64,000 nucleotides of DNA from a virus. Positions 1-64,000 of the stretch are shown here, piece after piece. The position numbers and the translations under genes are program-made. Positions within the stretch are counted from its first letter, which is position 1; the number at the start of each line of letters is the position of its first letter. Where the stretch lies: the UHGV virus genome UHGV-1364187. The stretch is one strand, 5' to 3'. The notes below the pieces were generated by a model. The model had not been told where the DNA came from. It did not search any database and worked only from the letters and a program-made list of their open reading frames with translations.

Positions 1-1798
1 ATATGCTTTAGGTAATAATGGATTCTTTGGATGGATTAAAGAAGCTAATAGTGGAACAGAAATAGATGATATGTATAATGTAAACTGTAGGGTTACTAAT
101 CTAAGACATATGAACAATAATATCGTAAATAATACTGTAACTGTAAAGACTAATGAACTTGTGAATAGTACATCTGACAGATTACCATTAACAGATCAAA
201 AGAAACTTACAATTATGAATGAACAGTATGATAGTATATCTACATTATTAGAAGACGAAGCTGAACTCAAATATATTATCAATCCATCTAGCGGTTCTTA
301 TGATATATCGCAATCACAAAATAAACAATTATTGTCTAATAATGGTAGTGTGTATTATATTAAGTATTGTTCAAATAAGAGTTTAGGTGGTATTATTAAA
401 TCTGGAAATGCCCTACTGTACGTAAATGCTATGCAAACAGGATACTTACAAATATTAGAAGCATATGCAGATATAAATCAATGTAGTAATACTGATATTT
501 CAAATACTACACTATATTCTTCATTATCTAATCCTAGTGAATTATTAGGATCTTCATATAAGAAATCTGCAATTGAATTAAGAACTTCATTAGAATTCGG
601 AAATCCTTCATGTTTCAATTCTATTGTAGAAAAAAATGTGACTTATATTGGTCATGATAATGGATTAATATTAGTACTTGATAATACTACACTAGATGTA
701 ATTTATTCAATTAATATTAAAAAGATAATTATTGATAATACAGATCAATTCTATAATAACTATAAGATCAATACTATAGATTGGTTTGATGATAATTGTT
801 TTGCTTTTACGTGTGAATATAATCCATATGTATATTGTATTAATAAAACTGATGGATCATTAGTATGGGCACATAATAGCGGTATATCAGAAGGATTACA
901 AGTAGTAAGTAGTTTAAACCAATCAGTTTATTTCTGTTATAGAAATAAAGATGATCAAATAAGATTAGCCGAATGGAAGAAGTTTGCTAATAATAACAAT
1001 AGTGGAAACACAAATACATCTAGTGGAGAAGATCCTTGGAGAAAAGTTTTAGATCTACCAACTAATGTAATGTTTAGTAGATCATGTGTATTGGGAGATA
1101 AAATTTACATTATAGGTGGATTACAACCAAGAGATATGTATATTTTTGATGGTAATAATTTAATAAAATCAAATATAGAATTGCCATATCCATTCATGGA
1201 CGGTTGTGTTATTGGGTATGATGGTAAAATTCATATGCTAGGTGGATCAGTGACAGATAGTAAAAATCTACATTATACATTCGACGGTACTAAATGGGAA
1301 AAGATGAATGATTTACCATACGATTTTACTAATGGTAGTGTAGTTAGTACATATAATACTTATTATAATACACCAATGATGTATCTTGTTGGAGGAACAG
1401 AATATAATACAAATAATAAACTTACAACATATTATAATAATAGTGGAAAATACGAAGTGCGTACACATCCAGTTAGTTTTAAAAGAACATGCTCTGTATA
1501 TTATAATGATGATCTTCATATTCTTGGAGGTCAAGACACATCAAAGAGTCATTATTATAATGGGTCATTATATAAATTAGAAGATATACCATATCAATTA
1601 TATGGTGGTGATGCTGTAGTTTATAATGATAAGATTCATATCTTCGGTGGTGGAGGTGGAAAACGTCGTCATTATAGTTATGATGGAAATTCGTGGACTA
1701 GAGAGAAAGATTTAAATTTTGATTTTGATTGGAATTGTATGGTTATATATGATAACAAACTTTATGCAATAACAGATAATGCTATTTATACTTTATAA
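1..1798 (+). CDS. Kelch-repeat beta-propeller protein, probable virion/tail-fibre component; 5' end lies outside the window (frame is open back to nt 2)
   Basis: Five or six Kelch-like blades, each with a GG dipeptide after a hydrophobic strand (IIGGLQPRDMYIFDG, HMLGGSVTD, YLVGGTEYN, HILGGQD, HIFGGGGG). The reading frame has no stop upstream of the ATG at 71. Confidence 0.55.
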   Translation, partial: YALGNNGFFGWIKEANSGTEIDDMYNVNCRVTNLRHMNNNIVNNTVTVKTNELVNSTSDRLPLTDQKKLTIMNEQYDSISTLLEDEAELKYIINPSSGSYDISQSQNKQLLSNNGSVYYIKYCSNKSLGGIIKSGNALLYVNAMQTGYLQILEAYADINQCSNTDISNTTLYSSLSNPSELLGSSYKKSAIELRTSLEFGNPSCFNSIVEKNVTYIGHDNGLILVLDNTTLDVIYSINIKKIIIDNTDQFYNNYKINTIDWFDDNCFAFTCEYNPYVYCINKTDGSLVWAHNSGISEGLQVVSSLNQSVYFCYRNKDDQIRLAEWKKFANNNNSGNTNTSSGEDPWRKVLDLPTNVMFSRSCVLGDKIYIIGGLQPRDMYIFDGNNLIKSNIELPYPFMDGCVIGYDGKIHMLGGSVTDSKNLHYTFDGTKWEKMNDLPYDFTNGSVVSTYNTYYNTPMMYLVGGTEYNTNNKLTTYYNNSGKYEVRTHPVSFKRTCSVYYNDDLHILGGQDTSKSHYYNGSLYKLEDIPYQLYGGDAVVYNDKIHIFGGGGGKRRHYSYDGNSWTREKDLNFDFDWNCMVIYDNKLYAITDNAIYTL

Positions 1799-1805
1799 AA
1801 AATAA

Positions 1806-1838
1806 ATGCACATGTGGGATTTGATTCTCACATGTACA
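1806..1838 (+). terminator. imperfect hairpin followed by a T-rich run, after gene 1
   Basis: Core stem acatgtg/cacatgt, then ttttaataat. Confidence 0.4.
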
Positions 1839-1871
1839 TTTTAATAATATCTTAAAAGGAGGTAAAAATAA

Positions 1872-3599
1872 ATGATAGGAAGACAGATGAATATATATAC
1901 TAGAAAGCCTGTTATGCTTACAGTAACATGGAAAGCTAATGGTGTTGTATTAAAAGAAGAACAAGTAGAAATAGGAGATCCTGCAACACCTCCAACTAAT
2001 GTAAGTATAGAAGGATATGATTTTTTAGGATGGGATAAAGATTATTATAGAATTATGAACAATATGGTTATAAATGCTAAATTAAAGATTAAAACTTACA
2101 CTGTAAGATTCTTTATGAGTGGTATATTATTATCAACACAATATGTAGAATATGATAAATCTGCAAATCCACCAACAAATCTAACAATACCAGAGGGATA
2201 TATTCATAAAGGATGGGATAAAGATTATACACACATCAAGAGTGATACAGATATTAATGCTATTATAGATATTAAAAGATTCATGGTATACTTTTATGAT
2301 AATTCTTATGATGCAAAATATAAGAGAAATGTATTAAAAACAGAAGAAGTCGAATATGGTAAAGATGCAACCCCTCCTACATCTATAAATACTCCAATAG
2401 AACAATATAAAGTTCTTTCTGGATGGATTATGAGTTCTATATCACAATATACATATAGAGAAGATCATAAAAACATTAAAGATGAAATGCACTTATATCC
2501 ATTTATTACAAATGATTGGTATTTTGCAGATGGTGTATATAATGAAGTAAGTTCATATAGCTTTACATCTCCTGTCACTGGAGCTGTAACACAAAGTTCA
2601 TACTCTTGCTTCTTTGGAGATTTATATAAGAAAAATGTCCAAGGTGCTACAGGTTATGATCTAGAATATAAATATTTTAATACAGAATTGTCTAAATTAT
2701 CATATGATACTTCATATATTAATGCAGAAATTCAAAACTTGATGTATATATGTACTGTAGAAGTATTAAAGAGTGGTGCTATAACACTGACAGCAACAAT
2801 TGATGGTATAACGCATAGTACTACTATAAATGGAACAAGATTATATACTAAAGATGAATTGATATATAATGTAGGATTAAATTATAATATATTTACAGAT
2901 AATCCTACAGGTGATGATTTCTATAAACTAGAACAATGGTATGGTAATCCACTTATTCATATAATTCCATTATATGATGAATCTGGAAACTTTGTAAAGA
3001 ACTTTGCTGGATATGGAGAATCATCTACTCCTTATAATAGTAACAATCTTGTACAAATAGAGAGTGCTGAAAATATGATAGTGCGTACAGAGGATTATTA
3101 TCTACATGCTGATGATTTCGCTGATAGAACTCATCCTATTCTATTAGATGCTATTATGAAACCTGGAACATTCTCTATTACATTTAAAGGAACACCATAT
3201 TTTGGTTCTCCTATAACATGTAAGAAAGTTATAAATATTGCAGATAAAGGTATTTCTTCTATAGAATATAATGGAAATGCTATAACTGAATTAGAAATTC
3301 CAGTTAGTCAAACTACAACTTTAAATTACAAAGTTAAGAGATCTGTTAATGGATCTTCAGAACAATGGTTTGATACAACACAAAGTACATGGAATGGTAA
3401 GAGTGTAAAAGATATTGTAACTGTAGGAGTATTTGCTGGATATAGTTATGATCCATATACACAAGTTCCTAGAATGGATATAGAAATTACATCAGGTGGA
3501 ATAGCTATAACACCTAAACTTACTGGATATGCGTTATTAGAAATAAAATGTAATGATAATAGTGAATATACAAGACATGTATTATTAATAATCAAATAA
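1872..3599 (+). CDS. surface/structural protein with Listeria-Bacteroides (Flg_new-type) repeat domains
   Basis: Strong RBS aaaaggaggtaaaaataaATG. At least three repeats of the GDPATPPTN...EGY.F.GWDKDY type, characteristic of the Flg_new/List_Bact repeat. Confidence 0.6.
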   Translation: MIGRQMNIYTRKPVMLTVTWKANGVVLKEEQVEIGDPATPPTNVSIEGYDFLGWDKDYYRIMNNMVINAKLKIKTYTVRFFMSGILLSTQYVEYDKSANPPTNLTIPEGYIHKGWDKDYTHIKSDTDINAIIDIKRFMVYFYDNSYDAKYKRNVLKTEEVEYGKDATPPTSINTPIEQYKVLSGWIMSSISQYTYREDHKNIKDEMHLYPFITNDWYFADGVYNEVSSYSFTSPVTGAVTQSSYSCFFGDLYKKNVQGATGYDLEYKYFNTELSKLSYDTSYINAEIQNLMYICTVEVLKSGAITLTATIDGITHSTTINGTRLYTKDELIYNVGLNYNIFTDNPTGDDFYKLEQWYGNPLIHIIPLYDESGNFVKNFAGYGESSTPYNSNNLVQIESAENMIVRTEDYYLHADDFADRTHPILLDAIMKPGTFSITFKGTPYFGSPITCKKVINIADKGISSIEYNGNAITELEIPVSQTTTLNYKVKRSVNGSSEQWFDTTQSTWNGKSVKDIVTVGVFAGYSYDPYTQVPRMDIEITSGGIAITPKLTGYALLEIKCNDNSEYTRHVLLIIK

Positions 3600-3607
3600 A
3601 AAATAAA

Positions 3608-3642
3608 ATACATAGAGAAGATTAAATTTCTTCTCTATGTAT
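3608..3642. terminator. bidirectional rho-independent terminator between convergent genes
   Basis: 13-bp stem atacatagagaag/cttctctatgtat with T-runs on both sides. Confidence 0.7.
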
Positions 3643-3648
3643 TTTTTA

Positions 3649-4836
3649 TTATTCTTCATTTTTTAATATATCTAACCCTACATAATTAGAAAATGTATCA
3701 GAAAGTCTATCACTAACATTATCAAGAATACTAATACATTGTTCTAAATAATTTCTTATATATAATGAATTATATACATAAACGTTTCCGTTATATAACA
3801 ATAATACCGTCGTAGCACCATATTTTTCTAGAACTTTTTCTTCTTCTATTTCGTTAAATTGTTTAATGATTTCTGATATATTATCTTTAGCCTGTTTTAA
3901 TAAATCTTCTCTATAAAAATCATTTTTATTTACTATATCCATAATAGTATTAATACTATTCATAGATGTATACATAAATATTATTCCAGATTTAATTTGG
4001 AAATCTGAATCATTTAATGGATAAACTATTGGAGCTAAATCTAATTGGGATACATTACCAACTACTTCTCCATCTTTATATATATAATCATTATTTATAA
4101 ACAACATTTCGTCTGTAAGTAAGATGGCTTTAGACATCATTAAATCTTCGTATGGTATAATCATATTAGTTGGAACATAGCCATCTACATTGTACATATT
4201 TGTTGTAGATACTGATGCTACATTAGTTCTTAGATCATTAATAAGATATATTGATCCGTTATGATAAATATAAAATCTAGTATCTTGACCATTATAATAA
4301 TCACTATAAACAGTCTTGATAATATCATACATAAAAGATTGTATCTGTTGATTTTTAACAATACTTTCCATACAACATTTTGTTTCTAATAATAACATTT
4401 CTTTCATATACATTCCTGGAATACAGAATGTTCTAATCATACCATCTTTGATTTCACATCTATATTGTGGGTATGAATCAAAGATATTAAGTTTTCTAGT
4501 TTCAAATCTAATACCTTCTAATTCTCCATTATCATTTGTATATTCAGATACATATAAGAATGAATCTTTTAGTTGTAAATCTAATGATGTAATAGTTCCT
4601 TCTCCATTATCATAATATACATGATATGTTTCGTTATCTTGATCAAATATCACTTCGTCGATATCATAAATTTCTATGATATTATTATCTATAATAATTC
4701 TATCTACTGTATCTATTGTATCTAGTTCTAATTTAATATTTCCATCTTCCATTCTTTCTAATTTAGCCTTTTCAGTTTCACACATAAATGCAATTCTTTT
4801 ATCACTCATATTATTTATCCTCCTCAGATAATTCAT
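3649..4836 (-). CDS. hypothetical protein (395 aa)
   Basis: Long ORF with no recognisable motifs. Confidence 0.5.
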   Translation of the reverse strand: MNYLRRINNMSDKRIAFMCETEKAKLERMEDGNIKLELDTIDTVDRIIIDNNIIEIYDIDEVIFDQDNETYHVYYDNGEGTITSLDLQLKDSFLYVSEYTNDNGELEGIRFETRKLNIFDSYPQYRCEIKDGMIRTFCIPGMYMKEMLLLETKCCMESIVKNQQIQSFMYDIIKTVYSDYYNGQDTRFYIYHNGSIYLINDLRTNVASVSTTNMYNVDGYVPTNMIIPYEDLMMSKAILLTDEMLFINNDYIYKDGEVVGNVSQLDLAPIVYPLNDSDFQIKSGIIFMYTSMNSINTIMDIVNKNDFYREDLLKQAKDNISEIIKQFNEIEEEKVLEKYGATTVLLLYNGNVYVYNSLYIRNYLEQCISILDNVSDRLSDTFSNYVGLDILKNEE

Positions 4837-5032
4837 TAATAAATTTTACTATAATATACTTGCTATCTCCCATTAAATCTAATGTCATCTGTCTTGTAGT
4901 ATGAATTATAATATCATAACCATATTCTGTAACAATATCATATCTGATAAGTTTGTCACTATCATCAACTATAATAAGTGAAATATTAAAAAGTGATTGT
5001 GCACCAAATTCTGTATTAACAGTAAGTACCAT
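4811..5032 (-). CDS. small hypothetical protein; its start is uncertain and may be joined by a -1 shift to a 33-codon ORF at 5118..5020
   Basis: The strong RBS (aaggagtga) precedes the ATG at 5118 in the other frame. The ATG at 5032 has no RBS. Confidence 0.3.
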   Translation of the reverse strand: MVLTVNTEFGAQSLFNISLIIVDDSDKLIRYDIVTEYGYDIIIHTTRQMTLDLMGDSKYIIVKFINELSEEDK

Positions 5033-5141
5033 TGATTCGTTGAATACTTAATATTTTACCATTAATAGTTATATACTTCTTGATATAATCATCTCTTATA
5101 TCAAAATATTCTTTCATAATAAAATCACTCCTTATATATGT

Positions 5142-5168
5142 ATTCAATTATATAATATATAATTGAAA
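5142..5168 (-). promoter_or_regulatory. conserved AT-rich phage promoter-like motif (copy A)
   Basis: The minus strand reads tttcaattatatattatataattgaa, 25-50 nt upstream of the RBS/ATG at 5118. Confidence 0.45.
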
Positions 5169-5200
5169 TTAGTATTACTCCATTGTTGGAGTAATACTAA
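5169..5200. terminator. hairpin terminator downstream of gene 5205..5945
   Basis: 14-bp stem ttagtattactcca/tggagtaatactaa, then a T6 run. Confidence 0.6.
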
Positions 5201-5204
5201 TTTT

Positions 5205-5945
5205 TTATAACTCATGGTAATGATAATACTTACCATTAAGTTCCCCATTTAATTTAGACAATACATGCAAACTATCCATTTTCATATCAAATAGATAATC
5301 ATCCATACATTCAAGAATTCTGGCTCCTTTAATTTCACATGTTTTATATGTGTCATTAATAAGTGCTATATCACTTATTTTTCTAGCCAACCTCTCTAAT
5401 CTATCTCGATTCCAATCAATGAACTTGTCTCTAAATATAACGACCGCTTCATAATCTTGAGAATCGATATTCCAACCAGAAAGCTGTTCACATGCCATTC
5501 TTCCTTCAGAGAACATATTCATTGCCAATGTATATAGCCTATTGCATTCATTACAATTTGATGCACAATTATCTATACATTCCTGTGCTTCTTGTGCAAA
5601 TTTAATACATGGTTCTTTCCAACAAGATATTGAAAAGGACAAAAAATCTGACGCTAACTTTAATCTCCCCACATTACTAACACCATCCATTGTAATTATC
5701 TGTGCGTTTCTCATATGATGATCAATATTTACATGAACAGGATGTGTAGTTAATGATGGATAAGATTCCTCAACTCCATTTTGTTTAATAGTCTTCATTT
5801 TCTTATTGCAAATAAATGTCACTACAATTGCAATTACAGAAAACATTCCTGCAACAAGTTGGGAAGCAATATCTGTAAAATCTATCATGTTTACGGGTAT
5901 TAGAATAATAAAATTTTGGATTATGAACGGATCTAATACCTCCAC
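5205..5945 (-). CDS. type II membrane protein with a Cys-rich C-terminal domain
   Basis: N-terminal TM helix (IASQLVAGMFSVIAIVVTFIC). Cys cluster CWKEPC...CIDNCASNCNEC. Confidence 0.5.
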   Translation of the reverse strand: MEVLDPFIIQNFIILIPVNMIDFTDIASQLVAGMFSVIAIVVTFICNKKMKTIKQNGVEESYPSLTTHPVHVNIDHHMRNAQIITMDGVSNVGRLKLASDFLSFSISCWKEPCIKFAQEAQECIDNCASNCNECNRLYTLAMNMFSEGRMACEQLSGWNIDSQDYEAVVIFRDKFIDWNRDRLERLARKISDIALINDTYKTCEIKGARILECMDDYLFDMKMDSLHVLSKLNGELNGKYYHYHEL

Positions 5946-6032
5946 ACCCCCTTTAATTACTTGTTACCCATAAAGTTTCAATTTTATATCAATAACTTTA
6001 TATTAAAATATAACATTTGGAGGTATGCTTAA

Positions 6033-6371
6033 ATGATTGAAATTGTTATATCTACAATAATAGTATTAGTATTACTAAATGAATTTAGAAAGATATTAGA
6101 ATATTTATATACAGAAGAAAAATACATAATCGCTAGCACATTAGATTTCCTTAGAGATAATCCAACTGAAATCAGATACACTAAAGGAATACATTATATG
6201 ATTGATTATATAGTAAATAATATAATGATATCTTATTTACCTAATGATATATATAAAACTTCCATACATAAAATTATATTCTCTTGTGTAGTACGTAAAT
6301 ACTTAAAAGATCTTATAAATGATAATATTGCTGAAGTTGTAAAAATTATCGTGGATGAAAAATACAGATAA
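6033..6371 (+). CDS. small membrane protein
   Basis: RBS ggaggt. N-terminal hydrophobic helix IEIVISTIIVLVLL. Confidence 0.45.
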   Translation: MIEIVISTIIVLVLLNEFRKILEYLYTEEKYIIASTLDFLRDNPTEIRYTKGIHYMIDYIVNNIMISYLPNDIYKTSIHKIIFSCVVRKYLKDLINDNIAEVVKIIVDEKYR

Positions 6372-6374
6372 ACC

Positions 6375-7688
6375 CTAATATGGTTTATCTGTAGTTATTC
6401 TGTTTTTATTTAATTCTTCCATTATAATAGTTTGTTCATGTACAAATTCAGTATCTAAATATAAAGCTATATATGTAGTTATACCTTTAAAAGGTTCAGA
6501 ATAAGTTCCAATGCATGTTTCCCAGTCCATAGATACTTGTAGTTCTTTATCTGAATTAAATGTTTTTATATCTATAAACTCTCTAGGACTTATACCAAGT
6601 TTTAATGCTTGTCTTATAAGAGGAGTTACATGAATACTATCAAATAATTCTATAAACGGAATTTTTGGTATCTCATCTTGATCAAATTCTGCATAATCTA
6701 CGTTAAGATAATTATTCCATCCTTTTTCATTTACTGTAGGTATATGTAGTGTAGTTATTTCTCCCACAATAACAGTTTCTTCACTACCTTGAGATAATTT
6801 ATGAATAATCTCATGTTCTGTTCTAGAATAATATGCATACCATCTAGGTGCTGGAATCTTGACTCCTATATTAAAATCTATCATATATGAATCAGATACA
6901 TGATTTTTTGTTTGTCCATCATCAAGACTCATTCTCTCTGTTAGGTCTATATCTATTGAAAAATTTCTCATTCTAACAAAGAATTCATTAATACCATTCG
7001 TGCGTCTAAATTTATATAATATCGGTAATTCTGATTTGGAATTAAGGTATCTTACAAATTTAGCACATTCTGATACATCACCACTTTGTATATTAAATCC
7101 TACATCTTTAGCAAATTGAATCATTACATGTAATGGAATATGGAAATCTAAATCTATCTTGAATCTCCTCTTTGTTCCAATAGGTAATACAACACCAAGT
7201 CTTTCAAATAAATCTACTTGTTTTGATCTAGTATCAACTTTAATTTTTACATTATAATTCAATTCTACTAATTTAAGTCCTAGTGCTAAGAATAAATGTC
7301 TATCATAATCTTTTATGAATGATGTATCTAATCTTCCCATTTGCATTGCTAAATTTACACCAAATCTTACATCATTATGATCATTATTATTGAAATCATA
7401 ATTTATTCTTGGTGTAATAGCAATAGCTGGAGTTGGTTTACTTATAAAATTATAAGATTTATCCATTTTTCTATACTCATCCAATATATGTTTTTCATTA
7501 ATATATACTGTCTTAAAGTAATCTTTTGGTAATCCACTTAATATGAAATCTTTAATATATTCAGTTGCTATTGATTCTGTGTGGATTAATGATGGTGAAG
7601 CCATACTCATATTTAAATTTACTTCTTGTTTCTTTTTTAATATATCTGCAGGATTACATTTCTTTAGATTAGGATTTCTATTAATCAT
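6375..7688 (-). CDS. hypothetical protein (437 aa)
   Basis: RBS aggagtga. No recognisable motifs; I checked for RNAP motifs and found none. Confidence 0.5.
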   Translation of the reverse strand: MINRNPNLKKCNPADILKKKQEVNLNMSMASPSLIHTESIATEYIKDFILSGLPKDYFKTVYINEKHILDEYRKMDKSYNFISKPTPAIAITPRINYDFNNNDHNDVRFGVNLAMQMGRLDTSFIKDYDRHLFLALGLKLVELNYNVKIKVDTRSKQVDLFERLGVVLPIGTKRRFKIDLDFHIPLHVMIQFAKDVGFNIQSGDVSECAKFVRYLNSKSELPILYKFRRTNGINEFFVRMRNFSIDIDLTERMSLDDGQTKNHVSDSYMIDFNIGVKIPAPRWYAYYSRTEHEIIHKLSQGSEETVIVGEITTLHIPTVNEKGWNNYLNVDYAEFDQDEIPKIPFIELFDSIHVTPLIRQALKLGISPREFIDIKTFNSDKELQVSMDWETCIGTYSEPFKGITTYIALYLDTEFVHEQTIIMEELNKNRITTDKPY

Positions 7689-7715
7689 TATATCACTCCT
7701 TTATCATAAAAAATA

Positions 7716-7750
7716 AAAGCATTTACGTTAATGTTCCACGTAAATGCTTT
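7716..7750 (-). terminator. rho-independent terminator after beta-prime exon 2
   Basis: 12-bp stem aaagcatttacg/cgtaaatgcttt with T-runs on both strands. Confidence 0.6.
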
Positions 7751-7758
7751 TTATTATA

Positions 7759-8109
7759 TTAGAAGTGTTTCTGTTCTTTTATTCTCTTAATCTTCTCTAA
7801 TTGTTCTTGAGAATAGTTCTTTCTAGATAATCCAATAAGTGTATTAATATTAATAATAGTATCTCTTGAGTGGTTCATTGCTTTATTAAACATACCATTA
7901 TTTCTAGAGATATATAATGCATTTCTTGGATTAAGAACTTTAAATGCTTCTTCATAGAATGCTTTGTTATTAATTAGGAATATAGATAACGTATCACCAT
8001 CAAAATCTGCAGCCATAGTCTTTAAGATCTGTAATGGTAATGCCATTGTATATGTGTCTAATATTCCTACTACATGCATTTGTAAAATACTTCCATATGA
8101 AATTGTAGG
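7759..8109 (-). CDS. rpoC: multisubunit RNAP beta-prime N-terminal fragment, exon 2 (catalytic NADFDGD loop)
   Basis: PTISYGSILQMHVVGILDTYTMALPLQILKTMAADFDGDTLSIF...LNPRNALYISRNNG aligns with E. coli beta-prime APTLHRLGIQAFEP...AAYNADFDGDQMAVH...STNNILSPANGEP. The frame is open upstream as far as a stop codon at 8137..8139. Confidence 0.8.
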   Translation of the reverse strand, partial: PTISYGSILQMHVVGILDTYTMALPLQILKTMAADFDGDTLSIFLINNKAFYEEAFKVLNPRNALYISRNNGMFNKAMNHSRDTIININTLIGLSRKNYSQEQLEKIKRIKEQKHF

Positions 8110-8600
8110 CTCCGTCTTCACATAGAGTCGTGACTTCTATGCAGTTCTCTTATGAACTTCTATGAGTATTACTCATAAGGAGAGACTATATCTTCATCTT
8201 TTACTATTCTTATATTATTTCAAATATAAGATACTACTAGCAGTCAGATGCCTTGCACTTCGGATATACTATATCCTACTCTACTCACTTCGTCTATATC
8301 TAATTTATTAGATATACCTTATTTTTAACTAGATTACTAGTATATTAGCTTTCGATAGTCGTTGAACCTTCTCCTATATAATTTATATAAGAGCTTGGCT
8401 GCTGATTGGACATTGTTTGTTACTTGGCACGATACTTAGGCTCTCACCATATATCATCTTAATGATTATTTCTGTCTTTCGACTGCCATTCACGCTTACC
8501 TGTTACAGTTACGTTGTAGCTCATTAAGCATTAGCCCTTCCCAGACAAGTTCACAAGGTTTTTCTCCGTACATTTCTGTAGGGAGGACCCATCCACAAAT
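8110..8600 (-). ncRNA. group I self-splicing intron (491 nt, no ORF) inside the beta-prime gene
   Basis: The 5' exon ends in U (..AAU CGA CCU) and the intron ends in G (..GACGGAG). The intron 5' end (AUUUGUGGAUGGGUC) contains GGGUC, which can pair with the exon end GACCU to form P1 with a U.G wobble. An R-like element (GACUAUCGAAAG) lies near 8345-8360 and an S-like element (GAAGAUAUAGUCUC) near 8178-8190 on the minus strand. The upstream ORF reads through for 34 unrelated codons to a stop. The spliced junction restores the conserved ILINRP|PTISYG (E. coli LLNRAPTLHRLG). Confidence 0.75.
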
Positions 8601-9761
8601 AGGTCGATTTATTAAAATAGGTATACCTTGACCGTCATCTATTAAAGATTGAATAATATTTCTAACTCTTTGGTCTTCTTGAATAGTGGCATAATACCAA
8701 ATATTATGTGCTTCATCATAAGACATATTATAAGATTTTACTAAAACATTTATAATTCTCTGTTCTAATAATCCTACTAATGCAAAGTATGATAATTTTA
8801 CTTGGTCTACTTTTAATGTATCATCTGGAATGATTACACATCTAGAAGAGAAGTTAAATCTTCCTCCGAATACTCCTCTAAATATACCTTTCTTTCCAGA
8901 TAATATATTTTCAACTTCAGCATAAACTTTATTAAGTTTATATTGTAAATCGTATAATAATTGTAATTTAGGTTTCTTCTTTCTATGAATACGTAATGTA
9001 TTCATATTGATATCATGAACTAATTTTACAATCATATTATACAATCCATTAATATCGTTGAATACAAAGTTTCCACCATCAAGTTTGAATGGTCTTAATA
9101 GTGTCGTAAATATTGGTATAGAATGAGTAAATATCTTATCTTTATTCTCTAACAAATCAAGATAAGTATCAGTCTTAGCTTTCTTATTAGAAGAATTATT
9201 GTAATAATAATCTAAAACTGTTTCAAAGTTATCTCTTAACCATAATATACCTTTTCCTTTATATGGTTCATCTTTAACTTGTTTATTTTCTTCTATTGTA
9301 AATCCATCTTCATTCTTATTGTCTATTGGTTTTATGATATTATAAAGTTTCTCTGTTCCAATAATAGTCTCTAATTCTTTATATAGATTAGGATGGATTA
9401 TACAATATTCATCTTTCAATACTGTCCAACCAAATAAGTCATAATTATCATCAACAAACTTTACTTTAGTATTACATATAGGACATGTCATGCCATTATT
9501 AATTTTACCCATAGTGTAACCACATGAACATTTATATTTGTTAATGAACGGGTTAGAGTCATTTAATGTAGAACCAAATCTAGTACTAAAAATACCATTT
9601 GGTTCTTTTAAATCCTTCTTAATGTTTTGATGTTGAAAGATAATGAACCCGTTACCAGTACGAAGATCATTATCTTTCTCTTTATCCAAGTCAATTCTTT
9701 CTAGTAATGTTTCAACTTTAAATAAATTTCCAAGTTCATCTACAAGATGTGGATAATTCAT
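8601..9761 (-). CDS. rpoC: multisubunit RNAP beta-prime N-terminal fragment, exon 1 (Zn ribbon, clamp, lid)
   Basis: The Zn-binding motif CSCGY...CPIC matches the beta-prime N-terminal CxCGK..CxxC. IPIFTTLLRP matches LPVLPPDLRP, and GKKGIFRGVFGGRFNFSSRCVI matches [23 protein letters not shown]. RBS gaaggagatg. Confidence 0.8.
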
Positions 9762-9827
9762 ATTTATATCATCTCCTTCAATAATATAATATATAAGTTA
9801 ATAATAAGTTACATATACATTAATTTT

Positions 9828-10301
9828 CTAATGTATATGTAACTTATTATATTTATATTTATATTCTATAGACTTAGAATCTCTTTCTTGCTTCTTTTCT
9901 ATCCACTCTTGAACTTTATCTTTTATTTTATACTTGTTCACTAAACAACAGATTACATTATATGTGTCATTCATTGAATAGAAAAACCTAGATTTATAAT
10001 TATTATACAAATAAGATTTACTAACAAGTTGTTGAAATCTTGATAAATTATAAATACACTGTTTAAGACTATATTCACGTCTTGATATTCTTATTCTCGC
10101 TTTCTTTTCGATTTTATGTCTAAGTCTATATAAACATGTGTAAACATCACATATTTCTTCAGAAAGATGATATATATCAATTTCTTGTTCAGATAAGCAA
10201 TTTATCAATTCTGATAACTCTTCTTGCATCTTCATAAAAATAAAATCATCACCACTCATATCAGTGATACTATGTTGTAATTTTGTATCTATTAAAAACA
10301 T
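9828..10301 (-). CDS. hypothetical protein (157 aa)
   Basis: ORF immediately downstream of 10304..11236; probably co-transcribed with it. Confidence 0.45.
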   Translation of the reverse strand: MFLIDTKLQHSITDMSGDDFIFMKMQEELSELINCLSEQEIDIYHLSEEICDVYTCLYRLRHKIEKKARIRISRREYSLKQCIYNLSRFQQLVSKSYLYNNYKSRFFYSMNDTYNVICCLVNKYKIKDKVQEWIEKKQERDSKSIEYKYKYNKLHIH

Positions 10302-10303
10302 TT

Positions 10304-11236
10304 CTATTCACATCCTTTATCAAAATACTTTCCTTTATAATAATTGCCAATTTTTATTGTATCTAAATTATATTCTGTGCATTTTTTACCGACAGTCAAT
10401 CTAATATTTTTCTTATGTAAAAGTTCTTCTGTTATTCCGATAGAATTCATATCTTCTTCAAAGTTAGTAAATGTTAACCATCTTTCACATATAGTATGTT
10501 CACTACACCATTCAGTATTATATACCATATATATTAATCTTGACCATTTTATATATAGTCTATTTTTGTTTTTATCACTAATAACTCTTCCTGTAGATGC
10601 TATACCACCACATATGTTTTTATAAGTATGATCTATAACTTTTCCATTGTCCACACATCCAATATTATATTCTGTTTCATATCCAGATATTAAGAATTTT
10701 ATTTTACACATTGTTATTTTTGTTCCATTTTTATTACGTGTACTATATGTTGAAGTTACAATGAATTCTAATCCATCTTTACTTGTATGAATTGTGGATT
10801 CAACAGTATTTAATCTTTGTTTTGAATCTGAAATAGAACCATTTGTTATATTGCTTCTTGTGACATAATATATATTCTTAGATTCAATAAATTGTATTTT
10901 GTAATTACTACTTTGCGTATTATGTATCATCTTATATTTCTCATCCATATCCAATACTTTAAATTCTAATCCGTCATTATTTTTAAATATTTTACCTATA
11001 ATATTTGATTTGTTACATGGTCTATTGTATGTCTTATCTACTGCTAAATTATGCATTATTATATATCTTGATGCTTCGGTTTCATAATCAGTTTCTATAA
11101 ATCTTATATTATAATAATGATTATTATTTCCATCATATATACATCCAAGATGTTTTAATACAATAAATCTTCTTCCATATTTTCCTTCAAATTCTTTTCC
11201 AATGATATCGTTATACTCTACTACACTTCTTCCCAT
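10304..11236 (-). CDS. hypothetical protein with three tandem ~55-aa repeats; possibly DNA-binding or endonuclease-like
   Basis: Repeats GKEFEGKYGRRFIV..YNIRFIE, DGLEFKVLD..YKIQFIE and DGLEFIVTS..KIKFLISG. The start is taken at the internal ATG (MGRSVVEY) preceded by aaaggagagtg. Confidence 0.45.
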   Translation of the reverse strand: MGRSVVEYNDIIGKEFEGKYGRRFIVLKHLGCIYDGNNNHYYNIRFIETDYETEASRYIIMHNLAVDKTYNRPCNKSNIIGKIFKNNDGLEFKVLDMDEKYKMIHNTQSSNYKIQFIESKNIYYVTRSNITNGSISDSKQRLNTVESTIHTSKDGLEFIVTSTYSTRNKNGTKITMCKIKFLISGYETEYNIGCVDNGKVIDHTYKNICGGIASTGRVISDKNKNRLYIKWSRLIYMVYNTEWCSEHTICERWLTFTNFEEDMNSIGITEELLHKKNIRLTVGKKCTEYNLDTIKIGNYYKGKYFDKGCE

Positions 11237-11274
11237 TATAATACACTCTCCTTTAGTATTATTAAATATATACT

Positions 11275-11298
11275 CACATATATAATATATAATCAAAA
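11275..11298 (-). promoter_or_regulatory. conserved AT-rich phage promoter-like motif (copy E)
   Basis: The minus strand reads tttgattatatattatatatgtgagt, about 40 nt upstream of the ATG at 11236. Confidence 0.45.
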
Positions 11299-11338
11299 TG
11301 AATATTAGAATACCTTTTTTGGTATTCTAATATTCATT
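11297..11338 (-). terminator. strong hairpin terminator after the HNH gene
   Basis: 18-bp stem aatgaatattagaatacc/ggtattctaatattcatt with a T6 loop. Confidence 0.6.
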
Positions 11339-11478
11339 CTTTTCGTTCAAACAGCATATATATTTAGGAGATGATTTTTAATGGACTTAACTAACCCATT
11401 ACAAATATGTTGTATATATTATAAACTATTACTTTTTATATTTAGACAAATTAATAGATAGTATAGAATATATATATT

Positions 11479-12666
11479 CTATACTACATTTTTATGTGTT
11501 CTATATTTTACAATATCACTTATAGTACTAATATTATATCCAGTACTATATTTTATTTCAGTTAGTGTCATACCCTCTTGTTCATACATTCTTCTTATAT
11601 CTCTTACAATATCATCTGTTATACTTCTTCCAGGAGCATTGGATAAATCATATTGTTCATATATATCTCTATGTGCTCTACCGCTAGTAATATTCACAAT
11701 AGTTTTTCTATTTATATCAAGATGATGTGATATCATTGTTGGAGTATATCCATTGGAAAACAATATCATTATATTATGCACATCTTCATCTGTAATCTTA
11801 GTTGGAACATAAGCATTAGATAAATCGTATTGATTTCTAATATCTAAATGTTTCTTTCCACCATATACAATATTAGTTACAGTTTTTCTATTTAAATTTA
11901 ATTCATCTGCAATCTGATATGCTTGATACCCTTGAGAATATAATCTAAATATATCATGTAAAGTATCTTCTGGAAGTAATCTTGTAACTTGATCTAATTC
12001 TAATTCTTCATATACATCTTTATGGCTAGAACCACATGATATATTTCTTACATTAACATATGAAACTCCAGTTTTTTCTGCAATTTCTTTAAGAGATAAT
12101 GTTGTATCCTTAATAAGATTACCAACTTCATAAGCTTTCTCTTTAGATATACATATAGCTTCTACTTCTGGTCTTAATTCTTCATATGAATGATGAACAT
12201 TTTCTAATGGAGTAGCCCATTCAAGATTACATAACCAATTACACCATGTACAACCATTTATATGATTGACTTGATATTGTTCTGGATTTTCTATTGGAAG
12301 AAATGTCATCATTACTAATCTATGAACAAAGTATATATGTTTCTTTCCATCAAGACATGATAATCCAACTCGTAGATATCCTTTATCTGTAGATTGTTGT
12401 TGCATGAATACATTATTAAGTAATGAGAATATTCTTCCGTAATTACTTACCATATATCTTCCAGGAACAATTTCTTCTGAATTTATAAATACAAATATTT
12501 CATCTGGAGCCATAAGTGGGATATATGTATATTCTTGTTGATAATTTGAAAATTGTTCTGGTATATAATTTGGTGGTAGTTCTTTTCCAGTCTTAGAAAT
12601 ATATGCTGGAATTATTAAATTTTTGATTTCTTGTCCTTCTTTATACTCTTTGTTTTTGTAATACAT
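11479..12666 (-). CDS. free-standing HNH homing endonuclease (NUMOD4 + HNH_3 + C-terminal helix-turn-helix repeats)
   Basis: NUMOD4-like RYMVSNYGRIFS. HNH_3 motif VNHINGCTWCNWLCNLEWATPLENVHH. Four repeats of the NLNRKTVTNIVYGGKKH / DINRKTIVNITSGRAHRDIY type. RBS gaaaggatg. Confidence 0.85.
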   Translation of the reverse strand: MYYKNKEYKEGQEIKNLIIPAYISKTGKELPPNYIPEQFSNYQQEYTYIPLMAPDEIFVFINSEEIVPGRYMVSNYGRIFSLLNNVFMQQQSTDKGYLRVGLSCLDGKKHIYFVHRLVMMTFLPIENPEQYQVNHINGCTWCNWLCNLEWATPLENVHHSYEELRPEVEAICISKEKAYEVGNLIKDTTLSLKEIAEKTGVSYVNVRNISCGSSHKDVYEELELDQVTRLLPEDTLHDIFRLYSQGYQAYQIADELNLNRKTVTNIVYGGKKHLDIRNQYDLSNAYVPTKITDEDVHNIMILFSNGYTPTMISHHLDINRKTIVNITSGRAHRDIYEQYDLSNAPGRSITDDIVRDIRRMYEQEGMTLTEIKYSTGYNISTISDIVKYRTHKNVV

Positions 12667-12725
12667 TTAAATCATCCTTTCTATTTTTAGATTATTTTTT
12701 TGTTAGTGTAATATTAAAAAATAAA

Positions 12726-12750
12726 TATAAACTAGGAACACCCTAGTTTA
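12726..12750 (-). terminator. hairpin plus T-run overlapping the stop codon of the beta-prime middle fragment
   Basis: Stem aaactagg/cctagttt followed by atatttatttttt on the minus strand. Confidence 0.5.
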
Positions 12751-13978
12751 TATTTAATATTCCAAATGCATCATTTAACATATCAGTAATGTCAGTAGTT
12801 TTAACAACACTATTATGAAACGCTTTTAAGCTTCTTTGTTTGGTTGTTGAAGCGATTTTGCTCATAGCCATACCTATATGGGCTATACCTATTCTTCTAA
12901 ATAGACTACTACCACATACCTCACATATATCTTCACCTTCACATAATGCAGCGAATCTAAGATTAACAGTTTTATCTATAAATTGATTCTTTGTATCTGA
13001 AGTAATTTCAATTACTTTATCTCCTTGTTGGACAAAACAATACATATATTGTTTAATATTCTTCTTTGTTAATTTAACTCTAATTGTACGTTTCGTTTTA
13101 CAATCACTTCCCTTAGGAGAAATAGAAATATGTTGAAATCCACTGAATAATAATTTCTCCCAATATCCACCAATTTGAGTTTTGATAGCTCTCGCTGTTG
13201 CTCCAGGTGCAATAGAGTTAGCAAATATATGATAATCCTCTTTAGATATACCATCCATATAACATGATGTAGCTATATCATATTTACCTGTTACGTTATT
13301 ATATACAGCACCTTTCATCATACACATATTCTTTAAGTTATTTTCAATATTACCTCTGGCTTTACAATCAAAGATTTCCATCGCATCATCATCTTTTAAT
13401 ATTTCTTTTGTTTGTGCTATTAATTGATTAGAAATATCTTCTGCTACAACTTCATCACCATCTTCAAGAGCTTTCTTATTCTCTTTAATAAGTTTAGTCT
13501 TTAATGGCTTAAGTTTATCTGATAAAGATAATATAGCATCATCATAATGAGCTGCTAATACTGTAGTTAATCTCATTAGTATTTGTGACTTTAATAAGAA
13601 ATGTTTTAATGCATCTAATGGTACTTTATCTTCCAATCTAGCATATGTAATATCAGATACAATATCATTAAATACATCATCATCTACAGAATAATTTATA
13701 TACTTTTCTAATTCAAATAGTTCTTTCTCTATACATAGTCTATTAAATATCCATAACCCTACAGTAGTTGTAAATTCATTCTTATTTCTCTTTCCTTCAG
13801 GACCATAAGAATTTGGTGGAATTTTAATATAATTAAATGGTTCAAATCTTCTTTTATTGTTAAACTTTCCAAGTAATTCTATAATAAGACTTATAGTTAA
13901 ATCTTTTTCTTCTAAAGATAATAGATAATCTATATCTTCTTGTTTTGTTATAAACACACCATCTTTTACTTTAGGCAT
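12743..13978 (-). CDS. rpoC: multisubunit RNAP beta-prime middle fragment (funnel, bridge helix, trigger-loop helices); ends inside the trigger loop
   Basis: TTVGLWIF matches [28 protein letters not shown] matches [57 protein letters not shown] matches the bridge helix [53 protein letters not shown] matches trigger-loop helix 1 (IGEPGTQLTMRTFH), and [10 protein letters not shown] matches trigger-loop helix 2 (DITGGLPRVAELFEAR). The start is taken at MPKVK, which follows aaaggaga. Confidence 0.75.
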   Translation of the reverse strand: [411 protein letters not shown]

Positions 13979-14024
13979 ATTATAATCTCCTTTCATCTAA
14001 TTTATATTAATTAGATGTAAACAG

Positions 14025-14052
14025 ACAAAAAATAAAAGAGCAGAAACTAATC
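14025..14052 (-). terminator. hairpin terminator after gene 14069..14524
   Basis: Stem aaaagag/ctctttt followed by a T-run on the minus strand. Confidence 0.45.
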
Positions 14053-14068
14053 TACTCTTTTATATGTA

Positions 14069-14524
14069 TTATTCGATTACTAATTTAGATTTAACAATAG
14101 TAATTGCTAATTCTTTATCTTTAAAAATCATCGGTAAGATATCTTTACCATCATATACTCTAAAGTCAGGTCCACATAATTCTGTAACGATTCCTTTGAT
14201 TGCTGGAAGTATATACTTTTCTCTAGCAATATATCCATCATCGTAAGATTCAATCATCTTTACAATCTTTTGTCTTTGAATTGTATTTTCAACTTTACCA
14301 TTTGTTGGTAATTGTTTTACCAATTTCTTAATATCGATAAGTGTTTTAAGAGGATTAGTTCTAAATAATTCCTCTGTAATCTTTTCTGCTTCTGTTTCTT
14401 TAAATCCTTCTGGATTGAATAATGATACCTTTTTATTTGTTCTTTCTGTTTCCATAATTCTAATACCCTCCATAATTGCACCTAATAATTCTACTTCTTC
14501 TTGTGTGAATGCTTTTACTATCAT
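14069..14524 (-). CDS. hypothetical protein (151 aa)
   Basis: ORF only. Confidence 0.45.
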   Translation of the reverse strand: MIVKAFTQEEVELLGAIMEGIRIMETERTNKKVSLFNPEGFKETEAEKITEELFRTNPLKTLIDIKKLVKQLPTNGKVENTIQRQKIVKMIESYDDGYIAREKYILPAIKGIVTELCGPDFRVYDGKDILPMIFKDKELAITIVKSKLVIE

Positions 14525-15300
14525 TTTTAAACAACTCCTTTAATATTATTATTGTATTATTTACACTATTATAATATATAAGTGAAATATTAGACTTTTA
14601 CATAATATAATAACACACTAAGTCACATAGGGGATGAGCTTAGTGTGTTATTAATTTGGTAGATTGATGGTTAAGCAAGCAAAGTGGATTGTTTGCTAAA
14701 AAAATAGTGTTTTTTTGGAGTAAGACAATATTTGATATTACTTTGTATTTTGGGATTTGACTTAAGACAAATACTTGTCTCAAATATATGTTATTATATT
14801 TTAAAAGTTTAATATCCACCATAGATTTTACTCTATGGTGGATATACACACAAAAAAGGAAAGAAGAAAAAGAAAAAAAGTTTTAATATGGTTTACTAAT
14901 ATGTTATATTGTATAAAAAGATAAAAACCTATACTATTATAGTATAGGTTTTTACAAATAAATTTAAAAGGAGATTGCTTAATACAAAAAGACTTATATC
15001 CCGATGGATTATATATATATGTTTATAATAAAAAAATAAGATAAGCCATAATAGCTTATCTTATTTTTCAAAAGAATTGTAGAGTTAAAAAAACAGCTAA
15101 TTTAATATATAAAGGATTATTTATATGTTTATTAAAATTTAAACCTTAATAATCTCAGCTTGTATTATCATATTTTTATCTTCAGAATAATATATAATTA
15201 AAAAATTAGACCATACTATAAAAAGTATGGTCTAATTTAATATGTTTAGAACATTAATATAATAAAATAACGAAAAAATAAACTATAACCAGTAGAGTTC
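14525..15300. other. 776-bp non-coding region containing at least five perfect hairpins
   Basis: Hairpins at 14611-14650, 14812-14845, 14924-14953, 15035-15065 and 15205-15236, several flanked by T-runs on both strands. No convincing ORF; the ORF at 14640..14849 is low-complexity and looks spurious. Confidence 0.5.
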
Positions 15301-16137
15301 CTAATAGAAGCAGAGATAAGTTATATCAAGGCTCTTTGTATATTCGTTAAGTGGTTCGCTTGGAAAATGAAGAACCGTTAATGGTCTGATGGATTCATAA
15401 TATATATACCCATTAATTTCGTGTTTATACCCAGTTAATAATGAAATAGCATTAATTTTTGCAGTATCTAATCCAGTTGTAGATGCAAACCATTCTCTAC
15501 AATCATCTACTGTAATTTTCAATTTCAATTGAACAAATGATTCAATCTCTAAAGTATTAGTTGAATCAAATACATTAGCATCAATAGGAGTACCGTCAAC
15601 ATATCTTTGAATAAGTTCTGGTTCTGTATCAAATGCTTTAAAATAATAAGCAATTTTTCCATTAGTAAGTGCTCTACCAAAATATCTAGTTCTATCTAAA
15701 TCTGATAGATCATTAGGTGGAGTAATATATCTAAATGGAACTAAATCACTAGGTTTAATCCATTTTGAATAATCAACATCATATACTTGATGTTGTTCTT
15801 GTCCACATCCACCGACACCAACAGCAAATAGACAAACTACTTCATCTCTTCTAACTCCAGGTTCTGGGTTAGGAGTATTTAAAGTGTTTTCTAATCCCAA
15901 TACCGTATTATACGATGGTGTTCTTGTTGGCACATCAATATTATAATGTTTCATCATAGTAAATGCTGAACCTGATACAATGACTTTATTATGTAAGCCT
16001 TGATGTAATACATTTCCTAAACCATCTTTAATAGTGATTAATGATCCAGGACGTTGTATATTAGCTTTATCTGCATTACGAACAGCATCTGATAAAATTC
16101 GCATTTGTTCTTGTTGTTCATCTGTAGGAATAGCCAT
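15301..16137 (-). CDS. hypothetical protein (278 aa)
   Basis: RBS aaaggaggaatt upstream of the ATG. No motifs. Confidence 0.5.
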   Translation of the reverse strand: MAIPTDEQQEQMRILSDAVRNADKANIQRPGSLITIKDGLGNVLHQGLHNKVIVSGSAFTMMKHYNIDVPTRTPSYNTVLGLENTLNTPNPEPGVRRDEVVCLFAVGVGGCGQEQHQVYDVDYSKWIKPSDLVPFRYITPPNDLSDLDRTRYFGRALTNGKIAYYFKAFDTEPELIQRYVDGTPIDANVFDSTNTLEIESFVQLKLKITVDDCREWFASTTGLDTAKINAISLLTGYKHEINGYIYYESIRPLTVLHFPSEPLNEYTKSLDITYLCFY

Positions 16138-16187
16138 TATAATTCCTCCTTTATAAGTAATATAATATTATATAGATGTTTAGACGT

Positions 16188-18644
16188 TTAAATACGAGTT
16201 ATCTCTATCATGTCTTCTGGAATACAACTATCATTATAAGTATTGATAACTTTTATATCTAATTCATGTTGGAACATAAAATGGTTTATATCATCAAACT
16301 CATAGAATATTTTAAACCATATTTCTTCTCTGTTAATTCCAATAAATTCTGGATCATCTGGTTTATCTCCAAGATCTAATCCCCAACCAATACTAATTTC
16401 ATCTCTAATTGGAATTTTATCATCTAATGTATTATATACTTCAAACATTGGAGTTTCATCAAACTCAGTGTATGTTTTTACATCAAAAGCACTAATCCAT
16501 CTCATGGTATCAATAACTTTTATTTTATTACCAATAACATCATCAAATCTATACACTGTATTGATCTTGTCTAATTGAATTTTATAAGATTTATAAAAGT
16601 TTATTACAGTATAGATATATTGTTTTACTACATTACCTATCATTGGCATATTCATGAATAGATAATCAAATTCACTACAATTAATATAATCTTCTAATGA
16701 AGATAATATCTCAATCATAGTATCAGAAATAGCATTCTCTTTTTCTTTTCCGTCTAATAATCTTATATTACTAATATGATTATAAATATCTATATTATTA
16801 TATAAGAAGTATTCTGTATATGTTTTAGCCATACTACCATCTGGTAATTGATATACTTTATTTGATACGTCTGTTACCATTAATGCATTATATATATCTT
16901 CATATATTCTGTATATATCAGCATCGTTAGCATTTTTCATTTGATATATAATATGATCATAAATCTTCTTATTAGTAAGGAATATATTAGTTAATTGATT
17001 GAATGTAAGAATTTGTTCTGTTGGTATAATAAATTCATCTATTCCTAGTTGTTCTAAAGTTACATGATTATTCATTAGATATTCTGATAATTTGGTAAAA
17101 TCTAATTGAAAATTAAATCCCATAACAGATAATACTTTAGACGGTGCATCAGACACAATATCATCTTGTAAACCTGATTGTTCATAATTAAGTAGATATA
17201 AATACATTATAGCATGTTTAATATTGATAGATGCTTCTGATATCTTATACACTTTAATATTTAGATTGTCTTCTAAGAATACATCATCCATAATCATATT
17301 AAAGAAATAACATGTTTCAAATGTAAGTTTATCCATTTCATATATAGTATCTATAGATAAGTATTTACTTCTTTCTATATTAAATTCTCTAGATATGATT
17401 TGTTTATATATAGTATCTTTATCATTACCTCCACACCAGAATGGATCATCCTTTGTCATATCCTCATATGATACATAACATTTATCATCTCTGATATAGT
17501 TATCAAGTATACCATCTATTGGAACTTTGATAAATTTAAGTTCAAAATTATTTACATAATCATCAACAGTTTCATATTGACCAGTTTCTTGATTGATTTC
17601 TGTAACCGTATCAAATAAATATTCACCGTTTTCATCAACTTTTCTAGCTCTAAGAATATAATATTTAAACAATTCTACATTCTTAAATCCGAATAATGAA
17701 CATATATCAACCATGTTCTTTGTAGTAGATTTAAATGTAAGAAGAGTATTCATATTCTTTAACATCGCTAATTGATATTTCATAGGTATTTCCTCAAAAT
17801 ATGTTATACCACTTGATTCAAATATATATTTTACAGTTCTAAGATCAAATACATCTTTACGAATAATCATATCTGGTATATCCATTAATAAATCACACAT
17901 AGCTTGAATCTTTATGAAGATTATTATAAATTTATTATAATAATCATTTTTATAAAGCATAGCATCTTTATATAAACATGTAAGAGCATAAGTTCTTGCA
18001 TTCTCTATTTTTTCCCTATATCTATTCTTTATTTCTGTTATAGATACTTGTGGCATATAAATAATACCAAATCTAGGTAATGTTCTTAATAGATATGGAT
18101 CTATACTTAATGATCCTAAATAATTAAGATATTCAGCATCAGGATATAATTCTCTATATTTATCTAATATACCCAATCCTTCTAATACATTTAATTCACT
18201 AGTAGTCATTTTATGTAATGGTATTTTATTATTAACACCAGCTATTTGTTCCGTTATTTTTATACCATCATCATCCAACGGTGGTAATCCACAAAATGTT
18301 CTATAATAATCATTCTGTTCTTCATAATTATTTATAAAATCTCTAACAGCAATTTTTAATAATTTATCATGGTATTCTTTTGGAATATTAGCATGGAATA
18401 CATATGGATCATCTGCTGTTAGTCCAACCTCATTAAGCTGAGCTACAGTATAATTAAACATATCAAATGATGCTAAACCTCTTCTACATTGTATATATGT
18501 ATTTGCAATTCTTGATATGTCTAATGTTTCGTATTTTCCGACTTCATCTTCATCTTTTAATATAGTATCCATCATTAATGTTTTCCCTACATGTATTAAC
18601 GTGTCTACCATAGGATAATCTGTTTCTATTTTATTATATGACAT
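16188..18644 (-). CDS. large hypothetical protein (~818 aa), possibly a virion/baseplate component
   Basis: Start taken at MSYNKIETDY, preceded by atggaggtaaatataATG. No catalytic motifs. Confidence 0.45.
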   Translation of the reverse strand: MSYNKIETDYPMVDTLIHVGKTLMMDTILKDEDEVGKYETLDISRIANTYIQCRRGLASFDMFNYTVAQLNEVGLTADDPYVFHANIPKEYHDKLLKIAVRDFINNYEEQNDYYRTFCGLPPLDDDGIKITEQIAGVNNKIPLHKMTTSELNVLEGLGILDKYRELYPDAEYLNYLGSLSIDPYLLRTLPRFGIIYMPQVSITEIKNRYREKIENARTYALTCLYKDAMLYKNDYYNKFIIIFIKIQAMCDLLMDIPDMIIRKDVFDLRTVKYIFESSGITYFEEIPMKYQLAMLKNMNTLLTFKSTTKNMVDICSLFGFKNVELFKYYILRARKVDENGEYLFDTVTEINQETGQYETVDDYVNNFELKFIKVPIDGILDNYIRDDKCYVSYEDMTKDDPFWCGGNDKDTIYKQIISREFNIERSKYLSIDTIYEMDKLTFETCYFFNMIMDDVFLEDNLNIKVYKISEASINIKHAIMYLYLLNYEQSGLQDDIVSDAPSKVLSVMGFNFQLDFTKLSEYLMNNHVTLEQLGIDEFIIPTEQILTFNQLTNIFLTNKKIYDHIIYQMKNANDADIYRIYEDIYNALMVTDVSNKVYQLPDGSMAKTYTEYFLYNNIDIYNHISNIRLLDGKEKENAISDTMIEILSSLEDYINCSEFDYLFMNMPMIGNVVKQYIYTVINFYKSYKIQLDKINTVYRFDDVIGNKIKVIDTMRWISAFDVKTYTEFDETPMFEVYNTLDDKIPIRDEISIGWGLDLGDKPDDPEFIGINREEIWFKIFYEFDDINHFMFQHELDIKVINTYNDSCIPEDMIEITRI

Positions 18645-18753
18645 TATATTTACCTCCATTTCATTTATCAATTTACTTATATGTAAAAATGTTCTAAACA
18701 TATGATATTACAACATAATAGTAAATTGATATAGAAAGAGGTGTAAAAAAAAT

Positions 18754-19416
18754 ATGAATGAATTTCCAGGAATAAAAATATTCGAAGGTATAAATCCAAC
18801 ATTAACTTCGCCTTATTCCCCATTTTCATTGTCTTTTTATCAAACAAGAAAAACATTGATTGATATAGATCTATATCAGCGATTTTTATCTAATGCTATA
18901 AAACAATTCAGGGGAACAGAAGTTTATAAACATTATAAAGCGTTCTTGATGGGATTAGGATTAGATAAGTCACAAATGCATTCTAATATAAATTCAGAAA
19001 TGGCTAATTTAGAAATGCATCATAATGTTCTTACAATATTTGATATAGCTATTATTCTTACTGAGCATACATTAAATCAATATGGATATATATCATCATT
19101 TGATTTAGTAAACATGCTTAGAAAAGAACATACCGAACATAGAGTACAACTTATCATGATTGATTTAACGACTCACCAATTATTTCATAATACTGGAGAA
19201 ATATATTTTCATCCAAATATGTGTGTTGGAAATTGGTGGGAATTCTTAGAATTATACAAAGATGGTGTAACACCAGATATAGCTAAAAAAGTTATAAAAT
19301 ATATAGATAGAGCTGAAGAGTTAGAAGGTTCTATTGATGGTAAGTATTCTGAACTTAGAAAAAATGTAAAAGATTGGAGTGTTTATAATGAGTCCTTCAA
19401 GCATAATGAATTTTAG
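18754..19416 (+). CDS. hypothetical protein (220 aa)
   Basis: RBS gaaagaggtg. Confidence 0.5.
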   Translation: MNEFPGIKIFEGINPTLTSPYSPFSLSFYQTRKTLIDIDLYQRFLSNAIKQFRGTEVYKHYKAFLMGLGLDKSQMHSNINSEMANLEMHHNVLTIFDIAIILTEHTLNQYGYISSFDLVNMLRKEHTEHRVQLIMIDLTTHQLFHNTGEIYFHPNMCVGNWWEFLELYKDGVTPDIAKKVIKYIDRAEELEGSIDGKYSELRKNVKDWSVYNESFKHNEF

Positions 19417-19849
19417 TAATATTCTTAATATTGTAACTATAATAATGTCACTATATATGATACATTTTTTAAATTGCATGCTAAAATATGTAAACGATAA
19501 AAACAAAATTAGAAAATATGAGATTGATATAAACTGTAAAGTTACACAACAAGAAGTTGAAGAGGAATTGGATGGATTTATTAGAGCTAGATGGGAAGAA
19601 TATTTTATTTGTAAATTAGGATGGAAAGAAACATATGCTCCTAATTCTAAAGAACAAGAAAAAGTGTTATCAGATATGGCAACTATTATAAGTTGTACAA
19701 TATCACCATTATTAATGACAAGATTATCACGTTTTTATAATCCTGAAAAAGATAAAGATGGAGTATCTGGTATTGATAAAGTAATAGCCGAAAAAATCCA
19801 TATTATTGTTCTAAATTATAGCTTAGAAAACAGTAAACCTACAAAATAG
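19388..19849 (+). CDS. hypothetical protein (~153 aa)
   Basis: The ATG at 19388 follows ggagtg; the ORF-track start is a GTG 9 nt upstream. Confidence 0.45.
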   Translation: MSPSSIMNFSNILNIVTIIMSLYMIHFLNCMLKYVNDKNKIRKYEIDINCKVTQQEVEEELDGFIRARWEEYFICKLGWKETYAPNSKEQEKVLSDMATIISCTISPLLMTRLSRFYNPEKDKDGVSGIDKVIAEKIHIIVLNYSLENSKPTK

Positions 19850-19858
19850 ATAAAAAAT

Positions 19859-19892
19859 AAAGGTATATAGTCTAAAATGACTATATACCTTT
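19859..19892. terminator. bidirectional terminator between convergent genes
   Basis: 14-bp stem aaaggtatatagtc/gactatataccttt. Confidence 0.65.
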
Positions 19893-20678
19893 ATTTGTTA
19901 GTATTCTCATATAATATGAAAGAATCATTTCCATAATTCTTCTATTATATGATATATCCATTATATTTGGATCAAATGAATATAACTCTTGTAATCCATA
20001 ATTCATATAAAACGGACTATTTATTCTAAATAAACTAGAGTCATTGAATTCTCTATAGAAACCAGGTTCTACTCTAAAATTCATATATTCATTAAGAAAA
20101 TTAGATAGAATTTGCACTGCGTCCAATATATTCAGTTCAGCAGCTTCAAATACACACTTGAGTAATTCGATAAAGTAATTTTCATGTACTGGTAATATTT
20201 GATCAGATATACCTTTCACATCAAAATTCTCTAACATTCTTACTCTATCACAAAAATAATAGTATTCATATCTGAATATTCTGTAAAATGATGTGTATAT
20301 ATTCTTACATACAAATTCCACTTTATCAAAAGTAGTATATCTTGGTTCTTTTGATATTACAAATATAGCATCTTTTCTTATAGCTAATACTTCTTCATCT
20401 TGAATACCATTAGCTTCAAAAAACATTTGTCTATATTCCTTAAATCCATTATTAAGTTCTTTCTTTATAACTTCATTATCTCTTTGTAGCTTTCCAATCA
20501 CAATACTTCTATCTTTGAGAGAAGCATAATAATCGTACTCACTTTGAGATATAAGTCCTTTTGATAAGAGAATACTGATATTAGCTTTCCTCATATCATA
20601 TTCTCTTATATAAGTAGATATAAGGAAATCTATATCTTTATTAATATAGACGTCCTTCAGGTAGCTCCGTGACACCAT
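19881..20678 (-). CDS. hypothetical protein (265 aa)
   Basis: ORF only. Confidence 0.45.
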   Translation of the reverse strand: MVSRSYLKDVYINKDIDFLISTYIREYDMRKANISILLSKGLISQSEYDYYASLKDRSIVIGKLQRDNEVIKKELNNGFKEYRQMFFEANGIQDEEVLAIRKDAIFVISKEPRYTTFDKVEFVCKNIYTSFYRIFRYEYYYFCDRVRMLENFDVKGISDQILPVHENYFIELLKCVFEAAELNILDAVQILSNFLNEYMNFRVEPGFYREFNDSSLFRINSPFYMNYGLQELYSFDPNIMDISYNRRIMEMILSYYMRILTNKGI

Positions 20679-21165
20679 TATGCAATGCCTCCTTAGCTAT
20701 ATACTTTACGTAATTTTCTTTATCAATATCAAAGTTATACAACCCATTAACAGACATTGACATATTATATTGTGTAGGTGTAAAGTTATAATCTTCAACA
20801 TCATTGATCATAATGGGAATAACTCCATATCTATGTTGTATAAATTTATATACAGATTCTATAATAGCATCAAAATATCCACCATTATCCCTATAGACAA
20901 GAAGATATATATTTTTACCTTCATAAAATGGCATCATCGCTTTCATTAACTCATTTATACCATTTGATTGTAAAATATAGTTTGCATAATTTATATCAAA
21001 TTCTCTTTCTTTTCCTTCTTCTAATATAAAAGAACCAGTAGGTATTATATTCAATCTCTCAAATCCTTCTAAAGGACTTAAGAGATTGAATACTAAAAGG
21101 TTCTTTACATATGGTTCTCCAGTTTGAAAATCAACTAATGTAGTATGATCTCCTATGAAAATCAT
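20641..21165 (-). CDS. hypothetical protein (174 aa)
   Basis: ORF only. The N-terminal MIFIGDHT weakly resembles metallophosphatase motif 1, but the other motifs are absent. Confidence 0.4.
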   Translation of the reverse strand: MIFIGDHTTLVDFQTGEPYVKNLLVFNLLSPLEGFERLNIIPTGSFILEEGKEREFDINYANYILQSNGINELMKAMMPFYEGKNIYLLVYRDNGGYFDAIIESVYKFIQHRYGVIPIMINDVEDYNFTPTQYNMSMSVNGLYNFDIDKENYVKYIAKEALHNGVTELPEGRLY

Positions 21166-21213
21166 AAATAATCACCTCTAAAAGAATCAATAATGTTCAT
21201 GATTAATCTCTCC

Positions 21214-21879
21214 TTATCGTTGAATTATAGCTGGAATTTGTAATTGTTGATTATTATAACCAACAGCCATTCTTAAGAAGTATTGATTATACTCTTGTAA
21301 TGTATAATTTGATGGTACTGGAGGATTTAATTCTCTAATAAGTTTAAGAATTAGCCCATCATTAAATTCTACAGTAGGAACCATCTTCCAAGCTTCAAAT
21401 AAATCATGACTTGTATATAAATCAAACATATATAATGTCATTGCTATATTAATGAAGTAATTTTGCATCCAACTAAATTGAATATATTGATCTCCACATA
21501 CGATACCAAATGTCTGTGCTAAATATGCTTTAAATACATTTACATAATTCGTCTGTGCTTCATCTGGTGTTGCGTATAATATAATATTCTTTCCTATAGT
21601 TAATGCTTTAAGAATACTAGCTATATAGTCCATGCACTCTTTTCTATTTAAATGCTCATAATACATTGTACAAAAACCGTCCATATCATTATTAACTTCG
21701 TGCATAAAACATTCGTAAGTTGGTGTTAATATACTAGCTACCAATGCTCCACATTGATTTACAAATTGTGGATCTACATTTTGACTAATTGCCACAACCA
21801 CATTATTCTGTGGATCTTGTCTAACGAAATCAAATACTACATTAGTATCTGATGTAAAATAAAGTGTTCCTGTAATCAT
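21214..21879 (-). CDS. hypothetical protein (221 aa)
   Basis: ORF only. Confidence 0.45.
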   Translation of the reverse strand: MITGTLYFTSDTNVVFDFVRQDPQNNVVVAISQNVDPQFVNQCGALVASILTPTYECFMHEVNNDMDGFCTMYYEHLNRKECMDYIASILKALTIGKNIILYATPDEAQTNYVNVFKAYLAQTFGIVCGDQYIQFSWMQNYFINIAMTLYMFDLYTSHDLFEAWKMVPTVEFNDGLILKLIRELNPPVPSNYTLQEYNQYFLRMAVGYNNQQLQIPAIIQR

Positions 21880-21880
21880 A

Positions 21881-22186
21881 TTAATTCTCCTCTCCTAAAT
21901 CACAAGTTCCAATACATTGTGGACATCCATACATTTTAATATAATCATCTTTACCTAATCTTTTAATACACACATAATGGTCGTTTTTCCAACCAATTCT
22001 ATCGTCACTAAAACTGTCTTCTTTAATCACAATATCATCTATATCAAATAATAAATCACCATTATTAGGTCTCCAGTATGTGTCTACAATATATTGTTTC
22101 ATTTCTTCTATTGTATTAAAGTATTTAACACATTTCATTGACTCTTCTAACATATGCCTAACTGGACGATATTTAATCATATACAA
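21881..22186 (-). CDS. hypothetical protein (101 aa) with C-terminal CPQC..C motif
   Basis: ORF only. Confidence 0.4.
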   Translation of the reverse strand: MYMIKYRPVRHMLEESMKCVKYFNTIEEMKQYIVDTYWRPNNGDLLFDIDDIVIKEDSFSDDRIGWKNDHYVCIKRLGKDDYIKMYGCPQCIGTCDLGEEN

Positions 22187-22222
22187 TTCCCCCCTTATTT
22201 TTTATATAAAATAGAGAACTTT

Positions 22223-23650
22223 TTATAAGTTCTCTAATCTTCTTTGATTAACTTTCTTTTTGTTTGGTACAAAGTTTTTAAGACTATCCTCTTTATCAGA
22301 TTTTGTATCATCTTCATCTTGTTCGTCTTCATCTTGTTCTATCTCTTCTGTAGGTTCTAATCCATAAGAAGAATAATCTGGTTCTTCATCATCAGAACCC
22401 ATCATTGCATCTTGAATAGATTTTGGATCTAAAGAAACATTATCATCTTCATCATCTTTTGTTACACTATATGTTTCTCTATCGTCTTGATAGAAATAAT
22501 CATTCTTCTCTCTAGCAGAATAATCAGTTCGTGTTTCATGGTATTCATATGTGGTTGGTTCTGTATAATATGGCATTGTTGTTTGAATATTTTCTTGTTT
22601 TATAAAGTCTTTAAGAGCATCTCCAACAACATCACCAATAGTTTGTTGTGTATTATCTTCAATAACTCCAATAGGACCACGTTCTTCTTGTTTCTTTCTT
22701 TGTTCCTCTTTTTGTTTTCTTCGTTGTTCTTGTTCATATTTCTTAATTTCTTTAGGTGTCATCTTAACTTTTCTTGTTTTAATTACACCTGCAACTTCTT
22801 TCTCTTGAATAGTTTCTGTAGAACCATCAGATTCTGACATAACTTTTCCTCCAATAACTAATTGTGATACTAAACTCATATCATTCTCCTCCTTCATAAT
22901 TTTTATTTCTTGCTTATGAATTGCACTAGCTAATTTTCTAGCTTGATAATGCATTCCACATTTTGTGCAATATAAATGATTAAATCCTTCATCGTAGTCT
23001 ATTTCACCACCACAAGGAAATCCATTTATCATATTATTACAATATAATTTAGAGCCATCTAATTCAAATAGCATTGCATAATCTATTAAGACAACTCCAA
23101 AACCAGGTCTTACTCCATAGTTAAACATATAATTAGTTCCTATATCTTCCATAACATACTTACCCAATATCTTAGTAGTTATAAGATCATATATGTCTGG
23201 TGCTATAGATATATACTCTTCTCTTGATTGAACAGCTTTTACTCGTTCATAATTACCAACTACACCAGTATTTGCCTCTACCTCAAATGATTTACATACG
23301 TAAGGTTTAATAAAATTCTGATTATAGTTTTCAGCATAGTTAGCCTTAATACCAACTTTATCTAAAGCTATTTTAAAACAATTTACATTACATTCATATG
23401 GTGCATATACTACTCTATTAGTACCACCACCTATTTTATGACATCCTCTTTTTATAAGTAATTGATTAATCATATCCTTCTTTTGATCAATCTTAGATGC
23501 ATATTTTACAGAATTGACTATCCATTGTAATGAATCTATATCATTATAATCTAACCAATTATATAGACTCGGTGCAGCCAATGTTTCAAAATTAAATTCT
23601 AATGGGGACATTTCTTTAGAATATAATATTGATCTAGGATTAAGTTTCAT
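22223..23650 (-). CDS. atypical protein-kinase-like protein (RIO/Bud32/Kdo-kinase-like core) with Zn ribbon and highly charged C-terminal tail
   Basis: Glycine-loop-like KIGGGTNRVVYA. Lys in CFKIAL. Catalytic-loop-like MEDIGTNYM (D-x4-N). DFG-like VLIDYAM. Zn ribbon C..C..CTKCG. Tail KRKQKEEQRKKQEERG followed by an acidic EEIEQDEDEQDEDD run. Confidence 0.4.
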   Translation of the reverse strand: MKLNPRSILYSKEMSPLEFNFETLAAPSLYNWLDYNDIDSLQWIVNSVKYASKIDQKKDMINQLLIKRGCHKIGGGTNRVVYAPYECNVNCFKIALDKVGIKANYAENYNQNFIKPYVCKSFEVEANTGVVGNYERVKAVQSREEYISIAPDIYDLITTKILGKYVMEDIGTNYMFNYGVRPGFGVVLIDYAMLFELDGSKLYCNNMINGFPCGGEIDYDEGFNHLYCTKCGMHYQARKLASAIHKQEIKIMKEENDMSLVSQLVIGGKVMSESDGSTETIQEKEVAGVIKTRKVKMTPKEIKKYEQEQRRKQKEEQRKKQEERGPIGVIEDNTQQTIGDVVGDALKDFIKQENIQTTMPYYTEPTTYEYHETRTDYSAREKNDYFYQDDRETYSVTKDDEDDNVSLDPKSIQDAMMGSDDEEPDYSSYGLEPTEEIEQDEDEQDEDDTKSDKEDSLKNFVPNKKKVNQRRLENL

Positions 23651-23656
23651 TATTCA

Positions 23657-24460
23657 TCATCCCCTTGGTATAGAATTTAAGAAAGCCATTTTCTTTCTTT
23701 GTAATTGTTCTTGTATTGACGCTGGTGGAGCTATTTCCATATCATCAATACTAGTATTTTGCATAGTATTATTCTTATTGTAAATACTACCGAAATAATT
23801 TGATTGATTATGCATATTAAGTAATTTATTATATGCTTCTCTATTATATAGATTATTAAGTTGTCTTTGCTGCATACGAAGTTGTTGTTCGTTTAGTCTT
23901 ATAGCTTCTTCTCCGTATGATTCAAAGAAATCTGATAATCCACAATCCCCTAATTGATTATCCATACGTTCTCTTTCTCTACACATATTCGTATATTGAT
24001 TTTGTTGTTGTATAGGGTATTGTTCATTCATAGTTCTAATACTCATTAGTCTCATAGTATTTTGATCTTCTCTTTGATCATCTGTCATTCTTTGTTCTTG
24101 AATAAATTGAGGATCATACTGTTTTAGATGTTCTTCCATATCATCTTTATGAAGCCCCAATGCCTTATTAACTCTTTTACTGACTTCTTTAAACTGATTT
24201 GCATTTTGGATTTGTGCTTGCCTCATTTGTGCTTCCATTTGTCTCTGTCTTTGTTGAGCCAAATAAGGATTATACAATCCAGTATGCATACCACCATAAT
24301 ACTGACCCATTCCCATCATTTGATTTGGTGGTTGATTGTAACCCGTTCCCATATTAACCATATTGCCTATAGATTGAGGCATCATGGGGTGTTGATATGG
24401 TATATTCATTTGATTTTGTTGATGAAATGCACTCATTATAGGTGAATTATAATTAATCAT
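23657..24460 (-). CDS. Q/N/M-rich low-complexity (prion-like) protein
   Basis: Composition of the type MSAFHQQNQMNIPYQHPMMPQSIGNMVNMGTGYNQPPNQMMGMGQYYGG. Confidence 0.5.
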   Translation of the reverse strand: MINYNSPIMSAFHQQNQMNIPYQHPMMPQSIGNMVNMGTGYNQPPNQMMGMGQYYGGMHTGLYNPYLAQQRQRQMEAQMRQAQIQNANQFKEVSKRVNKALGLHKDDMEEHLKQYDPQFIQEQRMTDDQREDQNTMRLMSIRTMNEQYPIQQQNQYTNMCRERERMDNQLGDCGLSDFFESYGEEAIRLNEQQLRMQQRQLNNLYNREAYNKLLNMHNQSNYFGSIYNKNNTMQNTSIDDMEIAPPASIQEQLQRKKMAFLNSIPRG

Positions 24461-24490
24461 TATATCTAAACCTCCTTTAGATTATATCTC

Positions 24491-24514
24491 TCATATATAT
24501 AATATATAATTAAA
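24491..24514 (-). promoter_or_regulatory. conserved AT-rich phage promoter-like motif (copy B)
   Basis: The minus strand reads tttaattatatattatatatatgaga, about 30 nt upstream of the ATG at 24460. Confidence 0.45.
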
Positions 24515-24574
24515 ATAATTAATGCTCAATGAAAAATAGAGCATTAATATTTCCTATAAGTATAAGTTATGAGG

Positions 24575-24612
24575 GGTTTAAAAAATAAAACTAGAGAGAT
24601 TTTACACTCTCT
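24575..24612 (-). terminator. hairpin terminator after gene 24627..25322
   Basis: 12-bp stem aaaactagagag/ctctctagtttt. A second hairpin lies at 24519-24547. Confidence 0.55.
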
Positions 24613-24626
24613 AGTTTTTTATTAAT

Positions 24627-25322
24627 TTATTCTGGCATTTCTTCAAATTCTATTTGTTGAAACTTACTGCTAAAAATGATACGGTCTTTATACAATTCAC
24701 TATATTCTTTTACCATAGCTACAAGTGATTTTGGTAATGTATATGATAGACTATTCATAAATCTATTAAAATTAACAATATCCTTTTCACAGTCTATTCT
24801 ATTAAGGCACATATCATATATACATGATAATACATATACACTATATTCATACATATACGTTTCATCAATTTGTTCTATACAACATTGTCTATAAATATAT
24901 TGATCTAGATTATTAAGAATCATATCTAAAGTTTCTCTTGTAGTAAATAACTCTTGTGGATTTCTTGATGGTTCTCTATTATATAGTGGATTATCATCAC
25001 AATCATACACACTATGACCATTGATATTGTATAAAGTTCTATCACAATCACCTACAGGGTTATTAACTAAATTGAATGCTGTAATACATAGCATTTTTAT
25101 AGTACTAAATAATTTATGTGAAAATATATTATTTGGTAAGGATTTCAAAGAATAGTTTTCAGTAATAATAGGATCATTATTTGATATATTATCTTCGTAT
25201 TCACTAAATGGACTCATTATAGCAAACAATTTATTGTCTGGTGTTCCTATTTGTGGAGCAATAATTACTGCTGGTGTTACCATTTCTTTTTTATTTACTT
25301 TTACTTCGTTCTTTTTACTCAT
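24627..25322 (-). CDS. hypothetical protein (231 aa)
   Basis: ORF only. Confidence 0.45.
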   Translation of the reverse strand: MSKKNEVKVNKKEMVTPAVIIAPQIGTPDNKLFAIMSPFSEYEDNISNNDPIITENYSLKSLPNNIFSHKLFSTIKMLCITAFNLVNNPVGDCDRTLYNINGHSVYDCDDNPLYNREPSRNPQELFTTRETLDMILNNLDQYIYRQCCIEQIDETYMYEYSVYVLSCIYDMCLNRIDCEKDIVNFNRFMNSLSYTLPKSLVAMVKEYSELYKDRIIFSSKFQQIEFEEMPE

Positions 25323-25334
25323 ATTACATTCCTC

Positions 25335-25790
25335 CTATAAATTAGATTTAATAAATAATAGATCATTCTTAATACTATTAAGAATGATTGATAGTTTGGT
25401 TAAACTACTAATTTGATTGTCGTTAAATTTAAATACATGTTTCAGTATCTTTTTAATCTCATTTTCTAGCATAACCATAATCAGATCAATACCAATTTCA
25501 TCAATCTGAACTGATTTGATTGATAGATTATCTAGAATATTATTAACAACGTTGAATTTATCTACAGTAGATTCTAACGGATTAAATAATCTATAGAGAT
25601 GGTTACTAACAACATTATTAGCAACTATTGATTTGTATACAGCATTAATAGTAATACCATTAGGATATTTACCATTAAGTGTATAGATTTTATTAAGATA
25701 ATCGGAGATATCAGTTTTCATAACTAATACCCCACAACTATCACCACTACAATCTGAACTATTACCATAACCATAAATACTATTATACAT
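25335..25790 (-). CDS. hypothetical protein (~151 aa)
   Basis: Start taken at MYNSIYGYG, preceded by aagaggaggag. Confidence 0.45.
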   Translation of the reverse strand: MYNSIYGYGNSSDCSGDSCGVLVMKTDISDYLNKIYTLNGKYPNGITINAVYKSIVANNVVSNHLYRLFNPLESTVDKFNVVNNILDNLSIKSVQIDEIGIDLIMVMLENEIKKILKHVFKFNDNQISSLTKLSIILNSIKNDLLFIKSNL

Positions 25791-26520
25791 ATCTTCTCCT
25801 CCTCTTAATTTGTGTTTTATAATTATCCATATTGACTGTTGTATTATCAATATAGAAATTAGCTGGAATTTGATAATCTTCTCTACAAAATCTTTGATGA
25901 TAAGAATCTTGTAGAATAAAATTATCTAGATCTTGTTTTGTTTGTACATCTACCATATCATTATATTCTGATATGACTTGAATTAGTAATGGATCTACTA
26001 TACGTATCCCATTGCTTTTTGTAAAACATTCACTAGCTTTCTTTTGTGAAGCTGGTGAATGATTAACATGTCCTTTTTGATGGTAAAAATTAGCATATAA
26101 ATTATTATAGTATATAGCACAGAATAACTCAATAATGAATTGTTCATTCTTTACTTCTTGTCCACTAGAATTATACATATGACCATTATACATACAATTT
26201 ATCCAACTAAATATCCATTTAGTAATTCCATATATACAATATTGACTATCACCAAAGATATTAATCTTATATCCAATTCTATAATAATCAATAGCTCTAT
26301 ATACAGCAAGTAATAATGCTCTATTTTCTGTCATATTATTAGTACAATCCCTAAGTATATAAGACTTATAATCGACTACATTTCGATTTCCATATTCATC
26401 TGTTAAAACACATACAGCTCCTGGACATCCTATAGTCTCTCCTGTTGATTCTACCTTATGAATAGAACCATCACAAAATATATTACATGTTTCTGGATTG
26501 AAAATGTCTCTATAATCCAT
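25783..26520 (-). CDS. rnhA: ribonuclease HI
   Basis: RNase H catalytic residues in context: CDGS, TNNMTENRALLLAV (TNNRMEL in E. coli), IFGDSQYC (TDSQYV), HQKGHVNH (VKGHAGH), SQKKASE. RBS aaaaggaggtaaat. Confidence 0.7.
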   Translation of the reverse strand: MDYRDIFNPETCNIFCDGSIHKVESTGETIGCPGAVCVLTDEYGNRNVVDYKSYILRDCTNNMTENRALLLAVYRAIDYYRIGYKINIFGDSQYCIYGITKWIFSWINCMYNGHMYNSSGQEVKNEQFIIELFCAIYYNNLYANFYHQKGHVNHSPASQKKASECFTKSNGIRIVDPLLIQVISEYNDMVDVQTKQDLDNFILQDSYHQRFCREDYQIPANFYIDNTTVNMDNYKTQIKRRRRYV

Positions 26521-26538
26521 ATTATATTTACCTCCTTT

Positions 26539-26563
26539 TCATATATATAATATATAATTGAAA
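26539..26563 (-). promoter_or_regulatory. conserved AT-rich phage promoter-like motif (copy C)
   Basis: The minus strand reads tttcaattatatattatatatatgaaaaggagg, directly upstream of the rnh ATG at 26520. A hairpin at 26566-26592 follows on the plus side. Confidence 0.5.
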
Positions 26564-26652
26564 AATAGCTTAGATAACCAAAAAGGTTATCTAAGTTTAA
26601 TGAGATTATTACGAGTGGAAAAAGTTAATTATAATCACCTATTACAAAAATG

Positions 26653-27117
26653 TTATTTACATTTTTTAAGTTTAACTTTTTTACCTAAGTTCTTAATCTT
26701 TTTCTTCACGTTTTTGATTTTATTTTTAGCTTTGCATTTTCCTGCTTCAGATTGACATCCACTAGCTTCTTTTGCACAAGCTTCAATAAAAGCTTCAAAT
26801 TGTGCTTTTGATGGGATAACAACAGCTACAGTATTAATATCCATATCGATTCCATTAGCTTCACAAATTTTACATAAAGCTTTATATTCATCACATTCTG
26901 AGTAACTTTCTGATAAATATTTTGTCACTTCAACTAATTCATCTAACCCAATACAATATTCATTCTGTGCTGTTCTAATAACTCTTGCTGTTTCTGGTGT
27001 TACTTCTAATGATACCTCTTCTTCAACAGTTGCATATACATCATCAGTATTATATAATTCTTGATCTTCATCTGAAACTGTTGTACTTTCTAAAATACTT
27101 CTAAGATAAGAATTCAT
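26653..27117 (-). CDS. acidic protein with a poly-lysine C-terminal tail
   Basis: C-terminus GKCKAKNKIKNVKKKIKNLGKKVKLKKCK. Confidence 0.45.
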   Translation of the reverse strand: MNSYLRSILESTTVSDEDQELYNTDDVYATVEEEVSLEVTPETARVIRTAQNEYCIGLDELVEVTKYLSESYSECDEYKALCKICEANGIDMDINTVAVVIPSKAQFEAFIEACAKEASGCQSEAGKCKAKNKIKNVKKKIKNLGKKVKLKKCK

Positions 27118-27891
27118 TTACTTTTCCTCCTTTTTAACTATTACAGCTGGTATAACTAAACCTTGTTCAGTATACTCATTTCCAGCTATATTATTTGTAT
27201 GTTGATTTTGGTCAACATTTAAAATATTTCGTATAGTGTCCATTGTCGGTAATTTGTTTCCACCACCAAATTCTACATACAATTCACTCTTCTCTAAGAT
27301 ATCATAATTAATCTTAGTTTTATAAGTCATTTCTTCTATACGCTGTAAAATATCAAGTTGTTCTGGTGGGAAAAATGGTCTATATAAATCAACAAACTTC
27401 TTATAATTACCCAATACTTTGTCTGTCGGTACAAATAGATATCCATTATGAATTAATTGATGTGGTGTTTCTGATACAGATATTAATCCTATAATTCCAT
27501 AATAGTGTACATACATAACTTCTTTAGCTACCAATTCTATTTCCAATGGTTCATTATATGCAACTCTTTTATTAAATACTATTAGACATATATCATATAA
27601 TGATAATGGATCATGATGTAAATGGATTTTAATCTTAGAAGTCTCTTCATTGGTCACATTCTCATAAAAACAACATTTATTCATGTCCATATTCTCTCTA
27701 AGATACTGAATAAGCATTTGATACTCTATAGAATGTCTTACCATTCTTTCTAAATCTTTCATAAATTTTTTGAATGATTTATCATCAAATAAGTCATAAT
27801 CTTGAATATCAAATGGTGGTAATTCTCTGATATGCAATATTGTACTTTTATCGTTTAATTGAATAGGTATTAAATTATTCGGATCTCGCAT
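27118..27891 (-). CDS. hypothetical protein (257 aa)
   Basis: RBS gaaaggagctgat. Confidence 0.45.
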   Translation of the reverse strand: MRDPNNLIPIQLNDKSTILHIRELPPFDIQDYDLFDDKSFKKFMKDLERMVRHSIEYQMLIQYLRENMDMNKCCFYENVTNEETSKIKIHLHHDPLSLYDICLIVFNKRVAYNEPLEIELVAKEVMYVHYYGIIGLISVSETPHQLIHNGYLFVPTDKVLGNYKKFVDLYRPFFPPEQLDILQRIEEMTYKTKINYDILEKSELYVEFGGGNKLPTMDTIRNILNVDQNQHTNNIAGNEYTEQGLVIPAVIVKKEEK

Positions 27892-27967
27892 TATATCAGC
27901 TCCTTTCTTACGTATATGTTGAAATATACTGTTTACCGAACATATAGATAAAAAGGGAGATGATAAT

Positions 27968-28150
27968 ATGCCAGGAACATATAAATTTTACATAGGAAGA
28001 TGTGTGGAATGTGATAAAGAAGATTTCTTTCCAATATACTTATATAAAAACTCCAATACATCAACATGTGAATATTGTGGAGGTACGGTATATATAGATA
28101 AATCGGAAACATTTAAAGGAAAAATATACATAAACAGAGAAAAAAGATAA
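27968..28150 (+). CDS. small Zn-ribbon protein (60 aa)
   Basis: Two CxxC pairs (CVECDK ... CEYCGG). RBS aaaagggagatg. Terminator immediately downstream. Confidence 0.5.
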   Translation: MPGTYKFYIGRCVECDKEDFFPIYLYKNSNTSTCEYCGGTVYIDKSETFKGKIYINREKR

Positions 28151-28156
28151 AAAATA

Positions 28157-28184
28157 AGTATAGTGGGCATTTGCCCACTATACT
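28157..28184. terminator. bidirectional terminator hairpin
   Basis: 13-bp stem agtatagtgggca/tgcccactatact with T-runs on both strands. Confidence 0.6.
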
Positions 28185-28298
28185 TTTCATATGTTAGAAA
28201 CCCACAAATGGTTGTGGTTATATATTTTTTAATATATGAGCTAACACCTAATAGGAAACAATTTAACAGCAAGATAAAGGTCATTACGATCATTAACT

Positions 28299-28323
28299 TC
28301 ATATATATAATATATAATTGAAA
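28299..28323 (-). promoter_or_regulatory. conserved AT-rich phage promoter-like motif (copy D)
   Basis: The minus strand reads tttcaattatatattatatatatgaag. It lies just downstream (on minus) of a 16-bp-stem hairpin at 28329-28364 that terminates gene 28442..29560. Confidence 0.45.
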
Positions 28324-28441
28324 TTTTAAAGATATACATTATGGACATCCATAATGTATATCTTTATATTGTTAAACAATAAAACAGTAATAAGAGGATT
28401 TTATAGAATGTTAAATCAGATATATCTGATTTATATTTATG

Positions 28442-29560
28442 TTATTCGTCTTGTAAATCTTTATCTTCTTGTTGTTCTAAATATAGCTCTAAATATTCTT
28501 CATTTGTCATAATATGTTCATCTACAACTTCGTCTATGAATTCCTTTTCATCATTACATACAATCTTTTGTTTATACTCAGGTAATAATAGATTGTCAAT
28601 ATCAAAATCTTCACCAAAATTATCAGTAATATATTTAAATATAGATTCTTTGATACTTGAATATGAGTCTATATTTAATAATATCTCTTCTAATGTGTAT
28701 GTTATATAACAATCAACTGTATTACCCAAAGGTCTATATAAATCACTTATAGTATTATCTGATATAGATTCTTGTACAGACATAACAGCTTTAGCTAATG
28801 AATTTAAATCCCATTCATTTCCAGCCCATTCAACTTTTTTCTTTATCATTGGAATAAAGCTATTATCAAAACTATAAGTACATTTGTTAATATTACATAT
28901 ATCTATATACGGTATATTCTTTAAATGTAATGTGACATTGATAAATTTTGGTAATCTTCTCATTGGAATAATTCCATCTACAGATGACCATAGATCTAAT
29001 ATATTATCAATATGAAATATACTAATATCATCATTAATCTTATTAAGATATTCATCTTCACATTCATAAACAAATCTATCTTTTATCATAATCTCATCGT
29101 TAATTAAATCTTTAAAGAATCTATAATCTAATTGATATAGACTATCAATTACTAGCTGTAGTATATTATTATTTGTATCTTGGATAGATTTTATCATATC
29201 TTTATAATCAAATATAGATCCACCTATTATAATAGTATACTCATTATCTTTCAGAACGACTTCAGTTTTAAGTTCATTCTTATTAGACAAAAACTCTATT
29301 AATGAATCTTTTATATTTTCAAAAGCTTTTATTACAATAACGACATTACTATGAACAAGTAAATCTTCATTATTCTCTATTGTAGATATCATATTTGGTT
29401 TATTTGATTGATCATTAAAAGAACAATAAGAACACAAAAGATATGTGTTCTTAATTGTTATTAATGATCTATTATCATGAATTTTACCAAGTTCTATTTC
29501 TTCACTTTTTTTAGTTGAAGATTTGATATTGCTTAGTACTTTCTTAATAGATCTCTTCAT
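28442..29560 (-). CDS. hypothetical protein (372 aa)
   Basis: ORF only. Confidence 0.45.
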   Translation of the reverse strand: MKRSIKKVLSNIKSSTKKSEEIELGKIHDNRSLITIKNTYLLCSYCSFNDQSNKPNMISTIENNEDLLVHSNVVIVIKAFENIKDSLIEFLSNKNELKTEVVLKDNEYTIIIGGSIFDYKDMIKSIQDTNNNILQLVIDSLYQLDYRFFKDLINDEIMIKDRFVYECEDEYLNKINDDISIFHIDNILDLWSSVDGIIPMRRLPKFINVTLHLKNIPYIDICNINKCTYSFDNSFIPMIKKKVEWAGNEWDLNSLAKAVMSVQESISDNTISDLYRPLGNTVDCYITYTLEEILLNIDSYSSIKESIFKYITDNFGEDFDIDNLLLPEYKQKIVCNDEKEFIDEVVDEHIMTNEEYLELYLEQQEDKDLQDE

Positions 29561-29960
29561 TATATTTCCCCCTATATAAGTCTACCATTTTTTGATAGAC
29601 TTCTGATACTTCATCTCCCCACTCTGGTTCTAATGGTCTAATGAGTTTTTGTATATCTTTAGTCGTAATGATTTCGTTTCTTTGAACAATTTGATTCATT
29701 GTTCTTACATAAAGTTCAATAGATGTTTCTACACTATCATATTCAATAGGCATAACAAATTGTGTTTCTTCAGATTTAATATTTCCTGGATTTCTATAAT
29801 CAGAAATTAATTTTGGATGTTTTCTATTCTCAAATTCAAATATAGCCATAATAAGATATGGATCTACGTTATAGTAATCACAATATTTCTTTACTATTGG
29901 TAATAACCAATGGATCTTCTTATTTGTTGATAAGAAGATTATCTCTTCTTTAAACTCCAT
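29544..29960 (-). CDS. hypothetical protein (138 aa)
   Basis: ORF only. Weak similarity to the glucosaminidase ..ENRKHP...NPGNIKS pattern; not reliable. Confidence 0.4.
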   Translation of the reverse strand: MEFKEEIIFLSTNKKIHWLLPIVKKYCDYYNVDPYLIMAIFEFENRKHPKLISDYRNPGNIKSEETQFVMPIEYDSVETSIELYVRTMNQIVQRNEIITTKDIQKLIRPLEPEWGDEVSEVYQKMVDLYRGKYNEEIY

Positions 29961-29978
29961 TTTACATCACTTCCATTT

Positions 29979-30602
29979 TTAATATTTTAAACTATTCCAT
30001 TCTGGGAATGGTTTTTGTTCTACTACTGGTTTATCAATAGTATCTTTGATTGTATGTGCTAATTGAATATTATCTTTTACAATTCTTAGAATAGTTTTTT
30101 TAGAATTAAAATCGATATTCTTAATAGCTTCATAACAAGGTTCGATATATTTGATAAATCTATCAATATATTCAACCAATTCTTTATTAGAACTAAATAC
30201 ACCACCAGCTTCAAAACTTACTGCTAACTTGGTATTGATAAGTGTATTAAGATCTTCTAGTACTTTAAATTGATCCTTGATTGATTTTGTTTTATTGAAA
30301 TAAAAGTTTTCATTAATATACTTTTGAATTTCGTCCGTACATGTAAAATCAGATTCAATATGTACACCTTTTAAAATTTCTCCTGTTCTGTCTGTAATAA
30401 AAGACAAGTTGTATAACGGATTACTATTATATATAATAGCAGTAATGAATTTAGAATCTGTTTGTGCAATCCCTTTTAAATTCTCTGTTCTATATCTTTG
30501 TTTACCAATAAATGTAAACTCTGGACGTTTATTGATTTTATCTGCTAGAACATAAAGTTCTTTAAGCATTTTCATCTTGTCTACTAATACTGATTGTGAC
30601 AT
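29979..30602 (-). CDS. hypothetical protein (~207 aa)
   Basis: Start taken at MSQSV, preceded by aaggaggaatgattatcATG. Confidence 0.45.
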   Translation of the reverse strand: MSQSVLVDKMKMLKELYVLADKINKRPEFTFIGKQRYRTENLKGIAQTDSKFITAIIYNSNPLYNLSFITDRTGEILKGVHIESDFTCTDEIQKYINENFYFNKTKSIKDQFKVLEDLNTLINTKLAVSFEAGGVFSSNKELVEYIDRFIKYIEPCYEAIKNIDFNSKKTILRIVKDNIQLAHTIKDTIDKPVVEQKPFPEWNSLKY

Positions 30603-30665
30603 GATAATCATTCCTCCTTATATTAATATTAGTTATTATAGTGTTTTTTATATAATTAAATATTA

Positions 30666-30690
30666 TTTCGATTATATATTATAAATATGA
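30666..30690 (+). promoter_or_regulatory. conserved AT-rich phage promoter-like motif (copy F, plus orientation)
   Basis: tttcgattatatattataaatatga, about 48 nt upstream of the ATG at 30739. Confidence 0.45.
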
Positions 30691-30738
30691 TAGATAAATG
30701 AGATATCTATACTATTATATTATGAGGAGGTACTTATT

Positions 30739-31425
30739 ATGAATAAAGTACAAGAGTTTATTTTCAACAATCTAGGAAGCGTTAGAATTATACCATCCGA
30801 GAATGGTAACCAAATTGACACACTATTCTGTGCCAAAGATGTAGCATCTATTTTAGGGTACAGTAACACAAAAGATGCAATTTTAAGACATTGTAAGGGG
30901 GTCGTGAAACACGACCTCCCTTCAAATGGAGGAAATCAATTAACAAACTTTATTAAACTTCCAGATGTATTCAATCTTATTTATGGATCTAAAATGCCTT
31001 TCGCTGAAGAGTTTAAAGATTGGATCTCTTATGAATTATTACCATCTATTTATATGAATGGTAGCTATACAGATCAAAATCATGATCCAAATTTCAAATT
31101 ACCAAATACAATATACAATAGTGCAACAGATACATATGATCTAGCACAAAATGTAGATAGTGAATTTGAAATTCCGTGGAATGAAGAAACTTTAAACCAA
31201 TTCCCAGAATGTATGAGAAGATATCAACAAAATCCAAATATTCAATTAAATAAACATGATTCTATGATGTTATATGGTGTAAATCTTATGATGAATGAAT
31301 ATCAACAAAGACATTTTGAGTATACAATAAATATAATTAACCAATTACAAAATCAAATCAATCAAATGCAACAAGATGTAAATAAAGTCAAACAATTAAT
31401 CGTTCCAGTAACAATTGAAAAATAA
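30739..31425 (+). CDS. Bro-N domain protein (phage anti-repressor-like N-terminal DNA-binding domain) with Q-rich coiled-coil C-terminus
   Basis: Bro-N signature FNNLGSVRIIPSENGNQIDTLFCAKDVASILGYSNTKDAI. RBS gaggaggt. Confidence 0.65.
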   Translation: MNKVQEFIFNNLGSVRIIPSENGNQIDTLFCAKDVASILGYSNTKDAILRHCKGVVKHDLPSNGGNQLTNFIKLPDVFNLIYGSKMPFAEEFKDWISYELLPSIYMNGSYTDQNHDPNFKLPNTIYNSATDTYDLAQNVDSEFEIPWNEETLNQFPECMRRYQQNPNIQLNKHDSMMLYGVNLMMNEYQQRHFEYTINIINQLQNQINQMQQDVNKVKQLIVPVTIEK

Positions 31426-31448
31426 TATAGTTCATAGGAGATGATTTT

Positions 31449-31871
31449 ATGTTAGTATTAGGAAAATTCGATTATGTATATTCAGATCAACAAAAAGATG
31501 CATTAAGAAACGCAATTACTAATAATATTGAAGTTGGTGATATTAAAAATCCAGGCATTCCATTGAATCTTATGGAAACATATATTGAACTTAGGTCTTA
31601 TGGGTATGATATTGAATTTTTAGAAGATCACGGTATTGGACTTTTAAGTATAACTTATCTGGATTGCCTTAAGGAATTAGCCAGAAATGATATTGATATT
31701 TATCAATTCATCTATTGTGATAAATTTATACCATATGACAATAGACAAATACTTACTATTACTGATGGTCTATTAGAAGGATTTGATATTAGATACTTTG
31801 GAAATATTAATCTATCTAATACAGAAATGAGAGAAATTATTGAAACTTTAAAGAAGGAGAGAATAGCATAA
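31449..31871 (+). CDS. hypothetical protein (140 aa)
   Basis: RBS ataggagatg. Confidence 0.45.
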   Translation: MLVLGKFDYVYSDQQKDALRNAITNNIEVGDIKNPGIPLNLMETYIELRSYGYDIEFLEDHGIGLLSITYLDCLKELARNDIDIYQFIYCDKFIPYDNRQILTITDGLLEGFDIRYFGNINLSNTEMREIIETLKKERIA

Positions 31872-32200
31872 TGAATTATAGAACAATATATTATCAACCA
31901 TCATTAGCAAATAAAGTCTTACATAAATCTATCAATCTACGTAAGATTAAATATTCAGGTTATAAAAGTAAACATGAAGCAATTAATCATGTTATATATA
32001 GAAATATACTGAGATTAATAAGTAGTATTGGCAGTTATATAGAATTCGAAGTATCTACAAAATTTGTAGATGATTTTACTATAGAAATAGATTTAAACTA
32101 CTATAAAGTACTTAATAGAATGAGATTTTATGAACTTATTATAGCTTTATGCACTACCGATTATGTACAAGAAGATCAAATAAAAGAATTTGATATATAG
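31871..32200 (+). CDS. small hypothetical protein, paralog of 32213..32575
   Basis: MNYRTIYYQPSLANKVLHKSINL is nearly identical to the N-terminus of the next gene, MVYRTRYYQPSLANKVLHRSVDL. Confidence 0.5.
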   Translation: MNYRTIYYQPSLANKVLHKSINLRKIKYSGYKSKHEAINHVIYRNILRLISSIGSYIEFEVSTKFVDDFTIEIDLNYYKVLNRMRFYELIIALCTTDYVQEDQIKEFDI

Positions 32201-32212
32201 GGAGATAATTTT

Positions 32213-32575
32213 ATGGTATATAGAACAAGATATTATCAACCATCATTAGCAAATAAAGTCTTACATAGATCTGTTGATCTATGTAAGATTAATTATTATA
32301 GTAATACTAATAAGAAAATTGCACTTAAGTCTGGTATAAATAGTACTATAATGAGCATGTTATCTCAAATTACGAAAGATTATATGTATAATGTAGAATT
32401 TGAAATATCAACAGTATTGAATGGGGAAATATTGGATATTTATATAAAGTATTATAAAGTTATCAATAATATGGATTTATTAAATATTACTATAGATCTA
32501 AAATGTATCTCTCTAAAAGTATATATATCTGATAAAGATTTTAATAATATATTAAGAAAGCTTAAATTGATATAG
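32213..32575 (+). CDS. small hypothetical protein, paralog of 31871..32200
   Basis: Shared N-terminal ~25 aa. RBS tagggagat. Confidence 0.5.
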   Translation: MVYRTRYYQPSLANKVLHRSVDLCKINYYSNTNKKIALKSGINSTIMSMLSQITKDYMYNVEFEISTVLNGEILDIYIKYYKVINNMDLLNITIDLKCISLKVYISDKDFNNILRKLKLI

Positions 32576-32598
32576 ATATCTTTTGTGATATCTATATC
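32570..32598 (+). terminator. hairpin terminator
   Basis: Arms gatatagatatc and gatatctatatc, followed by tttatttttt. Confidence 0.55.
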
Positions 32599-32794
32599 TT
32601 TATTTTTTGTAAAATTGTATTGGTATATAAAAATTATTATCTCAAATATCTCTATAATATTATTGTATAGATTATAAATATACATATATACTTTATTAAA
32701 GTATATATGTATTATATCAATATTTTCATCTATTGTTTTGTTGTATATTATGGAGATTTTTATAGATCTCCCTGATTTCCTTCTGTAATTTTTC

Positions 32795-32825
32795 AGGGTT
32801 CCTAGTCAACGCCTTTAAAAGCCCC
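32795..32825. repeat. GC-rich 31-bp direct repeat, copy 1 (agggttcctagtcaacgcctttaaaagcccc), followed by a C6-TA-C6 tract
   Basis: Exact 31/31 match with 33146..33176. Both copies are followed by ...tttgtta. Confidence 0.8.
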
Positions 32826-33145
32826 CCTACCCCCCATTACTTTTTTGTTATATATTTTATAAATTATTATATCAAAATATCTATATTTATATATAAAAAT
32901 TGAGAAATCTGTATTACAATATTGATATCTATCTTATATTGATAAATATGTATTGTAATATAGATTGTTATGATATGTAAATAAAGTTATGTGTATATTG
33001 TATATCTATGTTTTTATATAGATGATTTTATTATAGAGATATAGATATCTCAGATTTGTATCTAAAGTATATCTATATCTCTATAATATTTATATATGTA
33101 TATTATCTATGTATTTATCATTGTTTTCCTCTTATCTATCTTTTA

Positions 33146-33176
33146 AGGGTTCCTAGTCAACGCCTTTAAAAGCCCC
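33146..33176. repeat. GC-rich 31-bp direct repeat, copy 2
   Basis: Identical to copy 1, 351 bp away. The interval between them is AT-rich and carries GATATAGATATC-family palindromes, including a 17-bp inverted repeat at about 33040-33095. Confidence 0.8.
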
Positions 33177-33282
33177 TTAGTATTTTGTTAGAACTTTAAT
33201 AAAATTTAAATATGGACAGTATATGAATAGTATAAAATATACTAAATATAAGGAGGAATTGAATATGAATATTATTTAATCA

Positions 33283-33654
33283 ATGATTAATGAAAAATTA
33301 GGAGAAGTAAGAGTAATTAGAAGTGAAGATGGTAATGTAATGAATACATTATTTTGTGCATTAGATGTTGCAAGAGCATTAATGTATACTGAAAATAGTA
33401 TAAGAAATGCAATTAATAGTCATTGTAGATATGTGTCAAAAATACACGTACATCATCCACAAAATCCAGATAAAACAATTAGTATCAATTTTATTCCATT
33501 ATGTGATGTATTTTCATTAATATATGGATCATGTAAAGAAGAAGCTGAAGAATTTAGAAGATGGATTAATGAAGATGTACTACCACAGTTATATCAATTT
33601 GGTACGTATACAGTTAAAGATTATATTCCAGATTTACCATTAGGTAATCCATAA
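33283..33654 (+). CDS. Bro-N domain protein, second paralog; N-terminal part, ended by an in-frame TAA
   Basis: Bro-N signature GEVRVIRSEDGNVMNTLFCALDVARALMYTENSIRNAI. RBS taaggaggaatt. ORF 33685..33957 lies in the same frame 30 nt later and resembles the C-terminal half of the 30739 paralog. Confidence 0.6.
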   Translation: MINEKLGEVRVIRSEDGNVMNTLFCALDVARALMYTENSIRNAINSHCRYVSKIHVHHPQNPDKTISINFIPLCDVFSLIYGSCKEEAEEFRRWINEDVLPQLYQFGTYTVKDYIPDLPLGNP

Positions 33655-33684
33655 TTTAATCAAAATAATATAGATGATATCTTT

Positions 33685-33957
33685 ATGAATTCATCAGAAA
33701 CATGTATGAGTAATGGTGAATCATTCAATAATTATTCTTTAGTAGTAGATATAGTAAAACGATTAGTTAATTATATTCAACCATTATATAGAAATCAACA
33801 ACAGATTGCAAATTACATACAACAAACAAATTTACAAAATCAAAAAGCATTAGAAGCAATAAACAATAGATTAGATAATATGGCTTCTAATTATTTAACT
33901 GAAGACGGAATGATAATACCAGCAAGAATTATTCCAAAAGAACAAAGAATGAATTAA
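33685..33957 (+). pseudogene. C-terminal (Q-rich coiled-coil) part of the second Bro-N paralog, separated from its N-terminal part by an in-frame TAA; no RBS of its own
   Basis: 33685 - 33283 = 402, a multiple of 3. Q/N-rich heptads like those at the C-terminus of 30739..31425. No SD before its ATG. Confidence 0.4.
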
Positions 33958-34093
33958 TATAAAAGAGTACATTGTACTCTTTTATTTTTTGTCTATATAC
34001 GTTAGTATTGAACTTATATTTTTCTGTAAACAAAATCTTAATCAATTATATATTATATATATGAATATAATAATATTGAAAGGAGATTGTATT

Positions 34094-34390
34094 ATGAGAT
34101 TAAAACGAGTAGGAATGATAGAGAGAGATAAAAATGTATATCCTATTATAAATGAGGATGAATTAGAACCTGGAAGATATGCAATAAAGGTTGATGAATT
34201 TACACATGGGATATCAGTATTAGAACGTGGAAACATCAATGATGGTACATCTTTGTATTATTGTAAACAAATTAAGACTTATAATGATAATAGCGTTTAC
34301 CTTTATACTAATAATATGTATGAAAGTACAAGAAAGAAATTTAGTGTTAATAAATTACTTAGAAATGCAGTAGTATGTAATATGATATGA
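34094..34390 (+). CDS. hypothetical protein (~98 aa)
   Basis: Start taken at MRLKRV after gaaaggagattg; the ORF-track start at 33989 has no RBS. Confidence 0.45.
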   Translation: MRLKRVGMIERDKNVYPIINEDELEPGRYAIKVDEFTHGISVLERGNINDGTSLYYCKQIKTYNDNSVYLYTNNMYESTRKKFSVNKLLRNAVVCNMI

Positions 34391-34725
34391 GTAATTTTAA
34401 AAGAATACCAGCAACAATAGTTCCAAAAGGATATATACCAATAATAGCATATGGTATTGAAGGTAAATACATTTATAATGATAATGATAATCCATATGAT
34501 AGTGTAATATATCCAAGGAGAGGTATTCATTATAATATGGATTATGGTATACAATCTAGTGAAGATAGTGGAACAGTTCCACTATATATAGATAACAAAA
34601 AACAACGTATAGATCTATATTCTCTTATAGAAGAAAATGATAGAGAAATTTCTAAACTAGAACATGAAATAGAAAAAGAAAGAGATAGAATCATGATAGA
34701 AAGGATGATGAATAATAATGAGTAA
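34387..34725 (+). CDS. hypothetical protein (112 aa)
   Basis: ATGATATGA overlap with the preceding gene. Confidence 0.45.
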   Translation: MSNFKRIPATIVPKGYIPIIAYGIEGKYIYNDNDNPYDSVIYPRRGIHYNMDYGIQSSEDSGTVPLYIDNKKQRIDLYSLIEENDREISKLEHEIEKERDRIMIERMMNNNE

Positions 34726-35041
34726 AAGATGCAAAGAAAGAGGATTTAGTGGTAAATGTAAAATAAGTAAAGATAGAATTATATACTTTGAAGGTAAATT
34801 ACCAGCTGTAAGTGAATTACAGCTTAAATATTTCATAATATGTAGTATCAAAAAGATTTTTAATGTAAGTAATATTATTCATCCAGAAATGCATTCTGCA
34901 ACATATGATTCATCATCATTTGTTGCTAGAAAAGTAGCAAAAGATGGTATATTCTATTATGAAGATGAAGAATATACTAAATTTATAAAATCTGATACAA
35001 TTTTAGAGGAGGATGATGAAAATGGTGAGATGCCTTTCTAA
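34718..35041 (+). CDS. hypothetical protein (107 aa)
   Basis: Overlapping start with the preceding gene. Confidence 0.45.
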   Translation: MSKRCKERGFSGKCKISKDRIIYFEGKLPAVSELQLKYFIICSIKKIFNVSNIIHPEMHSATYDSSSFVARKVAKDGIFYYEDEEYTKFIKSDTILEEDDENGEMPF

Positions 35042-35549
35042 TGATGTAATAGGATTAACTAGAGAAAATCCTATATGGAAATATTTAGATAGAGAAGATT
35101 TAGAAGAAAAAAGATATAAGATATCATCTAATGGTGATATCTTTGATAATATTTTAAATAAAGTTGTAGTTCCATTTAAACAAGCTAAATGTAAACATAA
35201 ATTAGTTAAACTTTGCAGGAAAGATGGAACATTAACTATCGGAAATGTAACATCTTTAGTTGTGTATACATTTATATCTAAAGATATAAAATCAAGTACA
35301 GAGTTTTATTTTGTTAATAATGATCATAATGATACTTATGTACACAACATAGGGTTTTCTAGTAGATCATTAACAAAATTAACAGATAGAGATATACATC
35401 ATATATGTAATATGATAGAAAGTCATTGTGATGATGAAGAAATATGTAGATTATACAATTTCATGCAAAGAGCGACATTCTTAAATTTCTTAAGGAATAT
35501 AAGAAATGGAAAAGTAAGAAAAGATATTAGTAAATTTTATCAAATATAA
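35013..35549 (+). CDS. hypothetical protein (178 aa)
   Basis: RBS gaggagg. Terminator immediately downstream. Confidence 0.45.
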   Translation: MMKMVRCLSNDVIGLTRENPIWKYLDREDLEEKRYKISSNGDIFDNILNKVVVPFKQAKCKHKLVKLCRKDGTLTIGNVTSLVVYTFISKDIKSSTEFYFVNNDHNDTYVHNIGFSSRSLTKLTDRDIHHICNMIESHCDDEEICRLYNFMQRATFLNFLRNIRNGKVRKDISKFYQI

Positions 35550-35575
35550 AGAAAAACTATTATAATAAACAACAA

Positions 35576-35611
35576 AAAGGCTATAAGAGATTAAATTCTC
35601 TTATAGCCTTT
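35576..35611. terminator. bidirectional terminator between convergent genes
   Basis: 15-bp stem aaaggctataagaga/tctcttatagccttt, then T8. Confidence 0.7.
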
Positions 35612-35686
35612 TTTTTAACAAACAACGATTAATTTACTTGGGACCAATGCATAATAGCATTACAATATAGTTATATCTTTTATTTT

Positions 35687-38600
35687 TTACATTTGGTCTA
35701 AATATTTCCATTTAATTCCCGCTAAATCTTTTGCATGTCTGTCTAATTCTATCATAGCTTTATTAATAGCACCAACAATAATAGGTGCTCCTGTCATACG
35801 TGCTAATGTAGATGCAACACATAATATAGTATGGATTTTTTCATCTGGTCTATATGATGATGTTGGTTCTTTTCCTTTTTCTAATACAGTTCTACATACA
35901 CCCTTTACAGCAGAATAATCTACAATTTTATCACCAACTGCTAATTTGTCTTCATATTCTAGATATATCTCTATAAGAATTCCGCTTTCAATATTTTTAA
36001 GTTTTCCAACAACAGGCAATGCTTCTGTAGATTCTAATCCATAAATATAATCTATTCCATATTTCTTTTGAGCAGACTTTATTTTTTTAATAGGTTTTTC
36101 AATTTCAGTTACAAACTTCTTAAGAGAATCTGATAGTTCATCTATTTCACATGTTCTATATACTTTGATATCACTTATGATACCATTAGCTTTAGCTTTA
36201 ATTGTAAATCTTCCAAGATCAGATACAAGTTCGACATCTCCAGATAAAGATTTCATTAAAGCATTAACATCTTCTTCATCATATGCGTCTTGAAATACTA
36301 ATAATGTATCTCCTTCTTGCACATAATCCCCTTTCTTTACAATATCTAATAATATAGCATTTTTATCCATAGATACATCTTTCTTAACGTCTATATATGA
36401 CGTTAATGCATCTGATAAATATTCTGAAACGATTGTACTATCTTCAAATCCTTCTTCTGTAGACATAATAGCTACTTTAGTTAATAATCCCATTGAGTAT
36501 GTAAGATTATCATTAGCACCATAAGCATGGTCAAAACTAAATTTATCATAGGCTATAATATCATTAGCTTTGAATTTATCTCCAACTTTTAGTTCTGTAC
36601 TAAGTTGTAATGTGATATAGAATCCACCATCTGAATTTTTTCTAATATTGTTTCTTAAATCTATAAAATCATGAGTTCCATCAGAATAAGTTACAATCAT
36701 ATAGTCATCTGTAATAGTCTCAACTGTACCATTCTTTTTAGCTTTAAATGCAAAGTTATTTGTTACCATATATGGTAAAGCTTGATCTGCACCGTTTGTA
36801 ATTAAAGATGGGAATGATATTTTTGTTGGTAATTGATGTTTTGATGTTTGGATAAAGTCCATTGCTGAACGCATAGCATCATTACGTGTTACACCATATG
36901 GAGTTAATGCTTCTTGGATAGAAAATGAACTAGTAATATTCATATCATCTCTATTTTTAGTGGTTTTAATATACCCCCTAATAGTATCAACATTCATATT
37001 TATTGTAGCCTGCCTTACAATACCAGAGTTACCAGCGAAGTTTGTAGCACATGCTAATATATTAATCATAGAAGGATCATATGAACGTTTATCAGCTTTA
37101 TATGCTCTATCTGCATTCATACCAGAATGACCTTTAGTTGATAATGCATTAATAGCTTCTAACTCTCCAATAGGAGTAGTATATGAGTAATCACCAGCAG
37201 TATTAGCCATTAATACTTCATCTATTACTGCAGATTGTTTCATTGATATAGTGGCATTCTTAAATCCTTTTTTAATTTTATTTTTATAATCATTATAAGC
37301 ATATGCCAATTCCTTATAAGCATAAGCTGCCACTATTTCATTACTACGATATCTATATGCATCCATGTTAGTATGATTACTATACTGTGTTGATGCTAGT
37401 AAATCATTTGCATATAACAATATGTCTGTAAATTCTGTAGGTAATCCGTAATGAATCAATGATTGCAATGTGATATAATCAATCATACAATCATAGAAGT
37501 TTTCTATACCATCAGATAATTTAGCTCTAGGACCATAATTATCTAAGATTTCTATCCACATAGATTTTGAATCTATATCTCCAATAGAATATATTTCTGT
37601 AGTGACATCTTTAATTCCATTTAGTAATAGATTTGAACTGTTAGTACATTCAAAAACTATATATCCATCTGAAAATCTTATAAAATCTGCATTATCTGCT
37701 TTTTTGTCACTTTGATCAAGTTTTTCTTTTATAGTATATTTAATATTAGCTTTTTTAAGCATTTCAGTTAAACCAATTTGATAGCATATGATGATAGCTA
37801 GTGGAATTTGAGTATTAAGAATACTAGCTCTAGAATAAATATACTTCTTACCTTTAGTTGTATTATTGTATAATTCTCTAAGTTCATTATCGTCTCCAAT
37901 TAATAAGTCCAATATTTTATTAGGGACATCTGGAAATGAACTATAGATAACTTCTTTAGACGTTTTGTGATATGCAATAGGAATTTTTCCTTGTGGAACT
38001 TTCTCTATATTATATTTAGTTCTAATCTCTTTTTGATTAAGATATACTATAACATCTTTAGTTTCTAACTTATTGTACTGAGAAGCTAAATATTCATATG
38101 TATATGGTACATCATAAATATTATTAGCTAATGTACAATCTCCTATAGTAGATTTTATCTTATCTGTTTTGTTTATAGTTTTTATCAATCTGTCAGTAAC
38201 AGAATCTGATTTTTGTCCATATCTTTTAATGAAGATTTTATTGTAGTTTGATACAATTTGAACAGTATCTGGGTCTGTTTTTGATATTGGTAACAATAAT
38301 AATTGACCATTAATAGTCTTATCATTACCTTTAATAATAAGAAACTTATTATCTTTAAACTTAGGTACGTCGAATTTAAATTGAAATCTTTTACCGAACG
38401 AATCTTCGCAAAATACAGTATATGTATCTTTATAATCTTCTGACGTTGATGAATCTTCAATTTTTATATCTCTTACTGCAACAGGATAAGATGATTTTGT
38501 AAGAAGTTCTGTAATACAGTTAATTATATCTTTATTTACATCATAATCGTTTTCGATATTCATATATTTTAGATTAGACCATTCCTCTTCATTTACAGTG

Positions 38601-40024
38601 TCAATTCTTGTTGATAAATTAGTTGATGTGAGTTCTTTATCAGTATCAGGACCAAGAATATCATCTAGTTTAATATTGTTTATTTCTTTTTGTCTTAGTT
38701 CTTTATTAAGATTTTCTAAACGGTCTAATCGTTGTTTGCTTATTTTACCACTATTATCTTGCTCAGCTGCCATTTTCAATATTAATTCTTTAAACTCTGG
38801 ATCGTTCTCTAATTCTTCCATAGTAGCTTCTATATCTGAAGATTTTTCTGCAGCATTTTCAATTCTATTTAATAATTCTTTTTCATCTATAGAACCATCT
38901 TCTCCAGTAAGAGAATTGATCTTGATTTTAGCCTTACCAGTTTCTAGTTTAGATAGAATAGCCATTACAATAGATTTTGTTGATGAATTATTATTAGCCA
39001 TGCTATCTTGTTCTTCTGGTGGAATTGGCAAATTGTTTTCAATGATATTAATAAACTTATTAAATTTGATATAAGTTTCATTGTTGATATCATCTACTAC
39101 TAATTTGAATTGAGTATTACCATTAGTAAATACAAATTCTTCACCAGATAGAAGTTCTTTAATCTTATCTGGATTTCTTCTTAATAATCTTGAGAATAAT
39201 GATATAGGATTGATATTTTTCATATCTAATGTAGAATTCACACCTTCTGGAAGATTCCTATACCAACCATCAACAGGTATATATGACACTTTATTATATG
39301 AATCAAATCTTTCATCTTTAATAAATCTATGAAGTAGTTCTAAGTATAGATATATACCTTTCATATTACTCATATAATTATTTTTAAAGAAATTTTCATT
39401 ATAATAAAAGAAGTCTACATACATATTACGTCTTCTATATTTGTCCATATAAAGATATGCGTATTTGATAGATTTACATTCTTTCTTAATCTTATCATAT
39501 ACCAATACTACATCTTTTGGTGTTTTAAATCTTTCTCTATATAGTAATTGTTTTAAGATTTTATTGTATTTTGAAGATGATAGAATATTACTATTATCTT
39601 CTGCTTCTAGTAAAGAATTTAGTTTATCATTGTTAATGATTGTAATGCTAGATTCATCCATAATATAATCAATTCCAAATTCATTCATAGCTTCTAGTAA
39701 ACCTTCTTTAGTTTGAGTATATAGATATCTATGTTTCTCTACATCTAATACCGTTTCGTTGATTATACTATCTTCTTCTAATATAATATCATCACTGTTT
39801 GATAAGAATGATTCTTGAGATATAATAAACGAAATATCTTTCTCAATATAATATGAGTCATATTGTTTATTACAATCTTTTGTATTGATAATCTTTATAG
39901 ATTCATCAATATTTGGTGTTATTAAAAACATAATACTATCTTTGAGTTTATTTTTCGTATTGAACGGAAAATAAACAGGTTTATTGTATAATTTCATATT
40001 CTTTAAATCTTTATATAAAATCAT
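35687..40024 (-). CDS. rpoB: multisubunit RNAP beta subunit, N-terminal fragment (lacks the C-terminal ~250 aa), with a ~170-aa charged low-complexity insertion
   Basis: [19 protein letters not shown]...[22 protein letters not shown] matches E. coli beta GDKMAGRHGNKGVISKI...[36 protein letters not shown] matches [32 protein letters not shown] matches RVCPIETPEGPNIGLI. The ORF ends about 35 aa after the GDK/KGV motif, so the GGQRFGEMEVWALE region is absent. RBS taggaggt. Confidence 0.7.
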   Translation of the reverse strand: [1445 protein letters not shown]

Positions 40025-40124
40025 ATATAATACCTCCTAATCTTATTAATATGGATTATTTAAGTGTTACATAACTTAATAATAAAGGAAAATACATATA
40101 TTTTTTACAAAGGAGGAGTTCAAT

Positions 40125-40481
40125 ATGAGACGAGAATGTAAACTCAGTTTGCACTTTAGTCAATTAGTTGATGGGGAGGTGGCTATAAGACATATAAGAA
40201 AGAATGTTCTATATGATGAAATTATACGATCATTTGTATACTCTTGTAAATTAAATAATAATGATCCTAATTATATTAGCTTTATTAATAAAGAGTATCT
40301 ATTGTTTATGATTAAGAAATATAACGGTTGTATTATAAGATATAAGAGAAAATCTATTCTTATGAATGAAAATTGTTATAATGAATTCATGCAATTACAA
40401 AATGATTTTAAGAATAATCATAAATTATTAGAGCTTGCATGTTTTTATTATTTTAACATTATGCCACCCGAATTAAGATAA
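40125..40481 (+). CDS. hypothetical protein (118 aa)
   Basis: RBS aaaggaggagtt. Confidence 0.45.
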   Translation: MRRECKLSLHFSQLVDGEVAIRHIRKNVLYDEIIRSFVYSCKLNNNDPNYISFINKEYLLFMIKKYNGCIIRYKRKSILMNENCYNEFMQLQNDFKNNHKLLELACFYYFNIMPPELR

Positions 40482-40517
40482 ACATATATATAAACCAAAA
40501 AGAAAGGTGTGATACTA

Positions 40518-41015
40518 ATGGCTTTTAATAATAATCTTATTACAAGCTCAAGACAAGTTGAAGTTGATATTTTCAGACTTGAACTTCTTATCGATTCAGA
40601 AACGAAACAAGTTACATATAACCAAGATTTAATTCCTGGCAAAGTAACTCAAAGTGCTAGTGGAATTGTTAGTGTATATGATCCACATAGAGAATGTAAT
40701 GTTCAGATTGTATGCAATAACAGAGATATTATTGAAAGAAAAGTTATTGACAATGGTGAGTATATTAAATATTCTATCAATTGTTCAAAAGCTAGAATTG
40801 CAGAATTCAAAGAAGCTTTAGTAAGATATGCAAGAGCTAAAGAGGCAGAATTGCTTACAGCTTATCAAAAAGCTGTAGAAACAAAAACCGAACTCATTGC
40901 ACAAATTGATGCATATTTAGGTGCTAAAGATGAAGATAATACAACTCATTCTGGTGGAACTTCTACAGATCAAGAACAACTTCCAGAAGGTTCAGGCACA
41001 ACTACAACATCTTAA
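40518..41015 (+). CDS. hypothetical protein (~165 aa) with Thr/Gly-rich C-terminus
   Basis: Start taken at MAFNNN after agaaaggtg. A hairpin terminator follows at 41028-41063. Confidence 0.45.
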   Translation: MAFNNNLITSSRQVEVDIFRLELLIDSETKQVTYNQDLIPGKVTQSASGIVSVYDPHRECNVQIVCNNRDIIERKVIDNGEYIKYSINCSKARIAEFKEALVRYARAKEAELLTAYQKAVETKTELIAQIDAYLGAKDEDNTTHSGGTSTDQEQLPEGSGTTTTS

Positions 41016-41089
41016 TTATTAAGAATATAAAGTACTGATTACATTTGAGTAATCAGTACTTTATATTTTATTTAAGGAGGCTAAATTAT

Positions 41090-41833
41090 ATGAGTAAGAA
41101 AAAATTATTACTATTCACTATGTATAATAAGAATATTTATAGTGAGTTATTCTTTGAAGATTCATTTGAAAAAGAAAACGTAACCCCTCAAATGTTAGAT
41201 AACTTAAGAGGAGAGATTTTAACAGCACTTGGTGAATCACACTATCAATATGATATAGATGATATTAGAAGTAAGTGTGATAGAATTATAGATGACATTT
41301 TCAATAGAAGTAATAAACTAAATAAGACACATAATAAAGAAACAGATAATGTATGTGTTAGTGTTACAGAAGATTACATCGAACTTGTTGTTGGAATTTT
41401 ACCAAACGGTAAATGTACAACTCATAAATTTACGATAGATCAATTCAATAATCTTAAATCTACATATGCATCTAAAGATATAATTAATATTATATCAAAA
41501 TATATATCTCCAGAACAAAATTTTGATGCTGAATTTATATATGAAAAAGCAAAAACAAAAATAGAAGATTTTATATTAAACAGTGAAAGATATATGCATA
41601 TAATCACAAATCAAAACAGCGATACTATATCTATTCCTCGTATTATTATAGGAAAAACATCTAAAGGTGTAGATGTAATTTCTGATACTACTATAGATGA
41701 AGCTATAAGTAATACAAAAACGGAATTTGTGTCAAAAATTGAAAGATATACAAACAATGTTCTTATAGAAGAAGGAACAGTATTATATAACCCATATCTT
41801 ATTTGGGAATCTTTAAACACTATTGATAAATAA
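41090..41833 (+). CDS. hypothetical protein (~247 aa)
   Basis: Start taken at MSKKKLL after ttaaggaggct. Confidence 0.45.
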   Translation: MSKKKLLLFTMYNKNIYSELFFEDSFEKENVTPQMLDNLRGEILTALGESHYQYDIDDIRSKCDRIIDDIFNRSNKLNKTHNKETDNVCVSVTEDYIELVVGILPNGKCTTHKFTIDQFNNLKSTYASKDIINIISKYISPEQNFDAEFIYEKAKTKIEDFILNSERYMHIITNQNSDTISIPRIIIGKTSKGVDVISDTTIDEAISNTKTEFVSKIERYTNNVLIEEGTVLYNPYLIWESLNTIDK

Positions 41834-41847
41834 GGAGAGATGTAATT

Positions 41848-42513
41848 GTGAAATGGTATGAAGTTTATGAAAAAATAGAACAATTTTTAGAAAGAAATCA
41901 AGCATTTGTTGGTGAAGTTGATGTTGCTATGTTAACATCTTTACTCAGTGTAAATATGCGTTATGGTGAAAATATTAGTGTTGATGATAATTATATTTGC
42001 AAAATGGCTATTGATCTTATTAAAGATCAAAATACTATTACAAATAGAATTATTAATAAGTATTTTAGATGTTGTATAGATAGATTTAAAAAAGAGGTAT
42101 TAGAAACATACAATTATATTAAAATAAAAGTAAAAGAAACAAAAATTCAAATTTCATTTGCTGGAGACTCAGATTTATCTGTTATCAAAGATCAATTACA
42201 AGAACTTGTTAAAGCTTATGAAAATGAACCATATATTAAATTCTGTCATTGTTTCTTACCAAGAGAAGTTGTTATTTCTAAAGGATTTGATACTGGTATT
42301 GTAGATCTTTTAGATGAAGTTCTTGGAGATAAGCAATTGAATTATATTGGAAAATGTAAAACATTTGAAGAATGTATGGAAGCTTTACCAGAAGCAAGAG
42401 AAAGAGTTGCTAAAGATGTATATAGAATTCATGTACTTGGGACTTTTGATATTGCTAAAGGTGTTAAAGAAGAAATTAGGCTTTCTAGTAATGATAAAGT
42501 AATTTTAGTATAG
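41848..42513 (+). CDS. hypothetical protein (221 aa), GTG start
   Basis: RBS taaggagagatg followed by GTG. Confidence 0.45.
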   Translation: MKWYEVYEKIEQFLERNQAFVGEVDVAMLTSLLSVNMRYGENISVDDNYICKMAIDLIKDQNTITNRIINKYFRCCIDRFKKEVLETYNYIKIKVKETKIQISFAGDSDLSVIKDQLQELVKAYENEPYIKFCHCFLPREVVISKGFDTGIVDLLDEVLGDKQLNYIGKCKTFEECMEALPEARERVAKDVYRIHVLGTFDIAKGVKEEIRLSSNDKVILV

Positions 42514-42530
42514 GAAGGATGTTTATTAAT

Positions 42531-42923
42531 ATGAAGAAAGTATTTTTAGGCGGTACATGTAACGAAAGTACATGGAGAGACGAGTTAATTAAATTACTTA
42601 AGATTGATTATTTTAATCCAGTAGTAAAAGATTGAACAGAAGAATGTATGAAAGAAGAAATTAAACAAAGACAAATTTGTGATTATTGTCTTTATGTAAT
42701 TACACCTAAGATGACTGGTGTTTATTCTATCGCTGAAGTTATAGATGATAGTAATAAAAAACCAGATAAGACTATCTTTTGCTTTCTAAAAACTGATGGT
42801 AAATTAGTATTTGATTTAGGTCAAATTAAATCACTTAATCAGGTAGGAAGTATGGTTGTTAGAAACGGTGGCAAATTCTTCAAATCTTTAGAAGAAGTGG
42901 CTAATTTTTTAAACAATAATTAG
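42531..42923 (+). CDS. putative nucleoside 2-deoxyribosyltransferase-like (Rossmann-like) protein interrupted by a single in-frame TGA at 42633..42635
   Basis: The RBS aggaagga precedes the first ATG only. MKKVFLGGTCNESTWRDELIKLLKIDYFNPVVKD-[TGA]-TEECMKEE...ICDYCLYVITPKMTGVYSIAEVIDD reads as one 130-codon frame (42648 - 42531 = 117). The family assignment is tentative. Confidence 0.35.
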
Positions 42924-42954
42924 TGCAATAAACATCTAAAATACATATAGAAAT

Positions 42955-42990
42955 ATACGTATACTCATTATATTTGATGAGTATACGTAT
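42955..42990 (+). promoter_or_regulatory. 14-bp-stem hairpin in the nrdD leader; attenuator, terminator or operator candidate
   Basis: Arms atacgtatactcat and atgagtatacgtat, about 65 nt upstream of the nrdD ATG. Confidence 0.4.
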
Positions 42991-43055
42991 ATTTAATGTC
43001 TAATAAACACTATAACATCATAGTAATTCTAGATATTTTAAGGAGGAATTTATTT

Positions 43056-43919
43056 ATGGAAGAATTTAAAAGTGTAATTAAAAGAAATGGTAAAATTGTA
43101 GATTACGATAGAAATAAGATTAAAACTGTTGTTAGAAATAGTGGTCTTACAGATGAAGATAAATTAGAAGAATTTACATTGGAAGTTGAAAAACGACTAC
43201 TAATAGAAAATGAATCAGTTGATCATCAAGGTATATTTGATGTTGAACTAATTCAAGATATTATCATCCATCTGTTAGGACTATTAGGATATAAAAACGA
43301 ACAAAATGAGTATAAGAGATATAAGAAAGAACGAGAAAAGATTAGACAGTCTAAATCTGATTTATTAAAAGTGGTTCATTCATTAGGTGTTGAAACTGAT
43401 AGAGACAATGGGAATGTTGGTAATAACTTCAGTGCCAAGTTATTACGTATTGCTAGCGAAACAAATAAATGTACGAATCTAGCATTAAATATTCCTAAGC
43501 ATTTAGCGAAACCTCATGAAAATCATGATTACCATACTCATGATCTAGATAGTTATAATCTTACTACAAATTGTTTACATAATGACACTGGTGCTATATT
43601 AAAGAGAGGATTTAATACTGGATATGGGTGGATTAAACCACCTAAAAGAATCGAATCAGCTGCCAACCTTACATGTATTATTATTCAATCACTTCAGAAT
43701 GATTTTTATGGTGGGCAATCTTGTGTTGATATTGATAATGACCTTGGTGAATATGTAGAACCAACAAGACAAGAAATTATTGAAAGATTAGAACCTACAA
43801 GAAAATATGTACCAGAAGATGTATTCAATGATACAGTTGAAAGAATGTTAGATGAACAAATTCATCAAGCAGCACAGAATATTTGTTATAATCTTAATAC
43901 TATGCATAGTAGAGCAGGT
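43056..43919 (+). CDS. nrdD: anaerobic ribonucleoside-triphosphate reductase NrdD, exon 1 (ATP-cone and N-terminal barrel); 3' boundary +/- 6 nt
   Basis: RBS aaggaggaatt. ATP-cone MEEFKSVIKRNGKIVDYDRNKIKTVV. The exon ends ..NTMHSRAG(Q), matching E. coli ..NTLHTANGQ. Confidence 0.8.
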
Positions 43920-45077
43920 CAAGATGACTTAGCCGTGTTAGATAGAAATATCTAATATGATTATCGGGGAAATTCGGTAGAGGTCTAAGTAAGATTATCA
44001 ATTAAAAAGAAATGATGATATTTATGAATTATAATAAAACTGAAATTGAAAGATTATATTTTGAAGAAAATATGACATATGATCAAATATCTGAAATTGT
44101 AGGATGTTGTAAATCTACTATAGGAAATATTATTAGATCAAATCCAAACTATAAAAAGAAATCACAAACACTATATAGTAATCCATTATTAGATGAAAAT
44201 TATTTTGAAATAATAGATACAGAAGCAAAAGCTTATATATTGGGACTTATGATAACAGACGGGAATGTTTGTTATTATGGTGATGGATATCGTATTAGAT
44301 TACAATTAAAATATGAAGATTCTTATATTTTAGAATTCTTTAAAAATCAGATTCACTGTTCCAATAAACTTATTGTTGATAAGCGAGATGGTTCTATTGC
44401 ATTTAGTATAAAATCAGAAAAGATGTTTTATGATTTATCTAAATATGGAGTAGTTCCTAATAAAACTTTAAATAATTATGTTCCACCAAATATACATCCA
44501 ATGCTAATGCCTCATTTAATAAGAGGAATATTTGATGGTGATGGTTGGATATCAAAATCGTTTGATAAAAATGGAAAGAAACATATAGCTATTGGTATTT
44601 GTGGAAATGAAAATTTTCTTCAACAATTCAGGATATATTAGTAATAAATGCTCGAGTAAATATGAATATTATAAATTCTTATAGCTCAATTAATGAAGCT
44701 CCATTATACCAAACAATGTGGTGTTCTATTGGAGATATTATTAGATTATATAGTTATTTATACATAGGTGCTAATATATATCTATTTAGAAAATATCATA
44801 CTATAATTGATATAATTTTATATGAAAATACCGAGAGGGCTTTAATCGAAAGTCTTTGTAACGCATAGGAGTTGAACGTTATGATAGTAAAAATACTCCC
44901 AAGAGTCTCCGACACAATATACTATAGGTATATTTGAGGTGGAAATTGCTCACCACCAAACCTAACGTTAAACGAGGGTGAATATATATGCTAGGCTGGA
45001 TTGGAAATGACCAATCGATGAAAATGAGGGAAACCTCCAGAGGTCTAGATAAAAAGCTAGACGTTAATAACAGTCCG
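43920..45077 (+). ncRNA. group I intron 1 in nrdD (~1.16 kb), carrying a LAGLIDADG homing-endonuclease ORF
   Basis: It interrupts conserved HSRAGQ|VPFSS. A heptamer GGTCAAG is shared at both exon ends, so the exact junction is ambiguous. R-like CCGAGAGGGC..AUCGAAAG and UCCGACAC elements resemble those of intron 2. Confidence 0.7.
44012..44641 (+). CDS. intron-encoded LAGLIDADG homing endonuclease (double-motif)
   Basis: Motif 1 AYILGLMITDGNV and motif 2 LIRGIFDGDGWI. Located wholly inside nrdD intron 1. Confidence 0.8.
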   Translation: MMIFMNYNKTEIERLYFEENMTYDQISEIVGCCKSTIGNIIRSNPNYKKKSQTLYSNPLLDENYFEIIDTEAKAYILGLMITDGNVCYYGDGYRIRLQLKYEDSYILEFFKNQIHCSNKLIVDKRDGSIAFSIKSEKMFYDLSKYGVVPNKTLNNYVPPNIHPMLMPHLIRGIFDGDGWISKSFDKNGKKHIAIGICGNENFLQQFRIY

Positions 45078-45380
45078 AGTCAAGTTCCATTTAGTAGTTT
45101 AAATATTGGACTTCCTAAAAATAAAAATGGTGCTAGAGTATGTATGGCATTATTAGAAGAATACGATAAAGGTATGGGAAAAGGAGAACAAATGATTTTT
45201 CCTAATATTATCTTTAGATGTAAAAAAGGTATTAACAAAAATCCTAATGATCCATATTATTATTTATATGATAAAGCTTGTGATGTAGCAAGTAGACATA
45301 TGAATCCAACATTTATGAATATTGATAGTAAAATTAATATGGAGTTATGGAAAAAAGGTATTACACCTGCAATCATGGGT
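45078..45380 (+). CDS. nrdD: NrdD exon 2
   Basis: VPFSSLNIGLPKN..ARVCMALLEEY..IFPNIIF..AIMG. It ends AIMG|, completing the E. coli TPMG|CRSFLG junction. Confidence 0.75.
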
Positions 45381-45689
45381 TAACAGAAAATGTTACACGG
45401 TTTCTACAGCTCATGTAAAACCTATCTAAACAGGGAAAGCTCATAAGAGTCAATCCTGTGCTAAATTCTAATATTATATAGAATATATAATTATTTATAC
45501 ATTGTATATAGTACTAGATAAATGCCGAGAGACTATCGAAAGACTATTTTATATAGAATCAAGTAGAGTAGGATACAAGTGTATTCGAAAAGATAGGCTT
45601 AGATATTTATATTATCTATGAAGATATAGTCCGACACCTATAGTGATATAGGAAAGATTATGGAAACGATAATCTTATAACAAGAAATG
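45381..45689 (+). ncRNA. group I intron 2 in nrdD (309 nt, no ORF)
   Basis: The 5' exon ends AUGGGU (U at the splice site). The IGS GCUCAU at ~45410 pairs with AUGGGU (P1 with U.G). The R element is GCCGAGAGACUAUCGAAAG and the S element UGAAGAUAUAGUCCGACAC. The intron ends ..AAAUG (omega G), and the next exon begins UGU (Cys of MGCRTYVG). Confidence 0.8.
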
Positions 45690-46649
45690 TGTAGAACATA
45701 TGTAGGTACAAATATCAATGGTCAAGAAGGACCATCTAGAAGAGGAAATAATGCACCTGTTACTATTAATTTACCTAGATTAGGTATTAAAGCTAAAGGT
45801 GATTTAAATAAATTCTGGAGTTTATTAGATGATATGCTTAATTTATGTAAAGAATCTTTATTACATAGACATAGTATATTATGTAAACTTAGAGTAAAAG
45901 ATTTACCATTTGCTGCAGGAGAAGGTATTATGATGGGTTCAGAAAATCTTGGACCTGATGATACTATCGAACCAATTCTTAAGAACGGAACATATGGAAT
46001 TGGATTTGTAGGTTTAGCTGAAACATTAGTAGCATTAATTGGTAAACATCATGGTGAATCTAAAGAAGCTGACGAATTAGGATATAAAATTGTAAGTCAC
46101 ATTAGAGAATATTGTGATAAAACTAAAGAAGAGACACATCTTAATTTCTCATGTTACTATTCACCTGCTGAAAGTACAGCTGGAACATTTGCAAATGCAG
46201 ATAGAGAAAAATATGGTATTATTAAAGGAGTTACTGACCATGATTTCTATACAAATTCTGTTCATATTCCAGTGTATTATAATATCTCTATTAAAGATAA
46301 GATTGATATTGAATCTAAATATCATTATTTAGGAAATGGTGGTCATATCTTTTATGTGGAAGTTGATGGATATCCATCTAAAGAACAAATTAAGAAAATT
46401 GTAGATTATGCGTTTGATCAAAGTGATATTAGTTATATGGGAATTAATTTCCATATTAGATATTGTAAAAAATGTGGTAAACGTGTAACGAATAATGTTA
46501 TGGTATGTGATTGTGGAAGTACAGCTTTCCAAGGTATTAGTCGTATTACTGGATATTTAGCCCTAGATGGAAGATGGGGTCAAGGAAAAGTTGCAGAAAG
46601 AAAAATGAGAGTATCGCATACTACAGGTAAAAATGTATATACAGAATAA
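45690..46649 (+). CDS. nrdD: NrdD exon 3 (C-terminal half, with Zn ribbon and glycyl-radical loop)
   Basis: CRTYVG..NNAPVTINLPRLGIKAKGDLNKFWSLLDD matches E. coli CRSFLG..NNLGVISLNLPRIALEAKGDEATFWKLLDE. Also GVTDHDFYTNS, CKKCG..CDCGS, and the glycyl-radical motif RITGYL. Confidence 0.85.
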   Translation, partial: CRTYVGTNINGQEGPSRRGNNAPVTINLPRLGIKAKGDLNKFWSLLDDMLNLCKESLLHRHSILCKLRVKDLPFAAGEGIMMGSENLGPDDTIEPILKNGTYGIGFVGLAETLVALIGKHHGESKEADELGYKIVSHIREYCDKTKEETHLNFSCYYSPAESTAGTFANADREKYGIIKGVTDHDFYTNSVHIPVYYNISIKDKIDIESKYHYLGNGGHIFYVEVDGYPSKEQIKKIVDYAFDQSDISYMGINFHIRYCKKCGKRVTNNVMVCDCGSTAFQGISRITGYLALDGRWGQGKVAERKMRVSHTTGKNVYTE

Positions 46650-46654
46650 CAAAT

Positions 46655-46683
46655 AAGAAAGAGATCATTAAGATCTCTTTCTT
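46655..46683 (+). terminator. rho-independent terminator after nrdD
   Basis: 12-bp stem aagaaagagatc/gatctctttctt, then taattttt. Confidence 0.65.
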
Positions 46684-46709
46684 TAATTTTTATAAGGGGG
46701 TAAAATATA

Positions 46710-47000
46710 ATGCCTAATGTGTTTGTTGTATATAGTTATAATACATATAGAATGTATACATTATTAATATTACCAATAAAACATACTAGCAAATATAGAA
46801 TTGTAAATCTTACAAATTTATATGTATCATCTTGTACATTTGATAGTATAGAAGATGCTATATGTGATATATTTAGATATCAGTATAATAAGAAGAATAA
46901 AGTTATAACTAGTGGATTATATTATAATATAGTAAAATTAATATGTTCACTTAGTAAAGGAAAGTTTATATTGAATAATGAAAAAGAGATATGGTACTAA
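46710..47000 (+). CDS. hypothetical protein (96 aa)
   Basis: RBS aagggggtaaaat. Confidence 0.4.
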   Translation: MPNVFVVYSYNTYRMYTLLILPIKHTSKYRIVNLTNLYVSSCTFDSIEDAICDIFRYQYNKKNKVITSGLYYNIVKLICSLSKGKFILNNEKEIWY

Positions 47001-47016
47001 TCATATCTCTAAACAT

Positions 47017-47043
47017 TTTTTCAATCATATATTATATATATGA
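47017..47043 (+). promoter_or_regulatory. conserved AT-rich phage promoter-like motif (copy G)
   Basis: ttttcaatcatatattatatatatgaa, 30 nt upstream of the ATG at 47073. Confidence 0.45.
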
Positions 47044-47072
47044 ATAAAAACTTATAAAGGAGAGTGTTTTAT

Positions 47073-47405
47073 ATGATTAAAGAGATTAAGATTGGTGGAA
47101 TTAGAAGAACAAGATGTGGGTATTATATCTTAAATATTAATGGTGATAATATTTGTTATATCTTTGATGATTCAGAACGTTATAATAAGATTATTATGTA
47201 TAGAAATATTGAAGATATTCCTTCATTATTATCTATTAAAAGTTCTGGAACTAATATTATTTCTATTAAAGGTATAGCTATAAATACAAAGAATAAAACA
47301 ATTATAATACAAACAAAAACTAAAACATATTGTATTAAACCAAAAGAACATAATAAATTAACATTTGAAGACATGTATGAAAGATTAGAAAGGATGTGTA
47401 AATAA
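47073..47405 (+). CDS. small protein, paralogous to the N-terminal domain of the NrdG fusion protein
   Basis: Starts MIKEIKIGG after aaaggagagtg and shares MIKEI...EDIPS...GIAINTK..I.QT...YE.L.R with residues 1-110 of the next gene. The ORF-track start is a GTG 9 nt upstream. Confidence 0.5.
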   Translation: MIKEIKIGGIRRTRCGYYILNINGDNICYIFDDSERYNKIIMYRNIEDIPSLLSIKSSGTNIISIKGIAINTKNKTIIIQTKTKTYCIKPKEHNKLTFEDMYERLERMCK

Positions 47406-48235
47406 TGATTAAAGAGATATCACAATTCACAATTAAACTTGTAGAAAAAGACACATATGGAGAGACATATAATGTTCTTAATAGAAAGGATATTACAATA
47501 TGTACTCTATATAAATCTAAATTAGGAACAGTTAGAGTATATTTATCAGAAGATAAATATGTTAGTGTATATGTATTTGATGAAGATATACCATCTATAG
47601 ATAAACTCATTACTGGTATTGCGATCAATACAAAAAGAAATAATATTATACTTCAAACTAATGAAAGAATAATTTCATTTAGACAAACTGATAGTGTATA
47701 CGAACAACTTATGAGATATGTTTCTAATTCATATAAATTACAAGTTGCAGGATTTTATGATAATAGTTCAGTTAATGGACCTGGATTAAGATCTGTTTTA
47801 TTTGTATCTGGATGCAAGTTTAATTGCCCAGATTGTCAAAATAAAGAAGCTCAATCTATGACCTATGGAGATAAAGTGAGTGTAGGTGAAGTTGTAAAAA
47901 GAATTAAATCAAATATCCCAATTATAGATGGCGTTACATTAAGTGGTGGAGAACCAACGTTACAATCAGAAGCATTATTAGATTTAGTAAAAGATTGTAA
48001 GAAGTTAGGTTTAAATGTTTGGATGTACACTGGAGATAAATATGAAAATCTTATGAAAGATCCAGTAAAATCTAAATTAGTTAAATCAGTTGATGTATTA
48101 GTAGATGGAAGATATGTAAAAGAATTAAATGATCCTAATCTATTGTATAGGGGAAGTTCTAATCAAAGAATTATTGATGTATCTAAATCTACTGTAGATG
48201 ATATTGTATTATGGGATGAAAGTGAGGACTTTTAA
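47405..48235 (+). CDS. nrdG: anaerobic RNR activating protein NrdG (radical SAM) fused to a ~110-aa N-terminal domain of unknown function
   Basis: Residues ~112-276 are VNGPGLRSVLFVSGCKFNCPDCQNK (CxxxCxxC) ... GVTLSGGEPTLQ ... VWMYTGDKYENL ... VLVDGRYVKELNDPNLLYRGSSNQRIID, collinear with E. coli NrdG. RBS gaaaggatg at the first ATG. Confidence 0.8.
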   Translation: MIKEISQFTIKLVEKDTYGETYNVLNRKDITICTLYKSKLGTVRVYLSEDKYVSVYVFDEDIPSIDKLITGIAINTKRNNIILQTNERIISFRQTDSVYEQLMRYVSNSYKLQVAGFYDNSSVNGPGLRSVLFVSGCKFNCPDCQNKEAQSMTYGDKVSVGEVVKRIKSNIPIIDGVTLSGGEPTLQSEALLDLVKDCKKLGLNVWMYTGDKYENLMKDPVKSKLVKSVDVLVDGRYVKELNDPNLLYRGSSNQRIIDVSKSTVDDIVLWDESEDF

Positions 48236-48293
48236 TGAGAACTTATACTATTCATTATTTGATTAAAAGTGAATATATTTTATAATTCTGAAT

Positions 48294-48310
48294 TGTAATA
48301 GTTTATTACA
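48294..48310 (+). promoter_or_regulatory. palindrome TGTAATA-GTT-TATTACA, 33 nt upstream of the small gene
   Basis: Perfect 7-bp inverted repeat. A near-identical copy lies at 48496..48512. Confidence 0.45.
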
Positions 48311-48342
48311 TGTAGAACATAAGTGTAAAGGAGGAGTTATTT

Positions 48343-48483
48343 ATGAATACCAAAAATAACGATTCTAAGACAAAATTTATAGACGAGTTAATGAAAATGT
48401 CTAAAGATGATATAGAAGAATTAATATCATCTAAAGGTAAACCAAGAAAACTTATTAAACCAGCATTTATTGTTCGAAAATAG
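48343..48483 (+). CDS. small basic protein (46 aa); not in the supplied ORF track
   Basis: Strong RBS aaaggaggagttatttATG. MNTKNNDSKTKFIDELMKMSKDDIEELISSKGKPRKLIKPAFIVRK, ending TAG. Confidence 0.45.
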   Translation: MNTKNNDSKTKFIDELMKMSKDDIEELISSKGKPRKLIKPAFIVRK

Positions 48484-48495
48484 GTTAAATTATGT

Positions 48496-48512
48496 AGTAA
48501 TAGTTTATTACA
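48496..48512 (+). promoter_or_regulatory. palindrome AGTAATA-GTT-TATTACA, 51 nt upstream of the 166-aa gene
   Basis: Matches 16 of 17 positions of the copy at 48294..48310. Confidence 0.45.
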
Positions 48513-48562
48513 CATATAACTTAAATGTAATCAAATTATTGAAAATCAAGGAGGAATTAATT

Positions 48563-49069
48563 ATGTCAGAAGTATTAAAATTAACACAAGAAATTAAAGA
48601 AGGATTAACACAAACAAGCTCAAGTGTAAAAGATGAACAACGTTTTATGAGAACTATGCTAAATGACCGAGAATTTGTTGTTGACCAATACAGTAAAGGT
48701 GAAGTTGTAGGACAAATTTGCCCAGCTCAAGAAGCAAGAGACATGTTAACAAGTGTTATCGCATCAGCTACAAAAATTCCACAAGCAGAAGCTGCACAAT
48801 TAGCAGAAGCTCATGAATTCAAAAATGCTGAAGCTACAAATATGATCAATGTATCAAAATCATTTATTAACTTATATCTTAATACAGGTCGTAAATTACC
48901 ATTAGGTGGAACAATGGATGTAGCACTTTCTCAAAAACATATTGAAGAAACACAACGTCCATATCCAAAACGTGTTGGTGTTGATGATCAAGGTAATTCA
49001 ATTTACACAACAGGTCTTGCACCAGTTCCAGCACATGATACAATCAAAGTGCACAATCCAAAATTCTAA
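48563..49069 (+). CDS. abundant late protein candidate (166 aa), possible virion component
   Basis: Start at MSEVLKL after atcaaggaggaatt; the ORF-track start at 48470 has no RBS. Higher GC and a biased codon set (gct/gca/cgt/ggt). Strong terminator immediately downstream. Confidence 0.5.
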   Translation: MSEVLKLTQEIKEGLTQTSSSVKDEQRFMRTMLNDREFVVDQYSKGEVVGQICPAQEARDMLTSVIASATKIPQAEAAQLAEAHEFKNAEATNMINVSKSFINLYLNTGRKLPLGGTMDVALSQKHIEETQRPYPKRVGVDDQGNSIYTTGLAPVPAHDTIKVHNPKF

Positions 49070-49074
49070 CAAAT

Positions 49075-49100
49075 AAGTAGGTACTTAAATGTACCTACTT
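49075..49100 (+). terminator. rho-independent terminator
   Basis: 10-bp stem aagtaggtac/gtacctactt, then attttatttttt. Confidence 0.7.
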
Positions 49101-49129
49101 ATTTTATTTTTTGAGAGGATGTGTTTATT

Positions 49130-49552
49130 ATGATTAATGGAGTTGTTGAAATTAGAGATTATAGGATAGAACAATCAGAATTATTATATAAGACTCTAAA
49201 AGTCTATAATATAATAGACAATGTATCTAATCGATCTATATTCTCAGTACATATTAATCATAATAGAGTTATTATGCATACTTTATTTTCTAAAGAGTCT
49301 ATAACACTAGATATTAATATAGACAATATTAACGATATAAGAAAACATATTAAACATATAAAACTAGAATATAAAGATGACAAATTCTTTGTATATATTA
49401 ACGATATAAAAGTAAGTGTACTGAATGTAAGTCTGTATAGAAATATGTATAAAATGAATAGTAAAAGAGTAGGGTATTACCCTACTCTTTTACTATTTGT
49501 CCAAAACTCCACATTTACTAGGAATAACACTATAGTAATCGAAAGGAGGTAA
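49130..49552 (+). CDS. hypothetical protein (~140 aa)
   Basis: Start taken at MINGVV after gagagga. Confidence 0.45.
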   Translation: MINGVVEIRDYRIEQSELLYKTLKVYNIIDNVSNRSIFSVHINHNRVIMHTLFSKESITLDINIDNINDIRKHIKHIKLEYKDDKFFVYINDIKVSVLNVSLYRNMYKMNSKRVGYYPTLLLFVQNSTFTRNNTIVIERR

Positions 49553-49557
49553 TCTAT

Positions 49558-52500
49558 ATGGCACAAAGAACAAGTTTAACAAAATATGCAAAGAATTTAG
49601 TAAAATCAACTAAATATGCTACTGTTGATGTTGTAAAGGAATTAATGCCAAGTGCAACAGATTTTATGGAAACAAATAATGAATTATTTAAAGATATTAC
49701 GTCTAATATACGTAATAGACGTGTTATTTTTAAAAGAGTAAACGATAAAGTTACTCAATCAAAAATCTATGAAACTGTAGATGAAGCTAGAAAAAATATC
49801 ATAGAAGATATAAAATCTGGTAATTTATATAACAAAGATCCAATCAGAGAAAGACGTATTAATAAAAAATCTGGTATGGAGAGTATGTTAGGTGGATTTG
49901 ATGATTTTAGTGATTTTGAGTTTGAAATGGATGATTCATTCGAATTTGAAGATAGTGATAATGCCGAATTAGCTGATGCTTTTGATGATTCTAATAGAAC
50001 AACATCAGAAATGATCGCTAATACAATTGCAAAAACATCATCTAATCAGATCCAATCACAAAGAATATCAAGCCAGATGACAATGATGCAATTACAAGAA
50101 GGATTTACATTAGTAAATTCAAATCTTGGTGGAATAGGTAATGCTATTTCTGAATTAGGGAATACTATGTCATCTATTCAACAAACTAATGCTGAAAATG
50201 CAAAAACTTATTACGAAAAATCTACTGACTTGCAAGCTAATATGGTATCATATCTTAAAGAGTTAGTAGATATGAAAAAATCTGAAATGGGATTAGATGC
50301 TAAGAAAGATACATCTCGTGGACCTAAATCATATAATGACATAACTACATATGAAGGTATGCCTGATCTTAGAGCATATGGTAATATATTAGCTAGTAAA
50401 TTAAATGATAATTTATCAATGATTACAGGTCTTAATGAAATGGGTATCGAAGGTGGAAACATGTCAATGCAATTTGCTATGTCACCACTTGCATTTCTTC
50501 CTAAGATGGTTGTAAAGAAGGTTATGGGAGTAGCTGTTCAAAATTCAGCAAAAGCTTTAGATAATACATTATCAAATATATTTGGTACATTCATATCTGC
50601 TATGAATGATATGGCTGATAATTCTGGATATATGTCAATAAAAGGAATGATAGGACGATTCTTTGGTTTAAATGACACTGTAAAAGATGAACGTAGTATA
50701 AGAACAGACTATGATAAAGGAAATAAATCATGGAATGGTAAAGCCGAAAAAGCATTAACTGAAGTAATTCCTACATTAATTTCTAAAATTTTAGCTGTAG
50801 TATCTGGAGCAAATGAGATGACATATAACTACGATAATGGTAAATTTACTACAGTAAAACAATTAAGACAAGATGTAAAAAATAGAACTACTAATGAAAT
50901 GAATAGTGCATTTTATGATATAAGAAATAAAATGGACGAAATGATGAGATCTATTAATTTTGATTTTTCTGATGAAGACACTAAAGCATCATTTGAAAAA
51001 GATTATAATAGATTCTTTGAATATTTCTTTAAATCTAATAATAGATTTAATCCAAATAAGAAAAACTATGAAGATTATGATGGTCTTGGTATTGATAGAG
51101 GTAATTTTGAAATTATATCTACATTGTTTGAAAGACTAGATCCATCATTAAAAATGTCTATGGATAGTAAAAAAATAAGAGCTAGAGGTGCTATTAATGA
51201 TTATATTGATAAATTAGGACAGAATAGTCCAGTATATACTATCCTTAATAATGATTCAAAATTAACAGATGTCGATAAATCTGTAGATGGAAAATCTGGA
51301 GGGTTATTAACAGCATCTAAAGATTCATTAGGACATGACATATTCTGGTTTTTGGATAATATTCTTAAATCTATTAGAGATTTAAATCCAGATTCTGAAT
51401 ATAATGTAAATGGAAAGAAACGTAAAAAGAAAAGAACTAAAAATATAACTTCAACTCCTATTGTTCCATCTTCAGATAAAACATCTTCTGCTGGAAATAG
51501 GAAGAGATATGTTAGTCCAGATGCTCTTACTGCAGAATCTATATTATATAATAGAGCAGAGGGTACTACTATATCTGGTATTATTAATAATAGATTGGAT
51601 ATTGCTGACGAACAGAGAAAATTGGAGGAAGAAGAAAAAACATCTATTATTGATGATTTATTAGACTCACCATCTTTACCAGCGAAAGCTAAAGCTTTCA
51701 TGAAAAGAATGAAATCTACTAAAGAAGGTGCTAGAAATGGTATATCTGGACTTTTAGATACTGTAAATCTTAAGATATATCAAGCTATGTATGGTAATAA
51801 AAAATATAAAGGTAAGGATGTAAATGGTATTATAGGAGTAATGATGGAAAATATCGAAGAATCATTCACCAAGTTCAATACATTCTTAGATGAAAAGATC
51901 TTATCTCCATTGAAAGAAAAGTTAGATGAACAAGGTGGAATTAAAGGTATTCTTAAAAACACATTAGGAATAGATGTTGATTCTATTAAAGAAAGATTCT
52001 TTGGTAAAGATACTCTTTTTGGTAGAACTGTTCAATCTATTAAAGATAATTTTAAATCTGCTTATGAGTATTCTAAAGGAGCTGTAAAAAACACATACAA
52101 TGAAATCTATGATAAATTAGGTGGAAATAGATACAATAGTAGATTCAATCGTGTAATGAACACTATTAAATATGGTAAGAAAAATACACAAGGTATGTTT
52201 ATTGTAGATTCAGATGGACAACTTAATATACTTAATCAAGTAAAAAAAGTTAAACCTTCAAATGTTACAGAAGATGGAAGATTAAACACTCAAGAAGAAG
52301 CTTCATCTGTTATGGAAGGACAAATGAGTTTCTTACCAAAAGACGAACAACAAGCTATAAAAGAAGCTGCAAATAATATGAATGTTCCAGTAGAAAATAT
52401 TGCAGATGCAATCAATAAAGGTAATATCGAAAAATATGCTAAAGGTGGAAATATTCATAAAACTAAAATTGTTATGGTTCATGATGGAGAAGAAATCATT

Positions 52501-55500
52501 ACCAAAGAAGAAAAACGTAAGAGAGATAGAGAAAGAGCTTATGATCTAAGAGTTAAAAATAACATAAATAAACTAAATACTGAAATGAGCGAAGATTTTG
52601 TTGGGCCTTTACCTTTAAAAGATCAAAAAATAAAAGATTTCTTATCTGGAATTAATGAAGAAAACCTTGGAACTATTAAAGATTCTTTAGGAAAAGATTT
52701 TAAAGCTACTACTGTAGAAACTTTAAGACAGGAAATTATAGAAGCTGTTGGTCATAAAAAAGGTGATCCTACATTAATGGAAACCATGAAAGACACTGCA
52801 TCTGATGGAATAAATAAAGTAATGTCAGTGTTATTTGGTACAGATGAAAATGGTGATGAAAAAGCTGATGATCTTAAAGAACGTGGAAAAGCTGCAATGA
52901 AAGATATTATGGGTAAATTTAAAGAATATCTCCCATCTGGAATATCTGGTGCATTAATTGGTACTCTAGCTGGTGGTGTTGTTGGTATGCCTATGATTGG
53001 TGCAGCATTGGGTTCATCTATTAATCTTATTAGAAAATCAGATAAACTTCAATCATATTTATTTGGAGATTTAGATGAAGAAGGTAAGAGAATAGGTAAT
53101 GGTAAACTTCCAACCAAATTTGTAGATGCTATGAATAAATATGGTCCAGATATGAAAAAGTACGGTATTACAGGTGCAATTACATCTATTTTACCTTTTG
53201 TTCCTGGTGGTCCTGTTGCTGGATTATTATTAGGAGCAGGTGTTGGGTTTGCTAAAAATAACGCTAAAGTACAAGACTTCTTATTTGGAGATATGGGCAT
53301 ATTAAAAGGTCTTAAAGGTAGTGGTGAGAAATTAAAGAAAGCTTTACCTAAAATGGGTCTAGGTGCGGCTGCTTTAGCATTAACTGGTCCATTCGGTTTA
53401 CTTGGTAATGCTATGCTTGGTGCTGGTGCAGGATTTGTTACTCAAACAAATAAATTCCAAGAATTTATGTTTGGTAAAGATGGTAAAGATAAAGATGGTA
53501 ACCCTATTAAAGTTGGTGGATTTTTACCAATGATTAGGGATAGAGTAATCAACCCTATTAAAGAATTTGGTTCTACATTAGGTGATAAAGTTAAAACTTT
53601 TGTAGATGAAGAAATAAGAAAACCATTTCATAAAGCAATGAGTCCATTTATAGAAGAATTTAAATACCAAGGTAAGAGATTGTTTGATGGTATAAAAGAT
53701 TCTATCAGTGGAGCTATTAATAATGTATTTGAAAAGTCAGTTGGTAAACCATTAAATGAACTTATCGAAGATAAGATTGTAAAACCAATTACAGGATTAT
53801 TTAAGAAAGTATTTAACTTTTTAGGAGGTATTGTTGGTGGTATTCTTAAATTCCCTACTAAAATCATGTCAGGAGCTGCAGACTCTTTAAGAATTAAACA
53901 TTTAAAACAAGGTCGTGCTGATTATATGTCTGATGAAGAATTAGGTGAATTAAAAGAAAAGAAACCATTTGATTATTTAATGGCTACATCAGGACAACGT
54001 TTCATAAATGCACTTAATGAACGTGGTTTATTTGGTTCTATGAAAGATTTATTTACTAGAGATAAAGATGAAGTTGTTACTGACGAGGAATCTGTTAAAG
54101 AAAAGAAACCTACATTCAGAGAAAAAGTATCAGGAATAGTAGCTAAAGGTTTAGATTCTTATAATGCTAAAAGATTAGCTATTACAGAAAGAGTATCATC
54201 TGGGTATGCTAATACTAAAGAAGAATTAAGAAATGCTAAACAAAATCTTAAAACAAAAGCTTATCAAGCTGCAATGAATGCAACAGATAAATTATCAGCT
54301 AGTATTGAAGCTGGTAATAGGTATTCTAAAGTTTCTTCTTATAGGGAATCAGAAACAGAAAGCGAGGGAGACTCGACTGGTTCTTCAGAGAAGCGTGTTG
54401 ATCTTAGAACTAGAACACCTAAAATTAAATCTGTAAAAACACAAAATGTAAGTTTAGTAAATCCAGAAGTTGATGCTTTGAAACAACAAGTAAAACAATT
54501 AACCACCGAGCTTGCAGTAATGCAAAAAGAAAAAGAAGAAAATAAAGATACATCTTCAGACAAATCATCAGAATATATCAAAGATATAAGAGATGAGGTT
54601 AGAGGGCAATTAGATGGAGTTGGATACAATATCCATACGATTGCTAATATACTAGTAGAACAATTCGGTATGCCTAAGATTAAAGCTACAGGTGCTAAAG
54701 TATCTCGTGGAAATCTTAAACGAAAATTATGGTTTGAGAGAATGTTTGGATTTATTCTTAATCCTGTTAGAAAAGTTAAAGATAGTATTCATAATCTATT
54801 CTGGGGTAAAGATGGTAATGGTGGTTTATTAGGCACTCCAATGAGATGGGTTAAGAAAGGATTTGAAAAAATAGGTAATATTGGAACATTAATTGGAAAA
54901 GGATTAGCTGGTATACTAAATATTGGTTCAGGTATTGTTCATGGACTTGGTATATTAGGTGGTATCTTTAAAGAAAGTTTAGCTGCAATAGCTCCAGCTA
55001 TTGGAAGTTTATTAAAAGGTGCAGTTAAAGTATTAACGTTACCTATCGATTTATTATCAGGTGCAATATCAGGTCTTGGTAATATGCTTGGTGGATTAGC
55101 TAATGGTATTGGTATTCTTGCTGGAAAAACTATTGAACTTGTTTCTTTAGTTCCATCATTAATTACTAATATTGGTAAACTGACTATTGAAGTTGGTAAA
55201 TTTGCATTCAAATTAGTTAAGAAAGGTGCAGAACTTATAACAGCTCCAATAAGATGGATGGCTAATGGTATTATTGATATATTTAGAGGAAAAAATAAGA
55301 AAAATAAAAAGAAAGAAATCAAGCATATTATAGAAGGTGGTTTCTTAGATAAAATCAAAGAACCTATCGATATTAGTGGTGAACAAGATAGACATGATAA
55401 ATTATTATCTTTCTTTGATGATAAATTTAATAAATTATTTGATTTATTAAGTGGAACTGATAATAAAAAGAAATCTATTACAAATAATATTACTAATAAA

Positions 55501-58500
55501 GAAGAAATAGAAGAAGATAAACCAAAATTATCTACTGAAGAATTACAAAAGATGTCATTTAGTGATTATATTAGATCTGGTCAAAGTATGTCTCTTGATG
55601 ATTTAGAAAGATATGCAGACGCAAGAAAGAATCTAATGACTACTGTTAAAAAACCAGAACAACCTGCTAATAATGGAGATGTATTGAAAAAATCTTTATA
55701 TGATATTATCAATGATAATAGAGCAGGAATGAAACCATCATATGATAAACCACTAAATGTTCAAACTGAAGAACAAATTAATATGCCTACTGAATTTGGT
55801 GTTATTAGATATGATAAAGATACTTCTGGTGAATTAAGACCAGTACAAGACTCAGTGTATACTCAGTATAAAGAAAATCAAGATAATCTTGCTGAACACA
55901 ATTCAAAAATGTTCAATCTTCTTAATACTGGAGATGCAGAGGATGACGGTAAATCTACTAAGAAAGAATCTTGGATTTCTAAGATTGCTAAAAATATTGG
56001 TAGTGTATTAATGGGTGGTACTCTTCTTAAAGTTGTTGGTGCAGGTTTAATGGCTGGTGCTGTATATGATCTAGCTAAGAATGGAGAAAATTCATTTGTT
56101 GGTAAATTTGTTTCTTTCTTTAGTGATAAAGTTTTACCAAAAATAGTAGATTTTACAATAAATACAGCAATTCCAGTATTAACAGATGCATTACTTTCTC
56201 TGTCAGAAATGATATTAGATAGAGTTACAAATCCACAAAAATATTCAAATCCAGATCATGAATTATCAAAAGCTAATGCGAAAGCTAAACTCAGTGATGG
56301 ATCTTATATTACTGATGATGGAGTTTATGATAAAAATGGTAATTGGATAATGCAATCATATACACCTACCACAACTGGTTCATTAATAGAAAAAGGTTGG
56401 AATAAAATAGCTGGAAATAAAATAGAATCATGGGCAAAAGATACATTCGGTGAGAATTCAATAGGAGCTAGATTATTTTCAACAAATGTATTATCAACAA
56501 CTATAGATGATAAAGAGATAGAAAATGTTTCTCATAAAAATTCAGAAACAACAAAAACTAATAAAAACAAAGAAGAAACAATGTCAGATAGTGAGTTCTT
56601 TTCTAAAGCTATATTTGGCAAAGGTAAAAAGAAATATGGTCTAGGTGAATCATTCTTCTCACAAAATGATCCTAGATGGAGTAATTTACCATTTAATACT
56701 GAAAATGATACAGAAGCTCAAACTATTGCAGATTCTGGTTGTGGTCCAACAGCCGCAGCTATGGTAGCTGATCAATACGGAAGAGCTAATCCAGTAGAAG
56801 CTTCAGCTTTCGCTTTAAATAATGGATATAAAGAACAAAATGGTGGTACTGATCCTAGATTCTTTAAAGATTATTTCAATAAAAAAGGTATTGATAGTGA
56901 TATTGATACAGATATTGATACTAATTCTGATAAGAAATTATCTATTATTAATAATCTTAGAAAGAATAAACCTGTTGTATTAATGGGTAAATCTAAAGGT
57001 GGTAATACACCATATGGTAAAGAATATCCACATTATGTTGTAGCTACTGGAATGAGAGGCGACAAGATTCAAATTAATGATCCCAACTCTAATCATGGTG
57101 GAGAATTATACGATGCTAATGATACACTTAGATCTTCAACTATAAGCGTAAAAACTGGCAGAGGTAAGAAATCTAAATATGGTAGAGTAAATATGCAAGC
57201 TATGCTTGACACAACAATGAATGTTGCTGGAGCTGTATCAGGTGCAGTTATGCCTACATCTAGTACATCATCAGTAGCTAGAACGGTAACAAATAACTTC
57301 AGTAGTGCTAGTGGATTTGCAACATCATCAGATGGATCTTTAACAGAAGGTAAAAGTGCACTTAATTTCGTAACAGATTTAGGTACCACATTTACTAAAG
57401 CTATCGGTGAATTCTTTGGTGTTGATATGTTTTCTAGTAATACTGCTAGTAGAGATGTTGGTTCCTATGGTTCTATGGGAGGTTCTGTACAAGTAGGTAC
57501 GGCAGGTCAATGTTTTGATGCTAACGTTGCAGCTCAAGTTATCAATGATTTCTTTAAAAATAGTCCTAAACTTAGTGGAAAAGGTGCTACTATTGTATCT
57601 ATTGCTCAACAAGCTTGTCATAAAAGTGCTAATGGACAAAATCCTGGTATTGATCCATTCATTCTTGCAGCTATTATGATGCAAGAAACAGGAGGAAATT
57701 CTAATGCATTAAATAACAAGAATAACCCTGGTGGTGTTAAGGGAAGTAATGGATTACAAGTATTTAGTACAATTGAAGATGGTATTATGGCTGTTGCTAA
57801 GATTATCCATAGAGAATGGGTAGTTAATGGTAATAGCAGTATTGCTGGATTAGGTAGTATTTATTGCCCAGTAGATGCTGCAGATGATCCTAATGGATTA
57901 AATAAAAACTGGGTTGGAGGAGTAACCAAATTCTATAACCAGTTAGTACAAGCAGCTATAGCTGCAGGAGGTTTATTAGGTACTTCTGATAATATGGCTA
58001 TTAGTAATATGGGAACAGCTAATAATGTTGCAATACAAATTGTACGAATAGCTAAATCATATATAGGCAAAGTTAAATATGTATTTGGTGCAGAAACTCC
58101 AGATAAAGGTGTATCTGACTGTTCTGGATTTACTCAAGCTGTATATAGAAAAGTAGGTCTTGCTATTGGTAGAAATACTGAAGCACAAATTACTAATAAA
58201 AATATTGTAAAAGTTAGTGATTCATACAACTTTAAAGCTCAACCTGGTGATTTAATATTCTTCAAAAACACTTACAATTCTGGATATATTTATGGTGTAT
58301 CTCATGTTGGTATTTGTACTGGAGAAGGAACAAAATTTATTGAATGTAATAGTAGTAAGGGTGTTTGTGTAAGTGATTATACTAGTAACTATTGTAAGAA
58401 ATATTTCTTAATGATTAAACGTCATACTGCATGTGTCGACAAGAATGCTATGTATAAGACATCTCAAGCACAACAAACTGCTAAAAAAGCAAATACTACA

Positions 58501-59625
58501 ACTGCAACAACTACTACTAAATCAAATGATCCACTTAAAAATGCTAATAACGCTATTAATTCAAAAAATGCAACTTACAATGCATATAATACCCTTTCAG
58601 GAAAAGGTAAATCAAAAGATATTAGATATAACTCTGATATTAAGAAACCATCTAAGAGAATTAATAGAACTGTGTCTAGTAATAATGATTATTTAGAAGA
58701 AATAAATTATGGTAAAGGAATTGGAAAAGTAAACTTAGAAAAACTTAAGAAATTACCAAAAGTTCAAAAATTAATTTCAGAAGAGTTATCTAAAGCTGTT
58801 AAGAACAAGTCAAAAACTCCAGTATCTACAGCTGCAGCAAAAGTATATGCTAAGCTTAAAGCTTCTAAATTTACTGATGTAACAGATTCTGAAGGAAATT
58901 ACATTGATTTCGTTGAACTTGAAAGAAACAATAATGCTACTCCTATTGTTGATGGTAAATTAAACTTAAGAGAATTTGATGCTGATGGGAAATTAATCGA
59001 TTGGGATGCTGTAAATGAGAAGAATGGTGTTGTTACAAAACAGGATGATACTCCAGTTATTGGAGAAGCTAATCCTATCTCTACAGTATTAAATACAATC
59101 TATAATAAACTTACAGGGAATAATCAAGATACTGCTAAGAAAGAAGATCTTGATTCTGAAGGTAATAAAATAGATTGGAATGAAGTTGAGAAGAATAACA
59201 ACATCGAGGTTAAGATTCCTACTAATGCTTCTCAATTAACAGATCAACAATTGAAGAAGAAAGAAGCTGAGAATAATACTACTCAAACTAATACGACATC
59301 TACAAACAATAATACAAAAGAACAACAGCAAATTGAGGCTCAACAAAAAGCTGTAGAAGCTAAACAAACTCAAGTTGATAATCAATTGACTGCATTAACT
59401 AATATAGCTAAATCTGTAGAGAGTATTTATAACTTAATATTATTATTAGTAAATAATGGTATAGATATTAAGAACTTAGCTGAAATTCTTAAAGCTATTG
59501 GTGTATCATCATGTGATGGAGGAAGCAATAATGCGTTCTTTATTCCACAAAATAATACACAATCATCAGATGCCCATAATGCCGATATGGAACTTCTAAG
59601 TAAACTTAAAGAAATAGCTAAATAA
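49558..59625 (+). CDS. giant (3355 aa) tape-measure-like virion protein with C39-like peptidase, GH73-like glucosaminidase and NlpC/P60 peptidase domains
   Basis: RBS gaaaggaggtaatctatATG. Gly-zipper TM segments typical of tape-measure proteins at about 52890-53420 (GISGALIGTLAGGVVGMPMIGAALGSS, LPFVPGGPVAGLLLGAGVGFA, GLGAAALALTGPFGLLGNAMLGAGAGFV). C39-like DSGCGPTAAAMV...PHYVVATG at about 56640-57160. GH73-like ILAAIMMQETGGNSNALNNKNNPGGVKGSNG at about 57480-57950. NlpC/P60 VSDCSGFTQAVY...SHVGIC at about 58020-58430. Confidence 0.7.
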   Translation: MAQRTSLTKYAKNLVKSTKYATVDVVKELMPSATDFMETNNELFKDITSNIRNRRVIFKRVNDKVTQSKIYETVDEARKNIIEDIKSGNLYNKDPIRERRINKKSGMESMLGGFDDFSDFEFEMDDSFEFEDSDNAELADAFDDSNRTTSEMIANTIAKTSSNQIQSQRISSQMTMMQLQEGFTLVNSNLGGIGNAISELGNTMSSIQQTNAENAKTYYEKSTDLQANMVSYLKELVDMKKSEMGLDAKKDTSRGPKSYNDITTYEGMPDLRAYGNILASKLNDNLSMITGLNEMGIEGGNMSMQFAMSPLAFLPKMVVKKVMGVAVQNSAKALDNTLSNIFGTFISAMNDMADNSGYMSIKGMIGRFFGLNDTVKDERSIRTDYDKGNKSWNGKAEKALTEVIPTLISKILAVVSGANEMTYNYDNGKFTTVKQLRQDVKNRTTNEMNSAFYDIRNKMDEMMRSINFDFSDEDTKASFEKDYNRFFEYFFKSNNRFNPNKKNYEDYDGLGIDRGNFEIISTLFERLDPSLKMSMDSKKIRARGAINDYIDKLGQNSPVYTILNNDSKLTDVDKSVDGKSGGLLTASKDSLGHDIFWFLDNILKSIRDLNPDSEYNVNGKKRKKKRTKNITSTPIVPSSDKTSSAGNRKRYVSPDALTAESILYNRAEGTTISGIINNRLDIADEQRKLEEEEKTSIIDDLLDSPSLPAKAKAFMKRMKSTKEGARNGISGLLDTVNLKIYQAMYGNKKYKGKDVNGIIGVMMENIEESFTKFNTFLDEKILSPLKEKLDEQGGIKGILKNTLGIDVDSIKERFFGKDTLFGRTVQSIKDNFKSAYEYSKGAVKNTYNEIYDKLGGNRYNSRFNRVMNTIKYGKKNTQGMFIVDSDGQLNILNQVKKVKPSNVTEDGRLNTQEEASSVMEGQMSFLPKDEQQAIKEAANNMNVPVENIADAINKGNIEKYAKGGNIHKTKIVMVHDGEEIITKEEKRKRDRERAYDLRVKNNINKLNTEMSEDFVGPLPLKDQKIKDFLSGINEENLGTIKDSLGKDFKATTVETLRQEIIEAVGHKKGDPTLMETMKDTASDGINKVMSVLFGTDENGDEKADDLKERGKAAMKDIMGKFKEYLPSGISGALIGTLAGGVVGMPMIGAALGSSINLIRKSDKLQSYLFGDLDEEGKRIGNGKLPTKFVDAMNKYGPDMKKYGITGAITSILPFVPGGPVAGLLLGAGVGFAKNNAKVQDFLFGDMGILKGLKGSGEKLKKALPKMGLGAAALALTGPFGLLGNAMLGAGAGFVTQTNKFQEFMFGKDGKDKDGNPIKVGGFLPMIRDRVINPIKEFGSTLGDKVKTFVDEEIRKPFHKAMSPFIEEFKYQGKRLFDGIKDSISGAINNVFEKSVGKPLNELIEDKIVKPITGLFKKVFNFLGGIVGGILKFPTKIMSGAADSLRIKHLKQGRADYMSDEELGELKEKKPFDYLMATSGQRFINALNERGLFGSMKDLFTRDKDEVVTDEESVKEKKPTFREKVSGIVAKGLDSYNAKRLAITERVSSGYANTKEELRNAKQNLKTKAYQAAMNATDKLSASIEAGNRYSKVSSYRESETESEGDSTGSSEKRVDLRTRTPKIKSVKTQNVSLVNPEVDALKQQVKQLTTELAVMQKEKEENKDTSSDKSSEYIKDIRDEVRGQLDGVGYNIHTIANILVEQFGMPKIKATGAKVSRGNLKRKLWFERMFGFILNPVRKVKDSIHNLFWGKDGNGGLLGTPMRWVKKGFEKIGNIGTLIGKGLAGILNIGSGIVHGLGILGGIFKESLAAIAPAIGSLLKGAVKVLTLPIDLLSGAISGLGNMLGGLANGIGILAGKTIELVSLVPSLITNIGKLTIEVGKFAFKLVKKGAELITAPIRWMANGIIDIFRGKNKKNKKKEIKHIIEGGFLDKIKEPIDISGEQDRHDKLLSFFDDKFNKLFDLLSGTDNKKKSITNNITNKEEIEEDKPKLSTEELQKMSFSDYIRSGQSMSLDDLERYADARKNLMTTVKKPEQPANNGDVLKKSLYDIINDNRAGMKPSYDKPLNVQTEEQINMPTEFGVIRYDKDTSGELRPVQDSVYTQYKENQDNLAEHNSKMFNLLNTGDAEDDGKSTKKESWISKIAKNIGSVLMGGTLLKVVGAGLMAGAVYDLAKNGENSFVGKFVSFFSDKVLPKIVDFTINTAIPVLTDALLSLSEMILDRVTNPQKYSNPDHELSKANAKAKLSDGSYITDDGVYDKNGNWIMQSYTPTTTGSLIEKGWNKIAGNKIESWAKDTFGENSIGARLFSTNVLSTTIDDKEIENVSHKNSETTKTNKNKEETMSDSEFFSKAIFGKGKKKYGLGESFFSQNDPRWSNLPFNTENDTEAQTIADSGCGPTAAAMVADQYGRANPVEASAFALNNGYKEQNGGTDPRFFKDYFNKKGIDSDIDTDIDTNSDKKLSIINNLRKNKPVVLMGKSKGGNTPYGKEYPHYVVATGMRGDKIQINDPNSNHGGELYDANDTLRSSTISVKTGRGKKSKYGRVNMQAMLDTTMNVAGAVSGAVMPTSSTSSVARTVTNNFSSASGFATSSDGSLTEGKSALNFVTDLGTTFTKAIGEFFGVDMFSSNTASRDVGSYGSMGGSVQVGTAGQCFDANVAAQVINDFFKNSPKLSGKGATIVSIAQQACHKSANGQNPGIDPFILAAIMMQETGGNSNALNNKNNPGGVKGSNGLQVFSTIEDGIMAVAKIIHREWVVNGNSSIAGLGSIYCPVDAADDPNGLNKNWVGGVTKFYNQLVQAAIAAGGLLGTSDNMAISNMGTANNVAIQIVRIAKSYIGKVKYVFGAETPDKGVSDCSGFTQAVYRKVGLAIGRNTEAQITNKNIVKVSDSYNFKAQPGDLIFFKNTYNSGYIYGVSHVGICTGEGTKFIECNSSKGVCVSDYTSNYCKKYFLMIKRHTACVDKNAMYKTSQAQQTAKKANTTTATTTTKSNDPLKNANNAINSKNATYNAYNTLSGKGKSKDIRYNSDIKKPSKRINRTVSSNNDYLEEINYGKGIGKVNLEKLKKLPKVQKLISEELSKAVKNKSKTPVSTAAAKVYAKLKASKFTDVTDSEGNYIDFVELERNNNATPIVDGKLNLREFDADGKLIDWDAVNEKNGVVTKQDDTPVIGEANPISTVLNTIYNKLTGNNQDTAKKEDLDSEGNKIDWNEVEKNNNIEVKIPTNASQLTDQQLKKKEAENNTTQTNTTSTNNNTKEQQQIEAQQKAVEAKQTQVDNQLTALTNIAKSVESIYNLILLLVNNGIDIKNLAEILKAIGVSSCDGGSNNAFFIPQNNTQSSDAHNADMELLSKLKEIAK

Positions 59626-59635
59626 AAAAATAATA

Positions 59636-59666
59636 ATGTTGTGGAATAACCCAATTCCACAACATT
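59636..59666 (+). terminator. rho-independent terminator after the giant gene
   Basis: Stem atgttgtggaat/ttccacaacat, then tattataatt. Confidence 0.6.
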
Positions 59667-59696
59667 ATTATAATTAATATGAAAGTAGGTGATATA

Positions 59697-61517
59697 ATGG
59701 CTAAAGAACAAGTAAGTTATAGAGTAAGATTAAAAAATACAACTTGTGACTTATATGAAAATTTATCTAAAAAATCTAAAGTTGTAGCTACTATTAAAAA
59801 CACCAAAGATTACATTTGTTCTGTAACTGATGATACTAATGGAATGTGGTTCTATTTAGCTAATCCTGCAGGATGGATATATGGCGGAGATGTAACTATA
59901 GTTGCAAAAGGATCAACTCAAGAATTAATGAATCTAAAACCAGAAAATCAAAATAAACAAACTACAACAAATCAACCAGCCACTAAGACAAACCAATATA
60001 CAAATAATACCGTAAAGAATATAAATGACGGTTCTACTAGTAGTACTAAAGGTGGTGGCGGAGTAAGTATGGACACTGGTCAATATACAGGAGATATGGA
60101 TACTTCTGTAACAGGGACTGGTGTAAATGATATATCAACATTAGATCAATCTCAGTTTACATATGAAGCTGATCTTGATAAATATGATATTGGTGGCGAT
60201 TTAGAATCTCAGTTAGATTTTAAAACAATTAAAGGTATATTTGGTATGCCATATCAATATTCTACAAGTGTAGATAGAAGACTAAGTGGAAAAAATGATG
60301 AAATGGAATATGGTAGAAAATTCTCAGAAAAAATTGTAATGAATGCTCCATTATTATTTATGACTCCTGGACGACCAGCTTTTATGGCTGGATATTCTGA
60401 TGAATATAAAAGAAAGATAGCACAAAAGCTATACGGTATGGGATTAAATGATGATGAAGCATTATCTGATGTAAGTGATGGTAGATATTATACATTTGAA
60501 TTTGCATATGATGATTACTATACATATGTAAATCAAATGGTACAGAAAGCATCAGTTATGGCTGGAATAGGTGATGAGAAATTTGATGGTGTTCCATTAA
60601 AACGATATAATTGGGCTAATTATAAAAATGATAATTTAAAGACATTTATTAGTGGTAGTGAGTATGTGTGTTTTTATACAGAATTTGAGCCGCAAGTAAA
60701 TGAATCATTTGGTAATACTACTGGAGATAGTTCTATAGCAAGTACTATTAACCAGTTATCTGATTTAGGTAAAGAAGCTGCATTTTTAATGGGAGCTGGT
60801 GCTGGTATTGATTTGGATGCTGCTATTAAATCTGGATTAAATGAAAACTTAGAATCATTTACAAATTTCTTTAATAAATGGGGTGGAAGTGGAGTAGCAT
60901 CTGTTGCTAATAAATTGTTTAAAGGTGTTAGTACTTTAGCATTAGGTGGACATATAGCTTTCCCTGAAATTTGGAAAGACTCAGATTTCACACAATCATA
61001 TAATATAACAGTAAAATTTGCATCTCCAGATGGAGATCCATATAGTCAATTCTTAAATGTATTAGTTCCATATTATCACTTATTAGGATTTATGCTTCCA
61101 CAAGCATTAGGAGTAAATGATTATACATCTCCATTCTTAGTAAGAGCATCAATGGGTGGTGCATTTAATTGTGAAATGGGAATGATTACAAGTCTTGATG
61201 TAACAAAAGGTCCTACATGGAATCAATATAATCTACCAATGGAAATGACTGTAAGTTTTACAATAAAAGATATGTACAAAACGATGTATATGACTAACAC
61301 TGATAATGTATCAAAATTCTTAAAACATTCACAATTTGTAGATTTCTTATCTAATTCTGTAGGAGTAAATGTAAATATGCCAGAGATAGGTCGTACTTTA
61401 AATTATTATAAGAATTTCTCTATTGATAGTAAAATTAATAACGCTGTAAATAATATTGGAAATAGTATGAATAATTTCTTATCAAATCAAGTATCCAAAT
61501 TAAAGATATTATGGTAA
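59697..61517 (+). CDS. tail/baseplate-associated protein candidate with an N-terminal SH3-like domain (~606 aa)
   Basis: Start at MAKEQV after gaaagtaggtg. The N-terminal ~80 aa are SH3b-like (KNTKDYICSVTDDTNGMWFYLANPAGWIYGGDVT). Lies directly downstream of the tape-measure-like gene. Confidence 0.4.
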   Translation: MAKEQVSYRVRLKNTTCDLYENLSKKSKVVATIKNTKDYICSVTDDTNGMWFYLANPAGWIYGGDVTIVAKGSTQELMNLKPENQNKQTTTNQPATKTNQYTNNTVKNINDGSTSSTKGGGGVSMDTGQYTGDMDTSVTGTGVNDISTLDQSQFTYEADLDKYDIGGDLESQLDFKTIKGIFGMPYQYSTSVDRRLSGKNDEMEYGRKFSEKIVMNAPLLFMTPGRPAFMAGYSDEYKRKIAQKLYGMGLNDDEALSDVSDGRYYTFEFAYDDYYTYVNQMVQKASVMAGIGDEKFDGVPLKRYNWANYKNDNLKTFISGSEYVCFYTEFEPQVNESFGNTTGDSSIASTINQLSDLGKEAAFLMGAGAGIDLDAAIKSGLNENLESFTNFFNKWGGSGVASVANKLFKGVSTLALGGHIAFPEIWKDSDFTQSYNITVKFASPDGDPYSQFLNVLVPYYHLLGFMLPQALGVNDYTSPFLVRASMGGAFNCEMGMITSLDVTKGPTWNQYNLPMEMTVSFTIKDMYKTMYMTNTDNVSKFLKHSQFVDFLSNSVGVNVNMPEIGRTLNYYKNFSIDSKINNAVNNIGNSMNNFLSNQVSKLKILW

Positions 61518-61557
61518 ATAATGAATATACCGATAACAATAGAATAATGTATCTCGA

Positions 61558-62349
61558 ATGATACATTATTCTAATTCTGTTTATGGAGGTGATATTACGA
61601 AAGCCAAAAATAGAAAACAAAAACAATTTGAATATGCTCAAAAATTTGGGCACATCCCTGTAAATTATAGAGATAGATTAGAGTGGATGTATGATGAATA
61701 TAATATAAATGAGATTAAAGCGAATAGGATATTACAAAAAAGAGATGCAATGCTCTGTAGTTTATTCTATCATGATATAGATTTAGTTTTATACCAATTA
61801 CCAGAAGGTACACCTAGACCTAGATTTAGACTAGTTAATAGAACTAATATGATAGACTCTGCATTAACAAATGGTCAATTTGTTCATGTGTATAATTTAT
61901 ATGCTAAAGATGATAGTATATATATGAATAAAATGGTAGAGACTGAAATTAGAAGTTTGGAACAGCTTATTTGTACACCTATTAATGTTGTATTTAATAT
62001 ATTTTTAAAGACACCATCAGCTTTTAATATAGATGATATGTTTTTAGCAGAGATGGGGTTAATACGACCGATAGTCAAACCAGACTATGATAATCTAGCA
62101 AAAAAATATTCAGATATGTCTAACCACAATATATGGTTAGATGATCAGATGGTTATGAGCGGAACAGTTAATAGATATTATTCCGTTCTACCAAGAATAG
62201 AAATAAATATAAGATTCCTTAATATGCTTTATAATAATTATCAATATAAAGCTGTTAGTGGAAGAAAAGATTTCTCGGATTATAATTGTAATGTGGACTA
62301 TTTTAAATACGGAGGGATAAATGATGCTAGCCAAATTATATACAAATAA
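61558..62349 (+). CDS. rusA: RusA-like Holliday-junction resolvase family protein
   Basis: LPEGTPRPRFRLV...VHVYN, KPDYDNLAKKYSDM (RusA D.DNL.K) and NIWLDDQMV (RusA FWLDDAQVV). The start is uncertain: no RBS at 61558. Confidence 0.5.
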   Translation: MIHYSNSVYGGDITKAKNRKQKQFEYAQKFGHIPVNYRDRLEWMYDEYNINEIKANRILQKRDAMLCSLFYHDIDLVLYQLPEGTPRPRFRLVNRTNMIDSALTNGQFVHVYNLYAKDDSIYMNKMVETEIRSLEQLICTPINVVFNIFLKTPSAFNIDDMFLAEMGLIRPIVKPDYDNLAKKYSDMSNHNIWLDDQMVMSGTVNRYYSVLPRIEINIRFLNMLYNNYQYKAVSGRKDFSDYNCNVDYFKYGGINDASQIIYK

Positions 62350-62749
62350 TAAAGTAGATACAATTTATAACTTAAAGATTATTATGATTAATTTTATATA
62401 TTCAAAAGAAAACATTACATTACTTATGCAATGTATTCAAGAAAGATTAGAATCTTCTTCTATCAATTTCTATCAGAATGATATGTCGATAAATGTAAGA
62501 ATAAAGAAGATTAATACTAAAAAGATTGTAGATTTTGTACATAACCCATTATTTTATTATAATTACTTATCAGATATTTTCATTGGATTTCTTAGTGCTA
62601 ATATAGAAAATATCAAGAATAAGTATATTGAAATTTTTGGATATAATAAAGATGACATAGATTTCATAGAAGAACTATGTACAACACAAAACTATTGTCA
62701 TCTTATCAATATTCTCACATTTAATAATAATATTATTATTAAATTATAA
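62321..62749 (+). CDS. hypothetical protein (142 aa)
   Basis: RBS acggagggataa. Confidence 0.45.
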   Translation: MMLAKLYTNNKVDTIYNLKIIMINFIYSKENITLLMQCIQERLESSSINFYQNDMSINVRIKKINTKKIVDFVHNPLFYYNYLSDIFIGFLSANIENIKNKYIEIFGYNKDDIDFIEELCTTQNYCHLINILTFNNNIIIKL

Positions 62750-62750
62750 A

Positions 62751-62788
62751 AAATATCCCTATAGACTAAAATGTCTATAGGGATATTT
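62751..62788. terminator. bidirectional terminator between convergent genes
   Basis: 16-bp stem aaatatccctatagac/gtctatagggatattt, then T7. Confidence 0.75.
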
Positions 62789-62795
62789 TTTTTGT

Positions 62796-63716
62796 TTAGT
62801 GTGTTAATTCATTATATACTGTTTCTATATATGATTTATCTACATTATCAAACTTTGCAGTATTAGTCATTTCTAGAAATGTGTACATAATAGTTGCTGT
62901 TTCGATAATTGATGGTAAATCTAATTTACTATCTTCTGTTAAGAATTGCTCCTTAATAAGATCATTCTTATAAGTAGATTCACAAATTTTATTTACCATA
63001 ACTTCATAGATTGATTTATCTCTTTTCTTAACTTTATTGATAGCATATTTACAATCGTTTTCATATAAATTGATTAAAGATTCTTTCACTGTTCCATCAA
63101 TCTTTTCTTGTGTTGCTGCAATAATAGCTTCAATATGCTGACTATCTTTTTCATTTAGATCAATGAATTCTGCTTGTGCCTGTTGTACTCTATCAGCAAT
63201 TTTATCTGCAATTTGATCAATAGTACCAAAGTCTACACTATCTAAGAATTTATTCTTATTCTCTTCATCAACTTTGATATTAATAATCTCATTACATTCA
63301 CCTTTATCACATGCTTCTAAAATACTAGATACAGTTTTGTTAATTTGAAAAGCAACTTCTGATAAATATTCGCTATTTTTAGAGAAATTTTTAACGATAT
63401 TATTAGCTCCATTCTCTTGAATATAGTTGTTAATCATACTGTATCGAATACCATTTTCATCATTAATATTTAAGTGTTCTAATGTAACTGTATACAGTTT
63501 ATCCATAAATGCTGATAGTAATGCTTCTCTAAGAACTGATGGTGCTTTGATTCTTAAATCCTGTCTCTTTTCTCGTGCGTATAATTTTTCTCTAAAATCT
63601 GCACTAGCTTGTTCTTTGAGATGTTGTTTTAATGCTTGTTCTTGAATTTCTTGTAATCTTTTTTCTTTCTGCCTAGATTTTTCAATGATATTTAAATCAA
63701 ACAATTCTTTATCCAT
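62796..63716 (-). CDS. hypothetical helical protein (306 aa)
   Basis: RBS taggaggacattcaa. Confidence 0.5.
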   Translation of the reverse strand: MDKELFDLNIIEKSRQKEKRLQEIQEQALKQHLKEQASADFREKLYAREKRQDLRIKAPSVLREALLSAFMDKLYTVTLEHLNINDENGIRYSMINNYIQENGANNIVKNFSKNSEYLSEVAFQINKTVSSILEACDKGECNEIINIKVDEENKNKFLDSVDFGTIDQIADKIADRVQQAQAEFIDLNEKDSQHIEAIIAATQEKIDGTVKESLINLYENDCKYAINKVKKRDKSIYEVMVNKICESTYKNDLIKEQFLTEDSKLDLPSIIETATIMYTFLEMTNTAKFDNVDKSYIETVYNELTH

Positions 63717-63742
63717 TTGAATGTCCTCCTATATTATAAATT

Positions 63743-64000
63743 TACTTACATGTTAGACTATAGTAATTTCGATAGATGGAGTAGTATCGACCATATTGAT
63801 ATTTAAGAATTCTGGAACATAGTCTATTATATCATTATCTTTTCTTATATATTGATTTTCTGAACCATAGTCATTAATCTCTAAGAATTCTATCCATTTT
63901 ATTGATGGGTATTTATTTCTTAAATACTGATCTAATGATGAATAATGGAAATCTTTAATATCATTAATATCTTCTATATAAGATTTAATATCTGTAATGA
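63743..64000 (-). CDS. hypothetical protein; its start lies beyond the window end (3' terminus only)
   Basis: The minus-strand frame is open from the window end to a TAA at 63743..63745 (...TPSIEITIV*). Confidence 0.4.

What the first reader, a model, noticed from the sequence alone, without database searches (positions are those of the whole stretch)
5142..47043. Recurrent, partly palindromic 25-nt AT-rich motif TTTcaATTATATATTATATATATGA upstream of at least seven genes: candidate phage promoter
Near-identical copies, in the coding orientation, sit upstream of these ATGs: 5118(-), 11236(-), 24460(-), 26520(-, rnh), 30739(+, Bro-N) and 47073(+). A seventh copy (copy D, 28299-28323, minus) has no ATG within 100 nt, only a hairpin terminator and then the 27891 gene about 400 nt downstream. 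A degenerate copy precedes the beta-prime gene at 9761. The core is an inverted repeat, CAATTATATA-TATATAATTG-like. The conserved TATG near the 3' end is reminiscent of the short AT-rich promoters used by phage-encoded multisubunit RNAPs, which I recall only approximately. Given the RNAP genes in this window, these are probably promoters for a phage-encoded RNAP class rather than host sigma-70 sites; no TTGACA-17-TATAAT geometry is evident.
Basis: partly seen in the sequence, partly recalled or inferred. Interest (0 to 1): 0.65.

Follow-up and report, generated by a model that had tools for sequence, protein, structure and literature searches.

The report
Jumbo-phage virion-polymerase early promoters
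The repeated AT-rich 25-base motif is real, and it is almost certainly the early-gene promoter read by the RNA polymerase that this uncultured giant phage carries in its particle; it is the same promoter type already mapped experimentally in Bacillus phage AR9, so it is a clear but ordinary example of a known kind.

Summary
The 25-mer has 8 copies at up to 3 mismatches, with 0 expected by chance. Its core, TTATATATTAT-N6-G, has 10 exact copies plus one copy with 1 mismatch (0.33 exact copies expected). All 11 sites lie in the 9% of the window that is non-coding, and all point towards the next gene.

The window is 64 kb of a 256.5-kb metagenomic contig. It comes from an uncultured jumbo phage distantly related (about 30% amino-acid identity) to AR9/PBS1, phiR1-37, Listeria LPJP1 and the Staphylococcus jumbo phages. 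It encodes homologues of both virion and non-virion multisubunit RNA polymerase subunits.

The motif matches AR9's experimentally mapped early (virion RNAP) promoter, AAATATATATTAT-(6N)-G(+1), at 12 of 13 core positions with the G at the same spacing. A weight matrix built only from AR9's annotated early promoters recovers these same 11 sites as its top forward-strand hits.

- The orthologues of AR9 early genes (nvRNAP beta'-N, RNase H) carry the motif.
- The orthologues of AR9 late genes (vRNAP subunits, virion proteins) lack it. Most of them carry AR9-type late AACA-N6-TA boxes instead.

The class needs refining to early/vRNAP rather than the phiKZ late 'TATG' type. This is a new member of a known kind and of modest interest.

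The parts
5144..5168 (-). Early-promoter copy 1 (TTTCAATTATATATTATATAATTGA). Predicted +1 is G at 5145, with a 28-nt leader to the small ORF 5016-5117 and then 4811-5032 and 3649-4809. It is the only copy that is a perfect palindrome.
   Evidence: (23.0 bits with the AR9-derived matrix)
9778..9802 (-). Degenerate copy (AACTTATATATTAT-ATTATT-G). Predicted +1 is 9779, 18 nt before the ATG of the non-virion RNAP beta'-N gene.
   Evidence: (14.5 bits). The AR9 orthologue g270 has a mapped early TSS.
11274..11298 (-). Copy 2. Predicted +1 is 11275, with a 39-nt leader to 10304-11236 and then the MazG-like gene 9828-10301.
14563..14587 (-). Degenerate copy (TTTCACTTATATATTAT-AATAGT-G). Predicted +1 is 14564, with a 40-nt leader to 14069-14524.
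   Evidence: (18.8 bits)
15179..15203 (-). Degenerate orphan copy (TTTTAATTATATATTAT-TCTGAA-G). Predicted +1 is 15180. No ORF follows; the predicted product is an RNA of about 150 nt ending at the hairpin 15068-15032.
   Evidence: (17.4 bits)
24491..24515 (-). Copy 3. Predicted +1 is 24492, with a 32-nt leader to 23657-24460, the first gene of a run of unknown genes on the same strand.
26539..26563 (-). Copy 4, an exact consensus. Predicted +1 is 26540, with a 20-nt leader to the RNase H gene 25783-26520.
   Evidence: 23.3 bits; phrog_531; PF00075. AR9 RNase H g241 has a mapped early TSS.
28299..28323 (-). Copy D, an exact consensus and an orphan. Predicted +1 is 28300. The predicted product is an RNA of about 145 nt without an SD-led ORF, ending at the terminator 28185-28156. 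If read through, it would be antisense to the Zn-ribbon ORF 27968-28150(+).
30666..30690 (+). Copy 5, in a divergent gap. Predicted +1 is 30689, with a 50-nt leader to the Bro-N/anti-repressor-like gene 30739-31425.
34040..34064 (+). Predicted +1 is 34063, with a 31-nt leader to 34094-34390. A late-type AACA-N6-TA box lies just upstream at 34029-34040.
   Evidence: (22.0 bits)
47019..47043 (+). Copy 6 (core TCATATATTAT, 1 mismatch). Predicted +1 is 47042, with a 31-nt leader to 47073-47405 and then the NrdG-like activase gene 47405-48235.
   Evidence: (20.4 bits)
35687..40024 (-). Virion RNAP beta-like subunit gene, part of the enzyme proposed to read the motif. It has no early motif upstream; an AACA-N6-TA box lies at 40057-40068.
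   Evidence: (AR9 g189)
12743..13978 (-). Virion RNAP beta'-like subunit gene (AR9 g264 homologue, 32% identity over 400 aa). It has no early motif upstream, and no AACA-N6-TA box was found upstream either.
   Evidence: g264 is late in AR9
7759..9761 (-). Non-virion RNAP beta'-N gene. It is apparently split by a 416-nt ORF-less insert at 8080-8495. It is an early gene whose product goes on to transcribe late genes.
   Evidence: uninterrupted homologues are about 500 aa
11295..11340 (-). Example of the terminator-like hairpins that abut the motif. The others are at 15203-15238, 26569-26595, 28327-28366, 9802-9849, about 5169-5203, about 24516-24550 and about 47000-47030.
   Evidence: 8 of 11 sites, dG -12 to -25 kcal/mol

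Best explanation
The motif is the early promoter of an uncultured AR9/PBS1-like jumbo phage. It is recognised by the phage's virion-packaged multisubunit RNA polymerase (vRNAP).

Proposed mechanism:
1. The vRNAP is built from split beta/beta'-like subunits. Two of these are encoded in the window, at 35687-40024 and 12743-13978.
2. The vRNAP enters the cell with the DNA and binds the AT-rich core (C)AATTATATATTAT at about -20 to -7.
3. It starts transcription at the conserved G six bases downstream of the core.
4. The early transcripts have short leaders of 18-50 nt and strong Shine-Dalgarno sites. They encode non-structural genes: the non-virion RNAP beta'-N subunit, RNase H, a Bro-N/Ant-like protein, an NrdG-like activase, a MazG-like protein and many genes of unknown function.
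5. The non-virion RNAP then transcribes the virion and vRNAP genes from a second, AR9-like class of promoter, AACA-N6-TA.
6. Most copies sit directly behind an intrinsic-terminator hairpin. Each early unit is therefore insulated from the unit upstream.

Shown here: the motif, its statistics, its placement and orientation, its identity to AR9's mapped promoters, the homology of the RNAP genes, and the early/late split.

Inferred: the actual start site, the polymerase that uses the motif, and the timing of expression.
For: Motif statistics and placement:
- There are 8 full copies against 0 expected and 10 exact cores against 0.33 expected.
- All 11 sites are non-coding (9.3% of the window) and co-oriented with the next gene.
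- The two copies in or next to the window that lie in divergent gaps also face their genes. No copy lies in a convergent gap.

Match to AR9:
- AR9's early consensus from dRNA-seq and primer extension is AAATATATATTAT-(6N)-G+1. Its transcription does not need protein synthesis (PMC5312081).
- The motif here matches that consensus at 12 of 13 core positions, with the G at the same spacing.
- AR9's own first promoter reads tttttcAATTATATATTATaaagatG.
- A matrix built only from 32 early promoters annotated in the AR9 record scores the 11 sites at 13.8-23.3 bits, against 18-28 bits for AR9's own sites. In all, 17 hits exceed 13.5 bits against 0.91 in shuffles, and 9 exceed 17 bits against 0.08.

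Gene content:
- The window encodes homologues of AR9 vRNAP g189 and g264 and of nvRNAP g270.
- The orthologues of AR9 g270 and g241, which have mapped early TSSs, carry the motif.
- The orthologues of the AR9 late genes g242, g259, g260, g261, g264 and g189 lack an adjacent early motif. All but the g264 orthologue (no box) and the g260 orthologue (CA in place of TA) have an AACA-N6-TA box 16-36 nt before the ATG.

Conservation in relatives:
- The same core lies upstream of the nvRNAP beta'-N orthologues in relatives with 44-62% identity.
- The exact 22-mer occurs in two IMG/VR jumbo-phage contigs.
- TATATATTAT-N5-TG occurs at several sites in Listeria phage LPJP1 that appear from the record's gene coordinates to be intergenic; this placement was judged by eye.
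- A published review states that every RNAP-encoding jumbo phage has such an AT-rich early motif centred near -10 (PMC7598289).

Against host RNAP: sigma-70-like sites are not enriched.
Against: - There are no transcript data for this phage. The start site, the timing and the polymerase are all inferred by analogy.
- The copy in front of the nvRNAP beta'-N gene is degenerate (14.5 bits). AR9's vRNAP is reported to be intolerant of some single-base changes, so weak copies may not fire.
- Two copies (15180 and 28300) are not followed by a gene.
- Most downstream genes have no known function, so the label 'early-type' rests on only a few genes.
- Only 64 kb (plus 10 kb) of the 256-kb genome was scanned.
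Confidence: 0.85

Rival explanations
1. The motif is a promoter for the non-virion RNAP (a middle or late class), as the TATG at its 3' end might suggest by analogy with phiKZ late promoters.
For: TATG, with G as the start, is the phiKZ late (nvRNAP) consensus. Six of the 11 sites end in TATG, and two more in TGTG or TTG.
Against: - phiKZ late promoters show no upstream conservation, whereas these sites have a 13-20 nt conserved upstream core identical to AR9's vRNAP class.
- The phage's virion and vRNAP genes mostly carry a different, AR9-late-type AACA-N6-TA box.
- One copy precedes an nvRNAP subunit gene, which must be expressed before nvRNAP exists.
- In the motif, positions -11 to -8 read ATTA, not AACA.
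Confidence: 0.05
2. The motif is a host sigma-A/sigma-70 promoter, with an AT-rich -10 region, used by host RNAP early in infection.
For: - The motif contains TATATT/TATTAT hexamers.
- In the IMG/VR relatives a TTGTAA box lies 17 nt upstream of TATATA, which looks like a weak -35/-10 pair.
Against: - In the window nothing is conserved at -35.
- Sigma-70-like sites are no more frequent than in shuffles.
- Conservation runs well beyond a -10 hexamer and includes a fixed G.
- The same element in AR9 is used independently of host RNAP and of new protein synthesis.
Confidence: 0.04
3. The motif is chiefly a protein-binding or recombination element rather than a promoter. It could be a palindromic operator for a phage regulator. 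Alternatively, hairpin plus motif could form a recombinogenic cassette like the T4 PeSL elements.
For: - The consensus is an imperfect palindrome (9 of 11 pairs), and copy 1 is perfect.
- Eight of the 11 copies abut a hairpin, the same layout as T4 PeSLs (PMC2839356 and PMC4122927, titles and abstracts).
- Two copies have no gene behind them.
Against: - The motif is strongly directional. Forward scores are 31-36 bits and reverse scores 14-21 bits, and all sites face a gene.
- The palindrome is lost in the degenerate copies and in AR9, where N6 is variable.
- Flanks and hairpins share no sequence, so the copies are not duplicated cassettes.
- A PeSL-like role would add to promoter function rather than replace it.
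Confidence: 0.04

Closest known systems
Early (virion RNAP) promoters of Bacillus phage AR9/PBS1: AAATATATATTAT-(6N)-G+1 (Lavysh et al. 2017, PMC5312081)
   Same: - The core matches at 12 of 13 positions.
- The spacing to the conserved G is the same, as are the T at -1 and the frequent A at +2. The TTTC just upstream is also seen in several AR9 promoters.
- Placement is the same: in front of the nvRNAP beta'-N and RNase H genes and of many small genes of unknown function.
- Both are absent from virion genes, and both are paired with a second AACA-N6-TA late class.
   Different: - The host phage is only about 30% identical in its RNAP subunits and comes from a metagenome.
- Position 3 of the core is T, not A.
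- In the strong copies the N6 is itself conserved (ATATAT, giving TATG at the start), so the conserved block is 25 nt rather than 13+1.
- Eight of the 11 copies abut a terminator hairpin, against 5 of 31 in AR9.
- There is no experimental start-site mapping here.
AT-rich vRNAP early promoters of phiKZ-related phages in general (phiKZ, phiR1-37; review PMC7598289)
   Same: Both have a highly conserved AT-rich element of about 10 nt centred near -10, a start site about 6 nt downstream, and use by an injected multisubunit RNAP.
   Different: The consensus differs from phage to phage according to the review. The match here is specifically to the AR9 version.
phiKZ late promoters (TATG, read by nvRNAP)
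   Same: TATG with G as the presumed start is present in the strong copies.
   Different: phiKZ late promoters have no conserved upstream element and serve late genes. These sites have a long conserved upstream core and serve non-structural genes.
T4-type PeSL cassettes (promoter-early stem-loop; PMC2839356, PMC4122927)
   Same: Both are composites of a terminator-like stem-loop immediately followed by an early promoter, repeated between early gene modules.
   Different: PeSL promoters are read by host sigma-70 RNAP. A role for the elements here in modular shuffling was not tested. The resemblance is in layout only.

Membership tests
AR9-type virion-RNAP early promoter | Conserved AT-rich 13-nt core AAATATATATTAT | tested here: met
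   The consensus AATTATATATTAT matches at 12 of 13 positions. The AR9-only matrix scores the 11 sites at 13.8-23.3 bits; 17 hits exceed 13.5 bits against 0.91 in shuffles.
AR9-type virion-RNAP early promoter | Conserved G exactly 6 nt downstream of the core | tested here: met
   All 11 sites have G at that position. TTATATATTAT-N6-G occurs 10 times against 0.33 expected.
AR9-type virion-RNAP early promoter | That G is the transcription start | not testable with these tools
   This needs dRNA-seq, 5'-RACE or primer extension on infected cells.
AR9-type virion-RNAP early promoter | Located upstream of early (non-structural) operons, including nvRNAP subunit genes, and absent before virion genes | tested here: met
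   The motif lies before the nvRNAP beta'-N, RNase H, Bro-N, NrdG-operon and MazG-operon genes. It is absent before the vRNAP beta and beta' genes, the g259- and g260-like virion genes and the tape-measure gene.
AR9-type virion-RNAP early promoter | The genome encodes a split beta/beta'-like virion RNAP | tested here: met
   Homologues of AR9 g189 and g264, both annotated as virion RNAP subunits, are present. Presence of the proteins in particles cannot be tested.
AR9-type virion-RNAP early promoter | Transcription independent of host RNAP and of new protein synthesis | not testable with these tools
   This needs rifampicin and chloramphenicol experiments.
Bacterial sigma-70/sigma-A promoter | TTGACA-like -35 box 16-18 nt upstream of a TATAAT-like -10 box | tested here: not met
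   There is no conserved -35 box in the flanks. Sigma-70-like sites number 168 against 184 expected and 177 against 188 expected.
phiKZ late (nvRNAP) promoter | TATG at the start, no upstream conservation, placed in front of late genes | tested here: not met
   TATG is present in 6 of 11 sites. However, the upstream core is strongly conserved and the downstream genes are non-structural.
AR9 late (nvRNAP) promoter | AACA at -11 to -8, then 6N, then TA/G | tested here: not met
   The motif reads ATTA at -11 to -8. Separate AACA-N6-TA sites precede most of the late genes.
N4-type vRNAP hairpin promoter | The promoter forms a small stable DNA hairpin that the polymerase recognises (feature recalled from memory, not checked against a paper here) | tested here: not met
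   Only copy 1 folds significantly better than shuffles (-6.7 kcal/mol, z = -5.3). Two other copies are marginal (z about -2) and the remaining eight do not differ from shuffles.
T4 PeSL cassette | Stem-loop immediately followed by an early promoter, and mediating modular shuffling | tested here: inconclusive
   The layout is met in 8 of 11 sites. Recombination or shuffling at these sites was not tested. The polymerase involved differs.

The most novel reading that the evidence does not exclude
The tight pairing of a terminator hairpin with a vRNAP promoter (8 of 11 sites) may be more than insulation. These could be portable regulatory cassettes that drive modular gene shuffling in this large uncultured clade of jumbo phages, as PeSLs do in T4-type phages. 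In addition, the two orphan copies (15180 and 28300) could produce early small RNAs of about 150 nt. One of these would lie next to, or antisense to, a late Zn-ribbon gene. Both ideas would add a regulatory layer not described for AR9-like phages.
Probability: 0.15. Interest if true: 0.5.

Novelty: new member of a known kind. Interest (0 to 1): 0.25.

Why it matters
The result gives a ready-made map of early promoters, and with the AACA boxes a provisional early/late transcription map, for a member of a large uncultured clade of jumbo phages. The clade has 546 metagenomic homologues of one RNAP subunit, and its hosts are probably anaerobic Firmicutes.

The result also shows that the vRNAP promoter core is almost unchanged between phages whose polymerase subunits share only about 30% identity. 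That constrains where the still-unknown promoter-recognition determinant of the virion RNAP can lie. It also means that a single AR9-derived matrix can be used to annotate early genes across this group.

It does not reveal a new mechanism.

Tried and rejected
- Near-identity search of 12 kb against 50,697 phage records found no match, so the phage is not in that collection.
- The search for related loci with the single beta'-N protein confirmed no locus.
- Rfam at gathering thresholds and a tRNA scan of the whole window found nothing, so the orphan-copy transcripts match no known RNA family.
- BLASTP of the conserved 437-aa ORF 6375-7688 against AR9 gp226 (the nvRNAP promoter-specificity subunit) showed no significant similarity.
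- Pfam and PHROG scans of about 25 genes downstream of the motif gave mostly no hits.
- An exact look-up of the first window protein found no record, so the left flank could not be extended.
- Recognition of the motif itself as a hairpin or cruciform was rejected, because only one copy folds significantly.
- The idea that the copies are duplicated cassettes or a mobile element was rejected, because similarity stops at the 25-mer and the hairpins are all different.
- A host sigma-70 promoter reading was rejected.
- The AR9-matrix hits at 11094(+) and 28997(+) lie antisense inside genes and are weak. They were treated as chance.

Full report
**Observation**

The 25-mer TTTCAATTATATATTATATATATGA occurs 8 times at up to 3 mismatches in a 64-kb window of 27% G+C. 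None of 100 dinucleotide-preserving shuffles gave a single match.

What all the sites share is the core TTATATATTAT followed six bases later by G. It has 10 exact matches against 0.33 expected, plus the 47025 copy with one mismatch.

I called 68 genes with a simple codon-usage and Shine-Dalgarno (SD) scorer. They cover 90.7% of the window. All 11 sites fall in the remaining 9.3%, and all 11 point towards the next gene on their strand. No site lies in a convergent gap. The site in the divergent gap 30603-30738 faces its gene.

Nine sites have a predicted leader of 18-50 nt ending in a strong AAGGAGG-type SD and an ATG.
- The first ATG is at 5117, not 5118.
- Copy D does have ATGs close by, but none with an SD.

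**What the window is**

The window has no close match among 50,697 phage records. At the protein level:
- The 1445-aa ORF 35687-40024(-) is a homologue of the virion RNAP beta subunit of AR9/PBS1, phiR1-37, Listeria LPJP1 and the Staphylococcus jumbo phages, at about 30% identity.
- ORF 8496-9761(-) is the non-virion RNAP beta'-N subunit, the AR9 g270 homologue.
- A local tblastn of all 68 proteins against the AR9 genome added the vRNAP beta' piece g264 (12743-13978), the virion proteins g259 and g260, the tape-measure protein g204, g205 and RusA (AR9 annotation).

An exact-protein look-up places the window on a 256,505-bp ENA metagenomic contig. The beta'-N protein has 546 metagenomic homologues, many on contigs of 210-257 kb. 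The window therefore belongs to a large uncultured clade of AR9-like jumbo phages. The split NrdD gene and the NrdG-like gene, together with the strong SD sequences, suggest an anaerobic Firmicute host. This is an inference.

**Identity of the motif**

In AR9, dRNA-seq and primer extension mapped 41 early promoters with the consensus AAATATATATTAT-(6N)-G+1. They are active without protein synthesis and are therefore assigned to the injected virion RNAP (PMC5312081).

The window consensus reads cAATTATATATTAT-ATATAT-G. It matches at 12 of 13 core positions, with the G at the same spacing. I extracted the early promoters annotated in the AR9 GenBank record. Several of them carry the same TTTC just upstream, and the first one reads tttttcAATTATATATTATaaagatG.

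As an independent test, I built a weight matrix from 32 AR9 promoters only and scanned the window.
- The 11 sites are the top forward-strand hits, at 13.8-23.3 bits. AR9's own sites score 18-28 bits.
- Of the other hits above 13.5 bits, five are reverse-strand echoes of the partly palindromic strong copies and one is a weak antisense site inside a gene.
- In 100 shuffles, 0.91 hits exceeded 13.5 bits against 17 observed, and 0.08 exceeded 17 bits against 9 observed.

**Early/late split**

AR9's supplementary tables give mapped early start sites for g270 (nvRNAP beta'-N) and g241 (RNase H). They give late AACA-type start sites and late expression for g242, g259, g260, g261 and g264. The window follows the same split.
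- The beta'-N and RNase H genes (phrog_531, PF00075) carry the motif.
- The orthologues of the late genes, and the vRNAP beta gene, do not have it directly upstream.
- Most of these late-gene orthologues have an AACA-N6-TA box 16-36 nt before the ATG. That is AR9's late (nvRNAP) consensus.
- Two are exceptions. The g264 orthologue 12743-13978 has no AACA box upstream, and the g260 orthologue 16188-18644 has CA in place of TA.

AACA-N6-T[AG] is common by chance in such AT-rich DNA. There are 148 hits in all, of which 26 are intergenic against about 14 expected. This second class is therefore supported mainly by its position before late genes, not by counts.

Other genes behind the early motif are a Bro-N/Ant-like protein, an NrdG-like activase, a MazG-like protein and many genes of unknown function. 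That is typical of phage early regions.

**Conservation elsewhere**

- The exact 22-mer CAATTATATATTATATATATGA occurs in two IMG/VR jumbo-phage contigs (245 and 155 kb, 33-35% G+C). These share almost no DNA similarity with the window.
- Upstream of the beta'-N orthologues in relatives at 62%, 52% and 44% identity, the core persists: gggTATATATTAT-aattat-G, aatCATATATTAT-agatat-G and ttgCATATTAT-attttt-G.
- The 10 kb beyond the right end of the window holds a twelfth copy, again intergenic and co-oriented.
- Listeria phage LPJP1 has TATATATTAT-N5-TG at several sites. From the record's gene coordinates they appear intergenic, though I judged this by eye.
- A review states that every RNAP-encoding jumbo phage has such an AT-rich early motif near -10 (PMC7598289).

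**Rivals**

*Host sigma-70/sigma-A promoters.* Nothing is conserved at -35, and sigma-70-like sites are not enriched (168 against 184 expected; 177 against 188 expected).

*An nvRNAP (phiKZ-late-like) reading of the TATG.* This is unlikely for three reasons. The conserved upstream core belongs to the vRNAP class. The late genes use AACA boxes. One copy serves an nvRNAP subunit gene.

*A palindromic operator, or hairpin recognition.* The consensus pairs at 9 of 11 positions. However, only copy 1 forms a hairpin that is significantly more stable than shuffles. Two others are marginal and the rest do not differ. The motif is also strongly directional, at 31-36 bits forward against 14-21 bits reverse, and AR9's N6 is variable.

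*Duplicated or mobile cassettes.* Similarity ends at the 25-mer, and the adjoining hairpins all differ in sequence.

**Differences from AR9**

- In the strong copies the N6 is itself conserved (ATATAT). The conserved block is therefore 25 nt and ends in TATG.
- Eight of the 11 sites sit within about 12 nt of a strong terminator-like hairpin (dG -12 to -25 kcal/mol; 4% of random 54-mers reach -12). In AR9 the figure is 5 of 31. This terminator-then-promoter layout resembles the PeSL cassettes of T4-type phages (PMC2839356 and PMC4122927), but only in layout.
- Two copies are orphans. The copy at 28300 would give an RNA of about 145 nt ending at the terminator 28185-28156 (z = -4.0). The copy at 15180 would give an RNA of about 150 nt ending at 15068-15032 (z = -3.0). 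Much of the z-score comes from the terminators. Neither RNA matches an Rfam family.

**Verdict**

The class is refined to AR9-type early promoters read by the virion RNAP, with the G of TATG as the predicted start. This is a new member of a known kind. It is useful for annotating this uncultured clade and as evidence that vRNAP promoter specificity is deeply conserved, but it is not a new mechanism. The start sites, the timing and the polymerase assignment remain inferences by homology until transcripts are mapped.

Noticed in passing
window 7759-9761 (-), gap 8080-8495: The nvRNAP beta'-N gene appears to be split. ORF 8496-9761 (421 aa) is followed by a 416-nt ORF-less gap and then ORF 7759-8079, which matches the C-terminal end of the PHROG 'RNA polymerase beta subunit' families. 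Uninterrupted homologues are about 500 aa. This is probably an ORF-less group I intron, although Rfam gave no hit at gathering score. An IMG/VR relative shares 86% identity over 79 nt at 8114-8192.
   Followed up: partly
window 43056-46649 (+): The anaerobic ribonucleotide reductase NrdD gene is in three pieces: 43056-43955, 44988-45383 and 45687-46649, covering profile positions 4-294, 289-381 and 393-714. An endonuclease ORF (44024-44641) lies in the first gap. This suggests two introns, one of them carrying a homing endonuclease.
   Followed up: partly
window 14525-15300 (-): This 776-nt non-coding stretch follows the orphan early copy. It holds four successive units, each an AACATAT... late-type box followed about 60-100 nt later by a strong hairpin (hairpins at 15068-15032, 14954-14922, 14845-14812 and 14653-14608). 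They may be a tandem set of short late transcripts.
   Followed up: partly
window 32576-33282: This 707-nt non-coding region is rich in GATATAGATATC-type inverted and direct repeats. It also has a 46-nt direct repeat (32780-32825 and 33131-33176, 89% identical) containing AGGGTTCCTAGTCAACGCCTTTAAAAGCCCC. It could be an origin-like region or a non-coding RNA region.
   Followed up: no
window 48295-48328 and 48497-48530 (+): A 34-nt repeat (85% identical) begins with the palindrome GTAATAGTTTATTAC. It lies just upstream of two small genes (48343-48483 and 48563-49069), and the first copy contains a late-type AACA-N6-TA box. A related box, TTGTAATAGTT, lies about 10 nt upstream of the early motif in the IMG/VR relatives (L001-L006). 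It may be an operator or an upstream promoter element.
   Followed up: no
L001, L002, L006 (IMG/VR contigs 3300045988_083767 and _077597): In these relatives the identical early motif is followed by a conserved leader of about 100 nt with two hairpins (ataaaggataatgatatttcctttat... and gtcctatgatcctgg...atcatagg) in front of different genes. This suggests a shared regulatory element in the 5' UTR.
   Followed up: no
window 27968-28150 (+): A small Zn-ribbon ORF (60 aa, two CxxC pairs) has its own late-type AACA box. It lies on the strand opposite the copy-D transcript and shares the bidirectional terminator at 28156-28185.
   Followed up: partly
window 31877-32013 and 32219-32355 (+): A 137-nt direct repeat (79% identical) shows that the adjacent small early genes 31871-32200 and 32213-32575 are paralogues.
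   Followed up: no
window 6375-7688 (-): A 437-aa ORF of unknown function lies directly downstream of the nvRNAP beta'-N gene. ORFs of similar size (430 and 429 aa) occupy the same position in relatives L015 and L016, though their sequences were not compared. It has no Pfam or PHROG hit and no BLASTP similarity to AR9 gp226. It remains a positional candidate for an nvRNAP accessory subunit.
   Followed up: partly

What the first reader, a model, noticed from the sequence alone, without database searches (positions are those of the whole stretch)
7759..9761. Group I intron inserted at the catalytic-centre NRP|PT site of the phage RNAP beta-prime gene
The beta-prime N-terminal fragment is interrupted by a 491-nt ORF-less insertion (8110..8600, minus). 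The insertion falls between codons for ..ILINRP and PTISYG.., that is, inside the universally conserved LLNRAPTLHRLGIQAF segment just upstream of NADFDGD. The insertion has the expected ribozyme hallmarks: U at the 5' splice site, omega-G at the 3' end, a GGGUC guide that pairs with the exon end GACCU, and R/S-like elements. A ribozyme embedded at the most conserved spot of the transcription enzyme that the phage needs for its own gene expression is a striking dependency; splicing could gate RNAP production. The R/S elements resemble those of the two nrdD introns, which suggests one intron family has spread within this genome.
Basis: partly seen in the sequence, partly recalled or inferred. 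Interest (0 to 1): 0.7.

Follow-up and report, generated by a model that had tools for sequence, protein, structure and literature searches.

The report
Self-splicing intron in phage RNA polymerase gene
A 491-base group I self-splicing intron with no gene of its own interrupts the RNA polymerase beta-prime gene of an uncultured gut jumbo phage at a highly conserved active-site motif; the call is correct, but such introns are already known in this same gene in related phages, so it is a new example rather than a new phenomenon.

Summary
Window 8110..8600 (minus strand) is a 491-nt insertion between exon 1 (8601..9761) and exon 2 (7759..8109) of the non-virion RNAP beta'-N gene.

- **Boundaries:** an intron-less relative (79% aa identity, also 503 aa) aligns up to 8601 and resumes at 8109. 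It reads INRP|PTISYG without a gap.
- **Ribozyme identity:** Rfam Intron_gpI matches end to end. The window copy scores 40.4 bits (E 1e-8), below the gathering score of 50. The orthologous copy in a relative scores 57.1.
- **Structure:** four related introns support P2-P9, including the P3/P7 pseudoknot. 36 of 87 pairs show compensatory changes, against 1-7 in slid controls. The guide sequence co-varies with the exon: GACCU/GGGUC, GGAAU/GUUCC, CGGU/GCCG.
- **Content:** no ORF longer than 36 aa, so no homing endonuclease.

The setting is known. AR9 g270, the ortholog, is annotated with an HNH-carrying intron in DYDGD. PhiPA3 has one in vRNAP beta. Metagenomic relatives carry introns of this lineage at four or more positions between NRxPT and DFDGD.

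The "gating" idea has no support. The "one family spread in this genome" idea is weak, because only one nrdD intron shares the core motifs and the closest relatives lie in other phages.

Verdict: a real feature, and a new member of a known kind.

The parts
8601..9761 (-). Exon 1 of the non-virion RNAP beta' N-terminal subunit gene (387 codons, ends ..ILINRP).
   Evidence: ORF list and translation. Homologs align colinearly up to NRP. As an uninterrupted ORF it runs 34 more codons into the intron, to a stop at 8496..8498.
8110..8600 (-). Group I intron, 491 nt, without an ORF (IA-type architecture with P7.1/P7.2 and a large P5 extension).
   Evidence: Rfam RF00028 gives 40.4 bits, E 1.1e-8, covering model positions 1-253. 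The indel is defined exactly by intron-less L009. Covariation supports the structure. MFE z = -2.58. The longest internal ORF is 36 aa.
7759..8109 (-). Exon 2 (116 codons plus stop; starts PTISYG.. and contains AADFDGD).
8601..8605 (-). P1 5' strand: exon end GACCU, with the 5' splice site after U8601.
   Evidence: Pairs with GGGUC of the guide, with U.G at the splice site. GACCU is kept in all three closely related intron-containing alleles. The two intron-less alleles each carry one synonymous change here.
8586..8593 (-). Internal guide sequence GAUGGGUC (P1 3' strand).
   Evidence: The guide co-varies with the exon in L041 (GGAAU/GUUCC) and in LPJP1 (CGGU/GCCG).
8564..8585 (-). P2 hairpin.
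   Evidence: Alifold prediction, with 3 of 4 counted pairs showing compensatory changes.
8552..8558 (-). P3 5' strand CCUUGUG, which pairs with 8251..8257.
   Evidence: Long-range helix recovered by RNAalifold, with compensatory changes.
8412..8533 (-). P5 peripheral extension (P5a/b/c-like, about 120 nt), the signature of this intron lineage.
   Evidence: Conserved in L007, L008, L041 and LPJP1, and rich in compensatory pairs. Its motif GTCGAAAGACAGAAANAAT retrieves 47 viral-contig loci.
8356..8367 (-). R element / P7 5' strand (GUUCAACGACUA; GACUA pairs with UAGUC).
   Evidence: P7 shows two compensatory pairs in L041 (GAUCA/UGAUC).
8258..8355 (-). P7.1/P7.2 region between P7 and P3', including AT-rich hairpins specific to the window copy.
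   Evidence: Treated as an insert relative to the Rfam consensus. The P7.2 hairpin GGAUAU/AUAUCC is replaced by CACUC/GGGUG in L008 (read from the alignment by eye).
8251..8257 (-). P3 3' strand UGCAAGG.
8195..8250 (-). P8, with an AT-rich extension.
   Evidence: The base CAUCU/AGAUG is invariant in three introns.
8184..8194 (-). S element / J8/7 plus the P7 3' strand (AAGAUAUAGUC).
8120..8178 (-). P9, P9.1 and P9.2 hairpins (the 3' tail).
   Evidence: Covariation in P9 and P9.2. The tail is 84% identical to the 3' tail of an HNH-containing nrdD intron of Thomasclavelia phage TR-TP1, and nearly identical in LPJP1.
8110..8110 (-). Omega-G, the last intron nucleotide, at the 3' splice site.
   Evidence: Of the five in-frame positions that follow a G between the upstream stop codon and 8110, only this one gives NRPPTISYG with no extra residues, as in the intron-less homologs.
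7706..7751 (-). Terminator-like hairpin plus T-run just after the exon 2 stop codon. The whole exon-intron-exon unit lies upstream of it.
   Evidence: Read from the sequence. Its 11-nt loop exceeds the scanner's limit, so one search does not list it. One search finds no terminator-like site inside the intron on the minus strand.

Best explanation

**Inferred mechanism (standard group I chemistry).**
1. The gene is transcribed as one pre-mRNA.
2. The intron folds into the P1-P9 core.
3. The guide GGGUC pairs with the exon end GACCU, placing U8601 in a U.G wobble.
4. An exogenous guanosine bound in P7 attacks after U8601.
5. Omega-G (8110) then occupies the G site, and the freed 3' OH of exon 1 attacks after it.
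6. This joins ..AAU CGA CCU to CCU ACA AUU.. and yields a 503-aa protein with an intact NRPPTISYG...AADFDGD catalytic segment.

**Evolutionary reading.** The intron is an old resident of this site. It occurs at the same codon boundary in relatives that are 73-75% and 45% identical in protein. It is missing from two close relatives. It belongs to a lineage that has colonised several positions of the RNAP catalytic segment in uncultured jumbo phages.

**Shown here:** the boundaries, the ribozyme homology, the covarying secondary structure, the restored ORF, and the presence/absence polymorphism.

**Inferred, not shown:** that it splices, and how it moves or is lost.
For: - **Rfam.** RF00028 matches over the full model: 40.4 bits, E 1.1e-8 in the window, 57.1 bits in the same-site ortholog L008, and 39.7 bits in L041.
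- **Consensus structure.** RNAalifold recovers P1, P2, P3 (long range), P4, P5, the P5 extension, P6, P8, P9 and P9.x.
- **Covariation.** With P7 added as a pseudoknot, 97.9% of cells pair across four introns. 36 of 87 pairs have changes on both sides, against 1-7 for slid controls and 0 of 500 shuffles. With two introns the figure is 15 of 90 pairs.
- **P1 co-varies with the exon.** GACCU/GGGUC (window, L008, L007), GGAAU/GUUCC (L041, same site, where the Pro codon is replaced by an Asn codon) and CGGU/GCCG (LPJP1 rpoB).
- **Intron-less alleles.** L009 and L011 (P0001, 503 aa, 79% identical; P0003, 504 aa, 77% identical) read INRP-PTISYG with no indel. The DNA indel is exactly 8110..8600.
- **Spliced product.** Pfam PF00623 reaches 44.8 bits over residues 299-444, against 16.7 and 19.3 bits for the separate exons. 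The best solved-structure match is AR9 nvRNAP beta' (7S00 chain d, E 2e-43), aligned straight across the junction.
- **Same sequence in the wild.** An identical exon-intron-exon sequence occurs in four independent gut-metagenome assemblies, one of them a 256.5-kb contig.
- **Homology to known phage introns.** The intron core resembles known staphylococcal, Bacillus and other phage introns in 237 phage records.
Against: - There is no RNA evidence. Splicing is inferred.
- The window copy falls below the Rfam gathering score (40.4 against 50) and is missed entirely in whole-window scans.
- No convincing P10 pairing with the 3' exon could be drawn by hand (at most 2 bp).
- The exon 1 reading frame stays open for 34 codons into the intron, through P1-P5. 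Ribosomes could therefore in principle disturb folding.
- The covariation structure was derived from the same sequences it was tested on, which inflates the counts somewhat. The slid controls mitigate this but do not remove it.
Confidence: 0.93

Rival explanations
1. The two ORFs are normally separate genes. This would be an extra split of beta' into two subunits, and the 491 nt would be an intergenic spacer.
For: Jumbo-phage RNAP genes are naturally split, and gene callers did call two ORFs here (421 aa and 106 aa).
Against: - The closest homologs are single 503/504-aa proteins that read through the junction.
- The break would cut the NRPPT motif itself.
- Exon 2 has no ATG at its start and no visible ribosome-binding site upstream of the GTG at 8121.
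- There is no terminator-like site in the spacer on the minus strand, and promoter-like sites occur at the chance rate.
- The spacer is a covarying group I fold.
Confidence: 0.02
2. It is a decayed group I intron that no longer splices, so this copy of the beta'-N gene is a pseudogene.
For: The score is below the Rfam gathering score. The copy carries about 90 nt of extra AT-rich hairpins in P7.1, P8 and P9.1 relative to L008. It has no homing endonuclease.
Against: - Every core helix is intact: 100% of the cells in the two-sequence structure are paired.
- U.G, omega-G, P7 and J8/7 are all conserved.
- Both exons are intact and colinear with homologs.
- The gene is a single-copy essential subunit.
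- The same sequence recurs unchanged in four assemblies.
Confidence: 0.04
3. One reading: splicing is conditional and acts as a gate or timer on production of the non-virion RNA polymerase.
For: Only plausibility. The intron sits in a gene needed for middle and late transcription, and the exon 1 frame runs 34 codons into the ribozyme core, so translation and folding could interact.
Against: - No regulatory element, ligand-binding domain or alternative structure was found.
- Close relatives do without the intron.
- Introns of the same lineage sit in unrelated positions and genes, namely beta RVG|EME, nrdD and DFD|GD. That fits selfish insertion at conserved sequence rather than a regulatory role.
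Confidence: 0.05
4. The insertion is another kind of intervening element: a group II intron, an intein, or a translational bypass element.
For: None beyond the fact that the gene is interrupted.
Against: - The exon frame meets a stop 34 codons into the insertion, so it cannot be an intein.
- There is no Rfam hit to group II models, and a full-length group I hit is present.
- At 491 nt it is far longer than known bypass gaps.
Confidence: 0.005

Closest known systems
Group I intron in Bacillus phage AR9 g270 (non-virion RNAP beta' N-terminal subunit), carrying the HNH homing endonuclease g271
   Same: It is in the same orthologous gene: the spliced product aligns to AR9 gp270 / PDB 7S00_d at E 2e-43. 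It lies in the same catalytic double-psi beta-barrel segment. It is annotated as a joined CDS.
   Different: The AR9 intron sits in the metal-binding motif, at about GDYDG|D, roughly 37 codons downstream. It encodes an HNH endonuclease. The window intron sits at NRP|PT and has no ORF. AR9 reads NRNPTISIG without interruption.
PhiPA3 gp210 intron in the virion RNAP beta subunit gene gp211/209 (Birkholz et al. 2024, PMC11620839)
   Same: It is a putative group I intron at invariant residues of a jumbo-phage multisubunit RNAP gene.
   Different: It is in a different subunit (beta of the virion RNAP) and a different phage family. It carries an HNH nicking endonuclease with a demonstrated role in interference competition. 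No endonuclease is present here.
Unannotated intron in rpoB of Listeria jumbo phage LPJP1 (MZ422438, L002:2433-2850)
   Same: It is the same intron lineage. It shares the P5 extension and a near-identical 3' tail, and it is ORF-less and about 418 nt long.
   Different: It is inserted in the beta subunit at PIRVG|EMEY, with a matching guide (GCCG/CGGU). It is not annotated as an intron in the record.
Same-site introns in uncultured relatives: L008 (405 nt), L007 (partial) and L041 intron 1 (424 nt)
   Same: They sit at the identical codon boundary NR(P/N)|PT, are ORF-less, and are 70-78% identical in the core.
   Different: They lack the window-specific AT-rich hairpins. L041 additionally has an HNH-containing intron 37 codons downstream, after AADFD.
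Classical phage group I introns (staphylococcal Twort/K-like, T4 td/nrdB/nrdD, SPO1 polymerase) and the group I introns of gut Jug phages (PMC12880540)
   Same: They share the same R/S core sequences, and 114 Staphylococcus phage records match intron positions ~36-259. They insert at conserved codons of essential genes. In gut jumbo phages such introns are frequent, and splicing of some has been confirmed by metatranscriptomes.
   Different: The host genes differ. Subgroup assignment (IA2) was not tested here with subgroup-specific models.

Membership tests
Group I intron (Rfam RF00028) | Covariance-model match reaching the curated gathering score (50 bits) | tested here: inconclusive
   The window copy scores 40.4 bits (E 1.1e-8) over the full model, which is below 50, and it is missed in whole-window scans. 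The orthologous same-site intron scores 57.1 bits in L008 and 39.7 bits in L041. The shortfall coincides with about 240 nt of peripheral inserts.
Group I intron (Rfam RF00028) | P1 helix formed by an internal guide sequence and the 5' exon end, with a U.G wobble at the 5' splice site | tested here: met
   GACCU|AUU pairs with GAUGGGUC. The guide co-varies with the exon in L041 and LPJP1.
Group I intron (Rfam RF00028) | Terminal guanosine (omega-G) at the 3' splice site | tested here: met
   The base at 8110 is G. The boundary is fixed by the intron-less allele and by the reading frame.
Group I intron (Rfam RF00028) | Conserved core P3-P4-P5-P6-P7-P8-P9 with a P3/P7 pseudoknot, supported by covariation | tested here: met
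   87 pairs, 97.9% paired, 36 with compensatory changes against 1-7 in slid controls. P7 has 2 compensatory pairs.
Group I intron (Rfam RF00028) | Guanosine-dependent self-splicing activity | not testable with these tools
   This needs in vitro transcription with GTP, or RNA from infected cells.
Subgroup IA (IA2-like) phage introns | Extra P7.1/P7.2 helices between P7 and P3' | tested here: met
   A 98-nt insert lies between P7 and P3' and contains hairpins. P7.2 is replaced by a different complementary pair of strands in L008. Subgroup-specific covariance models were not available, so the assignment to IA2 specifically is inference.
Mobile group I intron with intron-encoded homing endonuclease | An endonuclease ORF inside the intron | tested here: not met
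   The longest ORF within 8110..8600 is 36 aa. The intron is therefore not filed under this class. A free-standing HNH/NUMOD4 gene lies at 11479..12666.
Jumbo-phage non-virion RNAP beta' N-terminal subunit (AR9 gp270 type), the host gene | Homology to gp270, including the NRxPT and DFDGD catalytic motifs in one polypeptide | tested here: met
   The spliced 503-aa product matches 7S00_d at E 2.2e-43, aligned over residues 104-475. PF00623 scores 44.8 bits. It carries NRPPT and AADFDGD.

The most novel reading that the evidence does not exclude
The ORF-less intron at NRx|PT is one arm of a single intron lineage that specialises on the catalytic segments of jumbo-phage RNA polymerase genes. Occupied positions include NRx|PT, PTIGYG|, AD|, DFD|GD in beta', and RVG|EME in beta.

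On this reading the ORF-less copy stays mobile without its own endonuclease in one of two ways:
- It hitch-hikes by co-conversion with the HNH-encoding intron 37 codons downstream, an arrangement seen in L041.
- It is mobilised by a free-standing HNH enzyme of the same family acting in trans. One lies at window 11479..12666.

The RNAP active-site region would then be a recurrent battleground for interference competition between co-infecting gut jumbo phages, as shown for PhiPA3 against PhiKZ.
Probability: 0.2. Interest if true: 0.5.

Novelty: new member of a known kind. Interest (0 to 1): 0.3.

Why it matters
**Practical value: annotation.** Gene callers split this essential RNAP subunit into a 421-aa ORF and a 106-aa ORF. 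Rfam at default settings misses the intron. The same is true of the LPJP1 rpoB intron in GenBank. Recognising the intron restores a complete catalytic subunit.

**Biological value: modest.** It adds the NRx|PT boundary to the list of RNAP active-site positions colonised by group I introns. Together with the relatives found here, it shows that one intron lineage occupies at least four positions within about 40 codons of the beta' catalytic barrel in uncultured jumbo phages. The presence/absence polymorphism among close relatives makes this a natural system for studying intron gain, loss and homing in RNAP genes.

It does not open a new mechanism.

Tried and rejected
- **Whole-window Rfam scans.** Scans at the gathering threshold and at E<=0.01 found nothing. 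This was an effect of the speed filters, not absence, because short-stretch scans found both introns.
- **IMG/VR search with the spliced protein.** It found no relatives because the peptide seeds were too specific. A DNA motif from the intron worked instead.
- **Global pairwise identity between introns.** It was uninformative, since shuffled controls already gave about 65%. I used blastn scores and identity over columns shared by all sequences instead.
- **P10.** No convincing pairing could be drawn by hand.
- **nrdD intervening sequence 1.** Its 3' part gave no Rfam hit and it has no S element, so it could not be confirmed as a relative.
- **Paralogy of the two 395-aa ORFs (3649..4836 and 11479..12666).** Rejected.
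- **Promoter and terminator scan.** It gave nothing to support two independent transcription units.
- **Pfam on nine large neighbouring ORFs.** It added no context beyond Kelch and Listeria-Bacteroides repeats.
Full report
**1. The observation**

On the minus strand, an ORF starting at 9761 encodes the N-terminal part of an RNA polymerase beta' homolog. It runs to a stop at 8496..8498. A second ORF ending at 7759 encodes the continuation, including AADFDGD.

Taking exon 1 as 8601..9761 (387 codons) and exon 2 as 7759..8109 (116 codons plus stop) leaves a 491-nt insertion at 8110..8600, with the exons in frame. Its features are:
- The last exon base is U and the last intron base is G.
- The exon end GACCU can pair with GGGUC 8-15 nt into the insertion.
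- The insertion holds no ORF above 36 aa.
- It is richer in G+C (35.6%) than the exons (26.6%).

**2. Is it a group I intron?**

*Rfam.* Whole-window scans gave nothing. A scan of 7900..8800 gave an end-to-end match to Intron_gpI (model 1-253) at 8160..8610, with 40.4 bits and E 1.1e-8, below the gathering score of 50. The alignment places P1 on GACCU|AUU / GAUGGGUC. It places the R element on GUUCAACGACUA, the S element on AAGAUAUAGUC, and P9 on UAUGAG/CUCAUA. About 240 nt are treated as peripheral inserts, in P5 and between P7 and P3'. The orthologous intron of a relative (L008) scores 57.1 bits, above the gathering score. The more distant L041 copy scores 39.7.

*Consensus structure.* RNAalifold on the window and L008 recovers P1, P2, the long-range P3, P4, P5, a three-way P5 extension, P6, P8, P9 and a terminal hairpin.

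*Covariation.* I added P7 as a pseudoknot and removed three spurious local hairpins, then counted pairs.

| Alignment | Pairs | Cells paired | Pairs changed on both sides | Slid controls |
|---|---|---|---|---|
| Window + L008 | 90 | 100% | 15 | 0-2 |
| Window, L008, L041 intron 1, LPJP1 rpoB | 87 | 97.9% | 36 | 1-7 |

In the four-intron test, no shuffle out of 500 reached the observed values. P7 itself changes from GACUA/UAGUC to GAUCA/UGAUC in L041.

*Guide sequence.* The guide tracks the exon:
- GACCU/GGGUC in the window, L008 and L007
- GGAAU/GUUCC in L041, where the Pro codon is an Asn codon
- CGGU/GCCG in LPJP1

*Other evidence.* The MFE is modestly lower than shuffles (z = -2.58). The core is similar to introns in 237 phage records, mostly staphylococcal K/Twort-like phages.

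*Caveat.* The structure was derived from the sequences it was tested on. The slid controls mitigate this but do not remove it.

**3. Are the two ORFs one gene?**

The spliced product is 503 aa. A search of the large protein collection returned 778 homologs.

| Protein | Locus | Length | Identity to spliced product | Behaviour at the junction |
|---|---|---|---|---|
| P0001 | L009, L010 | 503 aa | 79% | reads INRP-PTISYG, no indel |
| P0003 | L011 | 504 aa | 77% | reads straight through, no indel |
| P0002 | L003-L006 | 421 aa | 98% | the exon-1 ORF of this same phage |
| P0005 | L007 | 393 aa | 74% | diverges immediately after INRP |
| P0006 | L008 | 408 aa | 71% | diverges immediately after INRP |

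At DNA level, intron-less L009 aligns to the window up to 8601 and resumes at 8109. The indel is therefore exactly the proposed intron. Of the five in-frame positions that follow a G upstream of exon 2, only 8110 avoids adding residues that are absent from all homologs.

Pfam RNA_pol_Rpb1_2 is sub-threshold on each exon (16.7 and 19.3 bits). It reaches 44.8 bits over residues 299-444 of the spliced protein.

The best solved-structure match is the AR9 non-virion RNAP beta' subunit (7S00 chain d, E 2.2e-43). Its alignment runs straight across the junction, ilinrpptisygsil against fllnrnptisigsil. The host gene is therefore the ortholog of AR9 gp270.

The window is 100% identical over 7600..9900 to a 256.5-kb ENA contig and to three other gut-metagenome contigs. 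This is a real, recurring phage genome that carries the intron.

**4. Context: what is already known**

- **AR9.** g270 is annotated as a two-piece CDS. Its intron carries the HNH endonuclease g271. Exon 1 ends at ..SGDYDG, inside the metal-binding motif.
- **Staphylococcal jumbo phages.** A paper on these phages states that jumbo-phage RNAP subunit genes are frequently disrupted by introns. It names the AR9 nvRNAP beta'-N gene as an example.
- **PhiPA3.** It has an HNH-containing intron at conserved aspartates of the vRNAP beta gene, with a demonstrated role in competition against PhiKZ.
- **Gut Jug phages.** They carry about 18 group I introns per genome in terL, nrdD and polymerase genes, and metatranscriptome reads support splicing for some.

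A ribozyme in the catalytic centre of a phage's own RNAP is therefore an established phenomenon.

**5. The lineage and its sites**

A motif from the P5 extension retrieves 47 loci in IMG/VR, many on contigs above 150 kb. Several lie in beta'-N homologs that are 42-45% identical to the window protein.

| Locus | Position of the interruption | Size / content |
|---|---|---|
| L041 intron 1 | INRN\|PTINYG, the same boundary as the window | 424 nt, no ORF |
| L041 intron 2 | after AADFD | about 1 kb, 197-aa HNH ORF |
| L025, L057 | GADFD\|GD | 1.29 kb, 275-aa HNH ORF |
| L058, L049, L033 | after PTIGYG and after AAD | not characterised |
| L030, L016 | after NAD | about 776 nt, two intron cores |

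The Listeria jumbo phage LPJP1 has an unannotated 418-nt member of the lineage in rpoB at PIRVG|EMEY. The 3' tail of the window intron is 84% identical to that of an HNH-containing nrdD intron in Thomasclavelia phage TR-TP1.

**6. History at this site**

Exon-1 protein identities define two sub-clades: {window, L007, L009} and {L008, L011}. Each contains intron-plus and intron-minus members. The 45%-identical L041 is also intron-plus.

Intron identities among the window, L007 and L008 are 77-78%. That is similar to exon nucleotide identity. There is therefore no sign of recent horizontal transfer. The pattern needs at least two losses or gains.

All three closely related intron-plus alleles keep GACCU at the exon end. 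The two intron-less alleles have CGCCCU and AGACCG, each a synonymous change at a P1 position. This fits a P1 constraint on occupied alleles, but the sample is small.

**7. The side claims**

*Gating of RNAP production by splicing.* Nothing supports it. Close relatives lack the intron, and the lineage inserts at many unrelated conserved sites, which is the signature of selfish insertion.

*One family spread within this genome.*
- nrdD is indeed in three pieces.
- Its second intron (about 45369..45689) is a group I intron at 51.3 bits with the same R/S core and a similar P7.2 region.
- It lacks the P5 extension and shares only 12-28-nt matches with the RNAP intron.
- The first nrdD intervening sequence, which holds a LAGLIDADG ORF at 44012..44641, has no S element and no Rfam hit in its 3' part.
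- The RNAP intron's nearest relatives are in other phages.

**8. Verdict**

The finding is real and correctly interpreted. It is a new member of a known kind. No report of the NRx|PT site turned up in the papers I searched, and the gene and the phenomenon are already known. The ORF-less state, the free-standing HNH of the same family 1.7 kb upstream and the two-intron arrangement in L041 suggest how the intron might move: trans-acting homing or co-conversion hitch-hiking. This remains inference.

Noticed in passing
window 45369..45689 (+), approximate: This is a second ORF-less group I intron, in nrdD between ..KKGITP and CRTYVGT.. Rfam Intron_gpI scores 51.3 bits, above the gathering score, but only when a 411-nt stretch is scanned. 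It has the same R/S core as the RNAP intron but no P5 extension.
   Followed up: partly
window ~43930..45077 (+): This is the first intervening sequence of nrdD, with a LAGLIDADG-like ORF at 44012..44641. It has no S-element match and no Rfam hit in its 3' part. Its nature is not established: it could be a group I intron of another subgroup or something else.
   Followed up: partly
window 11479..12666 (-): This is a free-standing HNH_3/NUMOD4 endonuclease gene with several HTH modules, 1.7 kb upstream of the RNAP gene. It is homologous (E 5e-17) to the HNH encoded inside the DFD|GD intron of L025. A similar gene also lies upstream of the RNAP gene in the intron-less relative L009.
   Followed up: partly
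L002:2433-2850 (Listeria phage LPJP1, MZ422438): This is an unannotated 418-nt group I intron of the same lineage. It splits rpoB at PIRVG|EMEY. The GenBank record annotates the 3' exon as a hypothetical protein.
   Followed up: yes
L041:5024-5447 and L041:5559-~6593: Two introns lie 37 codons apart in one beta'-N gene. The first is ORF-less at NRN|PT. The second is HNH-encoding and lies after AADFD.
   Followed up: yes
L030:9200-9975 and L016:283-1058: About 776 nt lie between ..LMNAD and GDVLN.. and contain two copies of the intron P5-extension motif. This could be two tandem introns around a micro-exon, or a twintron. It was not resolved.
   Followed up: no
L058:10480-12666 (also L049, L033): This beta'-N homolog is interrupted after PTIGYG and again after AAD. 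Both are further insertion sites in the same 40-codon segment.
   Followed up: partly
window 8496..8600 (-): The exon-1 reading frame stays open for 34 codons into the intron (ICGWVLPTEMYGEKPCELVWEGLMLNELQRNCNR*), through P1-P5, before the first stop codon. Ribosomes reading into the core could interfere with folding.
   Followed up: no
L009:4144-4158 and L011:2043-2057 versus window 8601..8615: The intron-less alleles differ from the occupied alleles by synonymous changes at P1-pairing positions (CGCCCT and AGACCG against AGACCT/CGACCT).
   Followed up: partly
L012:1224-2169 (Thomasclavelia phage TR-TP1, PQ571309): This nrdD intron carries an HNH endonuclease (gp87). Its 3' tail is 84% identical to window 8117..8192. 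The intron itself is not annotated in the record.
   Followed up: partly
whole window: A technical point: Rfam scans of the full 64 kb, at the gathering score and at E<=0.01, miss both group I introns. Both are found when stretches under 1 kb are scanned (against 4, 32). Intron counts from default scans of AT-rich phage genomes will be underestimates.
   Followed up: yes
window 49558..59625 (+) and 35687..40024 (-): These are very large ORFs of 3355 aa and 1445 aa. The 1445-aa ORF has no Pfam match. The 3355-aa ORF was not examined.
   Followed up: no

What the first reader, a model, noticed from the sequence alone, without database searches (positions are those of the whole stretch)
12743..13978. 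Beta-prime is split in an unusual way: the middle piece ends inside the trigger loop and lies upstream of the N-terminal piece
ORF 13978..12743 covers beta-prime from the TTVGR region through the bridge helix and both trigger-loop helices (..KAFH.., [10 protein letters not shown]), then stops. The roughly 300 C-terminal residues (jaw/cleft, region H) are not in this window. On the same strand this middle piece is transcribed before the N-terminal piece (9761..7759); the N-terminal piece ends at about E. coli residue 500, just before where the middle piece begins. Between the two lie a free-standing HNH homing endonuclease and a two-gene cassette with its own promoter. So beta-prime is split into at least three polypeptides, or belongs to two different RNAPs, or the C-terminal domain is dispensable. 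None of these matches the simple N/C split I expect for phiKZ-type RNAPs.
Basis: partly seen in the sequence, partly recalled or inferred. Interest (0 to 1): 0.65.

Follow-up and report, generated by a model that had tools for sequence, protein, structure and literature searches.

The report
Jumbo-phage virion RNAP β′ middle subunit
The ORF is the normal "middle" piece of the three-piece β′ subunit of the virion-packaged RNA polymerase already described for AR9/phiKZ-type giant phages, and the N-terminal piece next to it belongs to the phage's second, non-virion polymerase, so the arrangement is ordinary for this kind of phage.

Summary
ORF 13978..12743 (−) encodes a 411-aa β′ fragment running from the "TTVG" region through the bridge helix, a 4-Cys zinc site and the trigger loop. 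It stops 23 residues after the catalytic "FH". More than 400 homologues have the same length (about 400–420 aa), so the stop is not a sequencing error.

The arrangement is not unusual. The ORF is the reciprocal best match of Bacillus phage AR9 gp264, the "Mid-β′" subunit of the virion RNA polymerase (vRNAP). In AR9-, SPN3US- and phiKZ-type jumbo phages this enzyme is already known to have β′ split into N, Mid and C polypeptides.

The N-terminal piece downstream (9761..7759) belongs to a different enzyme. It is the orthologue of AR9 gp270, the N-β′ subunit of the non-virion RNAP.

The order Mid-β′, then variable cargo genes, then nvRNAP N-β′ is conserved in three of the four related metagenomic phages examined. 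A vRNAP β-like subunit lies at 35687..40024. The small C-β′ gene (AR9 gp125 / SPN3US gp244 family) is not in the window or within 10 kb of either edge, and I could not locate it in the rest of the contig.

Verdict: a new member of a known kind, of low interest.

The parts
12743..13978 (-). Gene for the virion-RNAP Mid-β′ subunit (411 aa; an in-frame ATG at 13996 would give 417 aa). It covers β′ from the region after the double-psi β-barrel through the bridge helix (about aa 252–287), a 4-Cys zinc site (C299/C352/C358/C361) and the trigger loop (H394 of KAFH; helices 374–391 and 403–411).
   Evidence: (phrog_2962, E 8e-56, aligned to profile positions 89–425 of 433).
12722..12756 (-). Terminator-like hairpin followed by a T-run, overlapping the stop codon of the Mid-β′ gene. 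It suggests the gene is its own transcription unit.
   Evidence: 6 terminator-like sites in 7.2 kb against 0.7 expected.
14032..14063 (-). Terminator-like hairpin between the upstream 151-aa gene and the Mid-β′ gene.
11479..12666 (-). Free-standing HNH/NUMOD4 homing endonuclease with several helix-turn-helix modules. It is absent at this position in the relatives L003, L005, L139, L140 and L141, and it is unrelated to the homing endonuclease that follows AR9 g264.
9828..11292 (-). Two-gene cargo cassette: a promoter-like TTATATATTAT motif (11292..11282), a 310-aa repeat-containing ORF of unknown family (ATG 11236..10304) and a 157-aa MazG-like ORF (10301..9828). A hairpin at 11340..11295 precedes it. 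It is not conserved in L003.
   Evidence: (phrog_2245, weak).
9786..9796 (-). AR9-early-promoter-like motif TTATATATTAT, 25 nt upstream of the nvRNAP N-β′ start codon and just after a hairpin (9849..9802).
   Evidence: 10 copies against 1.96 expected; AR9 early consensus from PMC5312081.
8601..9761 (-). Exon 1 of the non-virion RNAP N-β′ gene (387 codons, ending ...GIPILINRP).
   Evidence: (phrog_2987, E 8e-40).
8110..8600 (-). ORF-less group I intron (491 nt, 36% GC against about 27% around it). P1 pairs exon GACCU with intron GGGUC, with a U·G pair at the splice site, and the last base is G.
   Evidence: RF00028, 40.4 bits, E 6e-9, whole model; below the gathering score of 50; homologous segments in annotated introns of AR9 and MarsHill and in an intron-like gap of the Thomasclavelia phage TR-TP1 nrdD.
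7759..8109 (-). Exon 2 of the nvRNAP N-β′ gene (116 aa, PTISYGS...AADFDGD...), followed by a terminator hairpin at about 7703–7761. The spliced product is 503 aa.
   Evidence: (PF00623, weak).
35687..40024 (-). 1445-aa virion-RNAP β-like subunit, the orthologue of AR9 gp189 and the MarsHill 'viral RNA polymerase beta subunit'. It is a partner of the Mid-β′ subunit in the same enzyme.
   Evidence: (phrog_3148, E 1.5e-147).

Best explanation
The window comes from an uncultivated AT-rich jumbo phage (256.5-kb contig) of the AR9/PBS1–phiKZ type, which encodes two multisubunit RNA polymerases.

**What ORF 13978..12743 is.** It is the Mid-β′ subunit of the virion-packaged polymerase (vRNAP). It supplies the bridge helix, the second zinc site and the whole trigger loop. 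It must assemble with a separately encoded N-β′ (catalytic DFDGD loop), a small C-β′ of about 245 aa (jaw, clamp and region H) and two β pieces. One β piece is at 35687..40024.

**What the downstream N-terminal gene is.** The N-terminal β′ gene 2.9 kb downstream on the same strand is not its partner. It is the N-β′ subunit of the non-virion polymerase. An early-type promoter probably expresses it, read by the injected vRNAP. It needs a group I intron spliced out to give a 503-aa protein.

**What lies between them.** The interval between the two genes is a variable cargo slot. Here it holds a free-standing HNH homing endonuclease and a two-gene cassette.

**Shown:** homology, orthology, conserved stop, gene order in relatives, intron anatomy.

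**Inferred:** packaging into the virion, assembly with the other pieces, the timing of transcription, and self-splicing.
For: **Orthology to the vRNAP Mid-β′**
- tblastn to AR9 g264, annotated 'virion RNAP subunit': E 6e-58 over 95% of the query; the reverse search gives E 1e-62. It is the only place hit in each AR9-like genome.
- AR9 vRNAP β′ = gp145/gp264/gp125; nvRNAP = gp270/gp154/gp105/gp089/gp226 (PMC5312081).
- The three-piece vRNAP β′ is described in PMC7598289, PMC5105663 (SPN3US gp42, β′M, 431 aa; gp244, β′C, 240 aa) and the MarsHill preprint.
- PHROG phrog_2962 (profile length 433) scores E 8e-56. The nvRNAP-size phrog_3015 scores only 3e-8.

**Conserved length and end point**
-. 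AR9 gp264 ends 18 residues after FH, the window protein 23 residues after it.
- About 230–240 residues of bacterial β′ lie beyond the aligned end. AR9 nvRNAP C-β′ (631 aa) extends about 215 residues beyond it. Both figures fit the size of C-β′.

**The N-terminal piece is nvRNAP**
- It hits AR9 g270 and the 'non-viral RNA polymerase beta-prime' genes of Staphylococcus jumbo phages.
- The spliced protein against AR9 g270 exon 1 gives E 2e-36. Against AR9 g145 it gives only E 0.1.

**Separate transcription units**
- Hairpin terminators flank the Mid-β′ gene.
- The TTATATATTAT motif lies upstream of nvRNAP N-β′ and of the cassette, but not upstream of Mid-β′. In AR9, nvRNAP genes have early promoters and vRNAP genes are late.

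**Conserved gene order**
- 837-aa gene, 278-aa gene, Mid-β′, 1–6 unrelated genes, intact nvRNAP N-β′ (501–538 aa), 430-aa gene in L003, L139 and L141.
- AR9 also keeps g264 and g270 within 3.4 kb of each other.
Against: - The cognate vRNAP N-β′ and C-β′ genes were not found in the roughly 84 kb of the contig that I could read.
- Database and IMG/VR searches with C-β′ profiles did not reach a contig shown to carry this clade's Mid-β′. The full five-piece vRNAP is therefore inferred for this genome, not shown.
- No virion proteomics or transcript data exist for this phage.
- The promoter assignment rests on resemblance to the AR9 early consensus.
- The intron scores below Rfam's gathering threshold, and the exact splice junction (RP|PT) is rule-based. 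Intron-less relatives have RNPT at that position.
Confidence: 0.9

Rival explanations
1. One polymerase with a permuted gene order: the 411-aa middle piece and the downstream N-terminal piece are subunits of the same RNAP, encoded Mid before N on one operon.
For: Same strand, 2.9 kb apart, and the order is conserved in three relatives. The N piece ends soon after the DFDGD loop, roughly where a middle piece would begin.
Against: - Each piece has a different AR9 orthologue belonging to a different enzyme.
- Terminator hairpins and a separate promoter-like motif lie between the two genes.
- In Staphylococcus phage MarsHill the two orthologues are about 159 kb apart.
- The nvRNAP C-β′ of this group of phages is a single chain of about 630 aa (7s00_D).
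Confidence: 0.04
2. This clade has lost, or replaced with an unrelated protein, the C-terminal β′ module, so its vRNAP works with a β′ that ends at the trigger loop.
For: No C-β′ homologue was found in the window, in 10 kb beyond each edge, or in the 20-kb loci of relatives. No C-β′-bearing contig could be tied to the clade.
Against: - Only about one third of the contig could be read.
- In AR9, g125 lies about 120 kb from g264, so distance alone explains the miss.
- The family has 983 representative clusters.
- The Mid-β′ ends at the same point as in phages that do have C-β′.
Confidence: 0.05
3. The stop at 12743 is an artefact or marks an intron. On this view the HNH gene sits inside an intron and the β′ reading frame resumes downstream.
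For: A homing endonuclease gene starts 76 nt after the stop. RNAP genes of AR9-like phages are often interrupted by introns.
Against: - The stop position is conserved in more than 400 homologues, including relatives with no endonuclease downstream.
- No ORF downstream shows β′ C-terminal homology.
- A terminator hairpin overlaps the stop.
- Rfam finds no intron in 9800–14200.
Confidence: 0.01

Closest known systems
Bacillus phage AR9 gp264 (RefSeq BI022_gp263), virion RNAP Mid-β′; orthologues in PBS1, vB_BpuM-BpSp, Listeria LPJP1, Staphylococcus MarsHill/PALS_2 and Yersinia phiR1-37 g231
   Same: - About 32% identity over 95% of the length, and reciprocal best hit.
- Same length class (401 against 411 aa).
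- Same end point a few residues after the trigger-loop FH.
- In AR9 a homing endonuclease gene also follows the stop codon, and the nvRNAP N-β′ gene lies within a few kb.
   Different: - Only about 32% identical.
- The downstream endonuclease is unrelated.
- In AR9 the nvRNAP N-β′ gene is on the opposite strand, and its intron sits at a different site, after the DYDGK motif, and carries an HNH ORF.
SPN3US gp42 (β′M, 431 aa) / phiKZ gp80, with SPN3US gp244 / phiKZ gp176 as β′C (Thomas et al. 2016, PMC5105663)
   Same: The same three-piece logic for vRNAP β′. The window protein matches phrog_2962 (profile length 433) to within 8 positions of its end, and tblastn reaches Pseudomonas, Aeromonas, Vibrio and Erwinia phiKZ-like phages at about 23% identity.
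   Different: Much more distant in sequence. Those phages have thymine DNA and form a nucleus. I did not check directly that SPN3US gp42 belongs to phrog_2962.
AR9 nvRNAP C-β′ (gp154; PDB 7S00/7S01 chain D, 631 aa) and phiKZ nvRNAP gp74
   Same: Same fold over the bridge helix, zinc site and trigger loop (Foldseek probability 1.00; profile E 1.5e-8 over residues 181–405).
   Different: The non-virion subunit continues for about 215 more residues as one chain, whereas the window protein stops after the trigger loop. It is a paralogue, not the orthologue.
Cellular split β′ subunits: cyanobacterial/plastid γ(β′)/β″ and archaeal A′/A″
   Same: These are natural precedents for β′ encoded in pieces. 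The split between N-β′ and the next piece coincides with the cyanobacterial split after the double-psi β-barrel (PMC7598289). Cyanobacterial and plastid β″ chains match the window protein from near their N-termini.
   Different: The review describes no cellular split that coincides with the second cut after the trigger loop. The archaeal A′ chain matches through the bridge helix near its C-terminus (4qiw_A residues 804–858 of 906), so the archaeal cut lies before the trigger loop, not after it.

Membership tests
Jumbo-phage virion RNAP Mid-β′ (AR9 gp264 / SPN3US gp42 / phiKZ gp80) | Homology to the β′ segment from after the double-psi β-barrel through the bridge helix to the trigger loop | tested here: met
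   The family profile matches bacterial β′ at E about 3e-15, aligned to 8i23_D residues 629–948. The AF2 model matches β′ chains at probability 1.00. The invariant residues include the 4-Cys site and the trigger-loop F393/H394.
Jumbo-phage virion RNAP Mid-β′ (AR9 gp264 / SPN3US gp42 / phiKZ gp80) | Orthology (reciprocal best hit) to a characterised family member rather than to the nvRNAP paralogue | tested here: met
   Window to AR9: the only hit is g264, E 6e-58. AR9 g264 to window: 13978..12788, E 1e-62. phrog_2962 scores 8e-56 against 3e-8 for phrog_3015.
Jumbo-phage virion RNAP Mid-β′ (AR9 gp264 / SPN3US gp42 / phiKZ gp80) | A polypeptide of about 400–430 aa that ends just after the trigger loop and lacks the jaw and region H | tested here: met
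   411 aa. The homologues listed are nearly all 397–425 aa. The C-termini of five relatives and of AR9 gp264 align.
Jumbo-phage virion RNAP Mid-β′ (AR9 gp264 / SPN3US gp42 / phiKZ gp80) | Companion vRNAP genes in the same genome (N-β′, C-β′, two β pieces) | tested here: inconclusive
   A β-like piece is present at 35687..40024. Orthologues of N-β′ (AR9 gp145) and C-β′ (AR9 gp125) were not found in the roughly 84 kb readable out of 256.5 kb.
Jumbo-phage virion RNAP Mid-β′ (AR9 gp264 / SPN3US gp42 / phiKZ gp80) | The protein is packaged in the virion and expressed late | not testable with these tools
   The only indirect evidence is that no early-promoter-like motif lies upstream, and hairpins flank the gene.
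Jumbo-phage non-virion RNAP N-β′ (AR9 gp270) — the neighbouring 'N-terminal piece' | Orthology to nvRNAP N-β′ and presence of the catalytic Asp loop | tested here: met
   Hits AR9 g270 and the Staphylococcus-phage 'non-viral RNAP β′' genes. The spliced protein gives E 2e-36 against AR9 g270 and E 0.1 against AR9 g145. AADFDGD lies in exon 2; PF00623 is weak, 20.4 bits against a cut-off of 25.3.
Group I intron (Rfam RF00028) | P1 helix with a U·G pair at the 5′ splice site, terminal G, and removal restores the reading frame | tested here: met
   GACCU/GGGUC pairing with U8601·G, and the last base, 8110, is G. The joined exons give a 503-aa protein colinear with intron-less homologues of 501–538 aa.
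Group I intron (Rfam RF00028) | Match to the covariance model at the curated gathering score | tested here: not met
   40.4 bits against a gathering score of 50. The E-value is 6e-9 and all 253 model positions are aligned when only 531 nt are searched. The whole-window scans missed it. Its core segments are homologous to annotated introns of AR9 and MarsHill.
Group I intron (Rfam RF00028) | Self-splicing activity | not testable with these tools
   No RNA data.
HNH homing endonuclease (free-standing) | HNH catalytic motif plus a NUMOD-type DNA-binding module, encoded outside any host gene | tested here: met
   PF13392 at 35.1 bits (cut-off 24.8) and PF07463 at 30.8 bits (cut-off 23.4). The gene lies between the Mid-β′ stop and the cassette and is absent from relatives.

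The most novel reading that the evidence does not exclude
This abundant, uncultivated clade of AT-rich jumbo phages has no recognisable C-β′ (gp125/gp244-type) subunit. Its virion RNA polymerase would then either run with a β′ that ends at the trigger loop or use an unrelated protein for the jaw and clamp module. My evidence does not exclude this, because the C-β′ gene was not found in any sequence I could tie to the clade.
Probability: 0.05. Interest if true: 0.55.

Novelty: new member of a known kind. Interest (0 to 1): 0.12.

Why it matters
It matters little as a discovery. The N/Mid/C split of vRNAP β′ and the coexistence of two split RNAPs in one jumbo phage have been in the literature since 2016–2020.

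The practical value is in annotation.
- The window can be labelled with confidence: vRNAP Mid-β′, vRNAP β, and an intron-containing nvRNAP N-β′.
- More than 400 metagenomic proteins, nearly all unnamed or called only 'hypothetical protein' in public collections, can inherit the Mid-β′ name.
- The case shows that Rfam's default filters miss this family of phage group I introns in long queries.
- The variable cargo slot between Mid-β′ and nvRNAP N-β′, and the repeated parking of unrelated homing endonucleases right after the Mid-β′ stop in AR9 and here, are small data points for the published idea that mobile elements shaped these gene splits.

Tried and rejected
**Sequencing error or read-through at the stop.** Rejected, because the length is conserved.

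**The HNH gene is part of an intron that splits β′.** Rejected.

**The 278-aa ORF 15301..16137 is the missing C-β′.** I suspected this because its AR9 orthologue, BI022_gp258, is a 244-aa virion protein. Rejected: it shows no similarity to SPN3US gp244 or to any PDB chain, and AR9's C-β′ is gp125.

**The 1445-aa ORF is the vRNAP N-β′.** Rejected: it is the orthologue of the vRNAP β subunit, AR9 gp189.

**A regex search for a region-H-like motif in all ORFs.** It found nothing.

**The search for the C-β′ gene.** None of these located it:
- phmmer and HMM searches of the window, its flanks and relatives' loci;
- two word-indexed database searches;
- one exhaustive profile search: 983 hits, but without genomic context;
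- six IMG/VR scans with C-β′ queries (one more failed before scanning) and one with a Mid-β′ query (P0043) to test for shared contigs, plus two cluster look-ups aimed at finding a contig that carries both the Mid-β′ and the C-β′ of the clade. No contig names overlapped.

**A natural Mid–C fusion as a 'Rosetta stone'.** P0266 (633 aa) carries the C-β′ domain, but its N-terminal part is not Mid-β′. The longer fusions (P0263, P0264, P0269) were not examined.

**Whole-window Rfam scans.** They gave no intron; only the 531-nt query did.

**The plain σ70 promoter scan.** It was no better than shuffled sequence.
Full report
**What is in the sequence**

The second ATG, at 13978, is preceded by AAAGGAG and is the start used in the public gene call (411 aa, P0001). 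The finding's coordinates are therefore right.

The window is 25–33% G+C. It belongs to a 256,505-bp metagenomic contig, ENA ERZ27229639 k119_250412, and window base 1 corresponds to contig base 166,991.

**Is it β′, and where does it end?**

- Pfam finds nothing, and single-sequence phmmer against PDB is only marginal (E about 3e-3).
- The protein has 401 homologues. Of the 120 best that are listed, nearly all are 397–425 aa.
- A profile built from 60 of them matches bacterial β′ at E about 3e-15. It aligns to Clostridium thermocellum β′ residues 629–948, ending in '...LTMRTFHTGGVAGEDI'.
- Invariant columns include D298-C299-x-T301, C352, C358 and C361, plus F393-H394. From memory of the bacterial enzyme, I read the four cysteines as the second β′ zinc site and F393-H394 as the trigger-loop His.
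- The AlphaFold model (mean pLDDT 85) shows the bridge helix at 252–287 and two terminal helices at 374–391 and 403–411.
- Foldseek matches bacterial β′ chains and AR9 non-virion RNAP chain D (7s01_D, 631 aa) at probability 1.00.
- After FH come seven residues and then the 16-residue helix [16 protein letters not shown]. I compared this by hand, from memory of the bacterial sequence, with trigger helix 2 (DITxGLPRVxELFEAR); the two have the same length. On that reading the protein contains the whole trigger loop and stops at its C-terminal end, rather than 'inside' it.
- About 230–240 residues of a bacterial β′, and about 215 residues of AR9 nvRNAP C-β′, lie beyond that point.
- The stop is a conserved family feature. 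Five relatives and AR9 gp264 all end 15–23 residues after KAFH(D/N).

**Which protein is it?**

- tblastn against 50,697 phage genomes hits 77 jumbo phages. The best are AR9, PBS1 and their relatives, at 32% identity over 95% of the query (E 6e-58).
- The AR9 gene under the hit is annotated 'virion RNAP subunit'. The reverse search returns the window ORF (E 1e-62).
- The AR9 transcriptome paper states that AR9 virions carry five polypeptides that together equal β and β′. These are gp189/gp078 for β and gp145/gp264/gp125 for β′. The non-virion enzyme is gp270, gp154, gp105, gp089 and gp226 (PMC5312081).
- The 2020 review draws the vRNAP core as N-β′, Mid-β′, C-β′, N-β and C-β (PMC7598289, section 5 and Fig. 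3).
- The missing C-terminal piece was identified in 2016 as SPN3US gp244 (240 aa), next to β′M gp42 (431 aa) (PMC5105663).
- The Staphylococcus jumbo-phage preprint describes the same arrangement.
- PHROGs agrees. phrog_2962 (profile length 433) scores E 8e-56 and is aligned to within 8 positions of the profile end. The nvRNAP-sized phrog_3015 scores only 3e-8.

The ORF is therefore an ordinary vRNAP Mid-β′.

**The 'N-terminal piece'**

- It is two ORFs, 9761..8496 and 8121..7759. An intron-less homologue of 538 aa in a related 244-kb contig (L003) is colinear with both. Its junction, GIPILINRNPTIAYGS, lies where the window reads ...ILINRP / ...PTISYGS.
- Splicing 8601|8109 gives a 503-aa protein.
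- The 491-nt insert is 36% G+C. It forms a P1 helix in which exon GACCU pairs with GGGUC, with U·G at the splice site, and it ends in G.
- Its core segments match three known intervening sequences. These are the annotated intron of the MarsHill vRNAP β gene, the introns of AR9 g145 and g270, and the intron-like gap between the two nrdD pieces of Thomasclavelia phage TR-TP1.
- Rfam RF00028 aligns over all 253 model positions at 40.4 bits (E 6e-9) when only 531 nt are given. This is below the gathering score of 50, and the match was lost to the filters in the longer scans.
- The exon product matches AR9 g270 and the 'non-viral RNA polymerase beta-prime' genes of Staphylococcus phages (E 2e-36 when spliced). 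It matches AR9 vRNAP N-β′ g145 only at E 0.1.
- It is therefore the N-β′ of the other polymerase, the non-virion one.
- AR9's own g270 intron is at a different codon, after the DYDGK motif, and carries an HNH ORF.

**Context**

- Terminator-like hairpins are six-fold or more enriched in 7500–14700: 6 found against 0.7 expected. They bracket the Mid-β′ gene (14063..14032 and 12756..12722, the latter overlapping the stop), the cassette and the N-β′ gene.
- The 11-mer TTATATATTAT occurs 10 times against 1.96 expected. By my reading, each copy lies in or at the edge of an intergenic stretch and points toward a downstream gene. It resembles the AR9 early (vRNAP) promoter AAATATATATTAT.
- Copies of this motif lie upstream of the nvRNAP N-β′ gene (9796..9786) and of the two-gene cassette (11292..11282), but not upstream of Mid-β′ or the HNH gene. 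This fits the AR9 pattern of early or continuous nvRNAP genes and late vRNAP genes. It is an inference, not a measurement.
- The HNH/NUMOD4 endonuclease passes Pfam's cut-offs. It is absent from relatives, and it is unrelated to the endonuclease that follows AR9 g264.
- Across L003, L139 and L141 one backbone is conserved. It runs 837-aa virion protein, 278-aa virion protein, Mid-β′, 1–6 unrelated genes, intact nvRNAP N-β′ (501–538 aa), and a roughly 430-aa gene.
- L005 and L140 lack this linkage. AR9 keeps the two genes 3.4 kb apart on opposite strands. In MarsHill they are far apart.
- The adjacency is therefore an inherited neighbourhood with a variable cargo slot, not an operon for one enzyme.

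**Other RNAP pieces**

- The 1445-aa ORF 35687..40024 is the vRNAP β-like subunit (phrog_3148, E 1.5e-147). Its best places are AR9 gp189 and the MarsHill 'viral RNA polymerase beta subunit'.
- AR9 gp145 (vRNAP N-β′) has no orthologue in the window.
- For C-β′ I took AR9 gp125 and its homologues, which include genes annotated 'viral RNA polymerase beta-prime subunit' in Madawaska and Machias. I built profiles from them.
- These profiles recover SPN3US gp244 at E 4e-5 and 2e-7. This confirms independently that the families are related.
- They give nothing in the window, in the 10 kb beyond either edge (L103, L104), or in the loci of five relatives.
- An exhaustive profile search shows the family is large: 983 representative clusters at E ≤ 1e-3. 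It occurs on many 200–270-kb viral contigs.
- I could not show one on a contig that also carries this clade's Mid-β′. About 172 kb of the source contig was out of reach.

**Verdict**

The first is shown for AR9-type phages and inferred for this genome. The claim that this departs from phiKZ-type RNAPs is wrong, because the N/Mid/C split of the virion enzyme is the published norm.
- This is a new, divergent member (about 32% identical to AR9's) of a known family, from an abundant uncultivated clade with more than 200 IMG/VR contigs.
- The only open point is where this genome's C-β′ and vRNAP N-β′ lie. A simple HMM scan of the full contig would settle it.

Noticed in passing
window 8110-8600 (−): An ORF-less 491-nt group I intron interrupts the nvRNAP N-β′ gene at LINRP|PT. 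Rfam misses it in 64-kb and 6.7-kb scans and finds it (40.4 bits, E 6e-9, below the gathering score of 50) only when 531 nt are given. Its core segments recur in introns of AR9 g145 and g270 and of the MarsHill vRNAP β gene, and in the intron-like gap of the Thomasclavelia phage TR-TP1 nrdD gene.
   Followed up: yes
window 42996-46649 (+): The anaerobic ribonucleotide reductase gene nrdD is in three pieces: Pfam NRDD positions 1–156, 155–252 and 264–562. Two intervening sequences separate them. The first carries an endonuclease ORF (44012..44641; phrog_4645, weak LAGLIDADG_3). The second is about 300 nt with no ORF. These are probably two more introns.
   Followed up: partly
window, 10 sites: 5152, 9786, 11282, 14571, 15187, 24499, 26547, 28307 (−); 30672, 34046 (+): TTATATATTAT occurs 10 times against 1.96 expected. 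By my reading, each copy lies in or at the edge of an intergenic stretch and points toward a downstream gene. Several copies extend to (C/T)AATTATATATTATATATATGA. The motif resembles the AR9/MarsHill early (vRNAP) promoter.
   Followed up: partly
window 9762-12742; L003 11225-14166; L139 11204-12055; L141 11249-11953: The interval between the vRNAP Mid-β′ gene and the nvRNAP N-β′ gene is a variable cargo slot. It holds 1–6 unrelated small genes in relatives; here it holds an HNH endonuclease, a 310-aa repeat protein and a MazG-like protein. Unrelated homing endonucleases sit directly after the Mid-β′ stop both here and in AR9.
   Followed up: partly
window 10304-11236 (−): A 310-aa ORF with about three internal repeats (G[KR]xF...Y(N/K)IxFIE-type) has no Pfam or PHROG match. 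It may be a DNA-binding or homing-endonuclease-like protein.
   Followed up: no
window 49558-59625 (+): A 3355-aa ORF has precomputed Pfam hits to Peptidase_C39_2 and NLPC_P60. It is probably a giant virion-associated cell-wall hydrolase or a tape-measure-like protein.
   Followed up: no
window 35013-35549 (+), next to the vRNAP β gene: A small HNH endonuclease ORF (phrog_959, E 2e-6) abuts the 3′ end of the vRNAP β-like gene on the opposite strand. It is another mobile nuclease parked beside an RNAP gene.
   Followed up: no
proteins P0240, P0263, P0264, P0266, P0269, P0305: Some members of the C-β′ (AR9 gp125 / SPN3US gp244) family are the C-terminal domain of much longer proteins (568–1558 aa). 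The N-terminal part of P0266 is not Mid-β′. The others might be natural fusions with Mid-β′ or N-β′, or gene-call artefacts.
   Followed up: partly
L005 1-9300 (relative contig ERZ27319695 k141_120178): In a 262-kb relative the Mid-β′ gene sits next to a block of four or five radical-SAM/Fer4_12 genes and is not linked to nvRNAP N-β′.
   Followed up: no
window 18754-19416 (+) and 27118-27891 (−): Two paralogous ORFs both match phrog_12252 (unknown function; E 4e-20 and 4e-42).
   Followed up: no
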